In this document: in pieces, positions 1 through 64,000 of the stretch
Numbering within the stretch: position 1 is the first letter of the stretch
How the letters are laid out: each line of letters starts with the position of its first letter
Sequence record: NC_028903.1
Strand: one strand, 5' to 3'
Source of the DNA: Escherichia phage 172-1
Length of the DNA stretch: 64,000 nucleotides
The notes under the pieces: model-generated
What the model was told of the DNA's origin: nothing
What the model saw: only the letters and a program-made list of their open reading frames with translations
The model's database searches: none
Position numbers and translations under genes: made by a program

Positions 1-21
1 CCCGATTGGGCAGCCTTTTAT

Positions 22-273
22 TTATTTCTGTTTTAAACCAAGCAGACGGTTTTGTAAAAACTCATCTTCTGCGTTATAAAGGAATGCGAACATTAATTCC
101 TTAGCCATATCTCTTGAGCAATTAAGACACTTAGAGATTTGCGTTAGTTGCATGTTGCGATCAGTGTGTTCCATCAAGGCAATGCGAATGATCTCTCGCA
201 TACCTATTACATGGGTTGTTTTAACCGGCATAGGTCCAATTACCTTGCTTATTACGGATGGCTGACATTGCAT
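22..273 (-). CDS. hypothetical early protein
   Basis: 83 aa ORF at distal end of leftward early operon; no recognisable motif. Confidence 0.35.
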   Translation of the reverse strand: MQCQPSVISKVIGPMPVKTTHVIGMREIIRIALMEHTDRNMQLTQISKCLNCSRDMAKELMFAFLYNAEDEFLQNRLLGLKQK

Positions 274-718
274 GAACCCAGAAGCCTTCCAGTTTCAGAG
301 CACCGTTAGCTACTGCATCCATACGTTCAGGGCGGTTCATACGTTTGGTTGATACTTTCATACCTATCTCTCTTTGTTAGTGGAGGCATTATTGCCAGTT
401 GATATAAGGGATAGCCCTAGTCAGTAGACTAATCCTGACCGCGTACTCATTGCCGACCTTCTCTGCCTAAGAGTTCAGGTTCTAGAGCTATCTCTTATTC
501 CAACTGGTGAAGACTCCCTACCCCTAGGAAGTCTCCTGAATCCCAAACCAATACGTACCCCTACATATCAGAAAGTCTTTCGAAAATTGACAGGTTTTAG
601 TCTAGCACCGGATGTTCGAGCAAGCTCTCCCTAGCGGTGTGGCATATGCCTGATTAATAAGTTAATGAGGAACACCCTCACATAGCCCTCTGATAAACAC
701 AAGGGCTATAAGTCGGTG

Positions 719-937
719 TTACTTTTGAGATAAACACAGATCAGGACGTGGCATAACAGTTGTTGATAGACCAAAGACTTCAACATAACCACTGTTCAAG
801 TTAGCAGCTTTACACAGACCATCAGGAGTTTTATCTTCTAGCATCAGCCAGAAACGTCTATCGTAAGAGAAAACATCACCACCCTTAACGTCTTCTGCAT
901 TTGCATATTTAGGATAATCGACTACTTTAATTTCCAT
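719..937 (-). CDS. small early protein, GDVF-motif paralog family (member 1)
   Basis: 72 aa; shares KGGDVF-type N-terminal motif with four neighbouring ORFs. Confidence 0.5.
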   Translation of the reverse strand: MEIKVVDYPKYANAEDVKGGDVFSYDRRFWLMLEDKTPDGLCKAANLNSGYVEVFGLSTTVMPRPDLCLSQK

Positions 938-947
938 CTAATTGCCC

Positions 948-1166
948 TTATTGATAAATAGAAAGGTGGATGAGTTTATTCACATGAGCGAAGTTAGGTA
1001 GGATTTGCATCTCATTGTTGAAGATATTAAAACAACGAACCCCGCCCTCTACAGCATAAGCAGATTTCTGAAACAGACTACCTCCCCACACAAATACATC
1101 ATGTGTTTCAAGAGATCGTAACTGAACAGCCTCGTCAACAACCTTCTTTTCGATGTTCATGTTCAC
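948..1166 (-). CDS. small early protein, GDVF-motif paralog family (member 2, divergent)
   Basis: 72 aa; THDVFVWGG motif resembles the family core; tandem position. Confidence 0.4.
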   Translation of the reverse strand: MNMNIEKKVVDEAVQLRSLETHDVFVWGGSLFQKSAYAVEGGVRCFNIFNNEMQILPNFAHVNKLIHLSIYQ

Positions 1167-1414
1167 TTCCGATTAGTAACTACTGCATCATGGATAACTG
1201 AAACAGGTAAGTTTGAATCTAGCTTCATTACTTGATTGGTGCTTAAACTAAGCACTACACAACCATTCCGAAGATCAGTCTCTGACACATGTGGTGTATA
1301 TAACTGAACGATCATGTAATAATCAATACATGTTGCCTTAACTTGGAACACATCGCCAAGTTTCAAATCACCCACACGCAATTCTTTAGCTTTCATCTCA
1401 AGATCAATCTTCAT
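1163..1414 (-). CDS. small early protein, GDVF-motif paralog family (member 3)
   Basis: 83 aa; LRVGDLKLGDVFQV motif; 4 nt overlap with neighbours. Confidence 0.5.
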   Translation of the reverse strand: MKIDLEMKAKELRVGDLKLGDVFQVKATCIDYYMIVQLYTPHVSETDLRNGCVVLSLSTNQVMKLDSNLPVSVIHDAVVTNRK

Positions 1415-1640
1415 CTTTAGCCTCTATGTTGGTTATGTGGAGATCACTACGCACTTGGCAGACCTCATCCCGTTTAATAGGCATGAGCTTTCCAGTAATC
1501 ACATCAACACAGTTCACATAATTTTCTGCGTATAGAGTGTCAGTTCTGATATAAAGGAACCCTTTAGATTCAAACAGAACCCCCGGCTTCATGTTGTTTA
1601 AGCGAAGCATGGTACGATCAGATTTAATATTGACTTTCAC
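1404..1640 (-). CDS. small early protein, GDVF-motif paralog family (member 4)
   Basis: 78 aa; NNMKPGVLFESKG motif in same relative position. Confidence 0.45.
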   Translation of the reverse strand: MKVNIKSDRTMLRLNNMKPGVLFESKGFLYIRTDTLYAENYVNCVDVITGKLMPIKRDEVCQVRSDLHITNIEAKDED

Positions 1641-1642
1641 TG

Positions 1643-1864
1643 TTAATCCACCTTATTGGTAAGTCGAGCGTTAACTTTCTTAACAACTTCATGAGTGAAA
1701 CCACCATAAATCTCACCAGTTGAAAGGTTAATATATTTTCTCTGATCTCCTGATTTGCTATAAGCACTTGAGGACATATAATAATCACTCGGGTTCAGAG
1801 GGAACTGGAACACATCACCTGATTCTAAATCCCCAAGAGTTAAAACCTTTGGGGCGTTGTTCAT
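1643..1864 (-). CDS. small early protein, GDVF-motif paralog family (member 5)
   Basis: Start moved to internal ATG (MNNAPKV...) just after stop of upstream gene; LTLGDLESGDVFQF motif. Confidence 0.5.
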   Translation of the reverse strand: MNNAPKVLTLGDLESGDVFQFPLNPSDYYMSSSAYSKSGDQRKYINLSTGEIYGGFTHEVVKKVNARLTNKVD

Positions 1865-1865
1865 A

Positions 1866-2162
1866 TCAATTATCACTGTTAATCTCCTGCTGCTTAGCAA
1901 TAGCCACTCGCAAGTCTTCATTAGCACGAGCAAGGCGCAACACTTCATGATTGAGATTCTGAAGACGCTTGTTTCTGTCTTCAACTTGCATAATAAGATC
2001 GTTAAGAGTTGCTTTAACTTTCTCATTATACATCTCATCCACTCGAACTAGGGACTTATACATTCTCTCCCAGCTTGCTGCTTTGTTTCTAAGGATAATA
2101 AATCCTAGAACGCTGATAGTTAAACAGAGTACAAAAAGGAATTTATATACTTCTAAAGTCAT
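1866..2162 (-). CDS. membrane-anchored coiled-coil protein
   Basis: 98 aa; N-terminal hydrophobic helix then heptad-like charged region. Confidence 0.45.
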   Translation of the reverse strand: MTLEVYKFLFVLCLTISVLGFIILRNKAASWERMYKSLVRVDEMYNEKVKATLNDLIMQVEDRNKRLQNLNHEVLRLARANEDLRVAIAKQQEINSDN

Positions 2163-2361
2163 ATTATTTACCCTTTATCAGAGATTAAAAGTAATATTAT
2201 TTAAGTAAGTTATATTTAGTAAACTTATTTTCTAAGAAATTTTCAAAGGGTCTATATACAGAGCATTACCCATAGTCCCAGAATACTACCATCTTTTTCA
2301 ATAAATTTACTAAGTGGTTGGTTTATAAAGGAATTTAGTTTGTCAAATCTGGCACTAGTGA

Positions 2362-2751
2362 TTATTCCCTAGAGCTATTATCGAACACTAAATCGCCACA
2401 ATACATAGGATTGGCATACCATTTTGGCACCCCTTCGCTCTTACTCTGAAAGTAAGTCCCACTATACAGCGGAACATAATTCTTCTTAAGGGCACGTTTA
2501 GCAAGTCGCTCGCTTTCTCCAATGGCTTGCTTAGTCATCGGATTTTTATCACGAATCAGCTTTACATAACGTTTATAAGGTTTCTCCTGTTTTAATAGTA
2601 CCGGAATCCACTCAAACTGGTTCTTTTGTCTTATCACCTGTTCAGCGGTCAGTTTTCGTTGGGCCATTCTATTTATCACGGTATCCGCAACTAAAGCCTT
2701 ACATGCGGTTGGCTGGTTCCCTGCCTCATAATAAATAGTCAATGTCAACAT
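2362..2751 (-). CDS. SleB/CwlJ-like cell wall hydrolase
   Basis: 129 aa; IYYEAGNQP...VADTVINR and NQFE motifs typical of SleB hydrolase domain. Confidence 0.55.
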   Translation of the reverse strand: MLTLTIYYEAGNQPTACKALVADTVINRMAQRKLTAEQVIRQKNQFEWIPVLLKQEKPYKRYVKLIRDKNPMTKQAIGESERLAKRALKKNYVPLYSGTYFQSKSEGVPKWYANPMYCGDLVFDNSSRE

Positions 2752-2864
2752 TAGCTGGGCCGTTGTTATCAGAACTTGCTACCTCCTGTTTTGTTGTTTC
2801 AATAAACACCCTCGAAAAGATGCTTATAGAAACACCCATCCCTTTCGGAATAGGTGCTATCTTT

Positions 2865-3182
2865 CTATTTATAACTTACACCATCACCTTTTACAGCTAT
2901 TGTAAGTGGCGATCTGGTGTTTAATGGGGTGAAGTTCATGTCCAGCTCATATCCCACTTTGAGAATCAATTTCAACAATGTGTCGATGGAGAACTTTGAA
3001 AGCTGTCCATTCATGAGGCTACTAATCCTCGGCTGGCTAACACCTAGCTTCTCTGCGGCAACACACTGCGACCAACCTTGATCACGAATTAACTTCGTAA
3101 GAATAATGATCAGCTTGGACTTCAATGAAAGCATGTTGGCCTCTACAGGGTCTGTACTTATCAGCTCGAACGGGTTTTTCAT
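2865..3182 (-). CDS. XRE-family HTH protein resembling HigA-type antitoxin
   Basis: 105 aa; HTH core AAEKLGVSQPRISSLMNGQ followed by FSIDTLLKLI; ATG at 3180-3182. Confidence 0.6.
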   Translation of the reverse strand: MKNPFELISTDPVEANMLSLKSKLIIILTKLIRDQGWSQCVAAEKLGVSQPRISSLMNGQLSKFSIDTLLKLILKVGYELDMNFTPLNTRSPLTIAVKGDGVSYK

Positions 3183-3206
3183 ATAAAATTCCTATACAAT
3201 AGGCAT

Positions 3207-3232
3207 AAAAAAGCCCCAGCCGTAGCCGGGGC
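3207..3232 (-). terminator. rho-independent terminator-like hairpin
   Basis: GCCCC-a-GC / GC-c-GGGGC stem preceded on plus strand by A6, giving a T6 tail on the minus transcript. Confidence 0.45.
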
Positions 3233-3381
3233 GGTTATTAACGTGATACTGCTTCCATGAATCCTATCATAAGTATCAATAAGGTGATAATAACACCAAA
3301 AAGCATACCACATAGGAAGAAAAATCCACCTTCCCCTAAATATGAAATAGCTGATTCCACGGATAACTCCTACAGCAACGC

Positions 3382-3403
3382 AAAAAGCCGCTCAAAGGCG
3401 GCT
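3382..3403 (-). terminator. rho-independent terminator
   Basis: AGCCGC / GCGGCT stem with 6 nt loop, U-run on minus transcript; follows gene 3484..3927. Confidence 0.5.
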
Positions 3404-3483
3404 ATGTGGAAGCTTCAAATGGGGAGAGGGCACGACGCGACAGAAAGAGCGTCATAGTACTAAAAGAGGGGACTGTATTCCTA

Positions 3484-3927
3484 CTACTTAACCCTTGCCT
3501 CTTTGATGGGGTCAATGTATTTCTCAACGCCCCACTTGTGTTTACTGTCTGCGTAGAAAACATCAGGCGCACACTGGCTACTTTTAGGGAATGCTTGAGG
3601 GTCTTTCGTGCTACCTTTAAACTTCTGCTTACCACGGGTGCGACCATTACAGAAGATTTCTAACTTCTTCTCCTCTTCTGTTTTAGCTCCCCCGCTCTTT
3701 AATAAAGAACGTTTATGATCGGCTAACAATAACGCATCAGCACGATGAACGCGATGGCCTACACGCTTTGCCACACTAGAAGGAATATGAGATTCAGCCT
3801 CAGCCTTTGCAGCACGACGTTTTAAACTGCGCTTACTGACGTGATTGGTTGCCTTTGGCTTCTCTTTCTCCAGTTCAGAGATAGAAAAACAACGCCCGCC
3901 TTTCATGCTGATTTTTGATTTAGCCAT
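3484..3927 (-). CDS. basic hypothetical protein
   Basis: 147 aa, K/R-rich; no recognisable domain. Confidence 0.45.
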   Translation of the reverse strand: MAKSKISMKGGRCFSISELEKEKPKATNHVSKRSLKRRAAKAEAESHIPSSVAKRVGHRVHRADALLLADHKRSLLKSGGAKTEEEKKLEIFCNGRTRGKQKFKGSTKDPQAFPKSSQCAPDVFYADSKHKWGVEKYIDPIKEARVK

Positions 3928-3996
3928 TGTCTTATTCCTTTTAGTGATAAGTTATATCGGGCAAGCCCATCAAGGTGACAGGCTTGAACAAATAAC

Positions 3997-4206
3997 TCAA
4001 TCAAGTAAACCGAATGACTTCCAACTGCGTAGAAGGATTGTACCATCATCCATAGTCACGCATAACTTTAGTAGTTTCTTATTGGCACTGCTTACCGTTG
4101 TAATTCGTCCGGTTGTGCATTTACCTTTATTGCTGTAAAGATATATAACACGACGGCCTAACAAACGAGATGGCGCTTTCTTAAACTCTGAAATATTAGT
4201 GATCAT
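3997..4206 (-). CDS. hypothetical protein
   Basis: 69 aa ORF in tightly packed operon. Confidence 0.4.
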   Translation of the reverse strand: MITNISEFKKAPSRLLGRRVIYLYSNKGKCTTGRITTVSSANKKLLKLCVTMDDGTILLRSWKSFGLLD

Positions 4207-4427
4207 AATGCTTGATACCTTTGAATATGTTCAATACGGGTAGATTGAGCAAATGACGCTTTAACCGCCATCTTTCTAACTTCTTCCTTACGTTGGTTAG
4301 TGTGCACAGTATCCCAATGATTGTTATCACGTTGGCGCTGTAATATCTTACTACATTTGCGATGGTTCCCCGTGCTGCGATGTTTCTCACAAATAGGACA
4401 CTTGCCAAAATTATTACTGAATATCAT
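4203..4427 (-). CDS. hypothetical protein with Cys/His cluster
   Basis: 74 aa; CPICEKHRSTGNHRKC suggests a small zinc-binding motif. Confidence 0.4.
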   Translation of the reverse strand: MIFSNNFGKCPICEKHRSTGNHRKCSKILQRQRDNNHWDTVHTNQRKEEVRKMAVKASFAQSTRIEHIQRYQAL

Positions 4428-4642
4428 TTTCTTAATCCCATCTTTCTTAAGATACGGCCTAACGTTGTTTCTTGCGTGATAATATAGCTGATCGCCTCAC
4501 GTTCCAACGTTTCAATTTTCATTGGCGACGGATACCATTCACCAGTAAGCACGCATTTACATTCAACGCCATACTTTTTAGATAGTCGGTAATGTTGACC
4601 GTTGACAAGATTCCGATAAATCGTGGTATGCGTAATTAACAT
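4424..4642 (-). CDS. hypothetical protein
   Basis: Track start is GTG; nearest ATG at 4640-4642 (MLITHTT...). Confidence 0.4.
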   Translation of the reverse strand: MLITHTTIYRNLVNGQHYRLSKKYGVECKCVLTGEWYPSPMKIETLEREAISYIITQETTLGRILRKMGLRK

Positions 4643-4672
4643 GATCGTCACCTTTGATTATATTCTTTGATT

Positions 4673-4695
4673 AATGCACTGAATCAATGCACTGA
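4673..4695 (-). repeat. tandem decamer AATGCACTGA x2 (3 nt spacer) upstream of gene 4424..4642
   Basis: Exact direct repeat read in sequence; candidate operator. Confidence 0.6.
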
Positions 4696-4729
4696 TAAAA
4701 GAAAAGGCGCTACCCGTTAAGATAGCGCC
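4696..4729 (-). terminator. rho-independent terminator
   Basis: GGCGCTA / TAGCGCC stem, 10 nt loop, UUUUCUUUU tail on minus transcript; follows 4754..5653. Confidence 0.55.
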
Positions 4730-4753
4730 TCATGTTTATTATAATCGTATTAC

Positions 4754-5653
4754 TTATACTGCCTGACGTGCCGCCATAATCTCAGCTGCCTTGCGCAATA
4801 CTTCTTCCTCTTCTTCTTTCGCAGCTTGTTCGGTACGGGTAGCAACCGTTGAAGAGATACGACCGCGCAGACTTTCTAACTTCTCCTGAATAGCCGCAAT
4901 AGTCTTTTCCATTTCATCAGCGTATGAATCGAGCGATTCCAGCTCCTTGCTTGATGCGTTCATCAGATAATCGTCTGAGATCGCTACCGTTGAGGCCGTG
5001 ACTTTCTTGATGAGTGAATCAAAGGACTTTTTAACCTTGCCCACGTCTTCACTCAAGGCAATAGTGTTATCACTGGTAGCGCCATTGCGCTCATCAGCCA
5101 GCAATTTGGCTTCAATACGGATTGCATTCAAGCGTTCAACTAAAGAGTAAATATCCTGATTAAAATCTTCCTTATTTTTCGCCGGGATTTGAAGGTGGGC
5201 CGCCACGTTGTCATTGCAACCTTTGAAGAAGTTAGGATTATCGACTTCAATTTCACGGCCTAAAGCAAAGTTTTCGAAAGCATTTGACCAGCGAGCGCGG
5301 TTTTGTTCCATTTTGGCCTTAATTTGCGCTTCTTTCGCATCTTCTTTCGCTTTCGCTTCACCTTCCAGATTAATCCACTTTTTACGCCCATTTGCCGCAT
5401 CGGTGTTGAACTTGATAGGAGTTAAGAAAGTAATTGCAGTGGCGATCACGTCCATATCGCGGAAACGTTCGGTTAACAGAAAATCAACTGCCGACTGCAA
5501 TACGTCCAGCTTTTTACCGTTACTGCGGAAGTGCTGCAAGTGCCCTAACAGAAAATTAGAAACATCCTGTTTAATCGCCGCGTTATTGCTGCGGATATTG
5601 TTAGCCAGTGCGTTAAAGCCAGATTCTTTTACCAGATTGAAAATTTTAGCCAT
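4754..5653 (-). CDS. first early protein after leader (function unknown)
   Basis: 300 aa; ATG at 5651-5653 with GGTGA RBS; helical, charged C-terminus. Confidence 0.55.
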   Translation of the reverse strand: MAKIFNLVKESGFNALANNIRSNNAAIKQDVSNFLLGHLQHFRSNGKKLDVLQSAVDFLLTERFRDMDVIATAITFLTPIKFNTDAANGRKKWINLEGEAKAKEDAKEAQIKAKMEQNRARWSNAFENFALGREIEVDNPNFFKGCNDNVAAHLQIPAKNKEDFNQDIYSLVERLNAIRIEAKLLADERNGATSDNTIALSEDVGKVKKSFDSLIKKVTASTVAISDDYLMNASSKELESLDSYADEMEKTIAAIQEKLESLRGRISSTVATRTEQAAKEEEEEVLRKAAEIMAARQAV

Positions 5654-5754
5654 GATATTCACCTTTCAATTGTAAGGGCACTATGCCCCGCTCTCTATGA
5701 GCTTTTTAAGTCGCCATTGACTTATCAATAAACACTCATCATTAAGTAATTATT

Positions 5755-5802
5755 GATAAGCGGGGCGGTCTTATCAGGAGTTAACCTTGCCGCCCCCTTA
5801 TC
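5755..5802 (-). other. long stable hairpin in early leader (candidate RNase III or regulatory site)
   Basis: GATAAG-c-GGGGCGG pairs with CCGCCCC-CTTATC, 13 bp stem with one bulge, 21 nt loop, ~100 nt upstream of first early ORF. Confidence 0.4.
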
Positions 5803-6473
5803 CGTGATGTTTCATCTGGTATCTTTAATTAGTCGCTATAAACGAAGCCGACCTGATAGCGATGATCAATCATCACAATAAGGCAGTGCGTCCGACTCTA
5901 TTTAATTACATTGCTGTAACCGTCGGCAATATCGTTTATTATACTTTCGCTCTCGCTTATCCTTTATATCAGCTCTCAATCGCTAGTCATCGCCCACTAC
6001 GGGATACTGTTGCGAAAAAGTCACTAACCGCCTAACATTCCGGCGTTTTATATCTTTCGGCGAGTTTACTACATAAACCGACTATGTACTTTCATCATAA
6101 GACGAATCTCAAGCCGTTCGCATCGTAAACGTTCACACTAAACCTTATTGTTAAATAGCAATTTGCTACCCTTTAACCACCCCCCGCCGCTCTCAATTGA
6201 GCGTTAATTCGTCGGGCTTGTCTGCCCTGATTAGCTTTTTCACTGTAGCACCGTGTTAGCGATGGCCGCCGCTACCCTTAACCGTGGGCGATTAGCTTAA
6301 ACCGTTGCGTGTACTCAATGAGTCCGCTTATCAGTGGTGACGTTTCCAGTTAAGGGATTGTAAAACTGTTTACCCTGATGTTTTAGGGAGTTTTACGCCG
6401 TTTTATCTGGTATGCTTTCCGATGGTTATTATCTTCCAGCATATTTAACCGATATATGGGGACGTTTAAATTA

Positions 6474-6484
6474 TTAAAGAGCGG
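6474..6484 (-). promoter_or_regulatory. boxA-like element (CCGCTCTTTAATAAT on minus transcript)
   Basis: Matches rrn/lambda boxA core GCTCTTTAA. Confidence 0.45.
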
Positions 6485-6572
6485 TAAATCTGTCAGTGTG
6501 CTTTCTCACACTACGCAACTGTTAGCCGTTGTTACGCTTTTCACTGAAGCGGTGTTTTGCTTGAGTGTGCTC

Positions 6573-6601
6573 ATTATGGACCATGATGTTTTCGCTGTCA
6601 A
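6573..6601 (-). promoter_or_regulatory. sigma70-type early promoter P3 (TTGACA-N17-CATAAT)
   Basis: -35 at 6596-6601, -10 at 6573-6578 read on minus strand. Confidence 0.6.
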
Positions 6602-6706
6602 TCGCTTTTTTAATCTTTTTCGTCGTTCCCTTTATTGGGAGGATATATCAATCAGCTTTATTTGATTGAAGATTAAGCGATAAGGCTTAACTCATGATTC
6701 ATATTG

Positions 6707-6717
6707 TTAAAGAGCGG
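6707..6717 (-). promoter_or_regulatory. boxA-like element (CCGCTCTTTAACAAT)
   Basis: Near-identical to E. coli rrn boxA GCTCTTTAACAA. Confidence 0.5.
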
Positions 6718-6834
6718 TTACTACATTCACAGCTTAACACGTCGTGTTAGCTTGTCAAACTCTTTTTATCATCTTCTTTTATTCTTTTCCCTTATCTCGC
6801 GTGAATCTATGCGAAAGGGCAAGATGATAAATTT

Positions 6835-6845
6835 TTAAAGAGCGG
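6835..6845 (-). promoter_or_regulatory. boxA-like element (CCGCTCTTTAAAAAT)
   Basis: ~25-40 nt downstream of P2 start site. Confidence 0.45.
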
Positions 6846-6876
6846 GGATGTTTCACGTCATCGCTGACTTGTGCTC

Positions 6877-6904
6877 ATTATAGGTTAGGCTTTCCAGTTG
6901 TCAA
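6877..6904 (-). promoter_or_regulatory. sigma70-type early promoter P2 (TTGACA-N16-TATAAT)
   Basis: Perfect consensus hexamers; -35 at 6899-6904, -10 at 6877-6882 on minus strand. Confidence 0.7.
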
Positions 6905-6943
6905 ATACTTTTTCAAGTATTTTTTCACTTTCTAGCCTGATTT

Positions 6944-6953
6944 TTAAAGAGCG
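6944..6953 (-). promoter_or_regulatory. boxA-like element (CGCTCTTTAAAAA)
   Basis: Inside repeat copy A. Confidence 0.4.
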
Positions 6954-7092
6954 TTTAAAGCTGTATGGCTCCCATAACACCATTTGATAATCAGATAACC
7001 TGCGATTATTCCGGGGAATGGTATCCGCCTGCCTGCGTCTGACTTGCTTCACTCACTAGGGAGTTACTTGAGCGGTCATCTTGTCTTTCTAA

Positions 7093-7173
7093 GCTCATTA
7101 TAGTTCAGGCTTTCCGGCTGTCAAATACTTTTTCAAGTATTTTTTCACTTTCTAGCCTGATTTTTAAAGAGCG
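7093..7173 (-). repeat. ~81 bp direct repeat copy B (promoter P1 plus AT hairpin plus boxA)
   Basis: Near-identical to 6873..6953. Confidence 0.8.
7097..7124 (-). promoter_or_regulatory. sigma70-type early promoter P1 (TTGACA-N16-TATAAT)
   Basis: Perfect consensus hexamers; -35 at 7119-7124, -10 at 7097-7102 on minus strand. Confidence 0.7.
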
Positions 7174-7174
7174 G
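7164..7174 (-). promoter_or_regulatory. boxA-like element (CCCCGCTCTTTAAAAA)
   Basis: Inside repeat copy B. Confidence 0.4.
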
Positions 7175-7293
7175 GGCAAGTTTCCTTGCCTTGTATGTTT
7201 TACATCGTACCCGATACAAATCAGTATACGCCAGCTTTCACGAAGTGCAATAGGGTAAGGCAAATTATTTTAAACTTTTTCACTATAGGAAGA

Positions 7294-7305
7294 TAAAAGA
7301 GCGGG
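7294..7305 (-). promoter_or_regulatory. boxA-like element variant (CCCGCTCTTTTA)
   Basis: Sixth copy of the AGAGCGG core in the same orientation. Confidence 0.35.
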
Positions 7306-7411
7306 CGCACGTGATACATCAAAGGAAACGGCTTGCATTGCAACAATAGGCGGCCTAAAACGCACTATAGCGAGCTAAAAGGGAGTAAGGTATACAATCA
7401 CCTTATAAAAG

Positions 7412-7436
7412 AAAAAAGCCTCATGGCGAGGCTTTT
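7412..7436 (-). terminator. rho-independent terminator (weaker on plus strand)
   Basis: GCCTC / GAGGC stem, A6 upstream and T4 downstream on plus; ends the 8855..7511 operon. Confidence 0.6.
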
Positions 7437-7510
7437 AGGGAGGTTTTAAAGCATCAGATAGATTATGACCATAGGCATGACCACGGCACAATAAAGGAGA
7501 AAGATCAAGC

Positions 7511-7876
7511 CTATGGATTTACACATTGACCATTACCGGACTCAATTTCATTCATGGACTCATCAAAGAGCGTCAACGATGAGCGCATCAAGTGATTGAC
7601 CGTGATTTGTTTACCAGTGATTTCATTTACCAGTAAAATAGTTTTACTATCTGATTGCACATGATCAAAATCATTTACATGCAAAATAATAACCTTAGGT
7701 GACTTTTTACCGGTTTCATAGTTTTCTATAAGGTAGGTACATTGCAAGCCGTCAACCGTAGCAGGGGAAAACGTTGCAGCCTTAACGCTACCCATAGCCG
7801 ATAACAGCACACCTAACAGAAGAATGACCAGAAAAAAGCCTACAACCGTTTTAATGACGAATCTAATAAACCACAT
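7511..7876 (-). CDS. secreted early protein (signal peptide)
   Basis: 121 aa; N-terminal hydrophobic segment followed by AxA-like cleavage region. Confidence 0.5.
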   Translation of the reverse strand: MWFIRFVIKTVVGFFLVILLLGVLLSAMGSVKAATFSPATVDGLQCTYLIENYETGKKSPKVIILHVNDFDHVQSDSKTILLVNEITGKQITVNHLMRSSLTLFDESMNEIESGNGQCVNP

Positions 7877-8069
7877 AACAATAAACCTCTTTAATTAGTT
7901 TAAGAATATCGAAAGCGGCAACAATCAATAAATAGTTTAAAGAAACGAAGCCAATGACAAACAAAAACAGAAAGAACACAACCGGACACCTAAAAAACGT
8001 AAGAATAAAGCATATCAGCGACGAACAACGCCACTGCAACAACGAATAAGCAACGCAAAAAATAATCAT
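7863..8069 (-). CDS. small membrane protein
   Basis: 68 aa, strongly hydrophobic. Confidence 0.35.
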   Translation of the reverse strand: MIIFCVAYSLLQWRCSSLICFILTFFRCPVVFFLFLFVIGFVSLNYLLIVAAFDILKLIKEVYCYVVY

Positions 8070-8082
8070 GAATCATTTTTTG

Positions 8083-8334
8083 TCACCATTTTGGCAGATC
8101 ACAATCAAGAAGACCAGCAAGCGACAAATCACCGTCAACATAGATCGAACGAAAATCATCGCGATTAATATCAATGCGCACCAATTGGAGCCATCTTTTG
8201 GCCTCGTTAAAACTCATGGAACAAAAGGCAACGGTAGGCAGTATTACGCTACCTTCTTTCAAGCCGAACGAGATAAAAGTATCACAAACAAAACAAGAAA
8301 CACCGCTGGATAATTTGATCACTTTGTTACTCAT
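8083..8334 (-). CDS. hypothetical protein
   Basis: 83 aa ORF in operon. Confidence 0.4.
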   Translation of the reverse strand: MSNKVIKLSSGVSCFVCDTFISFGLKEGSVILPTVAFCSMSFNEAKRWLQLVRIDINRDDFRSIYVDGDLSLAGLLDCDLPKW

Positions 8335-8363
8335 TTTTTTGTTACTCCTGAAAAATAGGTTAT

Positions 8364-8855
8364 TTATTTACTGGCCTTGATGCAGTTGGCTAAATTAATG
8401 TGAACGGTATAAACAGCGTTATCAGCGTTATTGTAAACAGTAGTCGCAATCATCGACTGATTAACCGGGCCATAACTGACCAGATTCGTGACAGCTTTCG
8501 CATGGCTGTAACGTTGTACAGTGCCATACGTCACCATATCCGCATCGTTATCAGTACGCTTGAGAACTAGATCACTGTTAGACTGATTGTCTAGTGTTTT
8601 GGTACTAACGACCAGACCATCACGGGAAACGTTACTAAATTTAACCTTTAAAACGACCTGATTGGTGTCACTATCAGCACCATTGCAAATCATCCAACCT
8701 TTATTGATGGAACTAACGAAGACACTAGCCGCATCAGTTGCAGGAGCAGGACTAGCAACAGCCTTATCAGGAAAGGAAGTTACCAGCGCACTAACACCGA
8801 TCGCGGCGACTAGTGCATAACTTGCCAGATTAATCATCTGCATTGGTTTAGTCAT
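8364..8855 (-). CDS. secreted early protein (signal peptide)
   Basis: 163 aa; N-terminal MTKPMQMINLASYALVAAIGVSALV... signal-like segment. Confidence 0.5.
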   Translation of the reverse strand: MTKPMQMINLASYALVAAIGVSALVTSFPDKAVASPAPATDAASVFVSSINKGWMICNGADSDTNQVVLKVKFSNVSRDGLVVSTKTLDNQSNSDLVLKRTDNDADMVTYGTVQRYSHAKAVTNLVSYGPVNQSMIATTVYNNADNAVYTVHINLANCIKASK

Positions 8856-8890
8856 TTGTGAAGCCTCATTGATATGTAATAGATAGGGAT

Positions 8891-8919
8891 ATAATAGGAC
8901 ACGCTTTCTTACATTGCAA
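8891..8919 (-). promoter_or_regulatory. sigma70-like promoter (TTGCAA-N17-TATTAT) for operon 8855..7511
   Basis: Hexamers read on minus strand ~30 nt upstream of start. Confidence 0.5.
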
Positions 8920-9154
8920 CCATCTTCCTAACTTTCTTTCTTTCTACTAAAAGTAGCGCCATTGAACTTACTAGTCCTATTTCTTGGGCTTAACTTGCTA
9001 TCAGTGAACGATTCGACTACTTCACAAACGATCAGAACAAGTAAAGGAAATACTACAGCCATTGCCATCATTATTAAGATAATCATTTCTATCACTTCAA
9101 TCACTCAATCAATAGGCTTCAATTTACTACTACTTAACAAGGAAGACAAGCGAC

Positions 9155-9222
9155 CACGGGTAAACTATTTCTACTATATAGGACGGGGCATACAACAACC
9201 GCAGAACAGACCACGGGGAAAC
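9155..9222. repeat. three CACGGG(G)-core direct repeats (~28 bp period)
   Basis: ccacgggtaaac, gacggggcatac, ccacggggaaac read in sequence. Confidence 0.5.
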
Positions 9223-9565
9223 ATAGCAAGATAGTGCGGTAATAATATACCACTTAAATAATTGTATAACTCAAACATCAAAGATCATTCGCTACGCTCA
9301 TGCACGCTGAAAAAGAAAGTAATAAAAGAAATAATAACATACATCAATCATTATCCACTTAATTAATACATACATCATTATTGCACTCATAATAATAACT
9401 ATTGAAACTATTTACAATCAAACTATGGGGGAAGTGGGTAGTAACTAGGGGGTATTATTAGCCTATTCATAGTGCCTTAATCTGATTGCTATACAGTGAC
9501 TAGCCTTTCACTCACTCTTTAAAGGGGAACTAAATAAACGGGTAGGTAATGAATAGGATGGTATA

Positions 9566-9605
9566 CACGGGGAAAGAATAACGGGGAGTAGGCACGGGGA
9601 AAGGT
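9566..9605. repeat. three tandem ~14 bp repeats (c)ACGGGGA(AAG)
   Basis: cacggggaaagaat / aacggggagtagg / cacggggaaaggt. Confidence 0.55.
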
Positions 9606-9787
9606 TGGAACGTGGAAGGAGGTGTAAAGGCATTGCCAATAACCATTTTTTATTTGAGGACTCCCCCTTTTTAACAATTCGCCGCAGAGCGCCCAGCCCC
9701 ACTCGGTCAAATCAGAATTTTAAACAGATATATACATCTTTATTTTTTATAAATCTGTATTTTAAACTGTTATATATAAGGTTAAGT

Positions 9788-9949
9788 ATGAATCTAATTA
9801 AAGTATTTAGACGGATGAAGTGTAAGCACAATTACTATCTTCTTCGTAAAGCTTACGGGGATGAAAGGATACATGGTTTGTACCTATCAACATGGAAGTG
9901 TAAGGAATGTGGTAAGTTGAGATTCAGTACATGGGTGGATAGGCCTTAA
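9788..9949 (+). CDS. small zinc-ribbon-like protein
   Basis: 53 aa from ATG 9788; CKHN...CKEC motif pair. Confidence 0.35.
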   Translation: MNLIKVFRRMKCKHNYYLLRKAYGDERIHGLYLSTWKCKECGKLRFSTWVDRP

Positions 9950-9954
9950 CATGA

Positions 9955-10050
9955 CATGGCCTTTATGAGAGTACCCTTTACTTCAGAGTACACGGGTTGT
10001 TGGTATGAGGGTGCCTTTACGGGTTGGTCTTATGATGTGCCCTTTATACT
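9955..10050. repeat. iteron-like direct repeats TATGA(G/T)nGTGCC(C)TTTA(C/T) x3-4
   Basis: Copies at ~9964, 10004 and 10031, with a partial copy at 9955. Confidence 0.5.
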
Positions 10051-10168
10051 TTTATTCAGAGGATAAGAATATGAGGTTTTTAAAAGAACTACACTCCTTG
10101 ATTTATAAGGACATAGTGTACTCAGTATCCCGCAATGCATGGTTCTACCAAAAAGGTGGCAACGGTGA

Positions 10169-10459
10169 ATGGGTAGATTGAATCTTACTCAGAGGAGAAG
10201 AATTATGAATTTAGTATTAGACTTTTTATCAGAGATGGTGCCTCGGTTCAGAACGGAGACATACGCTTTCGTAGTCAACAGTGACTCTGAAGATGGGATG
10301 GAAGCTACGTGCTTAGGTCGTCTTGTTGATTTAGATGATGAAACAGGTTTCGATATTACAATTGATGTGAGTAGCTTAGGTTGGCTCTTCTTCAGAGCAT
10401 TCCGCACTTACAAAGTAGAAACATATAAAGATTACAGTAAGGGAGATACAGATGAATAA
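10169..10459 (+). CDS. hypothetical protein
   Basis: 96 aa; alternative start at 10205 has the better GAGGAG RBS. Confidence 0.4.
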   Translation: MGRLNLTQRRRIMNLVLDFLSEMVPRFRTETYAFVVNSDSEDGMEATCLGRLVDLDDETGFDITIDVSSLGWLFFRAFRTYKVETYKDYSKGDTDE

Positions 10460-11015
10460 TTTAATCAAAGCGATGGACCTTAACGAGTATAATTCACAGC
10501 TATGTCGCTCTGGTTGTAGCTTACAGCATTTAGAAACTATGGGAAACATCTCAGGATTGGCTGTACAAGATTTGTATAGTGGAAGTATTCTTAAACCAAA
10601 TATTACGGAGAACAAAAACATGTTAGATTTGATTCATACTACTCGCCCTAATTCTAAAACACAACCATCTACTCTGGAAGTAGTTGAATACGAATCTACT
10701 AAACATGACCACCTCCCTGACTATGCTCGTGCAATGATTGAGATGATTGAAGAAGCTGAATATGAAATGCTCCATGATTACATTACCTCCAAAGATGAAT
10801 GGCATCGTGATGTTCGAATTGAAGAAGATGGTACAGAAACAATTACGTGGATTCACAAGAGTGAGTTAGTAGACGACGCACTGCGAGACTACGAAAAATT
10901 TTTGGTCGACGGCTCTATTCTTTTAGAGGAAGAGAAGGGTGTAGAACTTCCGTGGGAGGGTGAGGTAGTTACTTTAGGTAAGATGTTTAACCTGTCCGTT
11001 GGTGATTGTAAGTAA
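10452..11015 (+). CDS. acidic hypothetical protein
   Basis: 187 aa, D/E-rich. Confidence 0.45.
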   Translation: MNNLIKAMDLNEYNSQLCRSGCSLQHLETMGNISGLAVQDLYSGSILKPNITENKNMLDLIHTTRPNSKTQPSTLEVVEYESTKHDHLPDYARAMIEMIEEAEYEMLHDYITSKDEWHRDVRIEEDGTETITWIHKSELVDDALRDYEKFLVDGSILLEEEKGVELPWEGEVVTLGKMFNLSVGDCK

Positions 11016-11020
11016 TGTTT

Positions 11021-11041
11021 GCCTCCCTTGGGAGGCTTTTT
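11021..11041 (+). terminator. rho-independent terminator
   Basis: GCCTCC / GGAGGC hairpin followed by TTTTT. Confidence 0.55.
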
Positions 11042-11071
11042 GTGTTGTTGATAATGTAGAAGGAGTATAAA

Positions 11072-11545
11072 ATGTTTGGAGAAAACGGAGAACTCACACC
11101 TGCACAGGTAGCTGAGATTACAGGAAGATTACCCGGAGTAACGGAAGAACTTGAAAGCCGTGGTATGAACCCAAGCAATGGGAAGTTTCAAAAGGGAAAT
11201 AAATTCGGACGACCCAGAGGTAGTAGAGGTAAACTGACACAATTAATGTTGGACCGTGTTGCTGCAAGTCATTTGTCTCCTGATGAAGTGTTAATTCAAA
11301 TTTACGAAGATCCTAATATTCCACCTGATCTTAGATTCAAGGCTGCATCAAAAGTTGCAGATCTGGTATATCCTAAGGCGGCCTCTGTTGAAGTTAAGAT
11401 TGAGGAAGAGAATGTAATTAACGAAGAATCATTGAATGCACAAATCAAGGACTTCTTGACTGGAGCACTTGGTATCGATGTTATGCCTCCAGAAGAAGAC
11501 AACTCTGAGGACGCTGAAAAGGGGGAGGAAGCGGACGAGAGTTAA
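11072..11545 (+). CDS. putative terminase small subunit (position-based)
   Basis: 157 aa, directly upstream of large terminase; basic mid-region and acidic C-terminus; no definitive motif. Confidence 0.3.
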   Translation: MFGENGELTPAQVAEITGRLPGVTEELESRGMNPSNGKFQKGNKFGRPRGSRGKLTQLMLDRVAASHLSPDEVLIQIYEDPNIPPDLRFKAASKVADLVYPKAASVEVKIEEENVINEESLNAQIKDFLTGALGIDVMPPEEDNSEDAEKGEEADES

Positions 11546-11667
11546 TTAAAGGAAACAGGGAGCTGTCGAAGATCATCTGATTAACAATCTAAGGGTTGTT
11601 ATAGTTTTATTGCCACGATGTTCTTTTACAGTGTACCCTTGTAGTGGAGAGGGGAGGTTCTTTGACG

Positions 11668-11692
11668 AAGGGACTTTCCCTTTTCTATTTTT
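11668..11692 (+). terminator. hairpin with T-run (attenuator-like) upstream of terL
   Basis: AAGGGA / TCCCTT stem followed by ttctattttt. Confidence 0.3.
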
Positions 11693-11706
11693 AAACTGGA
11701 GGAAGT

Positions 11707-13248
11707 ATGTCATTAGATAAACAAATTTATGAAGCTCTAACTGGTAACAATCTTAGTGTAGACGAAAAGAAAGCACTATTGAATATGTTGAAAGAGCGTG
11801 ACCAATGGAGGAAGTATAATAGGATTTTGTCTTTCAAGGCGTATGACTTCCAAAAGAAATTTTATGCAGCAGGATTGAAGCATCGCTTTAGATTCTTGTG
11901 TGCAGCGAACCGTGTTGGTAAATCTTATAGCGAGGCATACGAGTTTGCTTGTCATGTCACAGGTCGCTACCCAACTTGGTGGACAGGATATAAATTTAAA
12001 AGACCTATCTTAGCATGGGCAGTTGGTATTACAGGGGATTCCACAAGGAAGGTATTGCAAAAGGAATTGTTTGGTACACCTATCGGAAAGGATACAAATT
12101 TATTAGGGACAGGTGTCATTCCTCGTGATGCTATCGTCATTGATACGATAGAACGAGATGGTAACAAACTTCAAATCGTACAAATCAAACATCAAAATGA
12201 GAGAGGAGAGTTTGACGGTTTAAGTACATTAGAATTCCGTTCAACCCAACAGGGTGAACACACATTGATGGGTGCAACAGTTGACTATATATGGCTTGAT
12301 GAAGAGGATCCATATGAGTCTATGGCTATATTCGCACAGTGCGTCACACGTACACTCACAACTAAAGGTCTAGTTACAATTACAGCTACACCAGAGAACG
12401 GTTTAACTGAACTGGTAGATAAATTTATGAAAGGTGAAGGGGATGAGAACACAGGTTCTCTATATTTCCAGAATGCTTCTTGGTGGGATGCTCATGCAGA
12501 CCTAGGTGGACACATCACTGACCAAGATATAAAAGATATGACTGAAGGTATTCCAGCATGGCAGTTAGAGATGCGTTCAAAAGGTATGCCATTGTTAGGA
12601 AGTGGTTTGATATATGATGTATCGGATGACACAATTAAATGTGAACCATTCGAAATTCCTGATACGTGGAAACGTGTCTGTGCAATTGATATTGGTATCG
12701 ATCACCCAACTGCTGCTGTTTGGACAGCTTACGATGCAAACACGGATACTATCTATGTTTACGACTCATATAAAGAAGGTGGCTTTACTCCAGTGTATCA
12801 TGCTCCAGCTATTAATGGTCGTGGTCAGTGGATTCCTGTCATCCTACCGCATGATGCGGACAATACTGAGAAAGGTAGTGGTTCATCTGTTGCTCAATTC
12901 TATAAGAATGCAGGAGTTAACGTACAGAGTGAGACCTTCTACAACAAAATTGGAATGGATGGTAAAAAGAACTTCTTTGTAGAACCGGGAATCACAGATA
13001 TCCGAGAAAGAATGATGAGTGGACGCTTTAAAGTCTTTAACACAGCCGCTAACGCTAAGCTATTCGAAGAGAAAGCTAGATATCACCGTAAGGTTGGTAA
13101 GATTATTAAAGAACATGATGACTTAATGGATGCAATGCGCTATTCAGCGTGCTCTGTTACACATCGTGGTCGCTCTAAGCATGATGTTAGCTACGGAAGC
13201 GCTTCTTTGTATGAGGCAAACGTAAGCAGATGGAATCAGAGCTACTAA
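11707..13248 (+). CDS. terL: terminase large subunit
   Basis: 513 aa; Walker A-like AANRVGKSY, Walker B-like IWLDEE; precedes portal. Confidence 0.85.
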   Translation: MSLDKQIYEALTGNNLSVDEKKALLNMLKERDQWRKYNRILSFKAYDFQKKFYAAGLKHRFRFLCAANRVGKSYSEAYEFACHVTGRYPTWWTGYKFKRPILAWAVGITGDSTRKVLQKELFGTPIGKDTNLLGTGVIPRDAIVIDTIERDGNKLQIVQIKHQNERGEFDGLSTLEFRSTQQGEHTLMGATVDYIWLDEEDPYESMAIFAQCVTRTLTTKGLVTITATPENGLTELVDKFMKGEGDENTGSLYFQNASWWDAHADLGGHITDQDIKDMTEGIPAWQLEMRSKGMPLLGSGLIYDVSDDTIKCEPFEIPDTWKRVCAIDIGIDHPTAAVWTAYDANTDTIYVYDSYKEGGFTPVYHAPAINGRGQWIPVILPHDADNTEKGSGSSVAQFYKNAGVNVQSETFYNKIGMDGKKNFFVEPGITDIRERMMSGRFKVFNTAANAKLFEEKARYHRKVGKIIKEHDDLMDAMRYSACSVTHRGRSKHDVSYGSASLYEANVSRWNQSY

Positions 13249-13253
13249 AGTAA

Positions 13254-13283
13254 GGGGAGGTTTGTCCTCCCTTCTTTTATTTA
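13254..13283 (+). terminator. rho-independent terminator
   Basis: GGGGAGG / CCTCC(C) hairpin followed by T-rich run. Confidence 0.5.
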
Positions 13284-13308
13284 AGCTATCAACCGAGGGA
13301 GAGAATAG

Positions 13309-15552
13309 ATGGCTAAGCAAAAATATAGTGAAGAGGTGTTGGACGAGTTACGTGTTGACCTTCAACGTCGTTTTAATTACGCTCAAGGCTACGTAGACAC
13401 AGCTGTTAAGGGCTATGCTCGTGAAGCTTGGGAATATTTCTATGGTAACTTACCTGCACCAGTAACTGCTGGCAGCTCTAGTTGGGTAGATCGTACTGTT
13501 TGGGAATCTGTTAACGGTACACTGCAAGATATTATTAACGTATTCTGTTCTGGTGATGAAGCAGTTACTTTTGTAGCTGACAACCAACAGGACTCTGATG
13601 CTGCTGATGTAGCAACTAAATTAGTTAACCAAATTCTTCTGCGTGATAATCCGGGATACAATATTATCTCCTCTGCTGCACAAGAATGTCTGGTTACTCG
13701 TAACTCTTTTATCAAATACTATTGGGATGAGCACACTTCTACTCAAACTGAAGAAGCTGAAGGTGTACCACCGGAAGCATTGGCTGCATATGTTCAGGGA
13801 TTAGAAGCTGGTGGACTCAAGAATCTGGAAATCTTCACTGAAGAAAACGAAGATGGTACAGTTGATGTTAAAGTTACTTACGAACAAACTGTTAAACGTG
13901 TGAAAGTTGAATATGTTCCTTCAGAGCAAATCTTTGTTGATGAACATGCTACCTCTTTTGCAGATGCACAATACTTCTGTCATCGTGTACGTCGTTCTAA
14001 AGAAGATCTGGTTGCTATGGGCTTCCCTAAAGATGAGATTGAAGCATTCAACGACTGGACAGACACGATGGATACCACTCAATCTACAGTTGCTTGGTCT
14101 CGTACTGACTGGCGTCAGGACATTGATGCTGACATTGGTACAGATACTGAAGATATCGCTACTATGGTTTGGGTTTATGAGCACTACATCCGTACTGGTG
14201 TTCTAGATAAGAATAAAGAATCTAAACTCTATCAGGTTATTCAAGCTGGTGAGCATATCCTTCACACTGAAGAAGTAACTCACATTCCGTTTGTAACCTT
14301 CTGTCCGTATCCGATTCCGGGTTCCTTCTACGGTCAATCAGTCTATGACATTACGAAAGATATTCAGGATTTACGTACCGCGTTAGTTCGTGGTTATATT
14401 GATAACGTCAACAATGCTAACTATGGTCGATACAAAGCTCTTGTTGGTGCATACGATCGTCGCTCTCTGCTTGATAACCGTCCCGGTGGAGTGGTTGAAA
14501 TGGAACGTCAGGACGCTATTGATCTGTTCCCATACCATAACCTACCTCAAGGTATTGACGGCCTCCTAGGCATGTCTGAGGAGCTTAAAGAGACACGTAC
14601 CGGTGTAACTAAACTTGGCATGGGTATCAACCCTGATGTGTTTAAGAATGATAACGCTTATGCAACCGTAGGATTGATGATGAATGCTGCACAGAACCGT
14701 CTCCGTATGGTATGTCGTAACATTGCTCACAATGGTATGGTTGAATTGATGCGTGGTATTTACAGCCTTATCAGAGAAAACGGTGAAGTTCCTATTGAGG
14801 TACAAACCCCTCGTGGTATGGTTCAGGTTAACCCGAAACAATTACCAGCTCGTCATAATCTTCAAGTTGTTGTAGCCATCTCTCCTAATGAGAAAGCAGA
14901 ACGTGCACAGAAACTGATTAGCTTGAAACAGCTGATTGCAGCAGATGCACAGTTAGCACCTCTCTTCGGTTTGGAGCAAGACCGTTACATGACTGCACAG
15001 ATCTTTGAGTTGATGGGTATTAAGGACACTCATAAATACTTACTGCCTCTGGAACAGTATCAGCCTCCTGAGCCGTCTCCGATGGAAATCCTCCAGCTTG
15101 AGATGACTAAAGCACAGGTTGAGAACGTACAGGCTTCTTCTCAGAAGATGATTGCTGATGCATTCGACCAGCGTGAACGTACTACATTCGAACAGCAGAA
15201 AGCTGCGGATGAATTAAGTCTGCGTCAGGAAGAGTTGCAGTTCAAGCAAGAAAATGCAGCAGATGCTATGACTCTGGAAAACCGTAAAGAAGATAACAAT
15301 GCAACTCTGGAACAAGCTAAGCACAAGTTAGCTCTTATGCAACAGCAGGTCCGTCAGTATGAGTCTGTACTGAAAGAATTGCAGATGGTTATGGAACATC
15401 AGGTTGACCAAGAGAAGATTGTTCAGCAAACTCGTGTTCAGGATAAAACTTTGGAACTCCAGAAGAAAGAAGCAAATGTAACTAAGAAAGAGCAACAAGC
15501 TTCTCTCAAAGATTCACGGATTCCAGGCAAACGTCTTGGAAGTAAAAAGTAA
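13309..15552 (+). CDS. portal protein
   Basis: 747 aa, immediately after terL; size and order typical; C-terminal coiled coil. Confidence 0.75.
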   Translation: MAKQKYSEEVLDELRVDLQRRFNYAQGYVDTAVKGYAREAWEYFYGNLPAPVTAGSSSWVDRTVWESVNGTLQDIINVFCSGDEAVTFVADNQQDSDAADVATKLVNQILLRDNPGYNIISSAAQECLVTRNSFIKYYWDEHTSTQTEEAEGVPPEALAAYVQGLEAGGLKNLEIFTEENEDGTVDVKVTYEQTVKRVKVEYVPSEQIFVDEHATSFADAQYFCHRVRRSKEDLVAMGFPKDEIEAFNDWTDTMDTTQSTVAWSRTDWRQDIDADIGTDTEDIATMVWVYEHYIRTGVLDKNKESKLYQVIQAGEHILHTEEVTHIPFVTFCPYPIPGSFYGQSVYDITKDIQDLRTALVRGYIDNVNNANYGRYKALVGAYDRRSLLDNRPGGVVEMERQDAIDLFPYHNLPQGIDGLLGMSEELKETRTGVTKLGMGINPDVFKNDNAYATVGLMMNAAQNRLRMVCRNIAHNGMVELMRGIYSLIRENGEVPIEVQTPRGMVQVNPKQLPARHNLQVVVAISPNEKAERAQKLISLKQLIAADAQLAPLFGLEQDRYMTAQIFELMGIKDTHKYLLPLEQYQPPEPSPMEILQLEMTKAQVENVQASSQKMIADAFDQRERTTFEQQKAADELSLRQEELQFKQENAADAMTLENRKEDNNATLEQAKHKLALMQQQVRQYESVLKELQMVMEHQVDQEKIVQQTRVQDKTLELQKKEANVTKKEQQASLKDSRIPGKRLGSKK

Positions 15553-15561
15553 GGACGTCGA

Positions 15562-15798
15562 ATGAACATTAGGCATCAATTCAATAAAGAGCACGCCGCC
15601 GCTTTGGCGGCTCTCAATCTTAACGGCAGTCTTGACGCAGCATTAGAGGCATTGAAAGAAAGACTCATGACAGAGATAGTTCAAACTGAACCTCATGAGA
15701 ATAAGAAACGCGAAGATTGTTATCAAAAGTATAAAATGGTGGGTAGCTTAAAAGAGGTCATAAAAGCTGCTATCAATAGTGCAGGAGATGTTTCATAA
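15562..15798 (+). CDS. hypothetical head-module protein
   Basis: 78 aa between portal and scaffold. Confidence 0.4.
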   Translation: MNIRHQFNKEHAAALAALNLNGSLDAALEALKERLMTEIVQTEPHENKKREDCYQKYKMVGSLKEVIKAAINSAGDVS

Positions 15799-16883
15799 TG
15801 CCACAAGATAATTATATTGACCCGAACGATTTTAAATCTTTCCTCCAACTGGATGACCTGAAAGGCTCTTTTAAAGAAGAGCTTGGTCGATTAGAATCTG
15901 AACAAGAACCAGAAGTGGACATTGACGACGAGTTCCCGGAAGATACCGGTGACAACTTCGACTTTGATACCGACCTTCTCGGTGAAAGCGATGAGCTTAA
16001 GTTCGAAGATGAAGATGGTTGGGAAGATCATGATGAGGAAGGCGAAGTCGAAGAAGATGGGGATGACTCTGACGAAGGTGATGAAAACACTGAAGCAGAA
16101 GAGGAAGACTCAAGCGATGCAGGATATGAAGATGATTCTGCTGACGGTGATGGTGAAGTCTTTGATGTAGACTACGAAACCGTTATCACCCTTCCTGATG
16201 GACGTGAGATGACTATTGAAGAACTCTCCAATGGCTATCTTACTGGTGCTGACATGACTGAACGAGAATCAACTCTTCAGCGTCACATGGAAGCATTTGA
16301 GGAACGTGTAGTAGGTTTGAAGGATGTATTAGAATTAGCGTCTTTAGAAGCAGACCGAGTAATTGAAGATTACAACGGATTTGATTGGGACAAGCTTGCA
16401 GTAGAAGATCCTCAAGCATATGTTGAAAACAAACGTTTCCTAGAGAAGTACACAGCTCGTCGTAACCAGCTTGAACAGGCTCAGATGCGTGTTAAGCAGG
16501 AAGCAGCAGCTAAAGAACAGGAAGCTTTCCAAGCCAAAAGTGTTGAGTGCGTTAATATTCTGAAACGTGAGATTCCAAATTGGGATGAAAACTTATATCA
16601 AAACTTAATGCAATATGCAATTGACTTAGGTGCTACTGAAGAAGAAGTATTGAAGGAAAACCGTCCGTCTATTTTCCTAGCTCTCCATAAAGCATACCAA
16701 TTTGATAAAGGTAAGCAGCAGGTGATGGCTAAGATTAAACGTCCCGGTGCTCCACGCAAGGTTGTGAAGTCTGATGCTGCAAAGTCTCGTACTTCCAATA
16801 AGCCAGACAACGCTAAGGTTGCCAAGGCATTCGCAGAGGGTCGCGTTAGTCACGAAGACGCATTCAAATTCCTCGTAGATTAA
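15798..16883 (+). CDS. putative scaffolding protein
   Basis: 361 aa, extremely acidic N-terminus, helical; sits between portal and capsid genes. Confidence 0.5.
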   Translation: MPQDNYIDPNDFKSFLQLDDLKGSFKEELGRLESEQEPEVDIDDEFPEDTGDNFDFDTDLLGESDELKFEDEDGWEDHDEEGEVEEDGDDSDEGDENTEAEEEDSSDAGYEDDSADGDGEVFDVDYETVITLPDGREMTIEELSNGYLTGADMTERESTLQRHMEAFEERVVGLKDVLELASLEADRVIEDYNGFDWDKLAVEDPQAYVENKRFLEKYTARRNQLEQAQMRVKQEAAAKEQEAFQAKSVECVNILKREIPNWDENLYQNLMQYAIDLGATEEEVLKENRPSIFLALHKAYQFDKGKQQVMAKIKRPGAPRKVVKSDAAKSRTSNKPDNAKVAKAFAEGRVSHEDAFKFLVD

Positions 16884-16924
16884 TCGACAAATTAATTATT
16901 TAATAGTATAGGAGCTAACATAAC

Positions 16925-17986
16925 ATGGCTAATCCAACTTTATTTGTATCGTATGACCAGAATGGTAAAAAACTTTCTTTTGCTAACTGGATTTCTGTTC
17001 TGTCCCCTCAGGATACTCCGTTCGTATCTATGACCGGTAAAGAGTCTATCAACCAGACTATCTTTAGCTGGCAGACCGATGCACTGGCAAGCGTTGATGG
17101 TAATAACGCACACGTCGAAGGCTCTCGTGCTGAAGACGGCGAAATGAAACCGACTGTTATCAAGTCTAACGTTACTCAGATTCTGCGTAAGGTTGTTCGT
17201 GTTTCTGACACTGCTAACACCACCGCTAACTACGGTCGTGGTCGTGAACTGATGTATCAGCTGGAGAAGAAAGGTAAAGAGATCAAGCGTGACCTCGAGA
17301 AAATCCTTCTGTCCGGTCAGGCTCGTACCGACGTTCTGGCTGACCAGTATCTGACTAACTCCGCAGCTGATCCGACTCAGATTGGTAAGAACGACACCCA
17401 TGCAGCTCGTAAGACTGGTGCATTCCAGTTCCTGTGTGCTCACGGCGGTCTGACTGGTGGCGTTGTTGACAAAACCAAGAATGGTCCTGCTGACCCAGAT
17501 ACCGGTGCTGTAACTGTTAAAGTTGCACAGAACACTTCTAACCCGGCTACTAACATCGGTTTTGATGAAGCAGATATCTTTGATATGACTCTGCAACTTT
17601 ACACCGCTGGTTCTGAAGCAGATATCATCATGATTAACCCGGCTCATGCTAAGATCTTCGCTGGTCTGCAAGAAAACACTCAGGGTTCACGTAAGCGTAT
17701 CTTTGAGAACACCAAGCAGTTCATCTACGAAGTTAACAGCATCACTGACCCGCTGGGCCAGAGCTACAAAATCATCGTTAACCGTTGGATGCCTACCGAT
17801 GCAGTTTACTTCTTCCGTAGCGCTGACTGGACCCAGATGGTTCTGCGTGCTCCGAAACGTACCGAACTGGCAAAAGATGGTTCTTACGAAAAATGGATGA
17901 TTGAGATGGAAGTTGGTCTGCGTCACCGCAACCCGTATGCTTCCGGTGTTCTGTTCACTGCTGCGGGAAAGGCAGTGGCGGCGTAA
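16925..17986 (+). CDS. major capsid protein
   Basis: 353 aa; canonical position after scaffold; slippery heptamer near its 3' end. Confidence 0.8.
   Translation: MANPTLFVSYDQNGKKLSFANWISVLSPQDTPFVSMTGKESINQTIFSWQTDALASVDGNNAHVEGSRAEDGEMKPTVIKSNVTQILRKVVRVSDTANTTANYGRGRELMYQLEKKGKEIKRDLEKILLSGQARTDVLADQYLTNSAADPTQIGKNDTHAARKTGAFQFLCAHGGLTGGVVDKTKNGPADPDTGAVTVKVAQNTSNPATNIGFDEADIFDMTLQLYTAGSEADIIMINPAHAKIFAGLQENTQGSRKRIFENTKQFIYEVNSITDPLGQSYKIIVNRWMPTDAVYFFRSADWTQMVLRAPKRTELAKDGSYEKWMIEMEVGLRHRNPYASGVLFTAAGKAVAA
17965..17971 (+). other. -1 programmed ribosomal frameshift slippery site G GGA AAG
   Basis: Canonical X XXY YYZ heptamer in capsid frame, 13 nt before capsid stop; -1 frame stays open to 18513. 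Confidence 0.6.
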
Positions 17987-18513
17987 CAGTAGATACCATA
18001 ACTGTTAGTCCTTCGTCGGTTGCAAGCCTTCCGACGGGGGCTACTCAGCAGTTTACAGCTACAGCACAAATGAGTGATAGCTCCACATCAACAACTGGAT
18101 TTGTTTGGTCCGTTGAGGGTGGTGGGGCTATTTCTGTTTCTGGACTGTACACTGCACCGAGTGCGTCGCAAGAAACCCCGATCACAGTGAAAGCTACTAA
18201 AGGTGGTAAATCCGGTACATCTACAATCTCAGCTATTGCTGACCCTGAACCTACAATTGTAAGTCGTGGTCCTATTGCTGGTAAAGTCGGTGGTTCTACT
18301 ACTGCCTTCTCTACAATGTTTACTGTAACCAATTCTGCTGGTAGTGATTATGATTTTGTTGTAACCCCTACTGAAGCAGGTGCTGTCAGTGCAGCTGGTC
18401 TTTTGACTCTTGCTGATGCTGCTACTGGTACAGTCTCTGTTGCAGCTACACACAAGACTAAACCTCTTGTAACAGCCACTTGTGAATTCACAGGTGTTAC
18501 CCCCAAAGCCTAA
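17965..18513 (+). CDS. capsid C-terminal Ig-like extension reached by -1 frameshift
   Basis: -1 frame open from 17905 to 18513; encodes Thr/Ser/Gly-rich beta-strand repeats resembling bacterial Ig-like (Big_2) domains; first ATG only at 18070. Confidence 0.55.
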   Translation, partial: GKGSGGVTVDTITVSPSSVASLPTGATQQFTATAQMSDSSTSTTGFVWSVEGGGAISVSGLYTAPSASQETPITVKATKGGKSGTSTISAIADPEPTIVSRGPIAGKVGGSTTAFSTMFTVTNSAGSDYDFVVTPTEAGAVSAAGLLTLADAATGTVSVAATHKTKPLVTATCEFTGVTPKA

Positions 18514-18519
18514 AACTAA

Positions 18520-18548
18520 AGCTGCCTTCGGGTGGCTTTTCTTGTTTT
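18520..18548 (+). terminator. rho-independent terminator
   Basis: AGCUGCC / GGUGGCU stem (two G-U pairs), UUCG loop, U-run. Confidence 0.5.
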
Positions 18549-18580
18549 AAGACCTATACAAGCTAGTGTGTAATGTATAT
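18549..18580 (+). promoter_or_regulatory. phage middle/late promoter (AAGACCTA-N14-TAATGTATAT)
   Basis: Core at 18571-18580, 33 nt upstream of ATG 18613. Confidence 0.55.
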
Positions 18581-18612
18581 TCTTTGTCTACATATAACAA
18601 GGAGGACAACCT

Positions 18613-19365
18613 ATGGCGATGCCAGAAGTGCAAAACCCGATTAACACGTATGGCTGGCTTAAGAAAGCTGTTGCCTTGTGGGCCGATCGAGACGATGATG
18701 AATTTGTTAATCAAATTCCAAACTTTATTAACTTTGCAGAGAAAGAGATTTATCGTAACTTACGTATCCCTCCTCTGGAAAAAGAAGTGTATTTAGATAT
18801 TAAAGATGGAGTAGCTTACATTCCTCCTGATTACTTAGAAGCTCAGTGGATGATGAGAGCCAAAGATGGTACAATCTTCCAAGTAACGTCTCCTGAAGAG
18901 ATTAGCTATCGTAGACAGCATGGAACAATTAACCCATCTCATTGGAATAACCAACCTGTTAACTTTGCTCGTTTCGGTAGTCGTTTCATTTTCTATCCTA
19001 GCATCGAAGCAGATACTCCTGTTTATCCTGATGATGGAAGCCCTTTGATTCCAGCAGAAAACTCAGTAATTCTCAGTTATTATGCAGACCCACCGGAATT
19101 CCATGAAGATACAGACACTAGTGCTATCCTTACTATTGCACCAGAACTTCTTCTATATTTCACTCTACGTCATGCTTGCTTGTTTGTTCAAGATGATAAT
19201 GGAGTTCAGAAATGGTCTGCATTAGGAAAAGCTATCCTTGATGAAATGGTAGAGCAGAATAAGAAACAAGAGTACTCAGGTTCACCTATCGCAATTCCGA
19301 ATAACATGACTCGGCTTCAGAGCAGCTTGCCTGACATTTATGGTATTCGTACTTCTCGTGTATAA
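18613..19365 (+). CDS. virion structural protein (possible head-tail adaptor)
   Basis: 250 aa, own promoter and RBS; between capsid and tail fibre genes. Confidence 0.4.
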   Translation: MAMPEVQNPINTYGWLKKAVALWADRDDDEFVNQIPNFINFAEKEIYRNLRIPPLEKEVYLDIKDGVAYIPPDYLEAQWMMRAKDGTIFQVTSPEEISYRRQHGTINPSHWNNQPVNFARFGSRFIFYPSIEADTPVYPDDGSPLIPAENSVILSYYADPPEFHEDTDTSAILTIAPELLLYFTLRHACLFVQDDNGVQKWSALGKAILDEMVEQNKKQEYSGSPIAIPNNMTRLQSSLPDIYGIRTSRV

Positions 19366-19374
19366 GGAGATAAT

Positions 19375-21933
19375 ATGATCGTTTATAATAACCAAGCACC
19401 TGATGCAGTGAATAACGTTGGGCAGTTTGGTGCTACTGAAGGCTCTATCGGAGCTTACAAGCAAGCAGCAGAATACGCAGCTGACTCCAAATATTGGGCA
19501 CTGCTAGCGGAATCTAAGTTTGGTACAATTGATGACTTGATCGCTGAAGTAGAACGTCTGTATCAACAAGGTGTTCTGATGAAGCAGGATATTGAAGATC
19601 TTAAACAAGATTTTAAAGATCAAGATGCTCGTCTTATGACCTTGATTGCCCAGACTAACGCAGCTGTTTCTGATGCGAATAACGCTGTTGCTTTAATCAA
19701 TCAGAAACTTATTGAAGTCCAGAATCAGCTTGACGTTCTGTTAGGAATGTCCGTTGATGTAACCACACTTCCTCCGGGAACTCCGGCTACTGGTTCTTTT
19801 AATCCTAACACTGGTGTAATCTCTCTAGGTATCCCAGAAGGCGAACCCGGAAAGGATGGTTCTGTTAAGGATTTAGACACAGCTCCTACTGGTGTTCCAG
19901 AGCTAGGTGATTTAGGTTTCTATGTTGACAAAGATGACAATACCGTCCACAAAACTACTCTAGATAACATTGCTAACTTAATCCCATCTGTTCGTTCTGT
20001 CTCTATTAACGGCGGTCCAGCTCTTGATGGAGAGGTTGCTCTAACACTTAACAAAGAGACGGTAGGTTTAGGAAATGTTCTGAACGTCGCTCAGTACAGT
20101 CGTCAAGAGATTAATGACAAATTTGACAAGACTACCAAGACATACCAATCAAAAGCAGAAGCTGATGCTGATGCTCAGTATCGTCAAGTAGGTGAGAAAG
20201 TTTTAGTTTGGGAAGCTACTAAGTATGAATTCTATACTGTTGCTGCTAACAAAACACTGACTCCTGTTAAAACTGAAGGTAGAATTCTTACCGTTAACTC
20301 TCGCTCTCCAGACTCAAGCGGTAATATCGATATCACGATTCCAACAGGTAACCCGTCTTTGTATCTTGGTGAAATGGTAATGTTCCCTTACGACCCATCT
20401 AAGAATATCTCCTACCCAGGAGTTCTTCCTGCTGATGGTCGTCTGGTATCAAAAGAATCTGCTCTCGACTTAGGCCCATCTCTTGTCAGTGGTCAGCTTC
20501 CTGTAGTCTCTGAAACTGAATGGCAAGCAGGGTCTAAACAATATTTCTCATGGGGTAAGCTAGCAGATGGGATTACTGATGCGGATTCTACTAATTTCAT
20601 CAATATTCGACTTCCTGATTGGACTGGAGGGGAGGCAATAAGAGCACCAGATTCTGATAAAGATTCTCAATACAATGGGTCTGTACAGGCTCAGAAACCT
20701 TATGTTGTCACGGTAAATAACCAAGCTCCTGATGAGATTACAGGGAACGTAACCCTCTCCAGATCTATCTTGGGAGCAGCTTCTTCTGGTGCAAACTCTG
20801 ATATAACATCCCTGACAGGACTCACTACAGCTCTCTCTATCGCTCAAGGTGGTACAGGAGGGAAAACTCCATCTGAAGCTAGGGCAAACCTAAATCTTGA
20901 AAGATTTCAACAAGACAACTCGCAGACTTTGATATATTCTCCTGATTATGCCCGTCGTGTTTATGTTGACAACACTGGTGGTTCTTGGGGGTGCCAGAAC
21001 GTAACAGATGGCGGTTTTATTGCTCTTGGTATTCCTCAAGGGGGTACAGGAGCTAAGGATGCTGCTGGTGCACGAAGTAATCTCGGTTTGGGTTCAGTGT
21101 CCACACTAAACAATATACCCGTAGCTAATGGAGGTACTGGAGCAACTACTGCTGCTGGTGCTCGTTCCAACTTAGGTCTTGGGAGTGTTTCTACTCTGGA
21201 TAATGTACCTATTGCTAATGGTGGGACAGGGGCAGCTGATGCTGCTGGTGCAAGGTTTAATATTGGAGCACTAAGTAGCACCCCAGCAAATACAGGTGTT
21301 GGTGGTACTGGTAATCGCGTCCAACATGCATCCGGGAATGGCCTGTTTACTTTAGACATGTTTAACTGCTACTGGTATATGCAGCCAGAGGATACTAACT
21401 TCTGGGTTGCCCACAGTGTATCATATGCAGGATCTGGTGGCGAAGCCTCTGGATACGGTCGTATAACTTACGCAATAAAGATTGCAGATGGAACAACAAA
21501 ATATGTCCATTGTCTTACAAACAAAAATACTATTACCGATGTAAGCGGTTTTATCAAAGCGGCATCTCCGGTAGTTAATATTTACGCCAACGGTCGATAT
21601 GAGACGAACGATGAATCTGAGGGGGTCAATGTCATTCGGCAAGGTGTCGGTGAGTATTTGATTACCGGTTGCCTAGGCTTAAACGCAGATGCAAAATGGG
21701 GAGGTATCGACGGCGGCTTTGAAATCCCTATTGACCGCAACAAACAGCCTAGGGTTTGGCTTGATTATGAGGTTAAAGAAGATGGTTCTATTTTAGTCAA
21801 GACCTATCACAGAACCCATTCAACATCCCCAGTTTTTGCTAGAAACGAGTTGGAAGGTTTTTCTGACGGTGACCCAATCGATATCCCTGCCGATGCTTTC
21901 GTATCAGTTCGTGTTGAAATGCCTTCTAATTAA
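19375..21933 (+). CDS. tail fibre protein with phage-fibre repeats
   Basis: 852 aa; repeated GGTGAxxAAGARSNLGLGS motifs typical of phage tail-fibre repeats. Confidence 0.75.
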   Translation: MIVYNNQAPDAVNNVGQFGATEGSIGAYKQAAEYAADSKYWALLAESKFGTIDDLIAEVERLYQQGVLMKQDIEDLKQDFKDQDARLMTLIAQTNAAVSDANNAVALINQKLIEVQNQLDVLLGMSVDVTTLPPGTPATGSFNPNTGVISLGIPEGEPGKDGSVKDLDTAPTGVPELGDLGFYVDKDDNTVHKTTLDNIANLIPSVRSVSINGGPALDGEVALTLNKETVGLGNVLNVAQYSRQEINDKFDKTTKTYQSKAEADADAQYRQVGEKVLVWEATKYEFYTVAANKTLTPVKTEGRILTVNSRSPDSSGNIDITIPTGNPSLYLGEMVMFPYDPSKNISYPGVLPADGRLVSKESALDLGPSLVSGQLPVVSETEWQAGSKQYFSWGKLADGITDADSTNFINIRLPDWTGGEAIRAPDSDKDSQYNGSVQAQKPYVVTVNNQAPDEITGNVTLSRSILGAASSGANSDITSLTGLTTALSIAQGGTGGKTPSEARANLNLERFQQDNSQTLIYSPDYARRVYVDNTGGSWGCQNVTDGGFIALGIPQGGTGAKDAAGARSNLGLGSVSTLNNIPVANGGTGATTAAGARSNLGLGSVSTLDNVPIANGGTGAADAAGARFNIGALSSTPANTGVGGTGNRVQHASGNGLFTLDMFNCYWYMQPEDTNFWVAHSVSYAGSGGEASGYGRITYAIKIADGTTKYVHCLTNKNTITDVSGFIKAASPVVNIYANGRYETNDESEGVNVIRQGVGEYLITGCLGLNADAKWGGIDGGFEIPIDRNKQPRVWLDYEVKEDGSILVKTYHRTHSTSPVFARNELEGFSDGDPIDIPADAFVSVRVEMPSN
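21042..21266 (+). repeat. intragenic ~90 bp tandem repeat (2.5 copies) in tail fibre gene
   Basis: Repeated DNA units encoding the fibre-repeat peptide. Confidence 0.6.
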
Positions 21934-21942
21934 TTTAACAAC

Positions 21943-21961
21943 GCTCCCTTCGGGGAGCTTT
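21943..21961 (+). terminator. rho-independent terminator
   Basis: GCTCCC-ttcg-GGGAGC hairpin followed by TTT. Confidence 0.5.
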
Positions 21962-21973
21962 AAGGAGATTTAA

Positions 21974-24181
21974 ATGGCTAGAGAATTAATGCCCAAATCT
22001 GGCATAATGATGCCTCATGTAGTTGTGACTAGAGATGCGGCAGTTGTTGGTGTTTCTACAGTAGATGGTCAGGCAGGAGCTGTGAATCTGACTGATAAAT
22101 ACTTACAGAAGACAGACGCAGCTGCTACATATCAAACTAAAGTGGAAGGAGCATCTAAAGATTTTGTACTGGATTCGATTCAACCTATTATGTCTGGTGC
22201 CCTATTCAGGGAAGATCCTTGGGTTGTTAACGACACTCCTTTCCGTTCTACTGGCGCTAACGGTGTAGAGTCAGTTGATATGATGAAGGTTACTTCTGAT
22301 AACTCAATCAAGATTGGTAGCTATGCCTCTTCAGTTCAAGGGGTAGAGATTCATTCTGCCGGACGTCTTCAAGTAGTAGACCAGAACGACTCTGGAGTAG
22401 AAACTAAATATCCAGTTTATTCTAAACGTTATCGCCCAGAGATTGAGGATTTGCCTTTTGCTGCAATTGGTTCTTATGTCAAAGATTCTAAGGGTCGTAC
22501 TGTTGGGGTTACTCGTACAGGGATTAACTCTGATATCAAACAACTCACACAGAAGGTTACTTTCTCTCAACCTGTAACTGTTCCTGATGCAGTTGGAGAT
22601 TATGATGCAGTTACTTTGAGGCAGCTTCGTAATAGCGGTGGTGGTTCTGGTGGTCCTACAATGAGTGGCATTTCTAACTTTGGGGTTGGGGATTTTCATT
22701 TACGTGATAGTCGTGCTTTCATCCCAGCTTTTGAGGTGGTGTCTGATGGTCAGCTTTTAAACCGCGCTGACTATCCAGATCTGTGGGCTTACGCTCAGCT
22801 CTTATCCCCTATTTCTGACGAGGTTTGGAAATCCTCAATGTACAACAGAGGTAAGTACTCTACTGGCGACGGTTCTACTACTTTCCGCGTCCCTGACCGA
22901 AATGGTGTGCAGAGAAATGGTGTTAATGGCTTTACTGGTGAAGACTCTCTCGGTGCCTTATATGGTAGAGGTGATGGTGGAGGGTCTTCTAGCAATGGCC
23001 TCGTTTTTGATTCAGCAGCGCCTAATATCACTGGTTTTATTAGAACAGCTACAAATGCTTCTGTTTTCGAGTCTGGGTTAAATGGAACATCTGGTGTTTT
23101 TTATGGAGAAGAGTTTCAGAGGTATGCAAACATACAGCCAACAGAGGGGGCGACAAGCTCCTACCCAAGAACTGTCCAGTTTAATGCATCTAGGAGTAGC
23201 CCTATCTATGGACGCTCTGATGGTGAAATCATGGGTCGTAACTTTGTTGGTGTTTGGACTATTCGTGCTCATGGTGGCTTTACTGCTGCTAACACTTCTT
23301 GGTCTGTTATTAATAGTGATGCTTCAGAACAACCTTCAGGTACTCCTATTACTGGTGGATTGGTTTCTTCTAAGTATGTAGTTGGAGGTGTGGATAAGTA
23401 TCGGTCTTCTATCCAGTTGATAGGGTCTAATGAAGTTGATTTATCAACTAGAATTACGACTATAAATGATAGATATTCCATCGGGGCTGCAACTTGGGAT
23501 TTTAAGTTAGATGGTAAACTTGTGTTCAACAAGAGTCTGAATCCTATGGGAACAGGGAATTCTCCTGGAAACACCTATTTAACTCTAGCTAATACTTGGA
23601 TGAGTTCTTCATACGCTGGATATGTAGGGCTTGTTGGTGGTGGGGTTGGGGTTTCTAACGGAGGTTGGAGAAACTTCATTTCTTTAGGCGCTCTAATCTA
23701 CCCGAACAGTGCTCACCCAACTGCTGTTATTTCTCAGGTTTATGACTATGACCTTCCTACAGGAAATCAACCTAATGGAGATATTGTCAGAAACACCTCT
23801 TTCAATGCGGAGAGCTATGATATCACTTTCGGGAACAACAGTGGGACTACTAATTACATCTTCAGTAAATCTCCAGTCTCTGACGAGCGTCTAAAACATA
23901 GCATCAAAGAGGAGGGGACAGCCACAGCTCTTTCTAACCTAAACAAGATGGAGTATAAAACCTTTATCTATAATTATGATGAGAAAGCAACTGTAAGGCG
24001 TGGGTTTATTGCCCAGCAACTTGAAGCTATTGACCCTCAATATGTTAGGAAGTATAAAACCTTCAAAGGTACTGATACCCTAGCTTTAGATGAGAATGTG
24101 TTGCTTTTAGATGCAATTGCTGCTATCCAAGAGCTTTCTAAAAAGGTTGAGGCTTTAGAAGCAAAACTAGCAGAGAAGTAA
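21974..24181 (+). CDS. tail fibre/spike with collar domain and C-terminal intramolecular chaperone
   Basis: 735 aa; GDGSTTFRVPDRNG collar-like motif; C-terminal SDERLKHSIKEE...coiled coil typical of S74 auto-processing chaperone. Confidence 0.7.
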   Translation: MARELMPKSGIMMPHVVVTRDAAVVGVSTVDGQAGAVNLTDKYLQKTDAAATYQTKVEGASKDFVLDSIQPIMSGALFREDPWVVNDTPFRSTGANGVESVDMMKVTSDNSIKIGSYASSVQGVEIHSAGRLQVVDQNDSGVETKYPVYSKRYRPEIEDLPFAAIGSYVKDSKGRTVGVTRTGINSDIKQLTQKVTFSQPVTVPDAVGDYDAVTLRQLRNSGGGSGGPTMSGISNFGVGDFHLRDSRAFIPAFEVVSDGQLLNRADYPDLWAYAQLLSPISDEVWKSSMYNRGKYSTGDGSTTFRVPDRNGVQRNGVNGFTGEDSLGALYGRGDGGGSSSNGLVFDSAAPNITGFIRTATNASVFESGLNGTSGVFYGEEFQRYANIQPTEGATSSYPRTVQFNASRSSPIYGRSDGEIMGRNFVGVWTIRAHGGFTAANTSWSVINSDASEQPSGTPITGGLVSSKYVVGGVDKYRSSIQLIGSNEVDLSTRITTINDRYSIGAATWDFKLDGKLVFNKSLNPMGTGNSPGNTYLTLANTWMSSSYAGYVGLVGGGVGVSNGGWRNFISLGALIYPNSAHPTAVISQVYDYDLPTGNQPNGDIVRNTSFNAESYDITFGNNSGTTNYIFSKSPVSDERLKHSIKEEGTATALSNLNKMEYKTFIYNYDEKATVRRGFIAQQLEAIDPQYVRKYKTFKGTDTLALDENVLLLDAIAAIQELSKKVEALEAKLAEK

Positions 24182-24184
24182 GAT

Positions 24185-24203
24185 AAGCCCCTTCGGGGGC
24201 TTT
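24185..24203 (+). terminator. terminator-like hairpin
   Basis: AAGCCCC-ttcg-GGGGCTT. Confidence 0.45.
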
Positions 24204-24273
24204 AGTAGTGAGTACCCTTAGTAAGTAATGAAACTAATATATCCCAAGAGGTTAATATATAGGAGACAATCAA

Positions 24274-24492
24274 ATGAAAATGATGAAACAGGCTGCATAC
24301 GGTTTAATCTGTTTAGGTGCAGGTGTTGTGGTGTCAACCGCAGTTCCTGTAAGCGCAGTTCATCCATTAGTAACTGTCCCTGCTCCAGTAGAGAAGCTTA
24401 GCTCTCAATGTAAGCAGAGAACAATTCAAAATAACCTAGTTGTTATTTGTCCTGATGCTGAATCTAACGCTCTGAGAAAGATACTACCTTAA
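24274..24492 (+). CDS. small secreted/membrane protein
   Basis: 72 aa; N-terminal hydrophobic signal-like segment; immediately upstream of lysozyme. Confidence 0.4.
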   Translation: MKMMKQAAYGLICLGAGVVVSTAVPVSAVHPLVTVPAPVEKLSSQCKQRTIQNNLVVICPDAESNALRKILP

Positions 24493-24520
24493 TTTAAAGG
24501 GACTACAAAGGAGGTTAGAA

Positions 24521-25012
24521 ATGGATAACGCCGCATTGCCACCTGTACAACTAAACTTAAGCCCAGCTGGAATGGAATTCATCATGAAGCATGAGGGTAT
24601 GAGAACCAAAGCTTATAAAGATTCCGCAGGTATCTGGACGATATGTGTAGGGGCTACGCGCGATATGAATGGTTATCCGGTTAGACAAGGATTAACGTAT
24701 TCTATAGAGGATTGTCTAGCTCTGCTAGATAGAGACACACAAGACTCTGTTCGTGCTACTCAGAAGAACATAAAGGTTCCTTTACTAGTTCACGAGTTTG
24801 ATGCACTCACTTCTTTCAACTTCAATGTTGGCAGTGGTGCTTTGAGAACATCTAAGTTAAGGAAGGTTATCAATGGAGAAGTGAAAGGGGATGTTTATTC
24901 CGAATTTCTTCGTTGGGATAAAATAACGGTCAGGGGAGAAAAGCAGAGAAGTCAGGGTCTTCATAACAGAAGGGTTGCAGAAGCTGATCTTTACACTGAA
25001 GGTAAATATTAA
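24521..25012 (+). CDS. GH24 (T4/lambda-type) lysozyme
   Basis: 163 aa; MKHEGMRTKAYKDSAGIWTICVGAT is the classic phage lysozyme N-terminal motif. Confidence 0.75.
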   Translation: MDNAALPPVQLNLSPAGMEFIMKHEGMRTKAYKDSAGIWTICVGATRDMNGYPVRQGLTYSIEDCLALLDRDTQDSVRATQKNIKVPLLVHEFDALTSFNFNVGSGALRTSKLRKVINGEVKGDVYSEFLRWDKITVRGEKQRSQGLHNRRVAEADLYTEGKY

Positions 25013-25024
25013 TGGAGGTGCCTT

Positions 25025-25828
25025 TTGGCTATCGAAACTAATGCGGTAGTTATTACCGACTTAAACCCACTCTATCCTAGAGACAGGGATTACATCTACG
25101 AAGGGGCGGCTCAAATCCGCCTCATTAAACAAACACTACAGAATACATTCCCCAATGTTACAGAACCAGTTGATATAGATTCTGATACCTTTAAGATTAT
25201 GTCAGAGAAGCTCAAGTTTACTGGCGATGCAATGGATGTTGGTGGTCTGATGATTAAGAACGTCACTCCGGGGACTGGTGACAAAGATGTTGTTACTAAG
25301 GGTCAGATGGAAGCGTTCATGAAGAACTGGATGGAGAATAAACTCTATCGAATTGGCTCTTACTATATCACTGAAGAAGATATTAACCCCGGTGATTCTA
25401 TCTCCTTAGGGTTTGGCTCTTGGGCTAAAGTGACTGGTGTTATCATGGGTACTGGTGTTGTAAACCCTGATGGCTCTGTTCCTAATGCTCAGAGAGTTGA
25501 GTTCCAAGCAGGTGGCACAGGTGGTCGTGTCTTCAATACTATTCGTACAGAGAACGTACCTTTGATGACAGTTAATGGCTCTAGCTTCTCCTTATCCAGC
25601 AACACCCATAGTCACAACATGGTGTTTGGTCGTGGGGATGCTAGTGGTCATAACAGCTCACCTAACTGGTATAGTCCGGGTGGTGGTTACAGTCAGAGAA
25701 CAGAGAATGATACACACTCTCATACAATCTCTGGTAGTGTAAGTCTTGGTCGTGATGATATCTCTCGTCAACCTATTAACACTTTGCCACCATTCAGAGC
25801 GGCTCACATTTGGAGACGTATTAGCTAA
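25025..25828 (+). CDS. tail fibre-like protein (TTG start)
   Basis: 267 aa; GGAGGT RBS 5 nt upstream of TTG; N-terminal GDxMxGxL...DVVTKGQ fibre-adaptor motif. Confidence 0.5.
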   Translation: MAIETNAVVITDLNPLYPRDRDYIYEGAAQIRLIKQTLQNTFPNVTEPVDIDSDTFKIMSEKLKFTGDAMDVGGLMIKNVTPGTGDKDVVTKGQMEAFMKNWMENKLYRIGSYYITEEDINPGDSISLGFGSWAKVTGVIMGTGVVNPDGSVPNAQRVEFQAGGTGGRVFNTIRTENVPLMTVNGSSFSLSSNTHSHNMVFGRGDASGHNSSPNWYSPGGGYSQRTENDTHSHTISGSVSLGRDDISRQPINTLPPFRAAHIWRRIS

Positions 25829-25837
25829 GGAGGAATT

Positions 25838-28800
25838 ATGGCGCTGTATCCAATAAAGTCACTAGGTGCTGTAGGCGTTATCGCTGATCAAGCTCCGACA
25901 GACTTAGCTCCTAATGCTTTCACTAATGCTATAAATGCTCGATTTGTTGAGCAGAGAGTATTTAAGACGGGGGGCAATGCCCCTCTTTCTTATGTAGACG
26001 AAGATAAGGACTTAACCCCTCTGTCTTTCGTGTCTATGCCTTTCGATTATTATAGCGCAGGTAATAGCTTTCTTGTTGTAGGTACGGATAAGAAGTTATA
26101 TAAACTGACAGATGAAAGCTTGACTGACATTAGCCGTAAGGTTGCTACAGTCACTAAAAAGGCTTCTGCCTCAATTAAGATTTATCCAGTTGTTTCTCAA
26201 ATCGTTCCTAAAGAATCAACCATCTCAATGAACTTCAATCAGACTAAGAATCTAGAAGTTTCTCTTCTTCCTGCTGATGCTAACAATACCGATCTTGTTT
26301 GGGAGGTTAGTAATTCAACCTATGGGAGTATTACAGTAGACCCTGATGATTCTAAACTTGCTACTCTAACATCTTTTGAGAGAGAGGGTAATCTTGTAGT
26401 AACCATCTCTACTGCTGATGATTCTGTAGTGGCTCAGATTGCTGTGAACATTATAGATGGTGATTCAGGCATCTTCTTGAGTCAAGATACTGTTACTATC
26501 CGTAAAGGAGGGACTACCACTCTTACGGCTGTTACTGGTAAAACCCCTGTAACTTGGTCCAGCAGCAATGCTTCTATTGTATCCGTAACCCCTAACGCTA
26601 ATTCCCTAACTGCTGTTATTGCTGCTAATGGTGAGGGCAATGTAACAATCACTGCTGATAATGGAACGAAGACTGCTTCTTGTGAGGTTGTTTCCATTCC
26701 TCAGATTGACAGTATCACTTTAAGCCAGTCAGATGTGATAGTTAGTAGAGGTTCTCAATACATCTTAACTGCTACCCTTTCTCCTGCTAACGCCCCTAAT
26801 CAAAACATTACTTGGACTTCTTCTAATCCAAATATTGCAACAGTATCAGGGACCAGCACACAAGGGACGATCAATGCTTTACTTGCAGGCTTTACTGAGA
26901 TTACGGCTACCACTGAAGAAGGTAACAGGGTTGCTGTCTGTACTGTACGTGTAGATTTAGCTGGTAGGACAATGAGAACAAGTGCTATGGCATTTGCTGC
27001 TCCTGTATCAGAGCCAATTGGATCACAAGAGGAAGAAGTAGTAACTCCACCTGAAAGTGAAGAGACGGTTTATTTTGCTGAGCCTACGTCTGGTATTGAC
27101 ACATCTGGTATGTACGAAGGTAACAGCTTCTACGACTATTCTAACGTAAACGATATTGAAGGTTTTGCAAGAGCTTCTTTGTTCGCAACTCCTTTGTCAT
27201 CCGTAACCTTAGATGTTGTCAGCGCTTCTCTCGATGTTGGTGAAGAGATTGTTATCACAGCTACAGCTTCTCCAGAAGGTGAGTATTCCTATCAGTGGTC
27301 TGTTGATAAGACTGGTTATGTTTCTACAACTTCAGTTACTGGTAAATCTATCAAACTGGTTGCTCTTCGTAAAGGAGAGGTTAACGTAACATGTACTGTC
27401 AGTCAGATGACTCAGAAGGATTACGATGCTTTTGATGACTATCCTTGGTATCACGCTGTTATCTCTAACTGTGCAGTTGCTACAACCCACTATGAAACTC
27501 CTCAGGTAAAAGAATTCGAATCAGAATACTTTGTAGACCTTCCGGGATGGGGTGAGCAAACAGTTGTTGATAACGATGGAAACCCTTCAGTCAAGAAGTT
27601 TAACTGGAAATGTGAGAGAGTAAGATCTTTTAACAACCGTCTTTTTGCTCTGAATATGAGAGAGGCTAATGCTTCTGGTGTTACCACTAACTACCCGCTT
27701 CGTCTTCGTTGGTCTAACTTTGCCAATGAGAACAAAGCTCCTACACTGTGGGATGACTTTGCCTATGATCGAGTTGTGTCTTCGGACTTAGCTTCTAATA
27801 TCGTAGGACAGACTCAGGCTTTGGAGAATGGGTATGCTGGTTACATTGACCTAGCGGACTCTAATGGTAGCTTGATTGATATTCTTCCTCTTAAAGATTA
27901 CTTGTTCGTTTATACAGAGTTTGAAACGTATATTGGTTCTCCGACTAATAACACATACCAACCTCTGATGTTCAAGAAACTCTTTAATGACTCTGGTATC
28001 CTTGCTCCTGAGTGTGTGGTTGAAGTAGAAGGTAGCCACTTCGTAGTTACTCAGAACGATGTAATCCTACACAATGGTGCAACCAAGAAGTCAATTGCAT
28101 CTAACCGTGTTAAGAACATGCTGATTAATGAGGTGTGTCTGGTTAACCCTCTAGCAACTCGAGTACACTTGCATCAGGATAAGAAAGAAGTTTGGGTTCT
28201 CTATGTAGGTCCGGGAGAGCCGAAAGAAAGCTTCGCTTGCACTAAAGCTGCTGTATGGAACTACGAGTTTGATACTTGGTCTTTCCGTACTATCCCTTAT
28301 GCTCAGTGTATCGGTCTGGTTGATCCTCCTGTTCTAGAGAGAGGTCCAATCTGGTCTGACTTCCAAGAGATCACTTGGGATGACCCATCTATCAAAGAAC
28401 TCGTTTGGAGAAAGGATGCAACAAACTTTAGACAGAGGGTTACGATAGTAGGTTCGTTCTTGAGGGGATTCTACCAAGTGGATGTAGGTGCTCTTGATTA
28501 TTTCTATGACAGGTTAAATGATGTTGTTATAGAGAAGCCTCTGGAGATGAGGTTGGAGAGAACTGGTCTAGATTTTGATAATGTGACAAATGAGTGGAAT
28601 CAGAAGCATATTAACAGATTCCGTCCTCAGACAACCGGCTCAGGCACTTATACCTTTGAAGCTGGAGGTAGTCAATTCTCAAATGAATATGGACACCCAC
28701 ACACATCTAAGACTTATACAATCGGTGTTGACAGGCATGTCTCGGTGAGACTGAACCATCCATACCTTTTCTATAATGTTATAGATAATGATGTTAACAG

Positions 28801-28855
28801 TAATGCTGCTATCAATGGGTTAACGATAGAGTTTGCTGTTGGCGGACGGAGATAA
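25838..28855 (+). CDS. large tail/virion protein with multiple Ig-like domains
   Basis: 1005 aa; several ~80 aa Thr/Ser-rich beta-repeats resembling Big_2 domains, large C-terminal domain. Confidence 0.55.
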   Translation: MALYPIKSLGAVGVIADQAPTDLAPNAFTNAINARFVEQRVFKTGGNAPLSYVDEDKDLTPLSFVSMPFDYYSAGNSFLVVGTDKKLYKLTDESLTDISRKVATVTKKASASIKIYPVVSQIVPKESTISMNFNQTKNLEVSLLPADANNTDLVWEVSNSTYGSITVDPDDSKLATLTSFEREGNLVVTISTADDSVVAQIAVNIIDGDSGIFLSQDTVTIRKGGTTTLTAVTGKTPVTWSSSNASIVSVTPNANSLTAVIAANGEGNVTITADNGTKTASCEVVSIPQIDSITLSQSDVIVSRGSQYILTATLSPANAPNQNITWTSSNPNIATVSGTSTQGTINALLAGFTEITATTEEGNRVAVCTVRVDLAGRTMRTSAMAFAAPVSEPIGSQEEEVVTPPESEETVYFAEPTSGIDTSGMYEGNSFYDYSNVNDIEGFARASLFATPLSSVTLDVVSASLDVGEEIVITATASPEGEYSYQWSVDKTGYVSTTSVTGKSIKLVALRKGEVNVTCTVSQMTQKDYDAFDDYPWYHAVISNCAVATTHYETPQVKEFESEYFVDLPGWGEQTVVDNDGNPSVKKFNWKCERVRSFNNRLFALNMREANASGVTTNYPLRLRWSNFANENKAPTLWDDFAYDRVVSSDLASNIVGQTQALENGYAGYIDLADSNGSLIDILPLKDYLFVYTEFETYIGSPTNNTYQPLMFKKLFNDSGILAPECVVEVEGSHFVVTQNDVILHNGATKKSIASNRVKNMLINEVCLVNPLATRVHLHQDKKEVWVLYVGPGEPKESFACTKAAVWNYEFDTWSFRTIPYAQCIGLVDPPVLERGPIWSDFQEITWDDPSIKELVWRKDATNFRQRVTIVGSFLRGFYQVDVGALDYFYDRLNDVVIEKPLEMRLERTGLDFDNVTNEWNQKHINRFRPQTTGSGTYTFEAGGSQFSNEYGHPHTSKTYTIGVDRHVSVRLNHPYLFYNVIDNDVNSNAAINGLTIEFAVGGRR

Positions 28856-28859
28856 CAAC

Positions 28860-28888
28860 AAGGGGCTTCGTGCCCCTTTTATTGTTTT
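28860..28888 (+). terminator. rho-independent terminator
   Basis: AAGGGGC-ttcgt-GCCCCTT followed by T-rich run. Confidence 0.55.
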
Positions 28889-28898
28889 GGAGGAACTT

Positions 28899-29867
28899 AT
28901 GGGTGCAGGTGGTTTTCGTAAGAACACTGGTCGTAATAACACCACACTCCCGTACAACGTTGGGTTTCTCAATAATGTACAGGACACAGAAACATATAAC
29001 GTAGCCGTATATGACGAGCTACAGAAAGTCAGTACAGCTACTAACCAAATGTTCCAAGCTATTGATGAGATTCACGATGAGATTGATGTTCGTATCAAAG
29101 CTCTTCATGCGATGAATCTACAATTTGATGAGCTTGAGAACAGAATTACCACAGAGATTGAAACAGCTATCGCAGATATTATAACACAGATGGGGAATCT
29201 CTCCACTGAAGATATTTGGGATAATTCTGTTCAACCTCCTGTAAAATTAGAAAGCACTGTATCTGGCTTTAAGACAAGTATTGAAGGTAACACAACTAAG
29301 ATTCAAACGGTAGAAGGGATTGTTAACGACCAAGGTCAAGAGATTGCTTTAGTTCAGACAGAGATTCAAAATATCAATGGAAGCCTCTCTCAGTATATGA
29401 AGCTTTCTGAGTATGAAGCTACTTGGGGTGTTAACTCTACGGTCAACGGAAGATACGCTGGGGTCAAGTTAACTAACAACGGAACAAACAGTCAATTCCA
29501 AGTAACAGCTAACAAGTTTATTGTTGGTGATGGCAGCTCTGGTAATACCCCTTTTGTATTTGAAGGCGGAAGAGCTAGGATGGAATTCGCTGACATAAAG
29601 AACGTCAACATCACAACAGCTCAGATTGCCAACGCTAGAATTCAATGGGCACAGATTGATAACGTATCTATCTCCAATGCTCAAATTCAGAACTTATCAG
29701 CGGATAAAATCACTGCTGGTTCTATGTGGGGTTCTAACTGGAGACTTACTGTTGGGGGTGACTTTGTTATGGGTGGCACAGGTGGTTCTCAGTTGTGGAT
29801 GAATGGTAATAGAATAGATTTTTATGATGGGAGTGGAACTCTTCGCATAAGAATAGGGAGTTGGTAA
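28899..29867 (+). CDS. tail-associated protein
   Basis: Start moved to ATG 28899 (GGAGGA RBS) downstream of terminator; 322 aa. Confidence 0.45.
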   Translation: MGAGGFRKNTGRNNTTLPYNVGFLNNVQDTETYNVAVYDELQKVSTATNQMFQAIDEIHDEIDVRIKALHAMNLQFDELENRITTEIETAIADIITQMGNLSTEDIWDNSVQPPVKLESTVSGFKTSIEGNTTKIQTVEGIVNDQGQEIALVQTEIQNINGSLSQYMKLSEYEATWGVNSTVNGRYAGVKLTNNGTNSQFQVTANKFIVGDGSSGNTPFVFEGGRARMEFADIKNVNITTAQIANARIQWAQIDNVSISNAQIQNLSADKITAGSMWGSNWRLTVGGDFVMGGTGGSQLWMNGNRIDFYDGSGTLRIRIGSW

Positions 29868-29868
29868 T

Positions 29869-30903
29869 ATGGCGTATGGAATATGGACAAGACCGGTCGG
29901 TCCGGGGCCAGCAGCACCTGCTGATATTTACATTGACAGTGGTAGCACATTCCCTCAGTTAAGAAACAGGGTCAGTGGTAATTTTTCTTTTAATGGTAAC
30001 ACATGTGATCTACCTATAAGCGGTTGGGATGGAAGTGGTCAGATAGTTGTAGTCCCAACAGGGTCTGTTGTTTGGGAGAGATACATACCTCCTAATGTAA
30101 CATCTGATGTGTATTGGCTAACGGATATATCTGTTATTAATAACTCAACCTTCAGAGTTACTATGGATTATAATGTAAACGGTTGGGTATTTGATATGGC
30201 TTTTAATGTATATCAAATATGGCCTAGAGCTAACAGGAACTATGGAATCACATTCTCCAACTCTGCTGACTATTTCTCAATCTCTGATTCTGGAGTTGTT
30301 GGTCAATGTATTTGGGCTTGGGAGGGTGACATAAATGGTGCTCTTCAAATACCAGATATTGGTGGTTTTGATATGAGCCGAGCAACTGTCTACGCGAATT
30401 GGAGTAACGGCGGAGCAGGTCTGCTATACAACCCATCCAATAGGGTTGTTTATGTGTACCAGAACAGGTCTCATGATAATGGTAACACAAACCAAACAGG
30501 GTACATTGGTGGTGTTAGGATTGCCGTCTTCTGTGATGGTTCGGGAGTACCAACCCACAATGGAGGTTTAAATATCTTTTCTCCAAATGGGTCTCAGTGT
30601 GTTTTTTCTACATATAGAACCCCTTTTAGTGTTGAGGGGTTTATGCCTATGAGTGGTGGTAACACATCTTTGGCCTATCCAATGATACCTCTATCTTATG
30701 GTGCTGGAGCAATAAGAGGTAAGGCTAGTGGTTGGTATTTTCAACACACAAGATCTCACATGATGAATGGCTCTTCTTTTGGTACAGGTTTCGGAAGGAT
30801 GATTTACTCTTGGAGTAGTCAATATGATTTAGGAGGGGGTGGTGCCCTCGGGTTAAGTATTCCAATATTAGATGCTAGAAAGATATTCAGGAGTATACAA
30901 TAA
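29869..30903 (+). CDS. tail-associated protein
   Basis: 344 aa; Gly/Ser/Asn-rich beta-type composition. Confidence 0.45.
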   Translation: MAYGIWTRPVGPGPAAPADIYIDSGSTFPQLRNRVSGNFSFNGNTCDLPISGWDGSGQIVVVPTGSVVWERYIPPNVTSDVYWLTDISVINNSTFRVTMDYNVNGWVFDMAFNVYQIWPRANRNYGITFSNSADYFSISDSGVVGQCIWAWEGDINGALQIPDIGGFDMSRATVYANWSNGGAGLLYNPSNRVVYVYQNRSHDNGNTNQTGYIGGVRIAVFCDGSGVPTHNGGLNIFSPNGSQCVFSTYRTPFSVEGFMPMSGGNTSLAYPMIPLSYGAGAIRGKASGWYFQHTRSHMMNGSSFGTGFGRMIYSWSSQYDLGGGGALGLSIPILDARKIFRSIQ

Positions 30904-30912
30904 GGAGATATT

Positions 30913-31695
30913 ATGGCAATTAGAATGGGTATCGAAGAACTAGACCCAATGGTACAGCAAGCTTCAAAGAAGTATGGGATTCCTGCTGCTTTGATTCATG
31001 CTGTAATCCAAAGAGAGTCTAGTGGACGTCCTAAAGTAGCCTCTGGAACTGGTCCTGTAGGTCTAATGCAGATCAGTAAAGGGTTGGCTAAAGACTATGG
31101 ATACAAACTAGAAGATAGACTGGACCCAGCAAAGAATATTGACATGGGTGCTCGTTATATCAGAGATAACTTAAAAGCTTTTAATGGTGATGTTAAGAAA
31201 GCAATGGTTGGTTACTCTGAAGGGACAGGGGGTGCTAGGCAGATGTTTGCTGGTAAGAAAGGGTTTACCCCTCAGGCTCTAGACTCAATGAACAATAAAC
31301 ATTTTCTTCCTTTTTACGGTGATGCAGCTTCTCAGATTGCTAACCCAATTGGGGCTTTACAAGCTGTTCAACCAGCCAATCAGTTTAATCCTGACCTGTT
31401 AGATAGAGAGAAGGCTGCACAAGCTCCCACTCAGGCAGAGATTGCTGCTTCTAAGACGGGTGCTTTAGGTGGTAATCCGGTAGAGTTTTACTCTGATGAA
31501 GTACAGGAGGGTGAAGACCAGAAGCCTCAACAGAACTTTGGTAATGCAGTATTAGGAGTAGCTGCTATGCTTGCTGGTAAACCTCCTACTTCTCAAACAG
31601 TTCAGAGGGCAAGTGCACCTCATGCAGCAGGTTCTCAGTACAGTCCACAAACACAAGCAGTGCTTAGACGTTTGGCTAGCATTGGTGTTAAGTAA
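30913..31695 (+). CDS. lytic transglycosylase (SLT domain) virion protein
   Basis: 260 aa; AVIQRESSGRP and PVGLMQISKGLAKDYGY motifs. Confidence 0.75.
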   Translation: MAIRMGIEELDPMVQQASKKYGIPAALIHAVIQRESSGRPKVASGTGPVGLMQISKGLAKDYGYKLEDRLDPAKNIDMGARYIRDNLKAFNGDVKKAMVGYSEGTGGARQMFAGKKGFTPQALDSMNNKHFLPFYGDAASQIANPIGALQAVQPANQFNPDLLDREKAAQAPTQAEIAASKTGALGGNPVEFYSDEVQEGEDQKPQQNFGNAVLGVAAMLAGKPPTSQTVQRASAPHAAGSQYSPQTQAVLRRLASIGVK

Positions 31696-31714
31696 TAGTC
31701 ATTAAGGAGGACTT

Positions 31715-32767
31715 ATGTCTTTATTTGGAAAATCAGCTTCTAGCAAAACCACAGTGGCTCCTTCCTCTCAGGTTGATGCCCTGCTGAAGCAGATTGTTGC
31801 TAATGCTCAGAATATGCAGAACAACGATCAGGGATTTATTTCCCAACAGCTGGCTGGGTTTAATGGCAACCAACAAGGTGCTCTGAATAACTTAGCAGCT
31901 TCTACAACTCAAAAACAATTGGCTGATATGTACACACCTCGTACACAGCAAGGTTTGGACCAACTGAACTCTCTTGCCAAACAGTATCAGAATATTGTTA
32001 ATGGTGGCGGTTTAACTGCTGATGGTGTTAACAACTTTAGTAAAGGATTAAATAGCTCAGCTCTTTCTCAGGCTACTAGCAAAGCAGCTTCTAATGTTTC
32101 TCTTGGCAATGGCTCTGATTCAGGCTCTCTCCGTAGGGCTGCGGCTCAAGGGGCGGCTTTGAATGGTGCTAATACAAATCTATCTCGTACCATCAATGGT
32201 AAGAACATGGGAATCAGTGCTCTTCAACAAGACCAGAACTTCCAGAGAGGTTTGCTTGGTGCTCAGTCTGGTTTAGCTGGACAGAATCTCAATCTTGGTG
32301 CTCAAGGTGTTCAGTCAACTCAGCAAGCTATCCAGAATCAACTTATGGCTGGTAATCTACAACAGCAACAAGCTCAAGCTCAAGCAGATATCAATTGGCA
32401 AAACGCTATTGGTTCTCAGCAGTATGGATGGAATCAGCTTAACAACCAGCTTAATGTATTAAACAGTGTAAGCCCGATGGCTGGATACACAATTAAGAAT
32501 GCTGCTCCGGGAGTTAATACTGGACAACAGCTCCTAGGTGCTGGTATCACTGGCTTGGGTATTGCAGGTCGTTTGGGTGCTTTCTCTCCTAACCAACAGA
32601 CCCAGAATGCTTGGAGTTCCTATAACAACTCAGGTGGGCAGTCTGGTATGGCTGGTCCTATGATTGGAGGTTCTAATCTTTCTCAACAGAAAGGTCAGTC
32701 TAACTGGTTATCCACAACGGGTAATAATATCTTAGGCGGCGTCTTAGGGGCATTCGGAGCAAACTAA
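31715..32767 (+). CDS. Q/N/G-rich virion protein
   Basis: 350 aa low-complexity, poly-Q stretches. Confidence 0.45.
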   Translation: MSLFGKSASSKTTVAPSSQVDALLKQIVANAQNMQNNDQGFISQQLAGFNGNQQGALNNLAASTTQKQLADMYTPRTQQGLDQLNSLAKQYQNIVNGGGLTADGVNNFSKGLNSSALSQATSKAASNVSLGNGSDSGSLRRAAAQGAALNGANTNLSRTINGKNMGISALQQDQNFQRGLLGAQSGLAGQNLNLGAQGVQSTQQAIQNQLMAGNLQQQQAQAQADINWQNAIGSQQYGWNQLNNQLNVLNSVSPMAGYTIKNAAPGVNTGQQLLGAGITGLGIAGRLGAFSPNQQTQNAWSSYNNSGGQSGMAGPMIGGSNLSQQKGQSNWLSTTGNNILGGVLGAFGAN

Positions 32768-32779
32768 AGGAGATTTAAT

Positions 32780-33748
32780 ATGGCACTTTTCGGAGGCGGG
32801 GGTAGTAAGACTACTTCTCAAATGATTCGCCCTGAATACATCCAACAGTATATTGACCAGCTTAATCAACAGATTGGTAATACTAGTTCAGGGGATTATG
32901 TTTATCGTGACAATGTAGGATTCAATAACAACCAGACAGAAGCTCTTAACAACTTAGCACAATCTGGTGCCCTAGGGACTCTCTCACAGCAATACATGGA
33001 TGCAGCAGGTCAAGGGTTGGGTTATCTAGATAATGCCTATAAAGGCTATCAGAGCCTCTCTGGACAAGGTGGGATTACTGGGGAACAGATTGGTGCTCTT
33101 GCTGGTCAACTGTATGATGACGATGCTGTTCAGGCAGCTATTACAGCTAATAATGAACAAGTTCAGCAGAACCTAGCACGCAACGCTCTTCCTCAGCTAG
33201 CTCAGCAGTATGCTGGTCAGCAGGGTTCAGGTGCTCGTATGGCTAAATCTTTTGCTCAAGGTGATGCTCTGAATCAGATGCAAAGCCAAGCAACAGATAT
33301 TACTAACAGTGCTTATAACTCGGCTATCAACCAAGCTGAAAGCATTCTCTCTGGTAATAGACAGAATCAGGCAGCTGCTCTCTCAGGTCTTTCTACTATT
33401 GGTTCTAACCTTTCCAATTTAGGTCAACAAGGTGCTGATCTATCTCAACAACAAATATTAAACCAATGGAAGGCTGGGTTGCAGCAACAACAGCAACAAC
33501 AGAATGAATATGATAATGCCTACCAGAATGCTCAGAACGCAGCTAATTGGGGATGGCAAGATATCAACAACCAACTCGGTGCAGCAGGTGTACTTAACGG
33601 CGCTCTCGGACAAACTACAACTACTAAAACATCTGGTGGGGGTGGTGGCTTCTTAGGTGGAGCTATGAGTGGTGCAGCAGCTGGCTCTTCTTTTGGTCCT
33701 TGGGGTGCCTTGGCTGGAGGGGTGATTGGCGGGATGGCTAGTTCTTAA
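32780..33748 (+). CDS. Q/N/G-rich virion protein
   Basis: 322 aa, similar composition to upstream gene. Confidence 0.45.
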   Translation: MALFGGGGSKTTSQMIRPEYIQQYIDQLNQQIGNTSSGDYVYRDNVGFNNNQTEALNNLAQSGALGTLSQQYMDAAGQGLGYLDNAYKGYQSLSGQGGITGEQIGALAGQLYDDDAVQAAITANNEQVQQNLARNALPQLAQQYAGQQGSGARMAKSFAQGDALNQMQSQATDITNSAYNSAINQAESILSGNRQNQAAALSGLSTIGSNLSNLGQQGADLSQQQILNQWKAGLQQQQQQQNEYDNAYQNAQNAANWGWQDINNQLGAAGVLNGALGQTTTTKTSGGGGGFLGGAMSGAAAGSSFGPWGALAGGVIGGMASS

Positions 33749-33761
33749 TTAGGAGATAAAT

Positions 33762-35417
33762 ATGCAACAGACAACTTACGCTCAGGTCAGAAGTCGTGAC
33801 CCGAGAAATACTTTCTATGGTGTTAATCCGGGAGCGGCTTCGGCCTCTCCTTATATGGCTAGACCTACTCAGACAGCGGATGTTTCTATGTACCAGCGTC
33901 CTGCTGTACCTTCATCTCTCGCAGGTCTTGTCTCTCAGGCAGAAGAAGATCAGAATGCTATGGTGAATCCGGGATTCCAGCAACGTCTTATGGAACAACA
34001 GAATCAAGGAACCCCAACAAGTCTTCAGGGTATTGACATTGGAGCACCAGCCCCTGTAGCAGCTAATCCTAATTTATCTACTGATCAAGGTTTGCAGGAT
34101 GCTGGACTTATGCCTAGTGACCCTCTTCCGGTGACACCTCCTGCCAAGCCACTAGAAACTGGTCCTATGGAGTTTACTCCTTCTCAGGTTGAACAAGCAC
34201 AAGGTGTTGTTAATACTCTTGCTCAAGGACAAGACACCGGTGACGGAATGGCTGCTGCTACTCGTACTAAAGATCAAGAGCGTGTTAACAATGATATCTT
34301 GCAAGTTGCAAAAGCTAAAGATCCTTCAGAAGCTTGGAAGAAGTTACAGAAAGAACCTTTCTATCAGAACTCTAGTTTCTATACAGGTTTAATGGGTGTA
34401 GGTCTTTCTATCATGTCAGGTAAATCTCCTATCGAAGCATTCCAGATTGGTCAGGGGATGGCTAATCAAGATGAGACTAAAAAGCAACTGGAAGCTAACC
34501 GTGATGCTCTGATTGAACAAGGTTTCTCTCAAGACTCAATTGCAGCTGCTATAGCTCAGGGTGATCCTTCTCTTCTGAAGATGAAAGCTAAAGACCCTCT
34601 TCAACAGGAAGCTCTGTATGCTGCTCGTGAAGAACGTCAGAATGCTGAATGGGATAGACGTCAACAGATTCAAGAGCAGTCTATGCGTGAACGTGCTGAG
34701 GAAACTCGTCGTGCTGCTGAAAAGAGAACTGACATGAACTTTGAACGTCAGAAAGAGTTGATTGGTTATCGTGATAAAGTTAAGGCTGAACGTGCTGAAC
34801 AAGTTGCTCAGAGTTTTAACTTCCCCACGAAAGAAATTCGTAACGCTCAGAATACAGCTGAAGGTACAATTGCTAAGCAGTGGGCAGAGAAAGGTGGCCT
34901 GTTTAACCAGTCTAACAAAGACTTGGATTTGGCTGATAAAGCTGTTAAGGACAAGGATTACCAGACGGCCCGTTCTGCTTACATGCAGGCTATCATGAAC
35001 TCCGCAAGGGCTGAAATCGGCTCTACTCGTTCTCTTACTGAAGAAGACTTGGGACATTTTGCAGAAGACCCATCAATCTTTATCCGTGTAGGTAACAAGT
35101 TCGCTCTGAAGTCTGGGTGGCGTCCTACTGATTCTGCTCTTGCTTATGCTCGTAAACAGGCTAACGTCGGTCATACCTCTGCTATGAAAGGTGTTGCTGA
35201 TGCTAAGAGAGATACTATCAACGCTTATGTTGGTTCTGGTATGGATAAGAAGAGAGCTACTGCATTGGTTAACCGTGCAATTCCTTCTGGCGGTTTCTAT
35301 GACCCTCTCGGTGTTTTCTCTGATGAAGCAGAAGATTATGTTGGTGGTGCAGCAACCAACCCTAAACTGAACGGTGCTTTATCAGCTGTCGAAGACACTA
35401 GCTGGTTCACGCAATAA
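33762..35417 (+). CDS. virion-associated protein
   Basis: 551 aa; position between internal proteins and large virion protein. Confidence 0.45.
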   Translation: MQQTTYAQVRSRDPRNTFYGVNPGAASASPYMARPTQTADVSMYQRPAVPSSLAGLVSQAEEDQNAMVNPGFQQRLMEQQNQGTPTSLQGIDIGAPAPVAANPNLSTDQGLQDAGLMPSDPLPVTPPAKPLETGPMEFTPSQVEQAQGVVNTLAQGQDTGDGMAAATRTKDQERVNNDILQVAKAKDPSEAWKKLQKEPFYQNSSFYTGLMGVGLSIMSGKSPIEAFQIGQGMANQDETKKQLEANRDALIEQGFSQDSIAAAIAQGDPSLLKMKAKDPLQQEALYAAREERQNAEWDRRQQIQEQSMRERAEETRRAAEKRTDMNFERQKELIGYRDKVKAERAEQVAQSFNFPTKEIRNAQNTAEGTIAKQWAEKGGLFNQSNKDLDLADKAVKDKDYQTARSAYMQAIMNSARAEIGSTRSLTEEDLGHFAEDPSIFIRVGNKFALKSGWRPTDSALAYARKQANVGHTSAMKGVADAKRDTINAYVGSGMDKKRATALVNRAIPSGGFYDPLGVFSDEAEDYVGGAATNPKLNGALSAVEDTSWFTQ

Positions 35418-35448
35418 GACCTAAGTCCTGCCTTCTATAATGTATATA
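35416..35448 (+). promoter_or_regulatory. phage middle/late promoter (AAGACCTA-N14-TAATGTATATA)
   Basis: Same bipartite arrangement and spacing as 18549..18580; 36 nt upstream of ATG 35485. Confidence 0.55.
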
Positions 35449-35484
35449 GGGGGTAGGACATTTTTATTTATAAAAGGAGACGTT

Positions 35485-38400
35485 ATGGCTAACATTAAAC
35501 CGTGGGAAGAAGCTTCCAAAGCTCCTGCGTATCTGAATGCCTCTCCGGAGCAGCAAGCTCAAATGAGAGAACAATATAAGGCAGCAGGTGGCTCTATTCC
35601 TGAGGAACAGCCAGTAGCACAACCACAACAAGAAGAACGTGGTGTTATAGGTGAGTTTGCTCAAGGTGTGTCAAATGCTCTTCAATCTGGTGGTGCAAAT
35701 ATTGCAGCTAGTGCTGCTAAAGGTATTGGTGGTTTAGTTGAGATTGGTGAGAATCTAGCTGGAGCACAAACTAGTTATGGAAAGCGTATCCAAGAGAACT
35801 CTCAGAACCTTCTGAAAGAACGTATGGATAAGATTGAGGATGGGATTGGTAAAACTGCTGGGCAATATGCTGGCGTTGTTGGTGATATTGGTTTGACTGT
35901 TGCTAACCCATTAGCTGCCGCTGCTATCATTGCAGGTCGTGAGACAGGTCGTGCATATGCAGACCAAACTCCTGAAGAGGGAGAAGATAAGTCTGTTCTG
36001 GATGCCGCTCTAGTTGGTGGTGCTAACTATGCAGCTCAGAGAATCCTTCCGGGTGCTGTTGGTACAGCTGAGTCTACACTTGGTCGTATTGGTCAGAACG
36101 TTGCTAGTAACGCAGTGGCTGGTGCTAAAGGTGGTGCTCTTGTAGGTGCTGCTGAAGCTCAGAACAAACATGGTGATGACACAACCTTTGCTAATGTCTT
36201 AGAAGGTGCTATTGAAGAAGGCGCTATGGGTGCTGCATTCGGTGGTGCAGTTGGTGGTGTTCATGGTTTGATTAGTCGTCCAGATTCTACTGTCTTCAAG
36301 AATACTCCAGAGTATGCGAAGACTGATATTGCTGCTGATGATGAACTGATTCGTAGTGCTAAGAATGTTGATGAACTGAAAGAAGCTTATTCTAAAGCTG
36401 AAACTGCTAACGCTGCTTCCGCTCTTAATCTTCTGGATGAGAATGGATTCCGTATTACTGATGCTGTTGCTGTAGACTCTCCTGCTGCTCAGCGTATTCT
36501 TAATACAGACCAAGCTCGTGCTGAGAAAGCTGCTTCTGCTCAGAAAGAGCATTCTAACATTCCAGGACTCAATCCTTTGGCTTCTCCTGCTAAGGTTCGT
36601 GGTAAAGCATTCGCTGATAATGAGCACAATCAGAAGCAAGCTGTCGCTATGAAAGATGCAATGGCTGACTACACCAAGGATAACACGAAAGCTCTTACAG
36701 ATGTTCTAGATAACCTAGACCGTGAATTAACTTCTCTTAGAGCATCTGGACACTTCACCGGTAGTCCACTTGACGTTAAGAATCGCACACAAGCTGACCG
36801 TGATTTCATTGATGCTTACAAGACTTTCTACAACGAGGCGAATCGATTCAAAGCTCGTGATGGTGAAGACTTTAATAACTTTGTAGAGAAAGCTGCTGAG
36901 CTACAGAAGATGGCTGATAACGTTTCTCCAGAGATGAAGAAAGCTATTGGCGGGTTGAAGAAACTGAAAGGTATGCCTGAAGGTTTTAATCCCATTCAAG
37001 ATGCCTACACTCTGAACAATACAGCTAAATTCATGAGCAACCAAGACCGTGGTTGGACTTCCCTGACTGATGATGGCTTCCGTGAGACTTCTTCTCCTAG
37101 TCTGGTTATGAACACCCTTGGTGCTGCTAAGTATGCTATAAACCGCTTCTCTTCTCAGCGTGCTCGCTCTCAACGTGTTAAGCAACAAGAGGCTAACAGT
37201 GAAGCTATCCGCTCTCTGGCTCGTGGTGATTTGGAAGTTGCTCGTGCTAAATCTACTGCTGATGAAGCTCGTGCTAAAATGGAAGAAGAACCAGTTGTTG
37301 ATGACATTAAATTCAAGACGCAAAATGACGTAGAAACCGAACCGGTTCGGGAGCCTTCTTCTAGTACTGTGACGGAAGAAAATCTTCCTTCTTCTGCTCC
37401 TCAAGAATCTCCTCTTACAGCTCGTGATTTAGTTGCGCAAAGACGTGCTATCCGTCAGGCTGAACAGCGTCGTGCTGAAGAAGAGGCAGCTGCTGCTCAA
37501 GAAGCTCCGGTTGAACAGGCTCCACAGGCTGAACCACTCCCTGCTCGTAATCCTTTAGAGGAACGTCGTGCAATGGAACAGCAACGTGCTCAAGAAGAGG
37601 CCGCACAGGCTCCAGAACCAACCGTAGAGGAACCAACAGCCAAAGCTGAGCCATTACCTGCTCGTGCTCCTAAAGCTCCTGAGGAAGCTGTACAGGACGT
37701 TAAACCGGAAAGCGGTATAGAGTACCTAGCTGCTATGTCAAGTACTGCTCGTCAAGTTGCTAGAGATCGTGCAACACGTTTTGCTAAATCCTTATACTCT
37801 AAGGCTGCTAAGGCTAAAGCTACTGCTGAAAACTTCTTAGCTTACAAAGGCGACCCTTTGGAGTTGATGCGTCGTATTCGTCGGGAAGATAATGCTATCA
37901 ACACTGAACGTCATGAAGAGATGGCTCGTAATCAGTTAGCTTCTCAGCAAGGTATTGCTACTGCTAAGAACAACACTGTACGAACTAATTTTGCTGAATG
38001 GGTTAAGGAACGTGGTCTGCCAGAAGACATTGCTACTAAGGCATTACGTGCTGAAGAGAAAGGTTTAGGTGGGAACGTGACTAACTTAGATAGTCTGAAA
38101 CGTCGTGCTGAGAGATTGTATCAGAAGCAGCGTGAGGATGAGTTTGATAGGCTGTACCAAGAAGCTCTGGAAGAGAACAAAGCTTTCGATAAGAAGGATG
38201 CTCCTAAATTGGTTGACCAGAAGAAAGAGCTTCAGTCTGAGATTGATACTTTGATTGATTCAGAACCTTTACGTCCTGCTCAGAAAGATGCTATGCGCAA
38301 GCTGATGAATGATTATGTAGATGGGAAGTTTAAATCTTCAGAGAAGGCTGGTAGAGAAGAGGCTTTGGAAGTTGGTCAGATGAAGGATGTTTGGGATGGG

Positions 38401-39906
38401 TTTATTAACACCTATAACAGAGAAGTGAATGCCTTCAACAAAGCTAACAAGAACTCTCAATACGAAGCTGCTGCTAAACACTTGCAGGCTCGTGAAGAAC
38501 GTCTTGCTACTCTGAGAAATAAAGCTCAGGCTCGTTCAGATGCTAAAGCTGCTGTTGAAAATGAACGTAAAACTCTAGAGGCTATTGCAGCTCAGAAGAG
38601 TGAGATTGAGAAGATGATGGAAGGTTTACCTAAGCCTGTTCGTGAAGCTCAGGAATCTCGTACATTGAAACAGTTGGCTGCTCACCATGATAAGAACTCT
38701 CCAGTTCCTCCAGAGAAGTTCCGTAGTTACATTGAACGTATCCATAACGCCGAGTCAGATTACCTTGACCGTCAGCGTCGTTTAACTGATGCAGAGGAAG
38801 ATGCTCGTCAGGCTAAGTGGAATAAGATGTATGAGCAAGCGGAAGAGATGGACCGTAAATTTGATATAGACAAAAGAGTTAAACGCAGTGAAGAGCTTAA
38901 AGCGGCTCAGAAGCGTGAGAATGATCTCATGGCAGTACAACGTCAACGTGACGACATTCATCGTCGCCTGATGCATACTTTGGAAGATAAAGGCATATCT
39001 AAAGAGGATGCTGAAGCATTTGCTGGTTCCTACATGGATAACCGTTATGCACTTCTTGATAAGCCTATGACTCCTACTGAACATCAGAATGCTCGTTCTC
39101 GTATCGAAGCTGATGTTGAGAAGTTTGCTAAGAAGTACGAATCAATGACCCCTATCGAGAAAGAGATTGTTAAGATTACTGGAGATACTGAAGGTAAGCT
39201 TGATAACTTGGATGCGGATACTAGGAAGGCTGTTGAGGAGGCTCAGAAGGTTGACTCTGATATTAAGAAACTGCAAGAGGAAGAGTTGGAGATGGAGAAG
39301 ATTCGTTCTGCTCTGCCTGACGATGAAAAATCTCAAGCAAATTCTGATATCTTGGAAAGTATTAAACAGCAGGAAGAAGTCTTTGCTGATAAAGTAGAGA
39401 AAGCTTTCTTGAGTGGGAAGAGCTTGGATGAGTTGGCTAGTGTGGCTGAAGTTTTAGACAGGGTTCATGGTGCAGACAAGGCTGGTAACAACCGTCGCTT
39501 TGTACGTGCATTGCAGACTGCTGCTGAAAACAAGAAGAAGTATGGTGATAATCCGGTAGCTTGGTTTAGTGCTGATGATTATTCTGCTATTGCTAAACTT
39601 GGTGCTTCTTCCGCAGGTGGTAACAAATCTAGAGCACTGGAGAAGATCTTTGGTTCTACAGCTGAACAAGCTAAGAGTAAGTTGCTTGGTAGGGATGATG
39701 TAGCGAAGATGAGACGTGTAATTGAAGAGAACCCTGATGTTAAGATTCCTTCTTACAAGACAACGAATCGTACTGAGTACTTGCAGTTCTTGGAGAAGTT
39801 TAATGACGAAGGGAAGCCGAAGATTAAACGTGGCTCATTGTCAGAGAAGCTTGAACGCAGTAAGCGTCAATCGAGACTCCGTGTAAGAGTTCGACCTAAG
39901 GAGTGA
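35485..39906 (+). CDS. large virion protein (~1470 aa; ejection/internal protein or tape-measure-like)
   Basis: Start placed at ATG 35485 with AAGGAG RBS; track start 35440 lies inside the promoter motif; A/E/K-rich with long helical regions. Confidence 0.5.
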   Translation: MANIKPWEEASKAPAYLNASPEQQAQMREQYKAAGGSIPEEQPVAQPQQEERGVIGEFAQGVSNALQSGGANIAASAAKGIGGLVEIGENLAGAQTSYGKRIQENSQNLLKERMDKIEDGIGKTAGQYAGVVGDIGLTVANPLAAAAIIAGRETGRAYADQTPEEGEDKSVLDAALVGGANYAAQRILPGAVGTAESTLGRIGQNVASNAVAGAKGGALVGAAEAQNKHGDDTTFANVLEGAIEEGAMGAAFGGAVGGVHGLISRPDSTVFKNTPEYAKTDIAADDELIRSAKNVDELKEAYSKAETANAASALNLLDENGFRITDAVAVDSPAAQRILNTDQARAEKAASAQKEHSNIPGLNPLASPAKVRGKAFADNEHNQKQAVAMKDAMADYTKDNTKALTDVLDNLDRELTSLRASGHFTGSPLDVKNRTQADRDFIDAYKTFYNEANRFKARDGEDFNNFVEKAAELQKMADNVSPEMKKAIGGLKKLKGMPEGFNPIQDAYTLNNTAKFMSNQDRGWTSLTDDGFRETSSPSLVMNTLGAAKYAINRFSSQRARSQRVKQQEANSEAIRSLARGDLEVARAKSTADEARAKMEEEPVVDDIKFKTQNDVETEPVREPSSSTVTEENLPSSAPQESPLTARDLVAQRRAIRQAEQRRAEEEAAAAQEAPVEQAPQAEPLPARNPLEERRAMEQQRAQEEAAQAPEPTVEEPTAKAEPLPARAPKAPEEAVQDVKPESGIEYLAAMSSTARQVARDRATRFAKSLYSKAAKAKATAENFLAYKGDPLELMRRIRREDNAINTERHEEMARNQLASQQGIATAKNNTVRTNFAEWVKERGLPEDIATKALRAEEKGLGGNVTNLDSLKRRAERLYQKQREDEFDRLYQEALEENKAFDKKDAPKLVDQKKELQSEIDTLIDSEPLRPAQKDAMRKLMNDYVDGKFKSSEKAGREEALEVGQMKDVWDGFINTYNREVNAFNKANKNSQYEAAAKHLQAREERLATLRNKAQARSDAKAAVENERKTLEAIAAQKSEIEKMMEGLPKPVREAQESRTLKQLAAHHDKNSPVPPEKFRSYIERIHNAESDYLDRQRRLTDAEEDARQAKWNKMYEQAEEMDRKFDIDKRVKRSEELKAAQKRENDLMAVQRQRDDIHRRLMHTLEDKGISKEDAEAFAGSYMDNRYALLDKPMTPTEHQNARSRIEADVEKFAKKYESMTPIEKEIVKITGDTEGKLDNLDADTRKAVEEAQKVDSDIKKLQEEELEMEKIRSALPDDEKSQANSDILESIKQQEEVFADKVEKAFLSGKSLDELASVAEVLDRVHGADKAGNNRRFVRALQTAAENKKKYGDNPVAWFSADDYSAIAKLGASSAGGNKSRALEKIFGSTAEQAKSKLLGRDDVAKMRRVIEENPDVKIPSYKTTNRTEYLQFLEKFNDEGKPKIKRGSLSEKLERSKRQSRLRVRVRPKE

Positions 39907-39914
39907 TAAAAGAA

Positions 39915-39950
39915 AAGCCCCAACCGAAAGGAAGGGGCTTTATTTATTTC
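39915..39950. terminator. bidirectional rho-independent terminator between convergent arms
   Basis: AAGCCCC / GGGGCTT stem with T-rich tails on both strands. Confidence 0.6.
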
Positions 39951-40575
39951 TAGATTTTCTTGTAAGTGATAGTTCCTTCTTTAACAGCTTTATCATAAGC
40001 CGCTTTGAACTTTTTCATCATATCAATTTTGCTCTGTTTTATCTTTTCAAAAACCATCAAATTCGTCATACATCCCAATTCTCTTCAGAAGTCTGGATGT
40101 TCATCTTCAAAGCATCCTGAGATGCCTCCGTAGAACCAATCTGATTTACTGCCAAGGATAACAACTTCTTCATTCATATACCCTCCTAGATTGTGTTTAT
40201 AAAATTAGTAAGTTTCTCTTCGCTTTCATCAAAAGCTTTTCCAGCTGCTTCCATCTCCCAAGTCTCGGCATTGTCAATAAAGCTCTGAGCTTCTAATAGA
40301 TCGTGGATTAAGTCGAAGAGTTTATTTTTATCTGCTTGTGTGATCATGTCAGTTCCTAGATTAAATCGTAATACTGAATAATGTCAGAGAGTTTGAACTC
40401 TCGAATCTCATCTTTCTCTATATCTATCGCTGTCATAATCCAACAAGGTTTGCCACCGTTATGAAAACGGGAGCTAGCAACGGAGGTTCGGAGTGGAATA
40501 ACGGACCGGTCAGCAACCTCGCCTCTCCAATTGCGATAGCGAAAGCGAAGCACTTGTTGCGTAGATTTTTGATCA

Positions 40576-41028
40576 TCACTCATTTCCTTTTTTGAATTGT
40601 TTTCTTGCATCATTCTCTTCTTTTGTTTTAATCTTATGACAAGGGTCTTTACATAGAACCTGAAAACCCTCTTTCTCACACAGAGCACGAGAGATGATTT
40701 CATCCCAAGTTGCTTCATGGTCAAGAGGAACTATAGGCTCTATGTGGTCAATAGCCATATCCTTTACAGGGTGGTCAGAACCACACATGGCACACTTAAA
40801 GTGCATTGCCAGTCTGCCTGTCTTTGGATTAATCTTCTGCTCTGTCTTGGCGTCTGCTAGTGCATCGAACATGGGCTTCCACTTTCTAGTCAGAGAACGA
40901 ATCCCTGACTTGATGAAAGAATTATAACGAGCTTCAGTCCACATGCCGGAGCATCTAGTTTTCTCAGACTTCGCCATAATCAGCTTCTTCCCATACGCGC
41001 TTACCCACTCGATGTGATACTTTTTCAC
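40576..41028 (-). CDS. HNH endonuclease
   Basis: 150 aa; CAMCGSDHPVKDMAIDHIEPI ... CKDPCH metal-binding HNH signature. Confidence 0.55.
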   Translation of the reverse strand: MKKYHIEWVSAYGKKLIMAKSEKTRCSGMWTEARYNSFIKSGIRSLTRKWKPMFDALADAKTEQKINPKTGRLAMHFKCAMCGSDHPVKDMAIDHIEPIVPLDHEATWDEIISRALCEKEGFQVLCKDPCHKIKTKEENDARKQFKKGNE

Positions 41029-41156
41029 GCTTTTCTTTAATATAGCGACTTCCTAATTCATGGCTATACTTAATGCGCTGCTCCTTACGAGATTCACGAT
41101 TGGAGGAGTTTTCATCATATGAACGATAATCAAATTTACCCATTATAATATCCTTA

Positions 41157-41975
41157 TTACCAAGATTTGTCTAACCATGTCCAGTCGAACAGGTCTTCCG
41201 GAGTCTGACCAACAAAGAGCAGCCGAGCATTCTCAAGCATCTTCTCTTCATCTTCAGTATCGAACTTCTTATAATACTCCATTCGTACTATATGATACAT
41301 GGTCCATTTGTCTGTAACACCAGCCAACAACTTAGCTGCTGCTTTCTTCCCTACTCCTTGGCGTCGAAGCTGAAGCTTACCGCCCCACATAACTTCTTTA
41401 CGTTCTCCACATCCGGGGATATTATCTGTTCCATCTCCAATCAACATCTGATAGAAGAAGTTTTGCCATGAAACTAAATCAGATACATAGTGAGGAGGAA
41501 CTTCTTTCTGCCTTTCTCCACAAGCCCAACGGTAGTGCCATCCGGGAGTTATCAACAAATCTTTGTCTCTAGTACAGATGATAGTGTTCTTATCTCTACG
41601 TTGCCTTTCAGCTAGTGCATCATCAGCCTCTCTCCCAAATACATCTATGTATTCATATTTACCTTTAATATAATCACCAACATTTTGCCAGTGAAAAGGT
41701 CTTTCTCCGGGAGGTCTATTTGCCTTGTAGTCTTGCTGCTTAGCAACATCGAAACGGAAGTTACCACCTTCGCTGAAGTAGAACACAACCTTACTGCAAC
41801 CTGAGCGAGCAATGATAGTATCTATCTTGTACTGAAGTCGTTCAATCATGAAATTGTAATCAACTGGAACACGTCCTGTGTCAAGGAAAGGATGCTCCTG
41901 AGTAAGAGCACCCACTTCATATCGAAGAACGTCAGCATCCACTATAGCTACTTCAGGGAGCTTAACGTCTTCCAT
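41157..41975 (-). CDS. T7 gp6-like 5'-3' exonuclease
   Basis: 272 aa; YKANR and IGDGTDNIPG motifs as in T7 gene 6 / FEN-like nucleases. Confidence 0.6.
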   Translation of the reverse strand: MEDVKLPEVAIVDADVLRYEVGALTQEHPFLDTGRVPVDYNFMIERLQYKIDTIIARSGCSKVVFYFSEGGNFRFDVAKQQDYKANRPPGERPFHWQNVGDYIKGKYEYIDVFGREADDALAERQRRDKNTIICTRDKDLLITPGWHYRWACGERQKEVPPHYVSDLVSWQNFFYQMLIGDGTDNIPGCGERKEVMWGGKLQLRRQGVGKKAAAKLLAGVTDKWTMYHIVRMEYYKKFDTEDEEKMLENARLLFVGQTPEDLFDWTWLDKSW

Positions 41976-41976
41976 A

Positions 41977-42500
41977 TTATTCTCCTAACAGCTTACGAAT
42001 TTCATTGCGGAAATTATCATACTCTTCAGGGTATTCAAACCCACATTCGAGAAGAGCGTAGTGAACAACCTTCAACAAATCCTGAGCCTTATTCTTATCC
42101 TTGTGTCGATAAGCATATTTGATCATGTTGGTTTGTTGGAAGTTCAACTGAGGGTTTGCATGGTAAAACTCAACAGGCTGAATTATCTTATTATTGGGAT
42201 TGTAGTGAGAACCTCCCACCATAGATGCTAGTGCTGGATTGCCTTGAGATGCCATTTCTAATTGCTCCGTGTGGTCATGTGAGTAGTCTACTAAAGAAGC
42301 CTTGTTACCAGTCACTTTAGGTAAAATTGCTCTAGCTATTTCTATGTACTTACCGCCATCAACATTAATTTGAAACTCCACAAGTTCATCCTGTAGTTCA
42401 TACCCTGATAAACTTGATAGCCCCTCTAGCTCATCTCTGAGAAAATCTAAAAGTTTGCTTTTAATTGCAAGAGCTTTCTTTAAAGATATCATCCCTTCAC

Positions 42501-42510
<10 letters not shown>
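41977..42510 (-). CDS. hypothetical protein (possible DUF3310-like)
   Basis: 177 aa; KYAYRHKDKNKAQDLLKVVHYAL resembles a recurrent phage motif; weak. Confidence 0.3.
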
Positions 42511-43794
<1,284 letters not shown>

Positions 43795-44042
43795 AATGCA
43801 TCTCTTTATAAACGGTTTCCGTGTTCTTCTTCCAGCTAGATAAACCGGTAAGAACTCTCTGAGCAACTTCATCGGCTGCCTTACTTCTTTCAATCTCTAA
43901 CTCTTGTTGATGTTTCTCTTTGTCTAGATTACTACTGTCTGTTTGGTACTCATTAAACTTCATACCACCAAAGAATACAAGAGCTGAGAAAACGATAAAC
44001 CCTAAGTTATCACTTAATGTGTTTTGCATGTTGTCTCCAACG

Positions 44043-44065
44043 AAAAAAGCCACCCGAAGGTGGCT
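44043..44065 (-). terminator. rho-independent terminator after SSB gene
   Basis: Perfect AGCCACC / GGTGGCT stem, cgaa loop, U6 on minus transcript. Confidence 0.6.
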
Positions 44066-44087
44066 AAGCTATAACAAGGAGAGTTAC

Positions 44088-44834
44088 TTAGAATGGGCTA
44101 TCGTTGTCGTCTTCATAAGTAGAAGCAGGTTCTTTATCAATCGTAGGGATTGAAGGAGTAGCTTCTTTCTGTTCTGTTTCAGAAGCACGAGTAATTTCAC
44201 GACCAGCCAGAGGCATGTTCTTAGCGTCATTAGCTTGAGTAAGCAGGTTGCGCTGGAACGGGAACATCAGTTGATAGGATGCTACGTTCTCATCGGTTTC
44301 TGCATACGGTTCGAAGAATACCAGAGGACTGCGAGCTTCACCAACTGCTGCACGATATTTGGTTGGGATTGGAGAAATGGTTTTGATGGAGTTTTTAACT
44401 TCACCAGCTTTATTAGTGTAAGAGTTAACCAGAATGTTAACAGGCTGACCTAACAGCACATCCTTAAACCAAGACAGATCACCTTTCAGTGCTTGAATGC
44501 TTGGGTCAATCATCTTGCAGAGATCAAGGATACCAGAGTTCTTAGCTCGTGGGTTTACATCATAGCTCTTGAACTGGCAAGCAGGACGTGGTTCTAATGC
44601 CTTACCATCGGAATCTTTACCAGTAGCATCAACACCAATCAGCTCGAAAGCCAAATCCATACGGAAAGCTGGATTCTTAGGAGTTACTGCTTTGGTCTTC
44701 GGGTCAATCCAAGGGTCACGATTGTGAACACCCAAACCTACTACACGAACAATACGTGCTTCGTACTCACCATCAGGGATGACGTCGTAGTTGGATTTAC
44801 GGGAAGAAGTTGCGATAGTTGGAATCATAGACAT
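44088..44834 (-). CDS. T7 gp2.5-like single-stranded DNA-binding protein
   Basis: 248 aa; acidic C-terminal tail ending YEDDNDSPF (terminal Phe as in gp2.5). Confidence 0.55.
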   Translation of the reverse strand: MSMIPTIATSSRKSNYDVIPDGEYEARIVRVVGLGVHNRDPWIDPKTKAVTPKNPAFRMDLAFELIGVDATGKDSDGKALEPRPACQFKSYDVNPRAKNSGILDLCKMIDPSIQALKGDLSWFKDVLLGQPVNILVNSYTNKAGEVKNSIKTISPIPTKYRAAVGEARSPLVFFEPYAETDENVASYQLMFPFQRNLLTQANDAKNMPLAGREITRASETEQKEATPSIPTIDKEPASTYEDDNDSPF

Positions 44835-44893
44835 ATTTTAATTTCCTTATTTAATTTGAAAGATTGTTGCTCTCTTTGAGCGGTTATGTATAG

Positions 44894-44902
44894 TATACAT
44901 TA
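44894..44902 (-). promoter_or_regulatory. phage promoter core TAATGTATA (leftward, upstream of SSB)
   Basis: Read on minus strand ~60 nt upstream of ATG 44834. Confidence 0.45.
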
Positions 44903-44943
44903 CGCTTATACCGATAAGAGTACTATATAATATAAGTATCTTT

Positions 44944-44976
44944 GGTAGTAGATATAACACACTAGTAATGTATATA
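44944..44976 (+). promoter_or_regulatory. phage promoter (GGTAGTAG-N14-TAATGTATATA), rightward into ORF-free AT-rich region
   Basis: Core at 44966-44976; no plus-strand ORF downstream. Confidence 0.45.
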
Positions 44977-45380
44977 TTGTATAGCTGATAAAGTTATTGC
45001 AGGCTTGTATATTGGGCAATTCACAGAATCCCTTGCAAGTACCGAAGGGCAGGAGCCACCTGCGAGATAAAAATAGAGAATTAAGGAATCCTTGATTTAG
45101 GTTGTAGGGACTCCTAGGGACTTTGATTCTCTATTTAAAAGAATATTAATTACTTACTACCTAAATAATTAACTAACTTACTTAAACCAAATTCAAGAAT
45201 GATAGATAAAAAGATTATTCCTAAGAAAGCTAAGAAGTAAAGTATATAAGTTACCATTCAAGTAAACCTTTAAAGTTAGATTGTTCTACTATCCTCTGAT
45301 AACGAAGATTAGAATCAGCTTGTTTCTTTAACATCTCATTATATTTATCTCTGATAGAGTCTTTATAAACTACAGGTTCT

Positions 45381-45881
45381 TTAAATAACGAGATCTTCTT
45401 TTCTTCTTTCATCGAAAACCTTCCTAATCTCTTGCAGAGAAACAGCTTTATAATCAATTTGCTCCATTGATGTACAGAAATATCTCCAATCATCAATTAC
45501 ATGGTTATGTGTATGAGCATAAATATTAAACTTCCCTCTCATTTCATCAGAGTGAATAGGGATATGAGTTACCCAAAACTCTTTATATTTAAAATCACCA
45601 GAGATTCTACGAAAGACTTTCATCATATCAGGGAGAAGTTCTAACCTATCATGATTCCCTAAGACCAGATGCTTCTCTCCTTTTACTTCAGCGATAATAT
45701 CAAGGGCATACTTTTCAAATACCCAATCACCAGTAAAAAAGATTTTATCACGTTTGGTTACGTGGTCAAAAGCAGCTAGAATTGCTTTGTCATGTTCTTC
45801 GATGTTTTTAAATTGCTTACGAAAACTACAGATGTTTCGATGACCTAAGTGACCATCTCCTGCAAAATAAACTTCAGCCAT
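45381..45881 (-). CDS. calcineurin-like metallophosphoesterase
   Basis: 166 aa; GDGHLGH, GDWV, GNHD and HTH metallophosphatase motifs. Confidence 0.65.
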   Translation of the reverse strand: MAEVYFAGDGHLGHRNICSFRKQFKNIEEHDKAILAAFDHVTKRDKIFFTGDWVFEKYALDIIAEVKGEKHLVLGNHDRLELLPDMMKVFRRISGDFKYKEFWVTHIPIHSDEMRGKFNIYAHTHNHVIDDWRYFCTSMEQIDYKAVSLQEIRKVFDERRKEDLVI

Positions 45882-45890
45882 AAAGACCTC

Positions 45891-46373
45891 TTAGATAGTT
45901 AATTTGTGATCTTCCTCCGCTCTGTTTCTAACAGAGACGGCTTCCTCTAGGGTTGAGAAAGTTCCTAGGTATTTAGTTTTACCCTTAATGTGGATATTGG
46001 CTATGTACTTCCCTCTTGAATTGAGGTATACACCCTTAGCCCCTGATGTGTTGTTAGAGTTCAAACCCTTGTTCCAAGAATTATTCTCGTTGTTAACTTC
46101 TCTAAGGTTGCCTATGGAATCATTGGAAGGGTTTCGATCAATGTGATCTATTTGATCTTTAGGTAAAACGCCATTAGCAAAATACCAAATGATGTGGTAT
46201 CTGTAAATGGATCTTCCTTTCACTCGGATAAGTACTCTTCCATCCTTTTTTGAAGTTCCTGCCTCATCGCCCCGCCTGCATTTTGTTCCGTTGTGAATTC
46301 TCCAGAACACTTTTCCAGATGATAAATCACAAACAAAGAACTCATCCAGAAGATCTTCTATCATATCATGCAA
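45891..46373 (-). CDS. HNH homing endonuclease with AP2-like DNA-binding domain
   Basis: 160 aa; DHIDRNPSNDSIGNLREV HNH core and GVYLNSRGKYIANIHIKGKTKYLGTF AP2-like segment. Confidence 0.6.
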   Translation of the reverse strand: MHDMIEDLLDEFFVCDLSSGKVFWRIHNGTKCRRGDEAGTSKKDGRVLIRVKGRSIYRYHIIWYFANGVLPKDQIDHIDRNPSNDSIGNLREVNNENNSWNKGLNSNNTSGAKGVYLNSRGKYIANIHIKGKTKYLGTFSTLEEAVSVRNRAEEDHKLTI

Positions 46374-46874
46374 CCATCACATACGAAATCCCCGCTCAGA
46401 GATTCTTGTAACAAACGACTTTGTTCATCGGAGACTAATTGATTAACAACTTTCTGTAACTCCAGCAGTTGATCAAAATCTATATATCCCCCTTCTTCAA
46501 GGACATTGGTTTCAATTCCCCATAAAGGTGATGGCATGTTTCCACTTGCTTTAAAAATCATTATATCTCCTTAGCTCCAAGATTTAGCTTTTACTTCAAC
46601 GTAGGTTTTAACCTCACCTTTCAGTACTTCCTGAGAAGCATTTGCACTTTCTTCAGAGGTGTGCACAACGGTGATCTCTTTCTTTCCAATCTTATAAGTG
46701 TGAACCCAAATCATTCCTCTTCCTCGTATTCCCAATTTCTTTCATAATATCCAGAGTTGTAGTTTAGGGCGCATTTCTCAGCCTCTTCTATGTCATCGGT
46801 ATTTAGGATATTAACCCATCCACCAACTTCATCAAAACCTTCATCTACTTCATTAAACCATACACTGTACTTTT

Positions 46875-47267
46875 TCATCGAATCACCAGAGGCTCTTCAG
46901 AGTACACAGGAGCGGCTATTTCTACAGGAGGTGCTGCCCTAAGGTCGTTGAGTCTTACGCCCTTCAGCATCCCATCTAGGTGGTCCTTTTTGGGGATTCC
47001 AACAGGGAAGTCGTCAATCCAGATATCTACAAAGAAACCTAGTTGTCGACATACATCATCCTTCTGGACACCATTGCAAAAGATGATAGGAATTTGCAAA
47101 CACTCTGCATCAATCTTAATGTCGTGATTATCATATCCATTAGGCTCTGCAAAGCGATAAGTTACAAAACGTACATCATAACCCTTCGCTTGCATTAATG
47201 TCACCACAGAGCGCCACAGCTCCTTATCTGAGGTGTAAGTATCATCATAATCTAAACCAATATTCAT
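46875..47267 (-). CDS. HAD-superfamily phosphatase (nucleotidase-like)
   Basis: 130 aa; N-terminal IGLDYDDT (DxDxT) and WIDDFP motifs. Confidence 0.5.
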   Translation of the reverse strand: MNIGLDYDDTYTSDKELWRSVVTLMQAKGYDVRFVTYRFAEPNGYDNHDIKIDAECLQIPIIFCNGVQKDDVCRQLGFFVDIWIDDFPVGIPKKDHLDGMLKGVRLNDLRAAPPVEIAAPVYSEEPLVIR

Positions 47268-47287
47268 TTCTAAATCCTTTAGACAAG

Positions 47288-47310
47288 AAAAGCCGCCCTA
47301 AGGCAGCTTC
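47288..47310 (-). terminator. rho-independent terminator-like hairpin
   Basis: GCUGCC / GGCGGC stem (one G-U) followed by U-rich tail on minus transcript. Confidence 0.4.
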
Positions 47311-47500
47311 TTATTTAACTATTCACTTTAGCTTCAAGAGTTTCATTTTCAATACTCAAGTCAATCACTACACCAGTAAGCTCAACAACTGCTTGGCGAA
47401 GGGCATCTTTACCCATAGAGTGTACTTGAGATAAGAAGAAAGCTTTACCTTCTTCAGTGGACAGGGTTTCTTTTAATTCAGAAGCAGTCATTGATATTCC

Positions 47501-47695
47501 TTATGTTATGTTATAAATTCGCATGATTGTACCGCCATTGGCTTCAATAGCAGCAACCATTTGGTTTCGTTCTTCATCCGTGTAAACTAACACACTTCTA
47601 AACTCACCCGTTGCATCAGTATAAAGGATGTTGTATTTCGGAGGTGGCTTACGGTAGATACCTTCCATCATTCTTTCTCCTCTCGTTCTTTCCAC
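47501..47695 (-). CDS. hypothetical protein
   Basis: 64 aa ORF. Confidence 0.3.
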   Translation of the reverse strand: MERTRGERMMEGIYRKPPPKYNILYTDATGEFRSVLVYTDEERNQMVAAIEANGGTIMRIYNIT

Positions 47696-47851
47696 AGTTC
47701 AGCAAGTTCTAAATAAAACTCAGCTTCATCAGGACGTCCTTGTTCATTACAGATGGCGCTCTGACGATAACACCAATCCGATGGCATCTCTTCCACTTCA
47801 ATCTCCTTGTTACGAACCAATCAATAAGAATAGTTCATTCGTCTTATTTAT

Positions 47852-48043
47852 TCACTCTACCAACGCAGGCACTTCTATCCTTTTAACTGTGAATGTCTTG
47901 TTTGGAAACTTTCGAACTAACTCTGCTGCTTTGGTTATTGCTAAGTTCTCTGTCTCAAAGATACACAGTTGACCATTTAATGCTACAAGAGTGGAGCCAC
48001 CACTGAAGATGGCCCAAGATTCATAATAACCTTTAACACTCAT
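47852..48043 (-). CDS. hypothetical protein
   Basis: 63 aa ORF immediately downstream of DNA polymerase. Confidence 0.3.
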   Translation of the reverse strand: MSVKGYYESWAIFSGGSTLVALNGQLCIFETENLAITKAAELVRKFPNKTFTVKRIEVPALVE

Positions 48044-48051
48044 AATTTACC

Positions 48052-49896
48052 TTAGTGCGTATGCATCCAGTTGAGTCCAATCTGACAATCAGATGCCAGA
48101 GGACATTCCATGTTCAAATACTCACCAGCCTTCTTAACACAAAGCTCGGTGTGCTCTTTGAGTTTCTGTACATCATTACGATTAACTGAGAACTGGCCCT
48201 CATCATGCATATCAATTACCTTAGCACAACGAACTCCATCCTTCTCAATCCACTTGTTAAGGAACATCATAGCATATTTCATAACAACAGCACCAGCACA
48301 TTGCAGGAGAGTGTTAAGTGCTTTATGAACCATAACCTTACCAGTGGCATCTCGTCTCATTGTAATCTTACGACCATCAACACCAATCAAGTACCCTTGA
48401 GCTGCTTTCTCTGTCATACGATCAATGAGGATTGCAATACATGGGTTCTCTGCCAAGAAACGTGCTCGCATCACTGAACCTTCATCAGCCCCACCACCTA
48501 CAATTGAACCAAGCTTAGCATCACCAGCACCATAGTTGAATGCGTAGATAAACGTCTTAGCGTTGTCACGAGTAGGAAGACCAGCAAGTCTCTGGTTGTG
48601 GGAGTGGATATCACCTTCAAGGAGAATATCACGATACATAATAGCAGAAGCTAAACCACGTTCTGCCAGAGCTTTCTTAGCTGGATTATTCTCTTCTATT
48701 GCTTCAGCAAGCATATCCCTACACTCTTTAATGAGGTAGTGTGCGAGCATACGCAATTCTAATCCAGAACCATCATACCCTAAGAATACTTCTTTACCAG
48801 CGGGTATGTAATATTTGTAAGCACCTACAGGTTTGTCTTTCTTCCCCGGCTTACCTTTCTCATAAATTACGTTAGTACCTTTTCGTATATAACAACCATC
48901 AGGAACAACGTTAGTAATAACGAAAGGACGAGAGTGATCATCATCTGAGTTATAGTCAGACTCAAACAAACCGCGACACTCATGACCAAACAAACCACGG
49001 GAGGGAATATTAACCACGATACGATGTTTGAATCGAAAAGTCGGAGTAGCGCAGCTGTTAGCTTCTGCCGAAAGTTTACCATCTTCGCGTTCCTTTGCTA
49101 TAAGTCCACTGATAAGACCTAGCCTGTGAGCCGCTACAACGCGTCTCTTAAGCAAACTTCCGACACTCCCTAGCTCACCCCCTAACCCTTCTTCAAGAGT
49201 CTCCTCGAGGTTTGTAGGAGCTGTAGGCCACTTGTTTGAGGTAGCTAGTGCTATCTTAATCTCATCAAAAGTGATAGGTCTACGTCGGTTAGGATTTAAA
49301 CCTAAACCAAAAACATAAGCCTTCATGTAGTTCTTAGTTTTAAACCTAAAGTGCTTCTCTAAGAACTTTCTGATATCAGCGTCAACCATCTCGGCTGTCT
49401 GCTTCTGTTTAGAATTACCTCGCATCCAAGCTGAATACCATGCTTGGTATGTTCCATACTTTCGCATATCTTTCTTGATTTCAAAAGTATTCCAAGGTTT
49501 CTTTGATACGTTAAACTCTGGAGGAAGAAAACCCTCATCCATAAGGGCTTCTTTAACTCGTGCATCTTTCGATGGGTCAAAGTCCACGTATTCAACACAG
49601 GTGAATGCTCCACCAATGTCCTCTCTCTTAAGTCCAACTCTATCACAATAGGCTTGAGGCCACTTCTGTAAAGCTCCAGACTTCTTAAATGGCTTCATAT
49701 AAGTAGAGCCATCTAATCTCATCTTAGGTAAGAGAGGAATTAATTCTTTGTCAATATTAACAATAATCTCTTTAAGGAGGTGAACATACCACCGAGCATT
49801 TCTTTGGTTGAAACTCACTCCGTGCTTCGCTTGCTTAGAGATTATATCAGCGACAGTCATCTCTGTCAAAAATGGGAGAGCGTCCGGGTTGCTCAC
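48052..49896 (-). CDS. family A DNA polymerase, polymerase domain only
   Basis: 614 aa; motif A DGSGLELRMLAHY, motif B RDNAKTFIYAFNYGAG, motif C HDE; no exonuclease motifs in N-terminus. Confidence 0.85.
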   Translation of the reverse strand: MSNPDALPFLTEMTVADIISKQAKHGVSFNQRNARWYVHLLKEIIVNIDKELIPLLPKMRLDGSTYMKPFKKSGALQKWPQAYCDRVGLKREDIGGAFTCVEYVDFDPSKDARVKEALMDEGFLPPEFNVSKKPWNTFEIKKDMRKYGTYQAWYSAWMRGNSKQKQTAEMVDADIRKFLEKHFRFKTKNYMKAYVFGLGLNPNRRRPITFDEIKIALATSNKWPTAPTNLEETLEEGLGGELGSVGSLLKRRVVAAHRLGLISGLIAKEREDGKLSAEANSCATPTFRFKHRIVVNIPSRGLFGHECRGLFESDYNSDDDHSRPFVITNVVPDGCYIRKGTNVIYEKGKPGKKDKPVGAYKYYIPAGKEVFLGYDGSGLELRMLAHYLIKECRDMLAEAIEENNPAKKALAERGLASAIMYRDILLEGDIHSHNQRLAGLPTRDNAKTFIYAFNYGAGDAKLGSIVGGGADEGSVMRARFLAENPCIAILIDRMTEKAAQGYLIGVDGRKITMRRDATGKVMVHKALNTLLQCAGAVVMKYAMMFLNKWIEKDGVRCAKVIDMHDEGQFSVNRNDVQKLKEHTELCVKKAGEYLNMECPLASDCQIGLNWMHTH

Positions 49897-49912
49897 TTTA
49901 TACTCCTTTAAA

Positions 49913-50335
49913 TTATTGGTAAATCAAATCCGTAAATGCTTGATTGTCTTCTATCACATCTAACACGGTAGCTTCATAACTGTAAGCCCTAACCGCCCCG
50001 TTAACAACTATCCGAGGAGTAGGTGGAGGTGGTGCATGGTTAGCCCTAGCTTCACGAGGTTGCTCTCGTACTAAATGAGCCACAACCCTTTGGTTAGCGA
50101 CTTCTTCTCTTTCTCGAATAGCTCTCTGAATGTAAGCTAACTTCATACCCCAAACTTCTTCAAACTCTTGAGGGTGTTTATCGCTGATAACTACATACTG
50201 ACGTTCAGGAATACCAGAGCGAATCTCTGACAAAAGCTCATGGAACAAATCAAGTTCATGTTCAGTGAGATTCATTTCGATATCATCCCACTTGAGAACT
50301 AGGAATCTGTTTTGGTGTCTAGCTGGTAATGGCAT
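49913..50335 (-). CDS. hypothetical protein
   Basis: 140 aa. Confidence 0.4.
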   Translation of the reverse strand: MPLPARHQNRFLVLKWDDIEMNLTEHELDLFHELLSEIRSGIPERQYVVISDKHPQEFEEVWGMKLAYIQRAIREREEVANQRVVAHLVREQPREARANHAPPPPTPRIVVNGAVRAYSYEATVLDVIEDNQAFTDLIYQ

Positions 50336-50498
50336 TCTACTCCACCTCTACTCTAACGTAAGTTCTCTCGCCAACATCATCTTTCCAGACCCATGCCTTG
50401 GCATCTTCTTCAGACTTAAAAGCTTTCACAACGCTGTATCCACCTTCCCATTCATCACCGAACCAGCGCTGTCCTACGTAAACATATTCTTTCATTAT

Positions 50499-50774
50499 TT
50501 AACCTTTTGGGAATGGCATTAAAGATTCCATAGCAGATTTAATTTCGCTATTGATTCGAGCATCTCGATAAGAGATAAACTTACCTTTGCTATCTCGTAA
50601 CATCACATGGGTTCTAGCTGTTACGTGGGGAAGTAATGTAATACTAGTTGGGATAGTGTCAATCCCTACAGAAAATTTGTCAATAGTCTTGCTTTCACTT
50701 AACAGATAAGACCAAGTTTGCTTCGGATGGTTAGGGTATGTGTCTCGAATTTGAACCATAGCTAACTTATTCAT
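50499..50774 (-). CDS. small protein, GKFISY/PFPKG paralog family (member 2)
   Basis: 91 aa; shares ...GKFISY...PFPKG C-terminus with adjacent gene. Confidence 0.45.
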   Translation of the reverse strand: MNKLAMVQIRDTYPNHPKQTWSYLLSESKTIDKFSVGIDTIPTSITLLPHVTARTHVMLRDSKGKFISYRDARINSEIKSAMESLMPFPKG

Positions 50775-50775
50775 A

Positions 50776-51027
50776 TTAAACTCCTTTAGGGAATGGGATG
50801 AGGTTTTCTACTGCAACACGGAACTCTTTCTCTACGTTTTTATTCTTATAAGAAATGAATTTACCATCAGCCCCACGGAGGATTACGTTAGTACGAGCTG
50901 TTTTTGGGTTATGACCAATCTGGTTTGCAATAATATTAGCAATGCCGTGGTTATTGGTAAATTTCCATTTAACCATACGATTGTTAGACATTACATCAAT
51001 GATATTTACAGATTTTACAATAGACAT
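50776..51027 (-). CDS. small protein, GKFISY/PFPKG paralog family (member 1)
   Basis: 83 aa; tandem paralog. Confidence 0.45.
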   Translation of the reverse strand: MSIVKSVNIIDVMSNNRMVKWKFTNNHGIANIIANQIGHNPKTARTNVILRGADGKFISYKNKNVEKEFRVAVENLIPFPKGV

Positions 51028-51061
51028 ATTTATTACCTAAGAAGTTTAATTTGGTTTATAT

Positions 51062-51090
51062 AAAAGAAAAGGCCACCCATTTGGGTAGCC
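51062..51090 (-). terminator. rho-independent terminator
   Basis: GGCUACCC / GGGUGGCC stem followed by UUUUCUUUU on minus transcript. Confidence 0.5.
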
Positions 51091-51095
51091 TCATA

Positions 51096-51419
51096 TTACG
51101 ATGAGCTTAAAGCTCCTTTTCGCTTAGCAGCACCAGCTGCTTTTCCAGCTCGATTACCACTTTTGCCGCCGTTTGAACGGTTTGAGCTGACTGATTCAAC
51201 ACGTAAGTTGCTTGACGCATTAGAGCCTCCAGACTTGACAGCTCGTTTGTGTCCAACATCTTTACCTCTGACAGCAGCTTTTCCATCGCGCTTTTCAACG
51301 ATGCGACGTGCACGGTGGCGCTGAGCATCTCCGCTCTTGCTCCCAACGCCTGTCTCACCACGGGCAATTGCGGTACGTCTTTCTTGTGCATAATCTCTCT
51401 TTCCTACATGATCTGCCAT
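51096..51419 (-). CDS. basic low-complexity protein (possibly nucleic-acid binding)
   Basis: 107 aa, R/K/G/A-rich; own promoter and AAGGAG RBS. Confidence 0.4.
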   Translation of the reverse strand: MADHVGKRDYAQERRTAIARGETGVGSKSGDAQRHRARRIVEKRDGKAAVRGKDVGHKRAVKSGGSNASSNLRVESVSSNRSNGGKSGNRAGKAAGAAKRKGALSSS

Positions 51420-51455
51420 TTAAAACTCCTTAATATATCAGTGTACACTAAGGAG

Positions 51456-51466
51456 TATACATTATA
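51456..51466 (-). promoter_or_regulatory. phage promoter core TATAATGTATA (leftward)
   Basis: 37 nt upstream of ATG 51419. Confidence 0.5.
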
Positions 51467-51475
51467 AGTTGCTGT

Positions 51476-52213
51476 TTAAGCTTTCTTTTCCATTGCTTTA
51501 ACAATAGCTTTACAGAAACCAGAACGAACAATGTCATCTGATTCGCCGTCTACAATCTCAGCGAACTCATACAGATCATGTTCATCAATAAAGTTAGTAG
51601 CCCAAGTAAGACCACTCTCACGACCACGCATATCATGCTGGTTAGTGTCACCCATGCAGAACAATTGAGAGGTTTCTCCCAATCGAGTCATGATTGAGAA
51701 GGCTTCATCTTTAGTGGTGTTCTGGAACTCATCTACGATAACAATAGCATCGTTGAAAGAACGACCACGGAGATACTCCAGAGGTACGAACTCAATATTA
51801 CTGTTACCGAGCTGGCATTCATAGAACCCTTTACCATATCGCTGAGTAATAACATCAATGATAGGCATCAAATATGGTTCAAACTTCTCACGCATCCCTC
51901 CCGGAAGCAACCCAAGAGAATTACCCATGCCGACCGAAGGGCGACTCAGGATAATCTTCTGAATCTTACCACTCTTCAGTGCATCGATAACCGTGGAAGT
52001 GATTACAAAGGTCTTACCACAGCCCGCAGGAGCGTCTGTGAACACAACTTGTTTAGTCTTGATAGCATTGAGCAGTTCAGACTGGAACTGGTTCTGAGGG
52101 ACTACAGGCTTTGCTAAAACCACCTCTTCAAACTCGCGCTTACCCTTACGAGTGACAAGTACTTCCCGACGAAGGTCTTTCCGTGATTCTTTCCGTGATT
52201 GACGACGACTCAT
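51476..52213 (-). CDS. phoH: PhoH-like ATPase
   Basis: 245 aa; Walker A PAGCGKTF, IVDEFQN, and GDTNQ motifs. Confidence 0.8.
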   Translation of the reverse strand: MSRRQSRKESRKDLRREVLVTRKGKREFEEVVLAKPVVPQNQFQSELLNAIKTKQVVFTDAPAGCGKTFVITSTVIDALKSGKIQKIILSRPSVGMGNSLGLLPGGMREKFEPYLMPIIDVITQRYGKGFYECQLGNSNIEFVPLEYLRGRSFNDAIVIVDEFQNTTKDEAFSIMTRLGETSQLFCMGDTNQHDMRGRESGLTWATNFIDEHDLYEFAEIVDGESDDIVRSGFCKAIVKAMEKKA

Positions 52214-52422
52214 TTACGCTCTCCAATTTCTTCGTAATGACATTCAGTAGTTAAACAATCTTTACAGATTGCTGTATAAACCCTGACGTTAGTAAATCGT
52301 TTGTTCTTCCCTTTGGTTGGAGAGCCTTTGGCAAGCTCTCTGATAACCTTGTTACTTAAATGAAGGTTTGTCCCTTCACATCTAGAGCACTTCACCACAA
52401 TGTCCATTCGGTAAGAGACCAC
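52210..52422 (-). CDS. small zinc-finger protein
   Basis: 70 aa; CSRC...CKDC...CH cluster. Confidence 0.35.
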   Translation of the reverse strand: MVSYRMDIVVKCSRCEGTNLHLSNKVIRELAKGSPTKGKNKRFTNVRVYTAICKDCLTTECHYEEIGERK

Positions 52423-52588
52423 AGAGAGTCACCTATGTGGGCATTGTCATTCCTGATGAGGTCTTTGATTTTATCAACATCAGTTAAGTGAGTCACATTC
52501 AAAATATCCTCAACATCTGGGGCATATTTAAATATGGCAACAATACTGTTGTGATCTTCAGCATATCTTTCTAGAACATAAACTACGC

Positions 52589-52912
52589 TCATGCGAAGTT
52601 AACCTCTTTATGAAGTCTGTAAACAGCTGTCGCCATACAAGCAACAGCTTCGTTATGTGGGAGATGCATCCCTGTAGAACCATCCCAATCTTTGAACTCA
52701 TTGTCAAAGACTCCGGTAGGCTCTGGATACAAGGCTTGCAACTCAACCAAATCGTTAGCAACTTGTTGCCATTTATCATCAGACCAGATAGGGTCATCCA
52801 ACCAGTAATACAAATAGGAATGGATGATCAATTGCCTTCTGTGCCGATTGATTACTTCAGCGGGACTTATCTCACTTCCATTTGAAGTCCTAAATGTATT
52901 ACTGTCAATCAT
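52589..52912 (-). CDS. small protein resembling NAD-dependent ligase domain Ia
   Basis: 107 aa; HSYLYYWLDDPIWSDDKW...LQALYPEP resembles the LigA N-terminal motif; weak. Confidence 0.3.
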   Translation of the reverse strand: MIDSNTFRTSNGSEISPAEVINRHRRQLIIHSYLYYWLDDPIWSDDKWQQVANDLVELQALYPEPTGVFDNEFKDWDGSTGMHLPHNEAVACMATAVYRLHKEVNFA

Positions 52913-53157
52913 TTCACAACCTTAAATTTGAATGTTGTTGGGTGATAATAATGCAACCTGTTAATGGTGTGCTTTGTTTCAAGATATATCCTACAAGAGT
53001 GACACATCACATGATTCAGACCAGTTACAGGATTAGGTTTAAAGTTGGCGATAGGCTTCTCTTTCTTACAGAAGCTACAGACTTTCTTTTCCATCTTTTC
53101 TCCAGTGGTCAACGAACTGCTGAAACACTTTACGGTCAAATGTGAAATTACGAGCAA
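52909..53157 (-). CDS. zinc-ribbon protein
   Basis: 82 aa; CSFC...CHSC pairs. Confidence 0.35.
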   Translation of the reverse strand: MLVISHLTVKCFSSSLTTGEKMEKKVCSFCKKEKPIANFKPNPVTGLNHVMCHSCRIYLETKHTINRLHYYHPTTFKFKVVK

Positions 53158-53454
53158 TTCCGCATTCTCTAAAAGTGGCAGGCATATAATCTACATCACC
53201 TTCAGATGTATGACCATAGACTTGAATAAGTTTCTTAATCTTATCCTTCTCTCTTCGAGGAAGCATTCTAAATGCCTCCTGAATATCTGTAATATGTTTT
53301 ATCTTCATCAGAAATTCCTGCTAATCCTCTGAGTTGTGGGAACAGCAATATTCACATACTCCACAACAAGGGCAAATTTCTACACTTGGGTCATATGCAT
53401 CATCAACTGTCATCCCACACTTGGTGCAGAACACATCATCATCTTCTTCCAATA

Positions 53455-54111
53455 TTAATTCTCCAAAGTTTTCTTCAGAGCTGCCCACGAGATTGGGTAG
53501 AGTTTAGCCATCTCTTCATCCAGAGATTGAGCAAACACTCGAACTTCATACTGAGCATGGGAGGATAGTCGCTGACGACACAACTCAAACCAGCCATACA
53601 AAGAACCAGTCCACACCCACTCAGTGATCATTCCCTGAGGAAGAACAAATCGGGCTTGTTCTGGTGCAACGAACTCAATCAACTTGTCATATGCTGCTAG
53701 AGAAGCTTCATATGCATCGTTAATCAACATTAATGCTTCAGCTCGCTCTCCATTGATGAGTTGAACCCCTGAACCTGCATGGAGGTCCGAAGGTCTCGCA
53801 AAAATCTCTTTAGGGATGAAGACTTCAACTGCTCCGTCTTTATACCTCCGGGACATTTCGTTCCACGAAAACCCAATTTGGTGCTTGCCCAACTGTCTCG
53901 CAATTGCGATAGGTGCTTTGCATCGGAAACTGACTTGTGGGTGTCGGAATGGAGTAACATGCTTCTCTCTTGCGAGGAAGTTGATGAGACGTTCATCACG
54001 TTCATTTAAATCACCTTCACGGGTTACGCCAAAGGAAACTCGAGCTGCGTTTACTACGCTACGATCACTTCCCATAGCTTCGATTAATGTTGCTTGTAAT
54101 TGTTCATTCAT
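53455..54111 (-). CDS. thyX: flavin-dependent thymidylate synthase ThyX homolog (variant active-site motif)
   Basis: 218 aa; recalled ThyX-like core (VVNAARVSFG, HVTPFRH, KAPIAIARQ, SHAQ); RHR-x7-S motif replaced by KHQ-x8-S. Confidence 0.7.
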   Translation of the reverse strand: MNEQLQATLIEAMGSDRSVVNAARVSFGVTREGDLNERDERLINFLAREKHVTPFRHPQVSFRCKAPIAIARQLGKHQIGFSWNEMSRRYKDGAVEVFIPKEIFARPSDLHAGSGVQLINGERAEALMLINDAYEASLAAYDKLIEFVAPEQARFVLPQGMITEWVWTGSLYGWFELCRQRLSSHAQYEVRVFAQSLDEEMAKLYPISWAALKKTLEN

Positions 54112-54126
54112 CCGTGAATTTCCTTA

Positions 54127-54336
54127 TTAATATTCTTTTACATAATAAACCACTAAGGTTCCCATCTCTGACAATGTTGATTTATGTAAGCTTACTTTAC
54201 TATAAATCTTTGGGGCCATCTTAAGAGCCTTCTTAAAACGGCGAGCATCTTTACGAGTAGCAAAGTGCTCTGTAACAGGTATAGCCGGGTCTTGGTAGAG
54301 GTAATATACCACCGTCCAATATTTTTTCATAATCAA
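54127..54336 (-). CDS. small protein, TRxxAR/YY paralog family (member 4)
   Basis: 69 aa; ATRKDARRFKKALK core and C-terminal YY-type ending. Confidence 0.45.
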   Translation of the reverse strand: MIMKKYWTVVYYLYQDPAIPVTEHFATRKDARRFKKALKMAPKIYSKVSLHKSTLSEMGTLVVYYVKEY

Positions 54337-54605
54337 ACACCTAGGGCAGTAGTTAAGAATGCTTTCAGGTTTGCTTCGGTCTGCATACCAGAGAGACTAT
54401 AGTGTGCACCACTATTACGGTCAGGTACAACGAAAGCAGGGATGCTTCTTACACCATACTTAACAGCTTGTTCACGACCATCACCTTCAAGGATGTTAAT
54501 CTCTTCTACTTCTACATCGAACTCCTTAACAACCTTCTCAAAGGTAGGAGCCATTGCTTTACATGGAGCACACTGATCACTATAAAACTTAATCACTTTA
54601 GACAT
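54333..54605 (-). CDS. thioredoxin/glutaredoxin-like protein
   Basis: Start at ATG 54603-54605 (MSKVIKFYSDQCAPCK...); CxxC active site. Confidence 0.55.
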   Translation of the reverse strand: MSKVIKFYSDQCAPCKAMAPTFEKVVKEFDVEVEEINILEGDGREQAVKYGVRSIPAFVVPDRNSGAHYSLSGMQTEANLKAFLTTALGV

Positions 54606-54795
54606 TCTATTCCTTGTTAATAAACAGGTTGATATGACGTTGGGTAGCAGGAACAACAATAAAAGATTTATACTGACCTTTTGCTAAGTCATGAGCAATC
54701 TTCTTTGTCTGACCAAGACCCATCACACAGCCACTAACAATAATGGCGTGTGCTTGCAACTCTTCAGGGAGTTTTAGTTTCATTCTTCAGGTTCC

Positions 54796-54981
54796 TTACA
54801 GCATAGCAAGAATGATAATAAGAGGTAATGTTATAGCGAAATTAATAAGAACAGCGCTGCCTAGCTTGATAGCTTTAACATCCTCTTCTGATGGGTTTTC
54901 TTTAATTGCTAAATTTCGAGCTTTATATATAACAGTACCAATTATTAACGACCACACGGCCCACACAATCAGTGAAATCAT
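54796..54981 (-). CDS. small two-TM membrane protein
   Basis: 61 aa; two hydrophobic helices. Confidence 0.4.
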   Translation of the reverse strand: MISLIVWAVWSLIIGTVIYKARNLAIKENPSEEDVKAIKLGSAVLINFAITLPLIIILAML

Positions 54982-54990
54982 ATCAAACCC

Positions 54991-55170
54991 TTATGCAGTC
55001 AGGAGGTGAAGCAGGAATGGGATAACAACAGCTACGACAACCATGATGGTTGATGCTGTTTGAATCTCACCTTTCTTGTCAGGAGTTTCTTCAATAAGCT
55101 TGCCAGAAGCCCAATAGATACCACCACCAATAAAGACAGCCCAAATACCCCATACGATTGCTGATAACAT
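54991..55170 (-). CDS. small two-TM membrane protein (paralog of 54796..54981; not in ORF track)
   Basis: 59 aa ORF found by hand (MLSAIVWGIWAVFIGGGIYWASGKLIEETPDKK...); same architecture as neighbour. Confidence 0.35.
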   Translation of the reverse strand: MLSAIVWGIWAVFIGGGIYWASGKLIEETPDKKGEIQTASTIMVVVAVVIPFLLHLLTA

Positions 55171-55231
55171 ATATCTATATCCTTATAAATAAGTTCGCCC
55201 CACCTCGGGTTAGGAGACAGGGCGGAGGTTT

Positions 55232-55795
55232 TTAGTAAGACACATCGCCACTTGAGTGGGACATGTTGCTCTTGACGAAGTAGCAATACTTGCCAAGACC
55301 TTCATTAATTTCTTGAAGCATACTCTGATCAACTGGATAAGTGGCTAAATCACCATCAAACTCATCCATCTTCTCAATAATACACATCAAGGTCATGCAC
55401 ATATCAGAGAGCATACCGTCCATATCTAGGTCAGCATTACCCTCTGAGAACCAAGCATGGGAGAGATAATTGGCTGCTGTGGCGTCCACTTTAACACAGT
55501 GGTAACGCATACGTTCAGCAATACGATCTCCTACTTGTCGTGCGTAATCTTCCAGCTCATCAAACATACCATGAACACCCTGAAATCCTGCACCAGAGAC
55601 GTTCCAATGGTAGTTTTTAGCTTTGATATGCAAGAGTTCCATGTTAGCTTGTAAGCAGCTCAGGATGTGTTCTAGGCTGTTTCCACTAATCATACCCTGC
55701 ATTGTTTCAAGGCGAGAGATTGAAAGCTCGGACCGGTCTAACATATTGTATTCGACACGACCAATATCAGGTAAATCAAAGACATTCTTATGCAT
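55232..55795 (-). CDS. dps: Dps-like ferritin (DNA-binding ferritin-like protein)
   Basis: Start at ATG 55793-55795 with GGAGAT RBS; NYHWNVSGAGFQGVH (H-x11-H) and GDRIAE (D-x3-E) match recalled Dps ferroxidase-centre spacing. Confidence 0.6.
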   Translation of the reverse strand: MHKNVFDLPDIGRVEYNMLDRSELSISRLETMQGMISGNSLEHILSCLQANMELLHIKAKNYHWNVSGAGFQGVHGMFDELEDYARQVGDRIAERMRYHCVKVDATAANYLSHAWFSEGNADLDMDGMLSDMCMTLMCIIEKMDEFDGDLATYPVDQSMLQEINEGLGKYCYFVKSNMSHSSGDVSY

Positions 55796-56117
55796 TTGGG
55801 TTATCTCCATCAAGTTCAACTGAATTAGCAACGTTACGTTCGATGTTTGCCATCACTTGCTGCGTTATGACAATACAGTTCTGTGGGTCTACTGACTTAG
55901 AACGCCCCATTTCAGGGTCATACACCTTAACTCGCTTAGCAGTTGAACCTGTAACCTGAAGAACCTTCAACAGATATCCCTGATTACCAATAGACCAAGC
56001 AACAACATCACGATTCTTGATAAAGCGACCAAGCATATCACGATGATAAAACTGTTGCATCACCTTGGATTTTGTAATCTCTTCAGTGGGCGGGGCCACT
56101 TTACTCAAATCTAACAT
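55788..56117 (-). CDS. hypothetical protein
   Basis: 109 aa; preceded by promoter motif. Confidence 0.45.
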   Translation of the reverse strand: MLDLSKVAPPTEEITKSKVMQQFYHRDMLGRFIKNRDVVAWSIGNQGYLLKVLQVTGSTAKRVKVYDPEMGRSKSVDPQNCIVITQQVMANIERNVANSVELDGDNPNA

Positions 56118-56155
56118 AACTCTCTCCTGTAAAAATACAAATTCTTATTGTACTC

Positions 56156-56188
56156 TATATACATTTGAGAGTTACCATATCTACTACC
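56156..56188 (-). promoter_or_regulatory. phage promoter (GGTAGTAG-N14-AAATGTATATA, leftward)
   Basis: Same upstream octamer and spacing as 44944..44976; 39 nt upstream of ATG 56117. Confidence 0.5.
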
Positions 56189-56190
56189 AA

Positions 56191-56400
56191 TCAGTAGTAA
56201 ACATTCCGAGATAGCATACAAGTACTTTCTGAGAATTCAACCCAACGGTGTATGCTAACATGCTCAACCGTACCGACCAGAGCTTTCATATTCTTTTTAG
56301 CAATACGAGCCTCTTTGCGAGTGTTAAACAGTTTGATATTATCTTTTCCCAAGTGTTGCTCGTGATTCCAAACAACACGAATAGCCCACATCTTTTTCAT
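56191..56400 (-). CDS. small protein, TRxxAR/YY paralog family (member 3)
   Basis: 69 aa; NTRKEARIAKKNMK core, ends VYY. Confidence 0.45.
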   Translation of the reverse strand: MKKMWAIRVVWNHEQHLGKDNIKLFNTRKEARIAKKNMKALVGTVEHVSIHRWVEFSESTCMLSRNVYY

Positions 56401-56609
56401 CAGTAGTGTACCTTTCCGCTGATATAAACACGACCAGAGGAATACTCTCTGGCCTTATGAATACTGATGCTCTTGATCATATCTATATTAAACATGGACT
56501 TTTTAAAATCTCGAGCTTGTTGGCGAGTAGGTAGTGCAGTCATAGTCATACCGCCTGATGCCCACTTAATCTTTGCTAACCAAAACTGTCTCATAGTGAT
56601 TGGTCTCAT
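56400..56609 (-). CDS. small protein, TRxxAR/YY paralog family (member 2)
   Basis: 69 aa; PTRQQARDFKKSMF core, ends VHY. Confidence 0.45.
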   Translation of the reverse strand: MRPITMRQFWLAKIKWASGGMTMTALPTRQQARDFKKSMFNIDMIKSISIHKAREYSSGRVYISGKVHY

Positions 56610-56806
56610 TAATAATAAACCTTGCTGTTGGCAAAAAGAGCACCTTCGTTATTCACAATAGCTTTTCCTATTGTAACCTTATTGAGTCTAAAAGTAGACT
56701 TGTATTGGTTTTTGACCCTACGGGCGTGTTCTCGAGTATTAACAAAATCTACAGCTACTAACTCTCCAGTCGTGTTATCATGTACACGAACAATCCACTT
56801 TTTCAT
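56609..56806 (-). CDS. small protein, TRxxAR/YY paralog family (member 1)
   Basis: 65 aa; NTREHARRVKNQYK core, ends VYY. Confidence 0.45.
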   Translation of the reverse strand: MKKWIVRVHDNTTGELVAVDFVNTREHARRVKNQYKSTFRLNKVTIGKAIVNNEGALFANSKVYY

Positions 56807-57009
56807 TTTACTAAACCCTTCATAAAGTTATAAAGATCATTAGAGGCTTTACCCCATTCAAGGTGCTTCTTATCCATATAGCTCTTACATGCTTCTTTAC
56901 TACTTTCGACGCATATATCAAATTGATGACATGCTCGACCAAATGTCATAGCTTTTAATTGAACCTCGGTAGTCAAACCTTTCAGTTCTTGGAACTCTTC
57001 TTCAGTCAT
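56803..57009 (-). CDS. hypothetical protein
   Basis: 68 aa. Confidence 0.35.
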   Translation of the reverse strand: MTEEEFQELKGLTTEVQLKAMTFGRACHQFDICVESSKEACKSYMDKKHLEWGKASNDLYNFMKGLVK

Positions 57010-57543
57010 TTACACACCCTTAGATGCAACAACACCTTCAGAGTTATTATAACGACCCTTCACTGCATAGGAATGTTCCCCTGCATGAGAGTGCTCAAAC
57101 ATCACCATCTGACCAACACGCATACCAGCACGAACTCGTAAGCTATGATGCTTGGTTACGTTGTGGAATTCAAACGTCAGCTTACTGCTATTAAATCCAG
57201 CATCAGCCCATCCAGCATGTAGGTGGTTCAAACCACAACGAGCCATAGATGAACGAAGAACAAACAGGCTTGAGATATTATCTGGAAGATTAAACTCCTC
57301 CATGGAGTGAGCCAAGAAGAACTGACCCGGAGTGATAACCAAACCCTCTTCAGGAATCTTTACTTCCTTCCACTGAAGATTTTCTTTCGCATCAATATCA
57401 ACGATGCCATCAGCCTGTTCTTCAACAAGGATAGTATCACCAATACGGATATCCACACTAGCAGCGTTAACATACTTATGCTCCGCATCCAGATAGCCAT
57501 TGTCAATTACATCGTGCAGTTCAACACTTCCTAGTAAACTCAT
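57010..57543 (-). CDS. dcd: dCTP deaminase (dUTPase-fold)
   Basis: 177 aa; ASVDIRIG, RSSMARCGL, AGWADAGF and YNNSEGVVASK align with the recalled E. coli Dcd sequence. Confidence 0.7.
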   Translation of the reverse strand: MSLLGSVELHDVIDNGYLDAEHKYVNAASVDIRIGDTILVEEQADGIVDIDAKENLQWKEVKIPEEGLVITPGQFFLAHSMEEFNLPDNISSLFVLRSSMARCGLNHLHAGWADAGFNSSKLTFEFHNVTKHHSLRVRAGMRVGQMVMFEHSHAGEHSYAVKGRYNNSEGVVASKGV

Positions 57544-57552
57544 TCTTATTCC

Positions 57553-58908
57553 TTAGTTATTTGTTTCCATGTCAAAAGAGATTCCACGACCCGCTTCATC
57601 GGCAAACCGAACTGTACGGGTTTGAGGCTGCAATACTTCAGGGTTATCAGCAACAAAGCGATCAGCGAGACTGCGGCTGACGGTCTCAGCTAATTCACCA
57701 TGAGAAGGGATATTAAGATCGGCGAGATTATCAACCACATCTTGGGCCACGTCTTCATCAGTCCATACAGCCCTAACAGGTGCGTTGAAACTCTGACCAG
57801 AGAACTGGTGACGGCTAACAGTCAAACCATTTGATTGACCATTAGAACGTCTAGACAACCACTGCTCAAATGAATCGCCAGTAACACCAAGAGCTTCTTC
57901 AAAAGATGTTCTACGAGTAGAGCTTAGATTTCGTGCTTCGTTTGCTCGACGTCTTGCAGGGGCTACAAACACCCCTTCAACTGCATTGTGCCGATTAGGT
58001 TCATCTTCTCGACCAAGGAGATCTCCTCCTGTATTAGTTGTTAAGTTTGTCAACCCTTCAGACCAATATGCACGAATCTGGCTAGAGCCATGAACACTTG
58101 ACATTAACTGAATCTCTTCGTAAGGTATTCCAAAGAATAGACTCATGTCTCGGTTAACACAGTATTGAGCACTTGTTGTATCCTCAATAAGAGAAACCTG
58201 ACCTAATCCATTAACCAGATGACTAACTGGCTGAGGTGTAGGAAGGTATCGAGTTTGGGCCATATATTGATATGCAACAGATGGAGCTGAGAATCTTAAC
58301 ACTTGTGAATTAGGCCACTTTTTGTGAACGTATCTGATTTCACGACTAGAAACAACCACAGGGCAAGGAGCGGTCATAGCTAAATATCCATGAGGAGTCA
58401 TGAATAGGTTGTCAAGAGTCATCGCACCACGGCACATCATAGGAAAATTATCCAATACCTCTTCAATAGAAGTAGGATAATTAAACATGAATTGAATGCG
58501 GGTTCCATTCCACTGAAACTCAATAATATCAGTGAATGTTAATTGAGAACCCCCAGCATATGATTCGTTTGTAGCTTCAGCAAGAAGGGATGCATACTCG
58601 ATATCTTGTGATTCAAGCCACTCTTTCACATTGCTTTCAATCTCTCGTCCAAGAGCTTGCCAATGATCAACTGTAGTGAAAGTATTTTGAGTCCCTGGCG
58701 TCTGTCCTCTGACAACGAAGATATCAATATCGTGAGGTGCTATGTTATTAAGCACGGCATCACGAACAGCCCCACCAGTAATGATAGGGCAAATGCCGTC
58801 TGGAATCAAGTTGTTGTTAATCAACTGTTCAATGAAGTGACGACCAACAGTGATATCAGGTTGTTGAGCAACCTTATCTTCAATTCGGTTAATCGGGATA
58901 ACAATCAT
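57553..58908 (-). CDS. nucleotidyltransferase, tRNA-NT/poly(A) polymerase head-domain family
   Basis: Start at ATG 58906-58908; ITGGAVRDAVLNNIAPHDIDIFV = GGxVRD...DxD pol-beta signature; C-terminal ~300 aa unrecognised. Confidence 0.55.
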   Translation of the reverse strand: MIVIPINRIEDKVAQQPDITVGRHFIEQLINNNLIPDGICPIITGGAVRDAVLNNIAPHDIDIFVVRGQTPGTQNTFTTVDHWQALGREIESNVKEWLESQDIEYASLLAEATNESYAGGSQLTFTDIIEFQWNGTRIQFMFNYPTSIEEVLDNFPMMCRGAMTLDNLFMTPHGYLAMTAPCPVVVSSREIRYVHKKWPNSQVLRFSAPSVAYQYMAQTRYLPTPQPVSHLVNGLGQVSLIEDTTSAQYCVNRDMSLFFGIPYEEIQLMSSVHGSSQIRAYWSEGLTNLTTNTGGDLLGREDEPNRHNAVEGVFVAPARRRANEARNLSSTRRTSFEEALGVTGDSFEQWLSRRSNGQSNGLTVSRHQFSGQSFNAPVRAVWTDEDVAQDVVDNLADLNIPSHGELAETVSRSLADRFVADNPEVLQPQTRTVRFADEAGRGISFDMETNN

Positions 58909-58909
58909 T

Positions 58910-59464
58910 TTACATTTTCCAATATAATGAAGGTGGGTCGTAAGGGTCAAATCCCGTGAGTTCACACAAGTATTTATAAACCTTAACGGTTAAGTTAACG
59001 TCCTGTTCACAGTAAGTAAACATATCTTCAGTGAAAGCATCCCATGCTTCCTCTTGCTCACCGTAGTCTCCTTTAAGTTCCTCTAAGAACTCACCCCATT
59101 GCTTCAAACCATGACCTCTTGGGCCATGTCTAGGGTCACCTTTCGGATACTCAGGACTGTCACCAATACGGTCAGGTTTAAGATATCGACTAAGACACAA
59201 GGTGTCGAAGACGTTAAAACGATAGTCGATCAGATTGGGATACATCTTCTTCAGAGCACAAAGGTCGAAGTCAATAATATTATGACCTACGAGCACATCA
59301 GCTTCTGTAAGTTTACGAATCCCATCTTCAATTTGGTGAGGCCGATAGCCCCACCTTTCACCAGTTTCAACATCGAAGATGTAAATACACCACACTTTAG
59401 TTATGTCATCGTACAGTGCATTACTCTCGATATCAAATGCAAACACTTTCTTTTTCTTTACCAC
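58910..59464 (-). CDS. DnaQ-like 3'-5' exonuclease (stand-alone proofreading domain)
   Basis: 184 aa; Exo I FDIES, Exo II HNIIDFD, Exo III YCEQDV motifs. Confidence 0.7.
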
Positions 59465-61248
59465 GGTGAAGCTCCATCTGCTTGATTGACGAGAGAAGCT
59501 GCATCCTCTCCGTTAGTCAAAACGAATGGATTATCTTCATCAACTTCAAAGTCTTCCCTTTCTACAAGTCTACCGGTTTCGCTGATATACTTAGTATAAC
59601 AGACACCCGTCTGACCATAGTTACGTTCTTTCAGTAATCGAATGACTGAGAGGTTCTTAGCTAAGCCGTCAGCTTGCTTATCACGCTCAAAGCCAATGAT
59701 ACACTGACACCAACGCATAAGAGAACGAGAGCCAGTGAACTGTACTTCACGTACCTGTCCACCTTCTTCGTGAGGAGCACCACCTGCCGGAGCATTAAGG
59801 TGAGATAGCACGAAAGCGGTAAAGTCTAATTCTTTACACATACCAGCAAGCTCGGAAGCAATCTTACTGATTTCAGTGTTAATCTCTGAAGGTGTTAAAT
59901 GAGATACCAGAGCGGTAATGTTATCAAGAATGATGAACTTACACTGGTTTTCAACTACCCAGAAACGGATACACTGTTTAATATCTTCCCATTCGTTCTG
60001 CCCAAAGTTGTCATACAAGAAGAATTTGTCTGCATAACGAAGTGCTTCATTACGCAAATCCTCCTCGTCATATTCAACATCGGGTCGGTGGAAAGGAATT
60101 GATGCTGACTTACCAGCGATGTTCTTAACAGACATGCCTACCTTCTCTTCCAAGAAGAAGCCACCCCCATTAAAGCCATGCTCTAAGCACAGATGAGCAA
60201 CCAGTTCGTGAGCAATTAGTGTTTTACCACTACCTACACCACCACCGATGGCTACTACCTCTCCCCATCGAATACCGAAGGTCATCTCATTAAGAGTTTT
60301 CCACGGATATGGAATACCCCACTCCGCTTTCTTCAGAGCATCATCAAGGCAATCAAAGATTGTTACAGCACCAGCAGGAGATTCCCGCTTTGCTGAATAC
60401 TTGAGAATGTTGAATAACTCTTGACCACGACCAGACAGAAGCATGTCATTCGCATCCTTAATCTCTTTCTCCACACCGTTGTATGGGAAAGTTCCTTTAG
60501 GAATACGAGCAAACTTGACATGAGGGAATAAAGAACGACCTTTTGTTAAAGCTATCTCACCTGCATCGTCATTGTCCATGCAGAGCACAACCTCCTCAAA
60601 ACCATTTACGAAGTCTCGATTACGAGACAACACAGAAGAGATTGAACCTGCACCGAACGGTAAAGAAACACATGCTGGCTTAATATTTGTTGCATTTGTA
60701 AAAGCTGTAAGGACATGGAAACCAGACATACAAGATAGCGGGTCTTCAAAAATAAACAGCTTCTTGTTGTACACATCTCCACGTTGAGCTTGTGCCATAC
60801 CAAATAAGTCTGCTTCTTTCACACTGCCAACGTAATAAAACTTCTTACTATCTAGCAGCTTAACCTCGTAACCAACAATGTTTCCATCACGTTCACGAGG
60901 AAAGAAGTAGCTGTCTGGAGTCTGACCATCAGTCTGACTTAGACCAATGCGACACTCAAAACGCTCTGATACAGCTTTAGGGATTAAACGTCGAGTAAGT
61001 TCACCCTGAGGAAGCTCTAAGCAATCATCTAAGACTTCTCTCAATTCTTCAGGGGATAACTCTTTCTTCTCGTTTGGAGTGGGTGTAGTGCCCTTTTCGA
61101 ACACTTCGTAATTCCCACAACGGTTACAACTTCCCCACTCCTCACCTGTCTCTTCGTTACGGAAGAGAATCATGTGGTTGTGGGTTTTATCACGACCATG
61201 AGAGATACATTCCTTACAACCTGTGTCTCCCAAAATGATCTTTGACAT
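59458..61248 (-). CDS. T7 gp4-like primase-helicase
   Basis: 596 aa; N-terminal Cys4 zinc ribbon, TOPRIM region, Walker [10 protein letters not shown] and Walker B ILDN helicase motifs. Confidence 0.85.
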
Positions 61249-61274
61249 GCTCTTCCTCCTTGGAATCCTTGAGC

Positions 61275-61478
61275 TTAGTAGAACGAACGAATTTCATCCC
61301 ACACTTGTTCCTGTTCTTTCCTATAAAAAGAAAGTTGGGTCTTGAACATCTCCACTGATGATTCAAAGTTTTTAGATTGTGCAGCTTCAACGAAACGTTC
61401 ATGTCGGTTGATTTTGCACCGTAGCATTAAATACTTGGCTTCAAGTCTCCGAAGAGCCTGTCTTTTCTCAAGATTCAC
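61275..61478 (-). CDS. hypothetical protein
   Basis: 67 aa. Confidence 0.3.
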   Translation of the reverse strand: MNLEKRQALRRLEAKYLMLRCKINRHERFVEAAQSKNFESSVEMFKTQLSFYRKEQEQVWDEIRSFY

Positions 61479-61887
61479 TTTTCAGATACTCTGACCAGTC
61501 GCCAGATTCAACCAGAACGTCTTGTTCTTCGTCAATGTGATAAATCCAAGCGATAACAGTTTCACCTGAGTCCAGCTTAACGGCAATCTGGGTGCGTTGA
61601 TAGAAGCTATCTTCAGGGCTACGTTTGTTGTAACCTTCCAGTCGGTCATATGGACCTTCCAGACCTGCTTTGTCAGTAGCAAACACTTCTACACGAACAG
61701 GCTTATTGTTATTGCTGTGTGCGAGAGAGATGCTTGGGAAGTAGGAACCACCATAACGGAACAGATCGAAGTTGTCTTCAGTCCAACCTTCACCGATTGA
61801 CTTAGCACCAGCTCGGTCATTAACTAAATAGTTAGCTTGACCACGACGAAGAGAACCATAAGTTGCTACGTAAATTACTTCTGACAT
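61468..61887 (-). CDS. AIG2/GGACT-like gamma-glutamyl cyclotransferase-fold protein
   Basis: 139 aa; N-terminus VIYVATYGSLRRGQANY matches the YGTLKRGxxNH signature of GGACT/AIG2-like enzymes. Confidence 0.55.
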   Translation of the reverse strand: MSEVIYVATYGSLRRGQANYLVNDRAGAKSIGEGWTEDNFDLFRYGGSYFPSISLAHSNNNKPVRVEVFATDKAGLEGPYDRLEGYNKRSPEDSFYQRTQIAVKLDSGETVIAWIYHIDEEQDVLVESGDWSEYLKSES

Positions 61888-61956
61888 TATCTATACCTTT
61901 GTTGGTTTGTTTAGTTTATCCGAACTAGCCTCCTCTTTCGAAGAGGCTAAAGCAGA

Positions 61957-62142
61957 TTACTCTGTAATAAAGATTTTGATTACACCGCAGATTACTTCAT
62001 CATTAAAAGAAGCAACAACTTCTTTATCCTGACAGAACTCTATCTTATTGTTATAAGAGTTGAAGTAATCAGCGTCAATATCCATTGCTCGCATTTCGCC
62101 AGCTGCATTGGTATCTTTAAACAGAACTTTATATTTATTCAT
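61957..62142 (-). CDS. hypothetical protein
   Basis: 61 aa. Confidence 0.3.
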   Translation of the reverse strand: MNKYKVLFKDTNAAGEMRAMDIDADYFNSYNNKIEFCQDKEVVASFNDEVICGVIKIFITE

Positions 62143-62387
62143 AGATAAGTTACTCCCTTGTCTTGTTGTGCTTCAGTGATGATACGTTCTACGCATTCCA
62201 TAGAGTATTTATCACCACGTTTTAGGAAAGTCACAATTGCGGAGAACTGATTACCAATCATTCGCTGATTAGTAATACCCCACTCCTCACACAAATTACG
62301 CAACTCTTTACGAGAGCCTACAATAAGAGGCTCTTTTTGTTCCATCATTCCATTTTGTACTAGATCTTCCAATGAAAACATATCCAT
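62139..62387 (-). CDS. hypothetical protein
   Basis: 82 aa. Confidence 0.35.
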   Translation of the reverse strand: MDMFSLEDLVQNGMMEQKEPLIVGSRKELRNLCEEWGITNQRMIGNQFSAIVTFLKRGDKYSMECVERIITEAQQDKGVTYL

Positions 62388-62393
62388 ATATCC

Positions 62394-63590
62394 TTAGTAG
62401 TTTACAACAGTGCCATCATTCAGGGTAAGGCTATTAATCTGCAACACACGACCAAGCTGACGATCACTAATTGGTGCGTTCCATCCAGAGCGGTAGAAGT
62501 TACGACCACAGAAGAACAAGATCACATTACTTGCTACAGTCGAACCGTTTTCAGGATGCTTGATGTTAGCGATATAATAGCCACGACGTAGATTACGACG
62601 GGTTACCGGGTTGATCTCTAACCCTTGTTCTTCAACTTGCATTGTTTCAGGAACAGGCTCCGAAGACTCTTCAGCAACTGGCTCAGCTGACAATGCGAAG
62701 TTCTCGTCATCTGCTGATTCAGCAAATTCTTCTTCCACTTCTTCAACAGGCAGTTCGTAAGCAACGCGGTAGTCAGGATCAACACCAGAGAAGCTCTTAA
62801 CAAACTCAACAATATTATGAGTGTAAGTTTCTAGAGTTGTTCCAGTCAGGCCCGGAGCTGTATTAACTTCCAGAACCCAAGCGTTAGTACCTTTGCTAAT
62901 CAGGTCAACAGCACCGAAGTTCAAACCCAGAGCAGATACAGCTTTGTGAGCTTGAATCAGAACTTGATCAGGAGGCGCTTCAGTGAAGGAGTTAGAATAA
63001 ACCCAACCAGTGTGATGGTTACGAATATCTTCACGATATGTTGACAGATCGCGATAACCGTTACGACGAATCTTCTTCTGAACGTAAGTGATAACGCCTT
63101 CGAACACATGAACACGCCATTCACGACGTGGGCCTTGAATACCTTTGGTATATAGAGGGGCACGGGAAATACCTTCCGTCGGAAGACGAACAATAATACC
63201 TTCACCGGAGTGCCCATTTAGGATTCCACGCTCATAAACAATTTCGTTCTGGTTCCAATCTGAAGCCACACTCTGACTTACGGTATACTCTACAGTAGAT
63301 ACTCCAGCAGCTTCCAAAGTTTGAAAAGCTGTAACCTTATTAGCTGCTCGGTTCAATGCCACTACAGAGTTCAATACAGTTGCCCCACCAAAGAAAGAAT
63401 CGTTGTATCGACGGTTTCCGTAGTTGACAACAATATCACCAACCCGAGAACGATAACGAGAACCCTCTGATACCAGAGACATTACGTTAGCGTTTAAGCG
63501 GAGTTCCTGAATCTTAGTGTTAATTGCAGAAGTAAGTTCACGAACTGAATCAGAAGGGCCATAAGGAAGAACACGGATACGAGTAGTCAT
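62394..63590 (-). CDS. ATP-grasp ligase (RimK/GshB-like) with C-terminal extension
   Basis: 398 aa; GHSGEGIIVRLP, REWRVHVFEGV, and WVLEVNTAPGL motifs typical of ATP-grasp amide ligases; acidic linker plus ~90 aa C-terminal domain. Confidence 0.65.
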   Translation of the reverse strand: MTTRIRVLPYGPSDSVRELTSAINTKIQELRLNANVMSLVSEGSRYRSRVGDIVVNYGNRRYNDSFFGGATVLNSVVALNRAANKVTAFQTLEAAGVSTVEYTVSQSVASDWNQNEIVYERGILNGHSGEGIIVRLPTEGISRAPLYTKGIQGPRREWRVHVFEGVITYVQKKIRRNGYRDLSTYREDIRNHHTGWVYSNSFTEAPPDQVLIQAHKAVSALGLNFGAVDLISKGTNAWVLEVNTAPGLTGTTLETYTHNIVEFVKSFSGVDPDYRVAYELPVEEVEEEFAESADDENFALSAEPVAEESSEPVPETMQVEEQGLEINPVTRRNLRRGYYIANIKHPENGSTVASNVILFFCGRNFYRSGWNAPISDRQLGRVLQINSLTLNDGTVVNY

Positions 63591-63592
63591 TG

Positions 63593-63817
63593 TTAGATAC
63601 CTTTAAGTTTAAGAATTTCGTTACGAGTTTTTTGAATCTGAGCTTCAATTTCGAAGTAGTCGTTGAACGCATCGTTCTCTACTTCATCGGATGGTGCATC
63701 AATCAGACCGAAAGCGAACGGATACAGCTTTCGCTGCTCCGTTACTAATTCGATATGAACTCCTATGTAATACTGTAGGAGAGTGATCTTCGGTTTCTTA
63801 GGAACCAGATTTGACAT
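63593..63817 (-). CDS. hypothetical protein
   Basis: 74 aa, 3 nt upstream of ATP-grasp gene. Confidence 0.35.
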   Translation of the reverse strand: MSNLVPKKPKITLLQYYIGVHIELVTEQRKLYPFAFGLIDAPSDEVENDAFNDYFEIEAQIQKTRNEILKLKGI

Positions 63818-64000
63818 GAGGTTCTACCTTAATGCCTTTGATTTTTACATAATCAGCAAGTACGTTATTGATCACCGTTGGGAAAGGAACCTCAACCTGT
63901 GTCTCAAGTACTTGACCAATACCAGCTTGCATCCACTTCTGGATTGCACGAAGGTTGTCACATCCTGTGCTCGTCATCGGGATACGTCGAGTAGTTACAA
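63798..64000 (-). CDS. partial ORF (C-terminal end only; continues beyond window)
   Basis: Open minus-strand frame from window edge to stop at 63798-63800; ends ...GIKVEPHVKSGS. Confidence 0.3.
   Translation of the reverse strand, partial: VTTRRIPMTSTGCDNLRAIQKWMQAGIGQVLETQVEVPFPTVINNVLADYVKIKGIKVEPHVKSGS

Follow-up and report, generated by a model that had tools for sequence, protein, structure and literature searches.

The sigma factor and the promoter-like sites of the window

The window analysed here (64,000 nucleotides of Escherichia phage 172-1, record NC_028903.1) comes from a phiEco32-like coliphage (Kuravirus) with approximately 91-97% identity to phiEco32 and NJ01. It is collinear with phiEco32 (80-97% identity), and each published phiEco32 promoter site has an orthologous counterpart in it. 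The features considered are the following, where Pnc denotes the additional site at 44966(+):

11030..11060, plus strand: P6 orthologue; box GGGAGGCT, 14-bp spacer, core TAATGTAGA
18549..18579, plus strand: P13 orthologue (late); box AAGACCTA, 14-bp spacer, core TAATGTATA
35416..35446, plus strand: P26 orthologue (late); box AAGACCTA, 14-bp spacer, core TAATGTATA
42890..43534, minus strand: phage sigma factor, gp36 orthologue, 214 aa; 212/214 identical to phiEco32 gp36
44894..44924, minus strand: P40 orthologue (middle); box AGTACTCT, 14-bp spacer, core TAATGTATA
44944..44974, plus strand: Pnc, divergent from P40; box GGTAGTAG (the same as in P68), 14-bp spacer, core TAATGTATA
44981..45141, plus strand: conserved non-coding region of about 160 nt; 5' hairpin, swappable middle module, invariant 3' module
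51456..51486, minus strand: P58 orthologue (middle); box AGAAAGCT, 14-bp spacer, core TAATGTATA
56158..56188, minus strand: P68 orthologue (middle); box GGTAGTAG, 14-bp spacer, core AAATGTATA
62139..62387, minus strand: gp79 orthologue, 82 aa; 81/82 identical to phiEco32 gp79
18571+, 30204+, 35438+, 44966+, 44902-, 51464-: exact copies of TAATGTATA (exact scan, both strands)

An earlier reading made from the sequence only had placed an ECF-like phage sigma factor at 42890-43534, and the open reading frame is there (minus strand, 214 aa). Its product matches chain F of PDB entry 9M7Y (E = 6e-145), is assigned to PHROG 1740 (sigma factor) and retains all DNA-contact residues (E79, H80, Y83, R84, W90, S91, S94, N95, Y186 and R187). 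The description of this factor as ECF-like had to be given up: in Pfam, Sigma70_r2 reached 19.1 bits against a cut-off of 24, and region 4 had no match, which does not qualify the protein as an ECF (group 4) factor. "ECF" is the depositor's annotation label, and the accurate term is a distant sigma70-family homologue; the published gp36 structure contains sigma2-like and sigma4-like folds, with deviations (PMC12276001).

The same reading had linked the core, correctly, to the sigma-dependent middle/late promoters of phiEco32-like phages, as tAATGTAtA is the published consensus of gp36 holoenzyme promoters (PMC8948821, PMC4331800, PMC4281155, PMC12276001). The TAATGTATA promoter class is thus already known, and the phage sigma gp36 recognises it in phiEco32-like coliphages. 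The six gp36-dependent promoters that citing papers list for phiEco32 precede genes 6, 13, 26, 40, 58 and 68 (gene 6 appears as a gp36 promoter site both in PMC4331800 and in SU10 Table S2), and the start site lies 6-8 bp downstream of the consensus. In the window, the orthologue of each of these six genes is preceded by a co-oriented site. The class core is present as five exact TAATGTATA sites together with AAATGTATA (P68) and TAATGTAGA (P6), the latter two departing from the consensus solely at its two lower-case positions.

Exact TAATGTATA occurs six times on both strands of the window against 0.71 +/- 0.83 expected, an 8-fold enrichment, and 0 of 100 dinucleotide shuffles attained six copies. 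All six sites that had been listed earlier are present, although the one at 56158-56166(-) is AAATGTATA, one mismatch from the core; since one-mismatch variants are found at chance level (22 observed, 20.9 expected), the 56166(-) site is credible from its context alone. The list overlooked an exact copy at 30204(+), within a tail/membrane-protein gene, which is probably a chance occurrence, and it has no entry for the orthologue of the published promoter P6 (TAATGTAGA at 11052(+)), a position outside the range that it covered. The stated distance of about 33-60 nt between core and start codon holds for five sites (motif end to ATG 33, 38, 59, 36 and 40 nt), while the sixth, 44966(+), is followed by neither a start codon nor a conserved ORF. 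The bipartite pattern RRNA-N18-WAATGTAKA matches exactly seven sites (0.30 expected), excluding the intragenic 30204 copy, in a test that is circular because the pattern was built from the sites it later recovered.

Considered one by one, the sites are placed as follows. The P6 sequence is identical to that of phiEco32 at 1677, its box is the 3' arm of an intrinsic terminator, and the predicted +1 (11067) is followed just 5 nt further by the gene-6 ATG at 11072. P13 lies immediately 3' of the terminator at 18518-18539, with the predicted +1 at G 18586 and the ATG of a virion structural protein at 18613, and the P26 box overlaps the gene 25 stop codon (predicted +1 at G 35453, ATG at 35485). 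On the minus strand, the predicted +1 is A 44887 for P40 (ATG at 44834), A 51449 for P58 (ATG at 51419) and A 56151 for P68 (ATG at 56117). With Pnc included, the predicted +1 is a purine in 7/7 cases, and five leaders carry a Shine-Dalgarno sequence.

The motif sites are kept at orthologous positions in all relatives checked and are oriented toward operons on both strands. A non-promoter reading, in which TAATGTATA recurs by chance or through base composition or is bound by a different DNA-binding protein, could draw on the 30204(+) copy and on the chance frequency of one-mismatch variants; in view of the enrichment of the exact motif, its correct orientation before operons and its conservation, its probability is close to nil, and the published phiEco32 biochemistry and structure effectively refute it. 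We regard the motifs, with high confidence, as promoters of the middle and late classes in a phiEco32-like (Kuravirus) coliphage.

Service of these promoters by the phage sigma, as had been proposed, is supported by orthologous promoters and by the near-identity of sigma (212/214) and gp79 (81/82), which allows the mechanism to be carried over from phiEco32 to phage 172-1; sigma dependence in phage 172-1 is thus inferred by orthology from a mechanism that is experimental for the phiEco32 orthologues (primer extension, in vitro transcription and cryo-EM). In phiEco32, gp79 is an inhibitor of the sigma70 holoenzyme and a co-activator of the gp36 holoenzyme (PMC12276001). Following the phiEco32 scheme, early genes would be transcribed by the host sigma70 holoenzyme, and middle-gene products would include gp36 and gp79, the latter displacing sigma70 region 4 from the core enzyme, which would then be bound by gp36. 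The gp36 N-terminal domain would read AATGTA (-14..-9), melting DNA from -11, its C-terminal domain would contact the -37/-34 region, and transcription would start 6-8 nt past the 9-mer. P6, P13 and P26 would in this way serve the late structural genes on the plus strand, and P40, P58 and P68 the middle genes on the minus strand. The practical value lies in correct genome annotation, i.e., middle versus late operons and transcript start positions.

The upstream box at -37 to -30

Both pairs of shared 8-mers noticed earlier were confirmed, exactly 14 bp from the core in each case: AAGACCTA at 18549-18556 and 35416-35423, and GGTAGTAG at 44944-44951 and 56181-56188(-). Two independent, identical and in-register 8-mer pairs among seven sites have a chance of roughly 1e-6 (arithmetic from base composition). 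The shared 8-mers are the -37..-30 region, which is contacted by the gp36 C-terminal domain. In phiEco32, the gp36 holoenzyme transcribes P26 and P68 in vitro, with 4-fold stimulation of P26 by gp79, and mutagenesis covered positions -14..-11, -37 and -34; the cryo-EM open complex (9M7Y) was formed on P68 and has contacts at -37G and -34A, and P68 alone was used to test the requirement for G(-37), by cryo-EM and mutagenesis (PMC12276001).

Among 27 related loci, which gave 18 distinct promoter/box variants, all 18 have A(-34) and all 18 have a purine at -36; apart from these two, no position from -60 to -16 is invariant. In the window, all seven sites have A(-34), and G(-37) is found in three of them, the remaining four (P13, P26, P40 and P58) having A where P68 has the reportedly essential G, which means that the upstream contact is not identical at every promoter. 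At P40, A(-34) is unchanged through seven different box variants. P58 lies in four unrelated upstream contexts among the relatives, with G(-36) and A(-34) alone retained; compared with phiEco32, the P58 upstream context of the window is replaced and R-G-N-A at -37..-34 is kept, whereas the -37..-30 sequences are the same at 6/7 window sites. The alignments suggest that a general upstream element of the form T-R-R-N-A, in which A(-34) is invariant, belongs to this nominally single-element class, and that the late structural promoters P13 and P26 have their own AAGACCTA version of it. The invariance of A(-34) across relatives extends the cryo-EM result beyond one promoter.

It could also be supposed that host sigma70 recognises the sites of the middle type (P68 and Pnc, perhaps also P40 and P58), in part or entirely, and that the phage sigma is not needed there; TTGGTA would then be a weak -35 element, followed after 18 bp by TAATGT or AAATGT as a weak -10. 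The SU10 authors indeed mark the P68 equivalent with a sigma70 -35 (TTGGTA) and -10 and suggest dual recognition, and a consensus scanner gives a 9/12 sigma70-like match overlapping Pnc (44949-44978). However, such matches are no commoner in the region than in shuffled sequence, the hexamers are poor (TAATGT agrees with TATAAT at 3/6 and AAATGT at 2/6 positions) and the spacer is 18 bp. Additionally, gp79 turns off the sigma70 holoenzyme when middle-type genes are expressed, the gp36 holoenzyme transcribes phiEco32 P68 and forms with it the complex whose structure was solved, and the conserved bases, AATGTA and A(-34), are those contacted by gp36, unlike the sigma70 consensus. It seems very improbable, therefore, that host sigma70 accounts for these sites, and recognition by gp36 is the preferred explanation.

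In scans of IMG/VR, the patterns AAGACCTA-N14-TAATGTATA and GGTAGTAK-N14-WAATGTATA were found in five Kuravirus genomes with two sites each per pattern, except in NJ01, which has one AAGACCTA-N14-TAATGTATA site and AATACCTA as its P26 box. A further 7 and approximately 32 contigs matched, numbers close to the chance estimate for 16-17 specified bases and a collection of this size, so no inference was drawn from them. In distant relatives, where sigma is 53% identical and carries H80N and R84Q, the P40 equivalent is GGTACTCT-N14-TAATGGATA. A switch of sigma-motif specificity, with TAATGGATA as the altered core, was considered and dropped, as TAATGTATA is also present in these phages and the sites are too few.

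The site at 44966(+) and the non-coding DNA downstream

Pnc, with its predicted +1 at A 44981, is also present in phiEco32 (36704+) and is missing from the six-promoter lists for that phage as they are given in citing papers. It is conserved in 24/24 of the related loci that cover the region (27 loci compared overall). Among 19 distinct sequences, TGGTAGTA (-38..-31) and TAATGTATATA are invariant, and the spacer and the DNA further upstream vary. The site differs from the rest of the gp36 class in that it precedes no gene: the longest ORF downstream has 32 aa, a TTG start and no conservation, and a coding role was rejected, since the ORFs (21-32 aa, TTG starts) are broken by the module swap in relatives. 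GenBank promoter annotations in the same intergenic region (SU7, 4E8) consist of minus-strand sigma70-type predictions only. Judged by its sequence and conservation, Pnc is most likely a seventh promoter of the gp36 class.

The 5' hairpin of the downstream region, AUAGCU-GAUAA-AGUUAU, begins exactly at the predicted +1 of Pnc, and the hairpin begins there in every variant, including MN05 and SR02, which have a wholly different 7-bp stem. It covaries, with compensatory changes and with G-U pairs that are valid in plus-strand RNA only, and the plus-strand fold of the region is 10 kcal/mol better than the minus-strand fold. The 3' module consists of a GCAGG..CCUGC hairpin and a long AAUAGAGAAU...AUUCUCUAUU hairpin. 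As the approximately 160-nt region is mostly invariant, covariation is informative for the 5' hairpin only, and we do not claim a full secondary structure. Rfam gave no match for the whole window at gathering thresholds, and a permissive search of 44800-45400 gave chance-level matches only (E > 2). The non-coding core is restricted to this lineage in the collections searched: it was found in 97 records of a GenBank phage collection, all Kuravirus-like, and in IMG/VR in five Kuravirus contigs only, while none of the E. coli genomes searched matched it and its exact 23-mer was not found in GTDB genomes.

On the other hand, Pnc may not function as a promoter at all, being a by-product of the inverted repeat that it forms with P40 (TATACATTAC / GTAATGTATA) or of duplicated DNA from upstream of P68, with the downstream DNA acting as a replication origin, a protein-binding site or a leftward terminator of the gene 58-41 operon. 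This would agree with the missing gene and with the site's absence from the six promoters in those citing papers, as well as with the 10-bp perfect inverted repeat shared with P40, the 14 nt in common with P68, the long hairpin followed on the minus strand by UUUUUAU, the TAGGGACT direct repeat (two copies at 10-bp spacing), the 21% GC stretch downstream, and a 160-nt core that is for the most part too invariant to give covariation evidence for RNA structure. Nevertheless, an invariant box and core amid a drifting spacer and flanks is the pattern expected if a gp36 promoter is under selection, and the 5' hairpin placed at the predicted +1 in all variants, its compensatory changes and strand-specific G-U pairs, and the better plus-strand fold all argue against a non-promoter. 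A role at the DNA level is not opposed to promoter function either, as an origin primed by the Pnc transcript fits with it. We thus consider a non-functional Pnc rather unlikely, although its probability is not small.

Promoter function remains the preferred reading for Pnc, and its product would then be a non-coding RNA capped by the 5' hairpin and antisense to the intergenic region on its gene-41 side. To hypothesize further, with slightly less than even confidence, Pnc could be a seventh gp36-dependent promoter, unreported as far as those lists go and common to Kuravirus and Suseptimavirus, which gives a lineage-specific, structured non-coding RNA of at least about 160 nt, protected by its 5' hairpin, in which the invariant 3' module would have a regulatory or antisense function or belong to a transcript priming a replication origin. 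If Pnc fires, Kuraviruses produce a dedicated, so far unstudied, middle-phase non-coding RNA or origin transcript.

The T4 origins oriF and oriG consist of a middle-mode promoter and a downstream unwinding element, and the transcript primes replication. The Pnc region is alike in that a phage middle-type promoter faces a non-coding stretch followed by very AT-rich DNA; by this analogy, an R-loop or origin role might be hypothesized for it.

Comparison with other phage transcription systems

The closest known system is that of the phiEco32 gp36 promoters (Pavlova et al. 2012, J Mol Biol 416:389; Xu et al. 2025, NAR gkaf683), which has the same core, genomic positions, sigma and gp79. The window belongs to a different isolate (about 91-97% DNA identity) and has the extra intragenic copy at 30204. 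The late promoters of phage 7-11, served by SaPh711_gp47 (Lavysh et al. 2022, PMC8948821), resemble those of the window in the use of a phage sigma with the host core enzyme and in equivalent genome positions, and transcription starts there 6-9 bp downstream of the proximal element (PMC8948821). Phage 7-11 differs in its bipartite GTAAtg-N16-aCTA consensus (PMC8948821), in a sigma that is just about 15% identical, with region 4 recognisable, and in having neither gp79 nor a middle class. With T4 AsiA/MotA, the phiEco32 type shares a small phage protein that disables sigma70 region 4 and co-activates a class of phage promoters, and for gp79 the analogy to T4 sigma appropriation was drawn by Xu et al. 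Unlike the phiEco32 type, in which sigma is replaced, T4 retains sigma70 and supplements it with a DNA-binding activator, for which the MotA box lies at -30.

Counterparts of the motif class in phiEco32

The exact 9-mer TAATGTATA is present in six copies when both strands are counted (18571+, 30204+, 35438+, 44966+, 44902- and 51464-), against 0.71 expected, and none of 100 shuffles reached six. In the sequence-only reading, six sites were taken as a promoter class probably served by the phage sigma factor; five of these are exact copies, while the sixth, at 56158-56166 (-), reads AAATGTATA, and since one-mismatch variants as a class are about as common as chance predicts (22 copies, 20.9 expected), this site is credible from its context only. 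Two sites were left out of that list, namely the intragenic exact copy at 30204 and TAATGTAGA at 11052, the latter lying outside the range considered. At five sites the motif ends 33, 38, 59, 36 and 40 nt from the ATG, in agreement with the previous reading, and the two common 8-mers are in exactly the positions read, each 14 bp from the core; the start codon said to follow every site is found at these five, but 44966(+) has neither a start codon nor a conserved ORF downstream.

Six phiEco32 promoters are already known to depend on recognition by a holoenzyme containing the phage sigma factor gp36, with the consensus tAATGTAtA and start sites 6-8 bp downstream (PMC8948821; PMC4281155), located upstream of genes 6, 13, 26, 40, 58 and 68 (PMC4331800; SU10 Table S2). 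Site-by-site comparison with phiEco32 gave the following correspondence.

Table. Window sites, their phiEco32 counterparts and the 8-mer box at -37..-30 (T of the 9-mer = -15)
11052, +, P6 orthologue, core TAATGTAGA, box GGGAGGCT
18571, +, P13 orthologue, box AAGACCTA
35438, +, P26 orthologue, box AAGACCTA
44902, -, P40 orthologue, box AGTACTCT
44966, +, seventh site (Pnc, 44944-44974), box GGTAGTAG
51464, -, P58 orthologue, box AGAAAGCT
56166, -, P68 orthologue, box GGTAGTAG

The predicted +1 is a purine at all sites, and five leaders contain a Shine-Dalgarno sequence. The sigma factor is indeed encoded at 42890-43534 (-), where the ORF is identical to gp36 at 212 of 214 positions and matches chain F of PDB 9M7Y, the open complex structure of Xu et al. 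2025; its earlier description as ECF-like is a label only, as judged by Pfam (Sigma70_r2 sub-threshold, no match for region 4). In 9M7Y the AATGTA element is centred at -11.5, with S91 reading -13, S94 reading -12, N95 reading -14, E79 and H80 reading -11G, and W90 and Y83 stacked at the fork; all of these residues, together with R187 and Y186 of the C-terminal domain, are kept in the window sigma. With core and gp36 the same authors reconstituted transcription at late P26 and middle P68, and found that gp79 stimulates gp36-dependent transcription 3-4-fold; a gp79 orthologue lies at 62139-62387 (-) (81/82 identical). Orthology to these experimentally characterised promoters supports the phage-sigma interpretation, and the class is an already known phenomenon, with the observation itself confirmed after small corrections.

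The SU10 authors suggested that TTGGTA-containing sites are recognised by sigma70. The hexamers here fit sigma70 poorly, its look-alike matches show no enrichment, and sigma70 is shut off by gp79 while these genes are expressed. A chance origin or a non-promoter role of the motif was ruled out by enrichment, orientation, conservation and the published biochemistry.

Several sites have local peculiarities. The copy at 30204-30212 (+) lies within the gene-21 homologue (29869-30903), is missing at the orthologous place in phiEco32, has the box GTTGGGTA with G instead of A at -34, and probably arose by chance, about one such copy being expected in 64 kb. At the P6 orthologue (11021-11072), the predicted start, 11067, falls between the AGGAG Shine-Dalgarno and the gene-6 ATG, 5 nt before the latter, so that predicted transcripts would be nearly leaderless for gene 6; its box coincides with the 3' arm of the intrinsic terminator ahead of it (GCCTCCCTTGGGAGGC plus T-run). 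Another terminator (18518-18539) directly precedes P13. Two of the cores show local symmetry, P40 with a near-inverted copy of the core after it (GTTATGTATA / TATACATTAC, within 44883-44903) and Pnc with a tandem near-copy after it (TAATGTATA-TATTGTATA, within 44966-44983).

The upstream element

In the earlier literature gp36 promoters were regarded as single-element, which was ascribed to the absent region 4. In 9M7Y, R187 of the gp36 C-terminal domain contacts -37G and Y186 the T opposite -34A, and mutation of either -37G or -34A abolished transcription (Xu et al. 2025). Both common 8-mers, AAGACCTA and GGTAGTAG, occupy this contact region, and all seven boxes have a purine at -37, a purine at -36 and A at -34. 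Among relatives (27 loci from IMG/VR and GenBank, yielding 18 distinct promoter/box combinations), A(-34) and purine -36 are present in 18/18, purine -37 in 17/18 and T(-38) in 15/18, with every other position from -60 to -16 varying. The cleanest case is P58, where, because the upstream gene differs among relatives, there are four unrelated upstream contexts with only G(-36) and A(-34) constant. Within the window the pattern RRNA-N18-WAATGTAKA picks out these seven sites and no others (0.30 expected); as it was derived from the same sites, it describes them and does not test them independently.

The comparisons concur with the 2025 structure that gp36 promoters have a weak upstream element. 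G(-37) is no general feature, A being found there at four of the seven, and since the box of late P6 is unlike those of late P13 and P26, box types are not cleanly sorted by temporal class. That comparison extends the -34 contact to the promoters in general is one part of what is new here.

The seventh site and its conserved downstream region

The other part is a probable, unlisted plus-strand promoter and its conserved, putative non-coding product. The 44966(+) copy is also present in phiEco32 (36704+), is absent from the published lists of the six promoters that were consulted, and lies in an intergenic region where GenBank records annotating promoters give minus-strand predictions only. Pnc stands back-to-back with P40 in a 415-bp gap, directed away from gene 40. 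The 24 related loci that span the region yield 19 distinct sequences, in which TGGTAGTA (-38..-31) and TAATGTATATA (-15..-5) are invariant (19/19), and the 10-nt spacer and all upstream sequence vary, which is the footprint predicted for a gp36 promoter. In some relatives (L003, L024 and L025: metagenomic Kuravirus, EcM-vB1 and myPSH1131), about 150 bp with a ACTACCGGAAGGTAGT hairpin is inserted between P40 and Pnc (window ~44905-44945 equivalent); their Pnc box is GGTAGTAT, with a different spacer before the core, and the downstream RNA modules are kept.

Feature downstream of Pnc
44981-45141, +, conserved non-coding region of ~160 nt

In all variants a 6-7-bp hairpin begins exactly at the predicted +1 (44981). 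Covariation is confined to this 5' hairpin: its fifth pair is C-G, U-A or A-U by phage, its second U-A or G-C, and the MN05/SR02 type has a wholly different 7-bp stem. The middle module exists in two unrelated versions among relatives (GGCTTGTATATTGGGCAAT... vs CGGGACTGACGACGATAAGG...), followed by an invariant segment of ~100 nt with two hairpins, GCAGG..CCUGC and the long AAUAGAGAAU..AUUCUCUAUU, the latter holding the direct repeat TAGGGACT-CC-TAGGGACT; the segment ends near 45137, beyond which sequences diverge into 21%-GC DNA. The remainder of the region never varies, and therefore says nothing on structure.

G-U pairs in several 5' hairpin variants would be mismatched in the opposite strand, and folding gave -45.8 kcal/mol (z -2.4) for the plus strand vs -35.3 kcal/mol (z -1.5) for the minus strand. 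Pnc is probably a working promoter of the gp36 type, from which a non-coding RNA protected by its 5' hairpin would be made. Such an RNA could be antisense or regulatory, or could, by analogy with T4 origins, be a primer for a transcription-activated origin. Alternatively, the conserved stretch may function at the DNA level or may terminate leftward transcription. The region had no match in Rfam and no similarity to E. coli genomes, and across GenBank phages, IMG/VR and GTDB it was found only in Kuravirus-like phages (Kuravirus and Suseptimavirus genomes).

Near and distant relatives

In three metagenomic IMG/VR contigs (3300013307_000002, 3300013023_000001 and 3300031419_000013; L008, L009 and L010), the gp36 homologue is only 53% identical, with the DNA-contact substitutions H80N and R84Q, but it retains S91/S94/N95 and Y186/R187. 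Upstream of the gene-40 homologue these contigs have GGTACTCT-N14-TAATGGATA (GGAACTGT...AAATGGATA in L010), so box and 14-bp spacing persist where the core changed at -10; the data are too few to claim co-evolution of sigma and core.

A probe of 4 kb that included the sigma gene and its surroundings matched 99 GenBank phage records, nearly all Escherichia/Shigella Kuravirus-like podoviruses, with PH444 and NJ01 as best matches (96-97%). By local megablast the window is collinear with the full phiEco32 record (NC_010324), mostly at 91-97% identity, and circularly permuted (phiEco32 position 1 = window 9502). About 1.2 kb (45402-46577) has no megablast match in phiEco32 and holds two minus-strand ORFs, 45381-45881 (166 aa) and 45891-46373 (160 aa); as relatives carry an annotated serine/threonine phosphatase or phosphoesterase at this place, it is a variable cassette, situated shortly beyond the downstream end of the non-coding region.

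Follow-up and report, generated by a model that had tools for sequence, protein, structure and literature searches.

A candidate small RNA gene downstream of a predicted gp36-type promoter in phiEco32-like coliphages

Results

Genes and known promoters at the locus

The window, by which we mean the whole stretch of 64,000 nucleotides that was analysed, is, judged by its sequence, that of a phiEco32-like coliphage (Kuravirus). The 801 bases around the feature described here were 95-98% identical to Escherichia phages NJ01, SU10, 1-6af and others, and the 97 phage records that matched the region were all phiEco32-like podophages (Kuravirus and sister genera of Gordonclarkvirinae). The late genes occupy the plus strand between about 10 and 40 kb, and elsewhere the minus strand carries the middle and early genes. 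Close to the feature lie the genes for the sigma factor gp36, for the gene 40 homologue and for the homologue of phi32_41 (gene 41 below), the product of which is a 35-aa hydrophobic peptide (Table 1). The DNA polymerase gene is about 3 kb from the feature. A canonical intrinsic terminator (44048-44065, minus strand; AGCCACC-TTCG-GGTGGCT followed by a T run) was observed directly 3' of gene 40, between this gene and the downstream spanin-like genes.

For comparison, a core alignment of 18 annotated relatives (loci L002-L019) was used and extended by divergent copies (L042, L048, L050 and L052) located upstream of homologues of gene 40 whose protein identity was 71-81%; the copy in L047 was truncated by the contig end. 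The RNA element described below was found in all 24 relatives examined from the 97 matching phage records.

Promoters used by the host RNAP together with the phage sigma factor gp36 have a single consensus element, TAATGTATA, with start sites 6-8 bp downstream (PMC8948821, PMC4331800). Six such promoters have been published, namely the late promoters P6, P13 and P26 and the middle promoters P40, P58 and P68 (PMC8948821 Table S3). In a 2025 cryo-EM study of RNAP-gp36-gp79 on P68, AATGTA was positioned at -14 to -9 and the C-terminal domain of gp36 read the -37G and, at -34, the T opposite the A; R187 and Y186 of gp36 contact the -37/-34 bases, and mutating those bases abolished transcription (PMC12276001). 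The 64 kb of the window contained six exact copies of TAATGTATA compared to 0.71 expected, and none of the shuffles reached six. Six gp36 promoters are reportedly mentioned in the abstract of the 2012 phiEco32 paper as well. Scanning for sigma-70 and terminator consensus sequences gave counts that were not above those of shuffles.

Table 1. Genes, gp36 promoters and parts of the candidate RNA, with their positions in the window
Feature	Position	Strand	Remarks
P6 (late)	11052	+	sequence TAATGTAGA
P13 (late)	18571	+	
P26 (late)	35438	+	
Sigma factor gene gp36	42890-43534	-	
Gene 40 homologue (phi32_40)	44088-44834	-	OB-fold SSB-like protein; served by leftward promoter P40
P40 (middle)	44894	-	
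-10-type element TAATGTATA of P40	44894-44902	-	exact match; listed in PMC8948821 Table S3
-35-type box TGGTAGTAGATAT of the rightward promoter	44943-44955	+	G at -37 is 44944; A at -34 is 44947
-10-type element TAATGTATA of the rightward promoter	44966-44974	+	exact match; AATGTA at 44967-72, i.e. -14 to -9
H1 hairpin	44981-44997	+	AUAGCU-GAUAA-AGUUAU; starts at the predicted +1
Single-stranded junction	44997-45001	+	UUGCA; invariant in 19 of 19 distinct sequences
Middle module	45002-45043	+	closing helix (G22-C63, G23-C62, then CUUGUA/UUGCAAG with UA bulge) encloses a variable insert
GAAGGG, H2 and linker	45044-45071	+	invariant GAAGGG; H2 GCAGG-AGCCA-CCUGC at 45049-45063; invariant A-rich linker GAGAUAAA
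H3, long 3' hairpin	45072-45135	+	15-pair lower stem, two invariant G.U, AA bulge, UCC/GGA helix, two apical UAGGGACU repeats
Gene phi32_41 homologue	45150-45257	-	35 codons; PHROG 24970; annotated phi32_41 in phiEco32
P58 (middle)	51456	-	
P68 (middle)	56158	-	sequence AAATGTATA

The promoter pair

A preliminary description of this DNA had assigned a leftward promoter to the SSB gene, and this promoter is identical to the published gp36 middle promoter P40, which precedes gene 40. Its -10 element was invariant in 18 of 18 relatives. The predicted +1 of P40 lies at about 44887, giving a 5' UTR of 44887 to 44835. A small conserved hairpin (GCUC-AAAGA-GAGC; 44866-44882, minus strand) was observed in this UTR, a few nucleotides past the predicted +1.

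A rightward promoter had been proposed next to it. This promoter is absent from the published list of six, and both determinants of gp36 promoters were present in it and conserved, that is, tAATGTAtA with AATGTA at -14 to -9 (PMC8948821, PMC12276001) and, as on P68, G at -37 together with A at -34. Its predicted +1 is at about 44981, corresponding to about 36719 in the phiEco32 record EU330206. The rightward promoter reads GGTAGTAGATAT-N10-TAATGTATA and P68 reads GGTAGTAGATAT-N10-AAATGTATA (window 56177-56188, minus strand). Both promoters have the identical 12-mer as -35 box in the same register, the same 10-nt spacer length and the same -37G and -34A, while their -10 elements are one base apart. 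The 11-mer GGTAGTAGATA was found without mismatch at only two sites in the window, P68 and the rightward promoter. In four reference genomes of IMG/VR the box-plus-motif pattern likewise occurred exactly twice per genome, at these two promoters, and the scan of IMG/VR with this pattern added few new relatives.

Across the 18 relatives of the kuravirus group, the rightward -10 element was 100% and the -35 box 94% identical, whereas the 10-nt spacer was 54% and the stretch toward P40 71% identical. Conserved boxes around a drifting spacer are what selection on the two promoter boxes would leave. The core GGTAGT (starting at 44944) was retained in all relatives, more distant copies pairing it with AATGAA or AATGTA, and the core of both boxes was retained in 24 of 24 relatives examined. 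In one respect the promoter departs from the known ones, which precede middle or late protein-coding genes: P68 is followed by a protein-coding gene with a ribosome-binding site, whereas the rightward promoter opposes the whole middle-gene cluster, all neighbouring genes being on the minus strand and no conserved plus-strand ORF lying downstream. The rightward promoter is most likely a seventh, unlisted gp36 promoter of the P68 type.

In phages EcM-vB1 (L013, 1586-1729) and ES17 (L015, 1582-1725) an insertion of about 145 bp, with an annotated 47-codon minus-strand CDS, lies between P40 and the rightward promoter at a point corresponding to about 44942 of the window. Both promoters are retained despite the insertion, thus tight back-to-back coupling is not needed. 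In the metagenomic kuravirus L054 (about 8925-8945) the rightward promoter has TAATATATA in place of TAATGTATA, so that A replaces the contacted -11G, which may be due to a sequencing error or may mark a natural promoter-down variant.

Architecture of the candidate RNA

From the predicted +1 at 44981, a noncoding stretch of about 155 nt extends to 45135, and the element measures 144-186 nt among relatives. The hairpin H1 started at +1 in every variant, with a 6-nt discriminator before it and always with A at +1. Seven different H1 stems were found among the full-length copies and an eighth in the truncated L047 (AUAGCU/AGUUAU, AUAGCU/AGCUAU, AUAGUU/AACUAU, AGAGUUA/UAACUCU, AUAGA/UCUAU, ACAUC/GAUGU, AUCUCU/AGAGGU and ACAGU/ACUGU), and four of the six pairs showed changes on both sides.

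In the middle module, at least three versions of the insert were found; the window has variant A, to which variants B and C are unrelated in sequence. The first pair of the closing helix was G-C, C-G or U-A among relatives (alignment columns 24/91). Inside the inserts, compensatory changes were found in comparisons of L048 with L052 and of ECBP2 with MN05; examples of such changes in the inserts are UCCUU/AGGGA to UCGUC/GGCGA and CCG/CGG to CUG/CAG. Ordinary variation in H2 was confined to C/A in the loop (AGMCA), the exception being a single compensatory swap in L052, from A-U to U-A.

The 3' end of the element is formed by H3. An inverted repeat around a duplicated TAGGGAC had been described here with arms of 7 bp; the repeat is present at that place, but it is longer, namely AAATAGAGAAT/ATTCTCTATTT, which gives about 15 pairs as RNA including G.U. 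The TAGGGACT duplication is likewise present; in the repeat search it was direct repeat D5 (TAGGGAC(T) at 45105-45112 and 45115-45122), and the inverted repeat was I5, with 14-nt arms (45071-84 and 45123-36). Both repeats in H3 changed together from AGGGAC to AGGAC in one phage group. Their pyrimidine partner was either UCCUU or UCCCU, which is consistent with pairing to the repeats; the changes in repeat and partner were uncoupled, the partner being UCCUU in every AGGAC sequence.

Combinations of H1 version, insert (A, B or C) and repeat (AGGGAC or AGGAC) differed among the phages (loci L002-L052, window 44981-45136); MN05 and SR02 have H1 in common and differ in the insert. These mixed combinations imply recombination at the invariant junctions UUGCA and GAAGGG.

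Covariation, strand and conservation

The structure was tested with 13 distinct sequences and 41 pairs, using 500 column shuffles and partners slid by 1-3 columns as controls. Standard pairs were found in 96.4% of the pair cells of the 13 sequences. Changes on both sides occurred in 12 of the 41 pairs compared to 6.6 +/- 1.0 in the shuffles, none of the 500 reaching 12, and the covariation score was 0.214 compared to 0.067 in the shuffles (0 of 500) and 0.02-0.04 in the slid controls. The signal came from H1, the closing helix and H2. As H3 never varies, it carries no covariation evidence, and its invariance could equally stem from a role at the DNA level.

G.U cells valid on the plus strand only numbered 43, whereas four were valid on the minus strand only, and a derived A-to-G change in XT18 makes one more G.U. 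Three observations point to the plus strand as that of the RNA: the validity of the G.U pairs, the way the promoter faces and its fixed junction with H1. The folding-energy z-scores ranged from -1 to -3 and did not separate the strands, the minus strand being equal or better in some variants; being modest and without strand separation, they contribute nothing. A short rightward noncoding RNA had been the second choice of the preliminary description, and it is this reading that gains support from covariation in three helices, the hairpin at +1 and the G.U pairs valid on the plus strand only.

The mean identity of the 3' half (45043-45136) was 96.6%, compared to 88.8% for the coding sequence of gene 40. 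In divergent phages, the third codon positions of gene 40 were about 62% identical and the 3' domain 93-99%. Over the 1.9 kb compared, 45042-45135 (H2, linker and H3) was the most conserved of 1808 94-nt windows, level with the best coding segment, and this apparent conservation could be inflated by phage mosaicism. Conservation ends just past H3, and the adjoining 45140-45220, with gene 41, is missing from about half of the relatives.

Coding capacity and the AT-rich stretch

The region had been called free of ORFs. For the plus strand this holds in the sense that no ORF is conserved: a 32-codon ORF with a TTG start (44997-45095) was broken in relatives by 1- and 2-nt indels and module swaps. 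A minus-strand ORF (44906 to 45019) was also rejected as coding, being disrupted in relatives by indels and module swaps. A conserved ORF is excluded on both strands of the element by the module swaps and by the 1-2 nt indels within its best-conserved part. In phage 4E8 (L060; 317-511, minus strand) a 'hypothetical protein' CDS, g037c, extends over both promoters and over the 5' half of the element, and is probably a spurious call.

The minus strand further downstream is not free of genes. The AT-rich stretch noted earlier is real, 45130-45250 having 20.7% GC and falling in the lowest 0.07% of 121-nt windows, but the 35-codon gene 41 lies here, so that most of the stretch is coding. Gene 41 was absent in 8 of the 18 relatives that keep the promoter and the element: ECBP2, Paul, XT18, TH34, TH43, Bas86, NC-B and E20-1 (window 45140-45220 against L004, L011, L012, L014 and L016-L019). 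In the phages without gene 41, a longer phosphoesterase gene ends right past H3.

The 3' hairpin and possible targets

On the minus strand, H3 lies 14 nt past the stop of gene 41 in the window, and 14-38 nt past the stop of the preceding gene overall; it is followed on that strand by the invariant UAUUUUUAUC. A scan for intrinsic terminators did not flag H3 and flagged only the hairpin after gene 40 (44065 to 44048, minus strand). Canonical terminators have a short G+C-rich stem and a U run, whereas H3 is long and A+U-rich, with 2-4 U on the plus strand. The 3' Rho-independent terminator with a U tail that marks Hfq-type sRNAs was not found either, the sequences following H3 being UUUAAAAG, UUAAAAUC, UUUUAAAC and AAUUAAAAC. 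A crude scan of 119 phage translation-initiation regions for trans targets, in which accessibility was ignored, gave a best duplex of -44 kcal/mol compared to -42.9 +/- 4.1 for shuffled RNA, and no phage mRNA stood out as a target.

Distribution and database searches

A covariance model built from the alignment detected a single copy in the window (44981-45138, 185 bits) and also recognised the element in every close relative. No copy was found with this model in the more distant L044-L046, in which the identity of gene 40 is 64-70% and the intergenic region is 146 bp. The upstream region of L044-L046 (bases about 2355-2500) has neither TAATGTATA nor the RNA, and contains a conserved block, GCTAGCATA(T/C)CAAAGCTAAGCT(A/C)AGCTATATGCTT, which is perhaps a promoter region of different sigma specificity.

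Searching 4227 Rfam models at a permissive threshold gave no family for the element, the two snoRNA chance hits (E values 1 and 8.8) both being outside it, and ARAGORN identified neither a tRNA nor a tmRNA. No match to the RNA was found by BLAST against all complete E. coli genomes and plasmids, a search in which short complementarity is undetectable; a host or plasmid homologue is thereby excluded. The exact 23-mer of linker and H3 was found in genome and metagenome collections only in kuravirus-like contigs, in addition to one unrelated chance hit in a Planctomycetota MAG. Neither the rightward promoter nor the RNA was annotated in any of the 21 records examined from the 97 matching phage records. 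In the searchable literature no such RNA or antisense promoter was reported for these phages, and an earlier mention may exist. The interval appears to hold a new RNA family of the phage-encoded small RNA kind, restricted to one clade and present in single copy.

Discussion

The interval is probably an unannotated small RNA gene, in which a gp36 promoter would direct the synthesis of a structured noncoding RNA of about 155 nt that most likely acts in trans. The computational case for the element being real is strong. In the middle phase, host RNAP with gp36, aided by gp79, would bind the P68-type promoter and start rightward at about 44981, heading away from the P40/gene 40 unit. The 5'-terminal hairpin H1 most likely shields the 5' end of the RNA or stabilises the RNA, and H3 most likely fixes the 3' end, either through processing or as a weak intrinsic terminator. 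On the minus strand, H3 probably stops leftward transcription coming from the upstream operon, which would make gene 40 reliant on P40. As for its mode of action, the RNA most likely uses the invariant 3' half to act on a partner constant among these phages; a near-invariant 3' half beside exchangeable inserts suggests recognition by an unvarying partner, and our guess is that a host factor would be the simplest candidate.

One parallel is found in phage antisense small RNAs such as the OOP RNA of phage lambda, which is 77 nt long, overlaps the 3' end of cII and has a canonical terminator. Like OOP, the candidate RNA is short, has its own promoter, runs opposite to the surrounding operon in a region of replication genes and ends in a hairpin. 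Unlike OOP, which has about half its length, the candidate RNA overlaps no coding sequence, provided that it ends at H3; its four helices form a modular structure in which the 3' half is invariant, it has no U tail, and there is no sequence or Rfam relationship between the two.

It is unlikely that the RNA is a core component of phage development and not a minor regulator, serving as a structured primer or organiser RNA of a replication origin, as ColE1 RNA II does, or as a decoy whose invariant 3' half captures a conserved host protein. Either role would explain why the 3' half is as conserved as the best-conserved coding DNA, and this half contains four invariant GGA/Shine-Dalgarno-like motifs.

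An improbable explanation is that the RNA acts in cis as an antisense RNA. Pairing with leftward read-through transcripts could tune gene 40 through RNase III cleavage or transcriptional interference, or the RNA could be an antitoxin-like partner of gene 41 in the style of par/Fst of pAD1. Such a role is compatible with the layout: the RNA would be fully complementary to any leftward transcript passing H3, its direction converges with that of gene 41, which encodes a short hydrophobic peptide and has its stop codon 14 nt from H3, and structured antisense RNAs with 5' hairpins are typical of cis-antisense and antitoxin-type systems. In par (Fst/RNA II) of pAD1, a peptide gene and a small RNA are convergent on a shared hairpin with direct repeats, and here too a small hydrophobic peptide gene and a small RNA converge on a shared hairpin bearing repeats. 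However, type I systems of this kind show co-occurrence and complementarity of RNA and peptide gene, whereas here about half of the relatives have the RNA, nearly unchanged, and no peptide gene. Moreover, no complementarity to the peptide initiation region was found; this region was outside the twelve best duplex scores, none of which beat shuffled RNA. Perfect complementarity in cis requires no conservation of sequence, yet the 3' half is almost invariant. A cis-antisense role leaves both the invariance and the retention of the RNA without gene 41 unexplained; it overlaps with the small RNA gene and does not exclude it.

The preliminary description had preferred a transcription-activated origin like that of T7, in which the rightward gp36 transcript would open the AT-rich DNA or prime synthesis, with the conserved element as origin core. 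We consider this quite unlikely. The primary origin of T7 consists of the promoters phi1.1A/B and an AT-rich region, and in T4 ori(uvsY) and ori(34) a middle promoter is combined with a DNA-unwinding element. The locus resembles them in that a phage-specific promoter is aimed at AT-rich DNA, here the most AT-rich 121 nt of the window, and adjoins the OB-fold SSB-like gene with the DNA polymerase gene about 3 kb off. The near-invariant 3' domain, with direct repeats spaced by 10 bp and several palindromes, could be protein-binding DNA, and structured primer RNAs such as ColE1 RNA II exist. Unlike an unwinding region that is a conserved part of the origin, however, the AT-rich DNA of this locus is a minus-strand gene, and 8 of the 18 relatives retaining promoter and element have lost it; moreover, a structured segment of about 155 nt with a long terminal hairpin lies between promoter and AT-rich DNA. 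Covariation, the hairpin at +1 and the plus-only G.U pairs indicate that a folded RNA, and not duplex DNA, is under selection. GC skew in the window tracks gene orientation, reaching its extremes near 10 kb and near 40 kb without any signal at 45 kb, and more distant relatives with the same replication genes are without the element. Since the AT-rich DNA is coding and dispensable, the GC skew uninformative and selection directed at RNA structure, the origin reading is unsupported.

That the locus is only a DNA- or mRNA-level element, with the H3 region as terminator or processing region of the leftward operon or as a site for a phage protein, and the rightward TAATGTATA as a by-product of the P40 region giving no functional RNA, is very unlikely: H3 does follow a stop codon on the minus strand and is itself followed there by the invariant UAUUUUUAUC, Watson-Crick covariation is strand-neutral and the minus strand folds equally well or better in some variants, but the two conserved boxes keep a fixed distance to H1, in contrast to the drifting spacer and P40-side region, H1 begins at +1 in every variant, the G.U pairs do not hold on the minus strand (43 plus-only cells compared to 4 minus-only), and the 145-bp insertion in ES17 and EcM-vB1 parts the promoters with neither being lost.

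For phage-encoded sigma factors, phiEco32 serves as the reference system, and descriptions of its programme list six gp36 promoters, each before a protein gene. If the small RNA gene is real, a seventh promoter of the P68 type and a conserved structured RNA would bring an RNA player into the gp36 programme. The rightward promoter would also be a natural test of the -37/-34 contacts seen by cryo-EM, and many of the relatives bearing the RNA are candidates for phage therapy.

Two minor observations concern other gp36-type sequences in the window. The late promoters P13 and P26 (18571 and 35438) have another upstream box in common, TAAGACCTA, at about -38 to -30; together with the GGTAGTAGATAT box shared by P68 and the rightward promoter, this suggests class-specific -35 regions in middle and late gp36 promoters. 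Within the late gene at 29869-30903, an exact TAATGTATA at 30204 and a one-mismatch copy, TAATGTAAA, at 30171 are found 33 nt apart (window 30171-30212, plus strand). The copy at 30204 has G at -37, but G instead of A at -34, and the two copies may be an internal late promoter or a chance occurrence.

Follow-up and report, generated by a model that had tools for sequence, protein, structure and literature searches.

Dcd and ThyX genes in the replication region of Escherichia phage 172-1 look like an ordinary route to extra thymidylate

Among the close relatives of Escherichia phage 172-1, the BASEL Gordonclarkvirinae (Bas86-93) are reported to show remarkable resistance to the restriction-modification (RM) systems tried against them, six in all and of types I, II and III, and no known anti-restriction protein was found in them. 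Bas90 carries 6-121 recognition sites per tested RM system and, in one plating replicate, reached nearly the same titre on EcoKI and EcoCFT_I hosts as on the vector control. The BASEL authors group phage N4 with the Gordonclarkvirinae for its potent protection of genomic DNA. The idea that the DNA of these phages is modified, prompted by their RM resistance, is already in print (Humolli et al., 2025); the BASEL paper puts it forward as DNA with deoxyuridine (dU-DNA). Digestion of Kuravirus DNA has also been described: the authors of the SR02 study report EcoRV fragment patterns (RFLP) for the DNA of this Kuravirus (PMC11997193), and restriction profiling together with subcloning served to map the termini of phiEco32 (PMC9965538). 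The searchable literature yielded no nucleoside analysis for a Kuravirus.

The window analysed here is a 64,000-nucleotide stretch of phage 172-1 (NC_028903.1; 42% GC). By its sequence the phage is assigned to Kuravirus (phiEco32-like podophages, coliphages), and positions 45381-57543 share 97% nucleotide identity with phage NJ01. This interval is best classed as a conserved middle-gene replication and nucleotide-supply region already known in Kuravirus, where more than 100 records have the whole arrangement conserved and annotated. It holds ~34 minus-strand open reading frames (ORFs), with seven named genes scattered among a DNA polymerase, an HNH homing endonuclease, a stand-alone Nlig-Ia domain and ~25 small function-unassigned ORFs. 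The original prediction had placed eight nucleotide-metabolism gene types within ~12 kb; all eight are on the minus strand and seven lie inside the interval, while the nucleotidyltransferase begins 10 nt outside it. The features concerned are as follows.

41977-42510, minus strand: DUF3310 protein (PF11753, E 4.5e-7), beyond the interval
45381-45881, minus strand: small metallophosphoesterase, 166 aa (PF00149, E 1.8e-5, over its cut-off)
45891-46373, minus strand: HNH homing endonuclease (PF13392, E 8e-10)
46875-47267, minus strand: capless (C0-type) HAD-superfamily phosphatase, 130 aa
48052-49896, minus strand: DNA polymerase A, polymerase subunit of a split enzyme (exonuclease subunit at 58910-59464)
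51476-52213, minus strand: PhoH-like ATPase (PF02562, E 4.2e-56)
52589-52912, minus strand: stand-alone Nlig-Ia domain, the NAD+-binding domain Ia of LigA (PF22745, E 2.7e-35, entire 107 aa)
53455-54111, minus strand: flavin-dependent thymidylate synthase ThyX, 218 aa (PF02511, E 8.8e-44)
54333-54605, minus strand: thioredoxin-fold protein with a CAPC active site, ~90 aa from Met19 of the ORF (PF00085, E 2e-13)
55232-55831, minus strand: Dps-like ferritin-fold protein (PF00210, E 2.7e-7, partial match)
57010-57543, minus strand: dCTP deaminase (Dcd), 177 aa (PF22769, E 3.5e-34)
57553-58908, minus strand: Pol-beta-type nucleotidyltransferase with a class-II CCA/PAP-like head motif, outside the interval

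The split polymerase matches PF00476 (E 1.2e-22) and PF01612 (E 1.1e-8), in agreement with the Bas90 annotation. The homing endonuclease is a mobile insertion, and Bas90 has no annotated CDS at its position. For 52589-52912 the name 'DNA ligase', used in relatives, was rejected, as the Nlig-Ia domain spans the whole protein. Sites matching the promoter consensus of the phage sigma factor (phiEco32 gp36-sigma; PMC8948821) would split the interval into at least three transcription units rather than one operon; because the motif is no more frequent in the window than chance predicts, the assignment of these promoters rests on their position.

44894-44902, minus strand: putative gp36-sigma promoter, exact match
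51456-51464, minus strand: putative gp36-sigma middle/late promoter, exact consensus TAATGTATA, 5' of 51096-51419 and the DNA polymerase
56158-56166, minus strand: putative gp36-sigma promoter, one mismatch

Dcd scores 107.7 bits against the TIGR02274 equivalog (cut-off 92.8). Its nearest solved relatives, 4xjc and 2qxx (~1e-14), are both dCTP deaminases, the latter being the bifunctional M. tuberculosis dCTP deaminase-dUTPase; 1xs1, E. coli Dcd, matches at 7e-8, and the RSSxxRxGL and ExxN segments align. The gene occurs in 208 phage records, and in halovirus HF2 the match overlaps features annotated as dCTP deaminase and as ThyX, which makes the two genes neighbours in that virus. Within Kuravirus the dcd allele is mosaic (ES17 and SR02 59% identical in Dcd, the ES17 nucleotidyltransferase 94%). 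No phage-encoded dUTPase was found. ThyX, present in 1219 phage records, scores 128.8 bits against TIGR02170 (cut-off 87.9); its PDB matches include ThyX 6j61 (7e-31) and the T. maritima enzyme (4.5e-25). All 121 ThyX sequences compared have the same dUMP contacts (R74, Q75, E86, S88, R90, R147, R174 and H53 by T. maritima numbering). The FAD-binding RHR motif reads K-H-Q in this protein and its phage clade, which carries three further flavin-contact changes; all 120 homologues have R78K, R80Q, E58R, N163S and R165Y (T. maritima numbering).

The thioredoxin-fold protein matches phrog_22 ('thioredoxin domain'), falls under the NCBIfam equivalog cut-offs and probably reduces host ribonucleotide reductase. 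The DUF3310 protein and T7 gp1.7 show no significant similarity in direct BLAST, and both match the 'nucleotide kinase' PHROGs phrog_236, phrog_4897, phrog_1689 and phrog_11324; a dTMP-kinase step is possible for it.

Building on observed family membership, conserved catalytic residues, synteny and restriction-site avoidance, we consider it rather probable that this is a replication and thymidylate-supply region with independent auxiliary genes, in a phage whose virion DNA has the four ordinary bases. Dcd would turn dCTP into dUTP, or straight into dUMP if it is bifunctional like its nearest solved relatives; were dUTP the product, host dUTPase would give dUMP. ThyX would then methylate dUMP to dTMP with methylene-tetrahydrofolate and reduced flavin, and the gp1.7-like kinase domain (41977-42510), together with host kinases, would take dTMP to dTTP. 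The net result would be deoxynucleotide drawn out of the C pool into the T pool, which would suit a 42% GC genome replicating in a ~51% GC host. As far as sequence can tell, Dcd and ThyX look like an ordinary extra-thymidylate route, with no sign of an unusual base; we infer from these observations the metabolite flow, the thioredoxin role and the canonical nature of the DNA.

On this thymidylate-supply reading PhoH, the Dps-like protein, Nlig-Ia, the HAD phosphatase, the metallophosphoesterase and the nucleotidyltransferase would be independent auxiliaries sharing an early/middle gene block by chance, and would be no steps of a base-modification pathway. None of these proteins has a demonstrated link to base modification. 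The Dps-like protein matches Dps proteins in the PDB (E 3e-9, residues 63-188), with the H..H..D..E ferroxidase positions aligned. The metallophosphoesterase matches phrog_547 (E 1.3e-51), and its DxH / GD / GNHD / H / HxH motifs are legible in the translation. In the nucleotidyltransferase the GGxVRD...DxD head motif alone is recognisable (PolyA_pol E 0.003, under the Pfam gathering threshold), GG..RD and DxD being invariant among relatives; the sole PDB relation is to motif A of CCA-adding enzymes (E 0.0016), of which 6ibp aligns only over profile positions 37-112. Only 31 representatives occur among 1.84e9 proteins and 96 phage records carry the gene, almost all named Escherichia or Shigella phages; the gene is restricted to the Gordonclarkvirinae.

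The original prediction also noted an ATP-grasp/GGACT pair upstream, which is present as described.

61468-61887, minus strand: GGACT/AIG2-like cyclotransferase (PF06094, E 2.8e-17)
62394-63590, minus strand: RimK-like ATP-grasp ligase (weak RimK/Dala_Dala_lig_C matches)

The pair matches phrog_2520 and phrog_2599 and is the downstream edge of an amidoligase/GATase cluster running past the window; Bas90 has its GATase, amidoligase and COOH-NH2 ligase genes upstream. In viromes, genes for thymidine hypermodification have been seen together with amidoligases and amidotransferases (Lee et al., 2022, PMC8989533). In the ORFs scanned, Pfam, PHROG and NCBIfam gave no match to a hydroxymethylase, 5-HMUDK, aGPT-Pplase, glycosyltransferase, DpdA or methyltransferase, and tblastn found no similarity to the hmU-pathway neighbourhood of ViI; no known modification-pathway enzyme emerged from these searches. 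While the gene inventory first proposed is essentially correct, the argument that it exceeds what dTTP supply needs fails: dNTP pools are the business of Dcd and ThyX alone, or of these two plus the thioredoxin and the gp1.7-like kinase domain, and a control stretch of T5 likewise encodes PhoH, a thymidylate synthase and many nucleotide-metabolism genes, its nucleotide genes outnumbering those of 172-1. T5 DNA is not known to be modified.

Restriction-site counts bear on the nature of the DNA. CCWGG occurs 5 times against 72 expected and GATC 124 times against a Markov expectation of 295; 9 of 51 palindromic hexamers have an observed/expected ratio of 0.2 or less, compared with 3 of 1887 non-palindromic ones (Fisher 6e-13). 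Many GC-rich palindromes are strongly avoided, T7-like, as are the T-containing PstI, SacI, KpnI, SphI and NcoI sites, whereas none of 24 AT-rich hexamer sites (four or six A/T) is strongly depleted, against 6 of 24 in T7. The profile is like that of T7 and, at CCWGG and GATC, unlike that of the thymine-hypermodified ViI. Because CCWGG, GATC and GC-rich palindromes are avoided as in T7, cytosine is probably unprotected. Sites for EcoRI (13), EcoRV (29), EcoKI (10) and EcoP1 (104) occur in the window at about the expected frequency, which, with the resistance of relatives, implies that something protects the DNA in vivo. If the bases are ordinary, that resistance would rest on something besides known covalent modification.

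The published RM-resistance phenotypes keep the modification idea alive. An undescribed covalent modification, most plausibly on thymine and aided by the K-H-Q ThyX, would explain them: the enzyme might, for example, release a C5-methylene or hydroxymethyl product in place of dTMP, and help could come from the lineage-specific nucleotidyltransferase, the upstream amidoligase/ATP-grasp/GATase cluster or both. The resistance of relatives despite many sites, the systematic alteration of flavin-binding residues across the phage clade, a subfamily-confined nucleotidyltransferase kept beside replication genes (S3 Fig of PMC11990801), and the virome association of amidoligases and amidotransferases (PMC8989533) all fit this idea. 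Modified T could also leave AT-rich sites unavoided and GC-rich ones avoided, but ViI avoids some AT-rich sites despite its hypermodified thymine, so the pattern is not diagnostic, and T-containing sites such as PstI are avoided here. The dUMP site is unchanged in a protein that scores as a thyX equivalog, the virome partners of amidoligases (5-HMUDK, aGPT-Pplase and a ThyA-type hydroxymethylase) are missing, and Kuravirus DNA has reportedly been cut, by EcoRV for SR02 and in the restriction mapping and cloning of phiEco32. We regard thymine modification as improbable.

Replacement of thymidine by deoxyuridine as in Bacillus phage PBS1, with dCTP deaminase flooding the pool with dUTP, seems very improbable indeed. 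A bona fide dCTP deaminase does adjoin the replication genes, the HAD phosphatase and metallophosphoesterase could in principle be dTMPases, and relatives resist RM systems; however, known dU-DNA phages remove thymidylate, and the conserved ThyX, with its intact dUMP site, appears functional and would make dTMP. The nearest solved Dcd relatives include the bifunctional type, which forms dUMP, so that dUTP would not build up. Known dU phages have very low GC, against 42% here, dU substitution protects only partially against type II enzymes, and neither a Ugi-like protein nor an inhibitor of dUTPase was recognised, although sequence reveals such proteins poorly. Somewhat less unlikely, though still doubtful, is that the HAD phosphatase, metallophosphoesterase, CCA-adding-like nucleotidyltransferase and PhoH form a nucleic-acid end-repair or counter-defence set, possibly healing or rebuilding tRNA or DNA 3' ends after host nuclease damage. 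The metallophosphoesterase weakly matches the ligase-associated PdeM, PhoH weakly matches the RNA helicase PhoH2 model, and CCA-adding enzymes are the only recognisable relatives of the nucleotidyltransferase, but that relation covers the short 6ibp alignment and a sub-threshold PolyA_pol match, the genes are non-adjacent and spread over different transcription units, and they have no ligase or kinase partner. Such a set is compatible with thymidylate supply, and both can hold.

Among described systems, the Kuravirus phages phiEco32, NJ01, SU10 and Bas90 SkaterBoy have the same gene order and split DNA polymerase as 172-1, and Kuravirus relatives share its Dcd, nucleotidyltransferase, ThyX, thioredoxin, Dps-like, PhoH and phosphoesterase genes; differences are confined to homing-endonuclease insertions and small-ORF content, along with the mosaic dcd. 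N4 and the Gordonclarkvirinae resist restriction in vivo despite carrying sites (stated for N4, shown for Gordonclarkvirinae), a likeness of phenotype only. N4 DNA is not known to be modified, T5 is a second restriction-resistant phage, and we know of no homologous anti-restriction determinant across Gordonclarkvirinae, N4 and T5. With the dU-DNA phages PBS1/PBS2 and phiR1-37, 172-1 shares a dCTP deaminase and, through its relatives, restriction resistance; unlike them it has a thymidylate synthase and moderate GC, with no demonstrated dTMPase, UDG inhibitor or dUTPase inhibitor. An amidoligase/amidotransferase cluster nearby recalls ViI, M6, SP10 and PhiW-14, phages with 5-hmdU hypermodification, but 172-1 has no ThyA-family dUMP hydroxymethylase, 5-HMUDK or aGPT-Pplase/AADT. 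Unlike ThyA routes, it has a ThyX, of the K-H-Q clade, and lacks a recognisable dUTPase of its own; because ThyX is used in place of ThyA, DHFR is not needed. As in E. coli Dcd-Dut-ThyA, T4 Cd-Td and HF2 Dcd-ThyX, deamination of a dC nucleotide would be followed by C5 methylation of dUMP, and the Dcd and ThyX of 172-1 clear curated family thresholds and retain their substrate-binding residues, as in dUMP-to-dTMP routes.

Of the 119 phage records matched by the interval 45381-57543, Escherichia phage NJ01 (Kuravirus, Gordonclarkvirinae) is the best, with 97% identity and 97% query coverage, and the window's gene order is identical to that in the annotations of NJ01 and the related Kuravirus phage Bas90 (SkaterBoy). 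All genes between ~40000 and 64000 lie on the minus strand. The original prediction, that a large nucleotide-metabolism gene set here is compatible with a modified pyrimidine in virion DNA, lists the genes correctly; they are a known feature, annotated in a well-sampled genus, and the speculation attached to them has already been published as a DNA-modification hypothesis for these phages (Humolli et al., 2025). Domain scans found every gene type it named, with caveats for the Dps-like protein and the nucleotidyltransferase. Seven of the named genes lie inside the interval, scattered among ~34 ORFs, while the nucleotidyltransferase (57553-58908, minus strand), which had been counted with them, starts 10 nt outside. 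The ATP-grasp (62394-63590) and GGACT (61468-61887) genes are also present, on the minus strand like the interval genes. Among the remaining ORFs of the interval, one encodes the polymerase subunit of the split family A DNA polymerase, one an HNH homing endonuclease and one a Nlig-Ia domain standing by itself; ~25 are small.

Named genes of the interval and matches to the sigma promoter consensus
45381-45881, minus strand: metallophosphoesterase (Pfam E 1.8e-5; phrog_547 E 1e-51)
46875-47267, minus strand: HAD phosphatase, capless
51476-52213, minus strand: PhoH (E 4e-56)
53455-54111, minus strand: ThyX (PF02511 E 8.8e-44)
54333-54605, minus strand: thioredoxin with CAPC motif (E 2e-13)
55232-55831, minus strand: ferritin/Dps-like protein (partial Pfam match)
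57010-57543, minus strand: dCTP deaminase (PF22769 E 3.5e-34)
51456-51464 and 44894-44902, minus strand: exact matches to the sigma promoter consensus TAATGTATA
56158-56166, minus strand: match to the same consensus with one mismatch

The window-wide count of TAATGTATA equals chance expectation and promoters were assigned by position only; hence only exact, well-placed matches were used. Because TAATGTATA matches divide it, by position only, the interval would form at least three transcription units and not a single operon. The family A DNA polymerase is encoded by two minus-strand genes ~9 kb apart, the polymerase at 48052-49896 and the 3'-5' exonuclease at 58910-59464, with the dCTP deaminase (Dcd), ThyX and other genes sitting between them; this split is an already known trait of the group.

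Several further minus-strand genes of the region stand out. Four paralogues of 65-69 aa (phrog_4939; 54127-54336, 56191-56400, 56400-56609 and 56609-56806), three of them in tandem, share a TR(K/E)xARxxKK motif; beside them, phrog_6814 forms a tandem pair (50499-50774 and 50776-51027). Directly downstream of the promoter match at 51456-51464, the ORF at 51096-51419 encodes an extremely basic, low-complexity, K/R/G/S-rich protein of 107 aa (phrog_4590), which may be a DNA-binding protein. Another 107-aa protein (52589-52912) is nothing more than domain Ia, the NAD+-binding part, of NAD-dependent ligase (Nlig-Ia, E 2.7e-35); it is annotated as 'DNA ligase' in relatives, yet lacks the adenylation domain, and may be an NAD+/NMN-binding protein. 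Following the exact middle-promoter match at 44894-44902, the ORF at 44088-44834 encodes 248 aa with an acidic C-terminal ...DDNDSPF tail of the kind seen in single-strand DNA-binding proteins. Between the sigma factor gene and a DUF3310 kinase-like gene, the ORF at 42501-42893 encodes a SLOG/YspA-like (YAcAr) domain protein that relatives annotate as 'GTP-binding domain'.

The gene set is probably best read as ordinary thymidylate supply by Dcd and ThyX inside the Kuravirus replication block, with unrelated auxiliary genes around them and canonical DNA. Dcd passes the equivalog cut-off of TIGR02274 (107.7 against 92.8 bits) and keeps the catalytic segments of solved Dcd structures, namely RSSxxRxGL and, on the ExxN strand, the Glu; in the alignments to 4xjc and 2qxx, RSSMARCGL and FEFHN stand opposite RSSVGRLGL and LELFN. 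Its nearest solved relatives (~1e-14) include the bifunctional M. tuberculosis dCTP deaminase (2qxx), with E. coli Dcd further off (7e-8); the predicted product is dUTP if the enzyme is monofunctional and dUMP if it is bifunctional. Within Kuravirus the dcd gene shows allelic mosaicism, as the Dcd proteins of ES17 and SR02 are ~59% identical to that of the window and the ES17 nucleotidyltransferase next door is 94% identical, suggesting that one allele has replaced another while the locus stayed fixed.

ThyX likewise passes its equivalog cut-off (TIGR02170, 128.8 against 87.9 bits) and aligns over its full length with ThyX proteins of solved structure. When T. maritima positions were mapped onto 121 sequences including the window ThyX, the dUMP-binding residues R74, Q75, E86, S88, R90, R147 and R174, together with H53, were invariant. 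In place of the canonical RHRxxxxxxxS, the window protein has K-H-Q...S, accompanied by E58R, N163S and R165Y in 120/120 of the closest homologues, down to 54% identity. The RHR residues, with the conserved Ser and an Arg of the neighbouring subunit, hydrogen-bond the AMP phosphate, ribityl-phosphate and isoalloxazine of FAD (PMC6514825). Since these substitutions are shared and the dUMP contacts are intact, the 'variant ThyX' of the original prediction represents a real phage clade in which the flavin site is remodelled and the nucleotide site is unchanged. Its listed members come from metagenomic contigs and from phages that include Kuravirus, Salmonella SeKF_80, Escherichia phage Ecp_YSF and a Staphylococcus phage.

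Only Dcd and ThyX act clearly on nucleotide pools. A dC-to-dT route in which Dcd is followed by ThyX, the predicted dTMP-forming enzyme, is the standard arrangement, and shifting deoxynucleotide from C to T would be useful in itself because the window is 42.0% GC against ~51% in E. coli. Dcd occurs in 208 phage records and ThyX in 1219, and the two genes appear to be adjacent in halovirus HF2, where the Dcd match overlaps both the dCTP deaminase and ThyX annotations. Outside the interval, the DUF3310 protein (41977-42510, minus strand) is likely to be a further pool enzyme, judging from the 'nucleotide kinase' PHROG families that it has in common with T7 gp1.7; these families are the only link, a direct BLAST between the two being non-significant. 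The scanned ORFs and the Bas90 annotation yielded neither a ribonucleotide reductase nor a dUTPase. The argument that the gene set is more than dTTP supply needs does not hold, given how few of the genes are clearly pool-related and how comparably rich the T5 set is: the T5 control stretch carries PhoH, thymidylate synthase, DHFR and three ribonucleotide reductase genes. T5 DNA is not known to be modified, so that possession of many nucleotide genes is no signature of modified DNA.

The other named genes allow a different role to be considered for some of them. The HAD phosphatase has a Rossmannoid fold bearing motifs I (DxDxT), II (T/S), III (K) and IV (DD), and its model matches the T4 Pnkp 3'-phosphatase about equally well as it does small-molecule phosphatases. 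Capless HADs mostly work on macromolecular ends, and PhoH is an ATPase. A role in nucleic-acid end repair or counter-defence for the HAD phosphatase, metallophosphoesterase, nucleotidyltransferase and PhoH is rather unlikely, and is compatible with the reading as thymidylate supply. In the Dps-like protein the ferroxidase H, H, D and E align with PDB 4m35, against a partial Pfam match and an NCBIfam score of 34 bits where the cut-off is 114. The ATP-grasp and GGACT genes (61468-63590, minus strand) form the edge of a ~10-kb cluster; in Bas90 its further genes encode two amidoligases, a class II glutamine amidotransferase of 676 aa and three hypothetical proteins. In virion preparations of the related phage SU10, peptides have been reported from the ATP-grasp, GATase, YtfP-like and nucleotidyltransferase proteins (PMC4281155).

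The sole recognisable feature of the nucleotidyltransferase is a GGxVRD...DxD head motif. A profile search of 1.84e9 proteins gave a family of 31 representatives, among which canonical CCA or poly(A) enzymes were absent, and in 50,697 phage records the gene is confined to Gordonclarkvirinae. The conserved core of ~215 residues has invariant GG..RD, DxD, Y117, Q139, P156, Y193 and K197; the motif A residues G45, G46, R49, D50, D60 and D62 do not vary among 27 family members and align to motif A of 6ibp. A shallow alignment used as a profile against PDB sequences had no match, while a deeper profile matched class II CCA-adding enzymes only, around motif A (E 0.0016), the alignment to 6ibp being limited to profile positions 37-112. 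Membership of the class II CCA-adding/poly(A) polymerases is not supported: motif A is there, while the Pfam PolyA_pol (PF01743) score of 18.2 bits is below the gathering threshold of 23, and the neck and body domains with motifs B-E were not recognised. An AF2 model from 33 close homologues was unusable (pLDDT 32).

The central question is the mechanism of restriction resistance, to which the gene list alone gives no answer. Bas90 has 8 EcoKI, 6 EcoCFT_I, 26 EcoRI, 70 EcoRV, 108 EcoCFT_II and 121 EcoP1 sites, and in one replicate of the published raw data its titres on vector, EcoKI and EcoCFT_I were near-equal (Humolli et al., 2025). Scarcity of sites was rejected as the cause of the published resistance to restriction-modification, because counts in the window are near expectation (EcoKI 10, EcoRI 13, EcoRV 29, EcoP1 104). 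The window also has 29 HindIII, 43 DraI and 36 SspI sites. The literature found since Humolli et al. contains no nucleoside analysis of Kuravirus DNA, and several other Kuravirus papers in the search contain no digestion data. SR02, for whose DNA its authors describe EcoRV fragment patterns and whose nucleotidyltransferase is among the homologues of the window's, has been reported to cluster with NJ01, MN05 and MN03. The termini of phiEco32 come from restriction profiling, primer walking and subcloning (PMC9965538).

The window strongly avoids a number of other sites: CCWGG occurs 5 times against 72 expected, GATC 124 against 295 (Markov expectation), CCATGG once against 8, and CTGCAG (16 expected), GAGCTC (13), GGTACC (6), GCATGC (6) and RGGNCCY (31) do not occur. 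Observed/expected ratios of 0.2 or less are found for 9/51 palindromic and 3/1887 non-palindromic hexamers (Fisher 6e-13). Such palindrome avoidance is what selection by type II enzymes in the past leaves behind, and therefore at least the avoided sites should be cleavable in this DNA. Strong depletion affects 8/8 GC-only hexamer palindromes and 14/24 with two A/T, and 0/24 and 0/8 of those with four and six A/T. The window thus resembles unmodified T7 (CCWGG 2 against 70 expected; 17/24 two-A/T hexamers depleted) and differs from thymine-hypermodified ViI (CCWGG 87 against 68; GATC 223 against 190). This T7-like profile, unlike that of ViI, argues that cytosine is unprotected, and the avoidance makes a cytosine modification unlikely. 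Non-depletion of AT-rich sites in Kuravirus would fit a thymine modification; as a diagnostic of one, A/T content was rejected, since ViI depletes 6/24 AT-rich sites and T5 only 2/24, and the test was therefore retained solely for unprotected cytosine.

A separate avoidance concerns the non-palindromic hexamer GACATC/GATGTC. It is absent from the window (~29 expected, ~24 by Markov model), occurs 0 and 1 times against ~12 in two Bas90 stretches and 0 times against 13 in NJ01, reaches or exceeds its expected count in T7 and ViI, and is only mildly low in T5. ACTGGG and GRGCYC are likewise missing. These losses suggest that a type IIS, IIG or III enzyme, or a nuclease encoded by a phage, has exerted selection specific to this lineage.

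Modification enzymes were sought on the early/middle strand, in minus-strand ORFs of at least 100 aa at 1-10 kb and 40-64 kb and in the small ORFs of the interval. Among these, Pfam, PHROG and NCBIfam models gave zero matches to hydroxymethylase, 5-hmU DNA kinase, aGPT-Pplase, glycosyltransferase, DpdA or methyltransferase families, and the two hypermodification enzymes named by Lee et al. were absent. For a ThyA-family dUMP hydroxymethylase there was no Pfam match in the scanned ORFs, and tblastn with the ViI thyA-like ORF gave a best E of 1.4. The ViI hmU-pathway ORFs (ThyA-like hydroxymethylase, adjacent P-loop ORFs, dUTPase, dCMP deaminase and MazG, with the kinase ORF taken as such from its position next to thyA) returned nothing below E 0.08 against the window and the remaining 25 kb of Bas90.

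What is left of the modified-pyrimidine idea is its thymine-derived version. Gordonclarkvirinae DNA could carry an undescribed thymine-derived (or other) modification, started by ThyX of the K-H-Q clade in a role other than that of a simple dTMP synthase and finished by the nucleotidyltransferase and/or the amidoligase/ATP-grasp/GATase/GGACT cluster. We regard this as improbable; if true, it would account for type I, II and III restriction being ignored despite many sites and no known anti-restriction gene. It would be the interesting outcome because the restriction resistance is real and unexplained: a new modification pathway in common, therapeutically used coliphages would explain their broad plating host range and would have consequences for sequencing, cloning and phage engineering. 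The re-examination narrows the options, with cytosine modification and dU-DNA both unlikely, the former through site avoidance and the latter through the intact ThyX.

Set against known systems, the window lacks, in the ORFs scanned, the enzymes that define thymidine hypermodification through 5-hmdU, and the known pathways of this kind are absent. The dCMP hydroxymethylase, dCTPase and glucosyltransferase of T4-type cytosine modifiers were not found here either, and C-containing sites are selected against. The PBS1/PBS2-type dU-DNA system offers one likeness, namely the phage's own dCTP deaminase as a putative dUTP supply. Of the other parts of such a system, a dTMP/dTTP hydrolase could be sought in the HAD phosphatase and metallophosphoesterase, and small UDG/dUTPase inhibitors are not recognisable by sequence among the ~25 small ORFs. 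That the virion contains dU-DNA is still very improbable, because of the conserved ThyX with its intact dUMP site: in the PBS1/PBS2-type system thymidylate is not made and is removed from the pool, whereas this phage encodes the enzyme predicted to make it.

Follow-up and report, generated by a model that had tools for sequence, protein, structure and literature searches.

The window analysed here, a 64,000-nucleotide stretch of Escherichia phage 172-1 (NC_028903.1), belongs to a Kuravirus (phiEco32-like podophage). The features that concern us all lie on one strand (Table 1). In the order of their transcription they begin with a T7 gp4-like primase-helicase, whose reading frame ends in ...TGGTAA and whose stop is overlapped for 7 nt by the GTG start of a small exonuclease gene. 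The gene for a family A DNA polymerase follows only after a long block of other genes, and each of the two, exonuclease and polymerase, has its own ribosome-binding site and its own start codon. The original prediction had placed the exonuclease directly downstream of the primase-helicase, with about 9 kb of nucleotide-metabolism and unknown genes between it and the polymerase; its two genes are where it put them, and all of their coordinates and features hold.

Table 1. Features of the replication region of the window
Feature	Position	Strand	Basis
Primase-helicase, T7 gp4-like, bifunctional, 596 aa	59458..61248	(-)	Pfam DnaB_C and weak Toprim_2
Stand-alone 3'-5' exonuclease, 184 aa, DEDDy (= phiEco32 gp74), predicted	58910..59464	(-)	PF01612; T7 gp5 ~2-189
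Cargo block, 9,013 bp, ~26-28 genes	49897..58909	(-)	ORF list, Pfam, Paul/phiEco32 annotation
Thioredoxin, phage-encoded, ~90 aa from internal ATG	54333..54605	(-)	PF00085, E 2e-13
Exonuclease-less family A DNA polymerase, 614 aa (= phiEco32 gp53)	48052..49896	(-)	PF00476; T7 gp5 ~206-704
5'-3' exonuclease, FEN-like, 272 aa	41157..41975	(-)	PF02739, E 6.5e-6, below gathering score

The cargo block encodes a nucleotidyltransferase-like protein of 447 residues, dCTP deaminase, a Dps/ferritin-like protein, thioredoxin and ThyX, together with a stand-alone Nlig-Ia domain, PhoH and many small ORFs, and its annotation agrees with the records of phages Paul and phiEco32. The primase-helicase (DnaB_C at E 9.9e-11; Toprim_2 weak) is 100% identical to the 'DNA primase/helicase' of phage Paul and has an acidic C-terminal tail with W as its last residue. 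The FEN-like 5'-3' exonuclease provides the third activity of the Pol I type, likewise from a free-standing gene; its counterparts are annotated as 5'-3' exonuclease in phage Paul and also in YF01 (PMC9965538).

The polymerase is a member of the T7-like subfamily of family A that has no N-terminal 3'-5' exonuclease domain in the same chain. Its reading frame opens with GTG, 6 nt downstream of an AAGGAG ribosome-binding site, and residues 361-611 constitute the DNA_pol_A domain (PF00476, E 1.2e-22), which is the sole domain that Pfam finds in this ORF. The residues of motif A (DxSxxE; D375, E380), motif B (RxxxKxxxxxxxYG; R443, K447, Y451, G456) and motif C (HDE; H564, D565, E566) are invariant in 66 polymerase homologues. 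T7 gp5 is the best match in the PDB (phmmer, E 9.8e-33; Klenow, E 4e-6), and the alignment with the gp5 profile extends from about residue 204-206 as far as residue 704 (hhalign, E 5.5e-75). An AlphaFold2 model (pLDDT 91.0) retrieves T7 polymerase at Foldseek ranks 1-27 (E ~1e-27 to 1e-20; Bst and Taq polymerases follow at ~1e-16) and contains helical inserts at approximately residues 136-225, 322-366 and 390-416. Among relatives, HNH or endonuclease VII insertions occur within the polymerase gene.

The original prediction, of a polymerase with motifs A, B and C and without Exo motifs, turned on the first 250 residues of the protein. These residues have no similarity to the exonuclease profile (probability 0.17%, E 0.35), no Pfam exonuclease domain is found in them at E <= 1, and the structural model opens with long helices rather than with the beta-sheet of a DnaQ fold. 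Together with the alignment to T7 gp5, the profile and Pfam searches rule out a hidden or degenerate exonuclease domain at the N terminus.

The 184-residue protein is, by its sequence, a predicted 3'-5' exonuclease of the polymerase A DEDDy type. It belongs to DNA_pol_A_exo1 (PF01612; E 1.1e-8, 35.5 bits against a gathering cut-off of 23.6), with further Pfam matches to PF13482 and PF18136. The residues of Exo I (DxE; D11, E13), Exo II (Nx(2-3)[FY]D; H61, N62, D67) and Exo III (YxxxD, here YCEQD; Y151, D155) do not vary among 37 stand-alone homologues with identities down to 32%, and neither does H118; taken with the invariance of the polymerase motifs, this suggests that catalysis is under selection in both proteins. 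A sequence search of the PDB matches T7 DNA polymerase alone (E 1.3e-10), and the alignment with gp5 residues 2-189 is confident (hhalign probability 99.7%, E 1e-26). The AlphaFold2 model (pLDDT 93.9) is a mixed beta-alpha fold whose top 27 Foldseek PDB matches are all T7 polymerase, in the exonuclease region of gp5 (E 6.6e-11, TMq 0.65-0.70); exonuclease domains of other polymerases come after these. The label 'DnaQ-like' that the original prediction attached to this protein stands at the level of the superfamily and falls at the level of the family. True DnaQ/epsilon identity is ruled out since the motif is DEDDy, not DEDDh (Hx4D), and the Pfam family is PF01612. No match to RNase_T (PF00929), which we take to be the family of DnaQ and Pol III epsilon, is found by Pfam at E <= 0.01, nor do DnaQ structures figure among the PDB sequence matches at E <= 1.

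Placed side by side on T7 gp5, the two proteins neither overlap nor leave a segment missing: the exonuclease accounts for residues 2-189 and the polymerase for residues ~206-704. (The one ends at gp5 residue 189 and the other begins at about 206; the cut therefore lies in the inter-domain linker.) The profile alignment supports the view that these ORFs, at the level of gene and domain, complement each other as the halves of an enzyme like T7 gp5, and upholds the contrast with the fused gp5 architecture that had been drawn at the outset.

Two ways in which the arrangement might be other than it looks can be weighed on this evidence. One is that the halves are rejoined into a single polypeptide by a split intein, trans-splicing, programmed frameshifting or bypass. 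Split inteins and the 'fractured genes' associated with homing endonucleases are known in phage replication genes (PMC2677866), and the HNH and endonuclease VII insertions in polymerase genes of relatives would fit such a history. We nevertheless consider rejoining very improbable. The exonuclease matches the gp5 exonuclease domain end to end and the first residues of the polymerase correspond to the linker, which leaves no space for intein halves; Pfam finds no intein/Hint domain; some 26-28 independently translated genes intervene; and each half is equipped with its own translation start. It is the absence of spare sequence and of a Hint domain that rules out rejoining by an intein or by trans-splicing. 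The other is that the split is an artefact of sequencing or assembly, or a recent pseudogenisation, in this genome alone. Nothing was found in its favour, and its probability is close to nil: dozens of Kuravirus genomes that were sequenced independently share the arrangement, as do LUZ24-like and more distant phages, and these comparative sequence data are taken to exclude it.

The pair is widely distributed. The polymerase is present in about 97 phage records (identity >=80%) and the exonuclease in about 96 (>=60%), and the longest contigs of polymerase clusters and exonuclease clusters are equal in size (100,903, 112,127 and 52,998 bp, for example), which suggests that the clusters reside on the same contigs. 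In the LUZ24-like phage DL54 the order is again primase-helicase, exonuclease, cargo, polymerase, with a gap of 1.9 kb, and in L086 the gap is ~6.5 kb. The order recurs in distant relatives with a spacing of over 10 kb; in L084 and Vp_R1 the 10 kb that follow the exonuclease show no polymerase gene. In a simple neighbour-joining tree the polymerase-only proteins group together in a single clade with 75% bootstrap; its sister clade is made up of fused enzymes that carry an exonuclease domain at the N terminus (hmmsearch E 1e-40 to 1e-52). The tree thus suggests a single old fission shared by Kuravirus-like and LUZ24-like phages.

We consider it probable that the phage makes a two-subunit replicative DNA polymerase of the T7 type, derived by fission of an ancestral gene, and that the halves re-associate, with the exonuclease proofreading in trans. 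The ancestor would have had a fused exo-pol gene immediately after that of the primase-helicase, which is the order in T7, and this gene would have been cut in the linker between its exonuclease and polymerase domains. Judging from gene order, it is the exonuclease half, not the polymerase half, that seems to have kept the ancestral place beside the primase-helicase, with its start overlapping the stop of that gene, while the polymerase half would have become a gene of its own and nucleotide-metabolism and small genes would have accumulated between the two as a variable block (9.0 kb here). Most likely the two products come together again non-covalently, in an architecture like that of gp5, in which the 184-residue subunit would remove misincorporated 3' nucleotides for the 614-residue polymerase. 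The physical association of the halves in a non-covalent complex, and proofreading in trans by that complex, are what we infer. The literature contains no biochemical or structural evidence that we could find for such a complex in any Kuravirus or LUZ24-like phage, and no published activity assay for gp74-like proteins.

The exonuclease might instead be a free-standing nuclease that does not dock, leaving the polymerase to replicate DNA without a dedicated proofreader. Trimming of 3' ends in recombination or repair, processing of Okazaki fragment or primer ends with the primase-helicase, and degradation of host DNA are the roles that can be envisaged for it. DEDD nucleases that stand alone and serve other functions are common. 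The gene overlaps the primase-helicase rather than adjoining the polymerase, the predicted middle promoters ahead of the polymerase are located downstream of the exonuclease gene (see below), and the 5'-3' exonuclease of this phage is also kept as a free gene. On the other hand, the nearest relatives of the exonuclease beyond the split clade are, without exception, N-terminal domains of fused T7-like polymerases; the cut falls within the inter-domain linker; and exonuclease and polymerase-only genes occur together across the clade. Moreover, a split pair of cyanophage S-SBP1 is predicted to reassemble, and the exonuclease domain is reported to be required for family A polymerases to be stable (PMC10201439). 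On balance a nuclease that acts alone is unlikely, and the two-subunit enzyme is the reading that we prefer.

That enzyme may have a third partner. The phage thioredoxin is a candidate processivity factor of the polymerase if the pairing of T7 gp5 with host thioredoxin is taken as a model, and the polymerase alignment spans the region of gp5 that we take to be its thioredoxin-binding domain. The same hypothesis has been proposed for the related phage Privateer (PMC7881722).

It speaks against the preferred reading that exonuclease and polymerase genes may not be co-regulated. The middle-promoter motif of the phage sigma, TAATGTATA, occurs in the cargo block at 51456-51464(-) and, with one mismatch, at 56158-56166(-) (its total over the whole window, 22 found for 20.9 expected, is not above chance). 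The exonuclease gene lies upstream of all three minus-strand matches and the polymerase gene downstream of two. In phage SU10 the middle genes are CDS25-68, the polymerase among them (PMC4281155, promoter map); by our mapping of gene order between SU10 and phiEco32 the exonuclease would fall in the early block, and the upstream gp79 has been named as a middle-gene product (PMC8948821). A polymerase gene that is placed behind two predicted middle promoters, and an exonuclease gene ahead of all of them, could yield an exonuclease:polymerase ratio that changes during infection, and fidelity of replication or processing of 3' ends at the fork could vary with it. It is conceivable, if rather improbable, that the separation of the genes is a regulatory device and not neutral, or that the exonuclease travels with the helicase instead of the polymerase. 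If so, the proofreader of the large and old clade of Kuravirus and LUZ24-like phages would be tunable or linked to the helicase, a property known from no characterised replicase of family A.

The split arrangement itself is already known. In RefSeq, gp74 of phiEco32 carries the annotation 'DNA polymerase exonuclease subunit', and the polymerase gp53 is noted to lack exonuclease domains of both kinds, 5'-3' and 3'-5'. Genome papers of 2012 (PMC3517423, which cites Savalia 2008) and 2023 (PMC9965538) report that the two are encoded separately; in this respect current understanding is left unchanged. The gp53 and gp74 genes and their orthologues in all Kuravirus/Gordonclarkvirinae phages share gene order, overlap with the primase-helicase and type of cargo with the locus described here. 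To its Kuravirus orthologues (Paul, NJ01, SGF2, ES17 and others) the polymerase described here is 97.9-99.2% identical, and the exonuclease 96.7-99.5%. The shared order is primase-helicase, overlapping exonuclease, nucleotidyltransferase-like gene and dCTP deaminase, then ThyX, PhoH and polymerase with other genes intervening, and the loci differ only in how long the intervening block is and in what it contains (9,013 bp here, ~8.0 kb in phiEco32, ~9.3 kb in Paul).

Polymerase and 3'-5' proofreading activity reside on separate polypeptides in Pol III as well, as alpha and epsilon (DnaQ); that polymerase is of family C, and DnaQ is a DEDDh enzyme, in contrast with the DEDDy/PF01612 exonuclease here. 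The phiKZ-like phages likewise have a separate exonuclease ORF, but with polymerases of family B (PMC3201878). T7 is the closest fused system: gp5 is the best sequence and structure match of both halves, the primase-helicase gene is upstream, the helicase tail is acidic and a thioredoxin is available to both, that of the host to T7 and a phage-encoded one here. The differences are that T7 makes a single polypeptide of 704 residues in place of two proteins, and that the polymerase considered here has ~160 residues of extra helical inserts.

The T7-type cyanophages like S-SBP1 also have a split PolA, cut in the same linker and with the exonuclease active site retained (Czernecki et al. 2023, PMC10201439), and AlphaFold2 predicts that the S-SBP1 halves reassemble like the fused Syn5 enzyme (PMC10201439). 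There, however, the ORFs are adjacent and overlapping and arose by a +1 frameshift, whereas here they are 9,013 bp apart, and the cut falls near gp5 residue 193 as compared with ~206. The adjacent-split loci form a separate clade in the neighbour-joining tree (100% bootstrap), for which reason the S-SBP1-like split is taken to be an independent event; the Kuravirus/LUZ24-like fission appears, on this phylogeny, to have struck the same linker separately. That 2023 paper calls splitting of the PolA exonuclease and polymerase 'observed for the first time'; older phage annotations had recorded it before.

The LUZ24-like Pseudomonas phages (Bruynoghevirus) have a split polymerase too, in which the halves are named 'DNA polymerase part I' and 'part II'. 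Their fission point agrees to within ~2 residues (T7 gp5 ~205-208), the exonuclease overlaps the primase-helicase and is followed by small genes and then the polymerase, and the polymerase belongs to the same polymerase-only clade. They differ in having a gap of only ~1.9 kb with 7 small ORFs, a polymerase of 545 residues (40% identical) and an exonuclease of 169 residues (33% identical). A separate exonuclease has been kept through divergence of this extent, with up to 9 kb or more between the genes, and the split clade offers a natural test case of an exonuclease domain retained on a separate protein despite its presumed contribution to polymerase stability.

ORF, Pfam, overlap and gap checks place every element of the split DNA polymerase of this phage where the original prediction had put it: the family A polymerase, the stand-alone exonuclease directly downstream of the primase-helicase, and the ~9 kb between them, which comes to 9,013 bp and ~26-28 ORFs. 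Pfam recognizes the 614-residue polymerase as PF00476 only (E 1.2e-22, residues 361-611), and its motifs A, B and C show no variation across 66 polymerases. In profile alignment with gp5 (the T7 DNA polymerase, in which exonuclease and polymerase are fused; E 5.5e-75) its first residue corresponds to gp5 residue ~204. The N-terminus is free of an exonuclease, as had been proposed: residues 1-250 score against the exonuclease profile with a probability of 0.17% (E 0.35), and a Pfam search of the protein finds no exonuclease domain at E <= 1. The AlphaFold2 model (pLDDT 91.0) opens with two long helices, not with a DnaQ-type sheet, and its best 27 Foldseek matches in the PDB are all T7 polymerase (E down to 3e-27), relative to which it has additional well-predicted helical inserts at residues ~136-225, 322-366 and 390-416.

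The exonuclease (184 residues) scores above the gathering threshold for PF01612 (DNA_pol_A_exo1). Its GTG start codon, preceded by GGAG, lies within the end of the primase-helicase gene (...CCGTGGTAA), giving a 7-nt overlap, and the gene that follows begins 1 nt past its stop codon. A PDB sequence search returns T7 DNA polymerase as the sole match (residues 9-163 to gp5 3-182, E 1.3e-10), and a profile of 37 stand-alone homologues (32-96% identity) aligns to gp5 2-189 with a probability of 99.7% (E 1e-26). D11 and E13 (Exo I), H61, N62 and D67 (Exo II), H118, and Y151 and D155 (Exo III) are invariant in all 37. The best 27 Foldseek PDB matches of the AlphaFold2 model (pLDDT 93.9) are again all T7 polymerase, after which come exonuclease domains from other polymerases of families A and B. 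The earlier designation of this protein as DnaQ-like needs qualification: the exonuclease stands, but it is a DEDDy enzyme of the PF01612 family and not DnaQ in the strict sense. All 51 database homologues found by word search are short (~105-212 aa).

Exonuclease and polymerase complement each other as the two parts of a gp5-like enzyme. When the concatenated halves are aligned with T7 and fused relatives (MAFFT), the exonuclease ends at gp5 205 and the polymerase begins at gp5 206, placing the cut in the linker behind the last exonuclease helix. Both halves are evidently functional, given their invariant catalytic residues and motifs and their similar rates of divergence: identities for exonuclease and polymerase, respectively, are 96.7% and 99.2% to phage Paul, 57% and 70% to a pair apparently from one 100.9-kb contig (P0144 and P0011), and 33% and 40% to the LUZ24-like phage DL54. 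They also occur together, ~97 records of the phage collection carrying the polymerase (>=80% identity) and ~96 the exonuclease (>=60%).

In the best-supported model, the exonuclease would attach non-covalently to the polymerase, forming a two-subunit gp5-like replicase, and would proofread for it. We infer binding and proofreading from the complementarity of the domains, the polymerase-type character of the exonuclease, the joint occurrence of both genes and a precedent: AlphaFold2 reassembles the independently split pair of S-SBP1 like the fused Syn5 enzyme (PMC10201439). The original prediction is supported as far as the architecture goes; the literature searched turned up no experiment on fidelity or on an exonuclease-polymerase complex. 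The main rival is that the exonuclease is a free-standing nuclease. Its overlap with the primase-helicase gene points that way, as does its location: the three intergenic matches on the minus strand to the phage-sigma motif TAATGTATA all lie downstream of it, and two of them (56158-56166 and 51456-51464) precede the polymerase. (The primase-helicase gene is likewise upstream of all three.) The matches sit where SU10 and phiEco32 are described as having their three middle promoters (PMC4281155). Since temporal classes in published papers conflict with each other and the motif is not enriched over the entire window, the promoter layout is only a lead.

Features of the split polymerase region and its surroundings
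Feature	Position	Strand	Remarks
Primase-helicase	59458-61248	-	596 aa; DnaB_C, weak Toprim (Pfam)
Primase-helicase C-terminus	59458-59560	-	acidic tail, terminal aromatic residue, ...NQADGASPW
Exonuclease	58910-59464	-	184 aa
447-aa protein	57553-58908	-	GGAVRD...DIDIF signature; weak PolyA_pol head-domain match, E 0.003
TAATGTATA match	56158-56166	-	intergenic; one mismatch
TAATGTATA match	51456-51464	-	intergenic
TAATGTATA match	44894-44902	-	intergenic
65-69-aa paralogues	56191-56806, 54127-54336	-	three adjoining ORFs and a fourth copy
59- and 61-aa paralogues	54796-55170	-	membrane-protein-like
Thioredoxin	54333-54605	-	E 2e-13
NAD-ligase Ia domain, stand-alone	52589-52912	-	107 aa; PF22745, E 2.7e-35
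83- and 91-aa paralogues	50499-51027	-	end in ...FISY...L[IM]PFPKG
dCTP deaminase		-	cargo block; E 3.5e-34
ThyX		-	cargo block; E 8.8e-44
PhoH		-	cargo block; E 4.2e-56
Ferritin/Dps-like protein		-	cargo block
Many small ORFs		-	cargo block
Polymerase	48052-49896	-	614 aa; GTG start, AAGGAG 6 nt upstream
Extended sigma-70 consensus	49841-49869	-	TTGACA, 17 nt, TG-n-TATAAT; 12/12 matches
5'-3' exonuclease, FEN-like	41157-41975	-	Pfam E 6.5e-6, below gathering score

Every gene from ~40 kb to 64 kb of the window is on the minus strand. The thioredoxin gene of the cargo (the block between exonuclease and polymerase) lies between the two halves of the polymerase, whose alignment spans the thioredoxin-binding domain of gp5. 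For the phage thioredoxin, the Privateer paper proposes a role as a gp5/thioredoxin-style processivity factor, and thioredoxin and polymerase were both detected in SU10 proteomics. The free-standing 5'-3' exonuclease gene, ~6 kb downstream of the polymerase, places all three Pol I-type activities on separate genes. The C-terminus of the primase-helicase resembles the gp5-binding C-terminal tail of T7 gp4 and, if gp4-like, would fit a T7-like helicase-polymerase contact.

Other genes of the block have their own peculiarities. The stand-alone Ia (NAD+-binding) domain, which is N-terminal in NAD-dependent DNA ligase, is annotated as 'DNA ligase' in relatives, yet lacks the adenylation and OB domains. 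The 447-aa protein has a long low-complexity C-terminal half; phiEco32 annotates it as 'nucleotidyltransferase', Paul as 'hypothetical'. There are also small tandem paralogue families, one of which, the 65-69-aa ORFs with their fourth copy, shares a core ...TR..AR..KK... and ends in VYY, VHY or KEY. Within the polymerase gene itself, 27 nt past the start codon, lies a perfect extended sigma-70 consensus made of codons L-T...V-A-D-I-I and identical in Paul. It may serve as an internal promoter or bind RNA polymerase, or may simply follow from codon conservation.

A tblastn search of phage genomes matches the polymerase along its full length (100%), at 97.9-99.2% identity, to the 'DNA polymerase' of Escherichia phages Paul, EcoN5, IMEP8, NJ01 and ES17 and Shigella phage SGF2, all Kuravirus (Gordonclarkvirinae), phiEco32-like podophages with a C3 head. 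The exonuclease is 99.5% identical to that of NJ01, and its counterpart in Paul is gp77, 'exonuclease'. A homing endonuclease (HNH or endonuclease VII) splits the polymerase gene into two matching pieces in PE006, LAMP, Bas93, Bas94 and pEC-N1203-2Af.1, and an HNH gene likewise breaks that of a distant relative on a 53-kb contig (L086, 16980-19561); the window gene, unlike these, is uninterrupted.

The nearest ~105 polymerase homologues are without an exonuclease Pfam domain, and they include the LUZ24-like 'DNA polymerase part II' (~40% identity over 99% of length). In DL54 the primase-helicase gene is followed by an overlapping exonuclease (169 aa), 7 small ORFs (1.9 kb) and the polymerase (545 aa). 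On the 100.9-kb contig and in Vibrio phage Vp_R1 the exonuclease also lies behind the primase-helicase, with the polymerase >10 kb away; on the 53-kb contig ThyX and one more gene separate primase-helicase from exonuclease, and the polymerase is ~6.5 kb from the exonuclease. The cargo of distant relatives includes DCD, ThyX, thioredoxin, NrdD/NrdG and NAPRTase. The exonuclease profile recovered 80 IMG/VR loci, the majority of which encode fused proteins (575-650 aa) immediately behind the primase-helicase; in ~12 the exonuclease and polymerase ORFs adjoin or overlap. In one of the loci, the close relative L004, the exonuclease stands alone and the 4.6 kb downstream of it contain no polymerase.

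Neighbour joining on the polymerase domain (413 columns, 100 bootstraps) unites all polymerase-only proteins, Kuravirus-like and LUZ24-like, in one clade (75% support), whose sister is a group of confirmed fused enzymes (exonuclease-profile E 1e-40 to 1e-52, residues 1-170). The adjacent-split loci fall into a clade of their own (100% support), with their junction at gp5 ~193, versus ~206 in the window and DL54. These relationships are most simply explained by a single ancient fission at the root of the Kuravirus and LUZ24-like group, after which the cargo between the halves grew, while in the cyanophage-like group that linker was cut a second time, independently.

The split polymerase of this phage is already known. 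RefSeq describes phi32_53 of phiEco32 (NC_010324) as 'DNA polymerase; lacks 5'-3' and 3'-5' exonuclease domains' and phi32_74, ~8.0 kb away, as 'DNA polymerase exonuclease subunit; contains 3'-5' exonuclease domain'. Polymerase and proofreading 3'-exonuclease were reported in 2012 as separate genes in all LUZ24-group phages (PMC3517423), and a passage of that paper, citing the 2008 phiEco32 genome paper, notes a similar organization for phiEco32. The polymerase was then described in 2023 as apart from both exonucleases in all Kuravirus-like phages, and also in 7-11, Privateer, Vp_R1 and BUCT695 (PMC9965538). Czernecki et al. (2023, PMC10201439) present exo/pol splitting of PolA as a first, although the phiEco32 annotation and PMC3517423 already had it for phiEco32 and LUZ24-like phages; the T7-like cyanophages of their study have an adjacent-gene variant of the split. 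PhiKZ-like phages have an analogous split, but in a family B polymerase.
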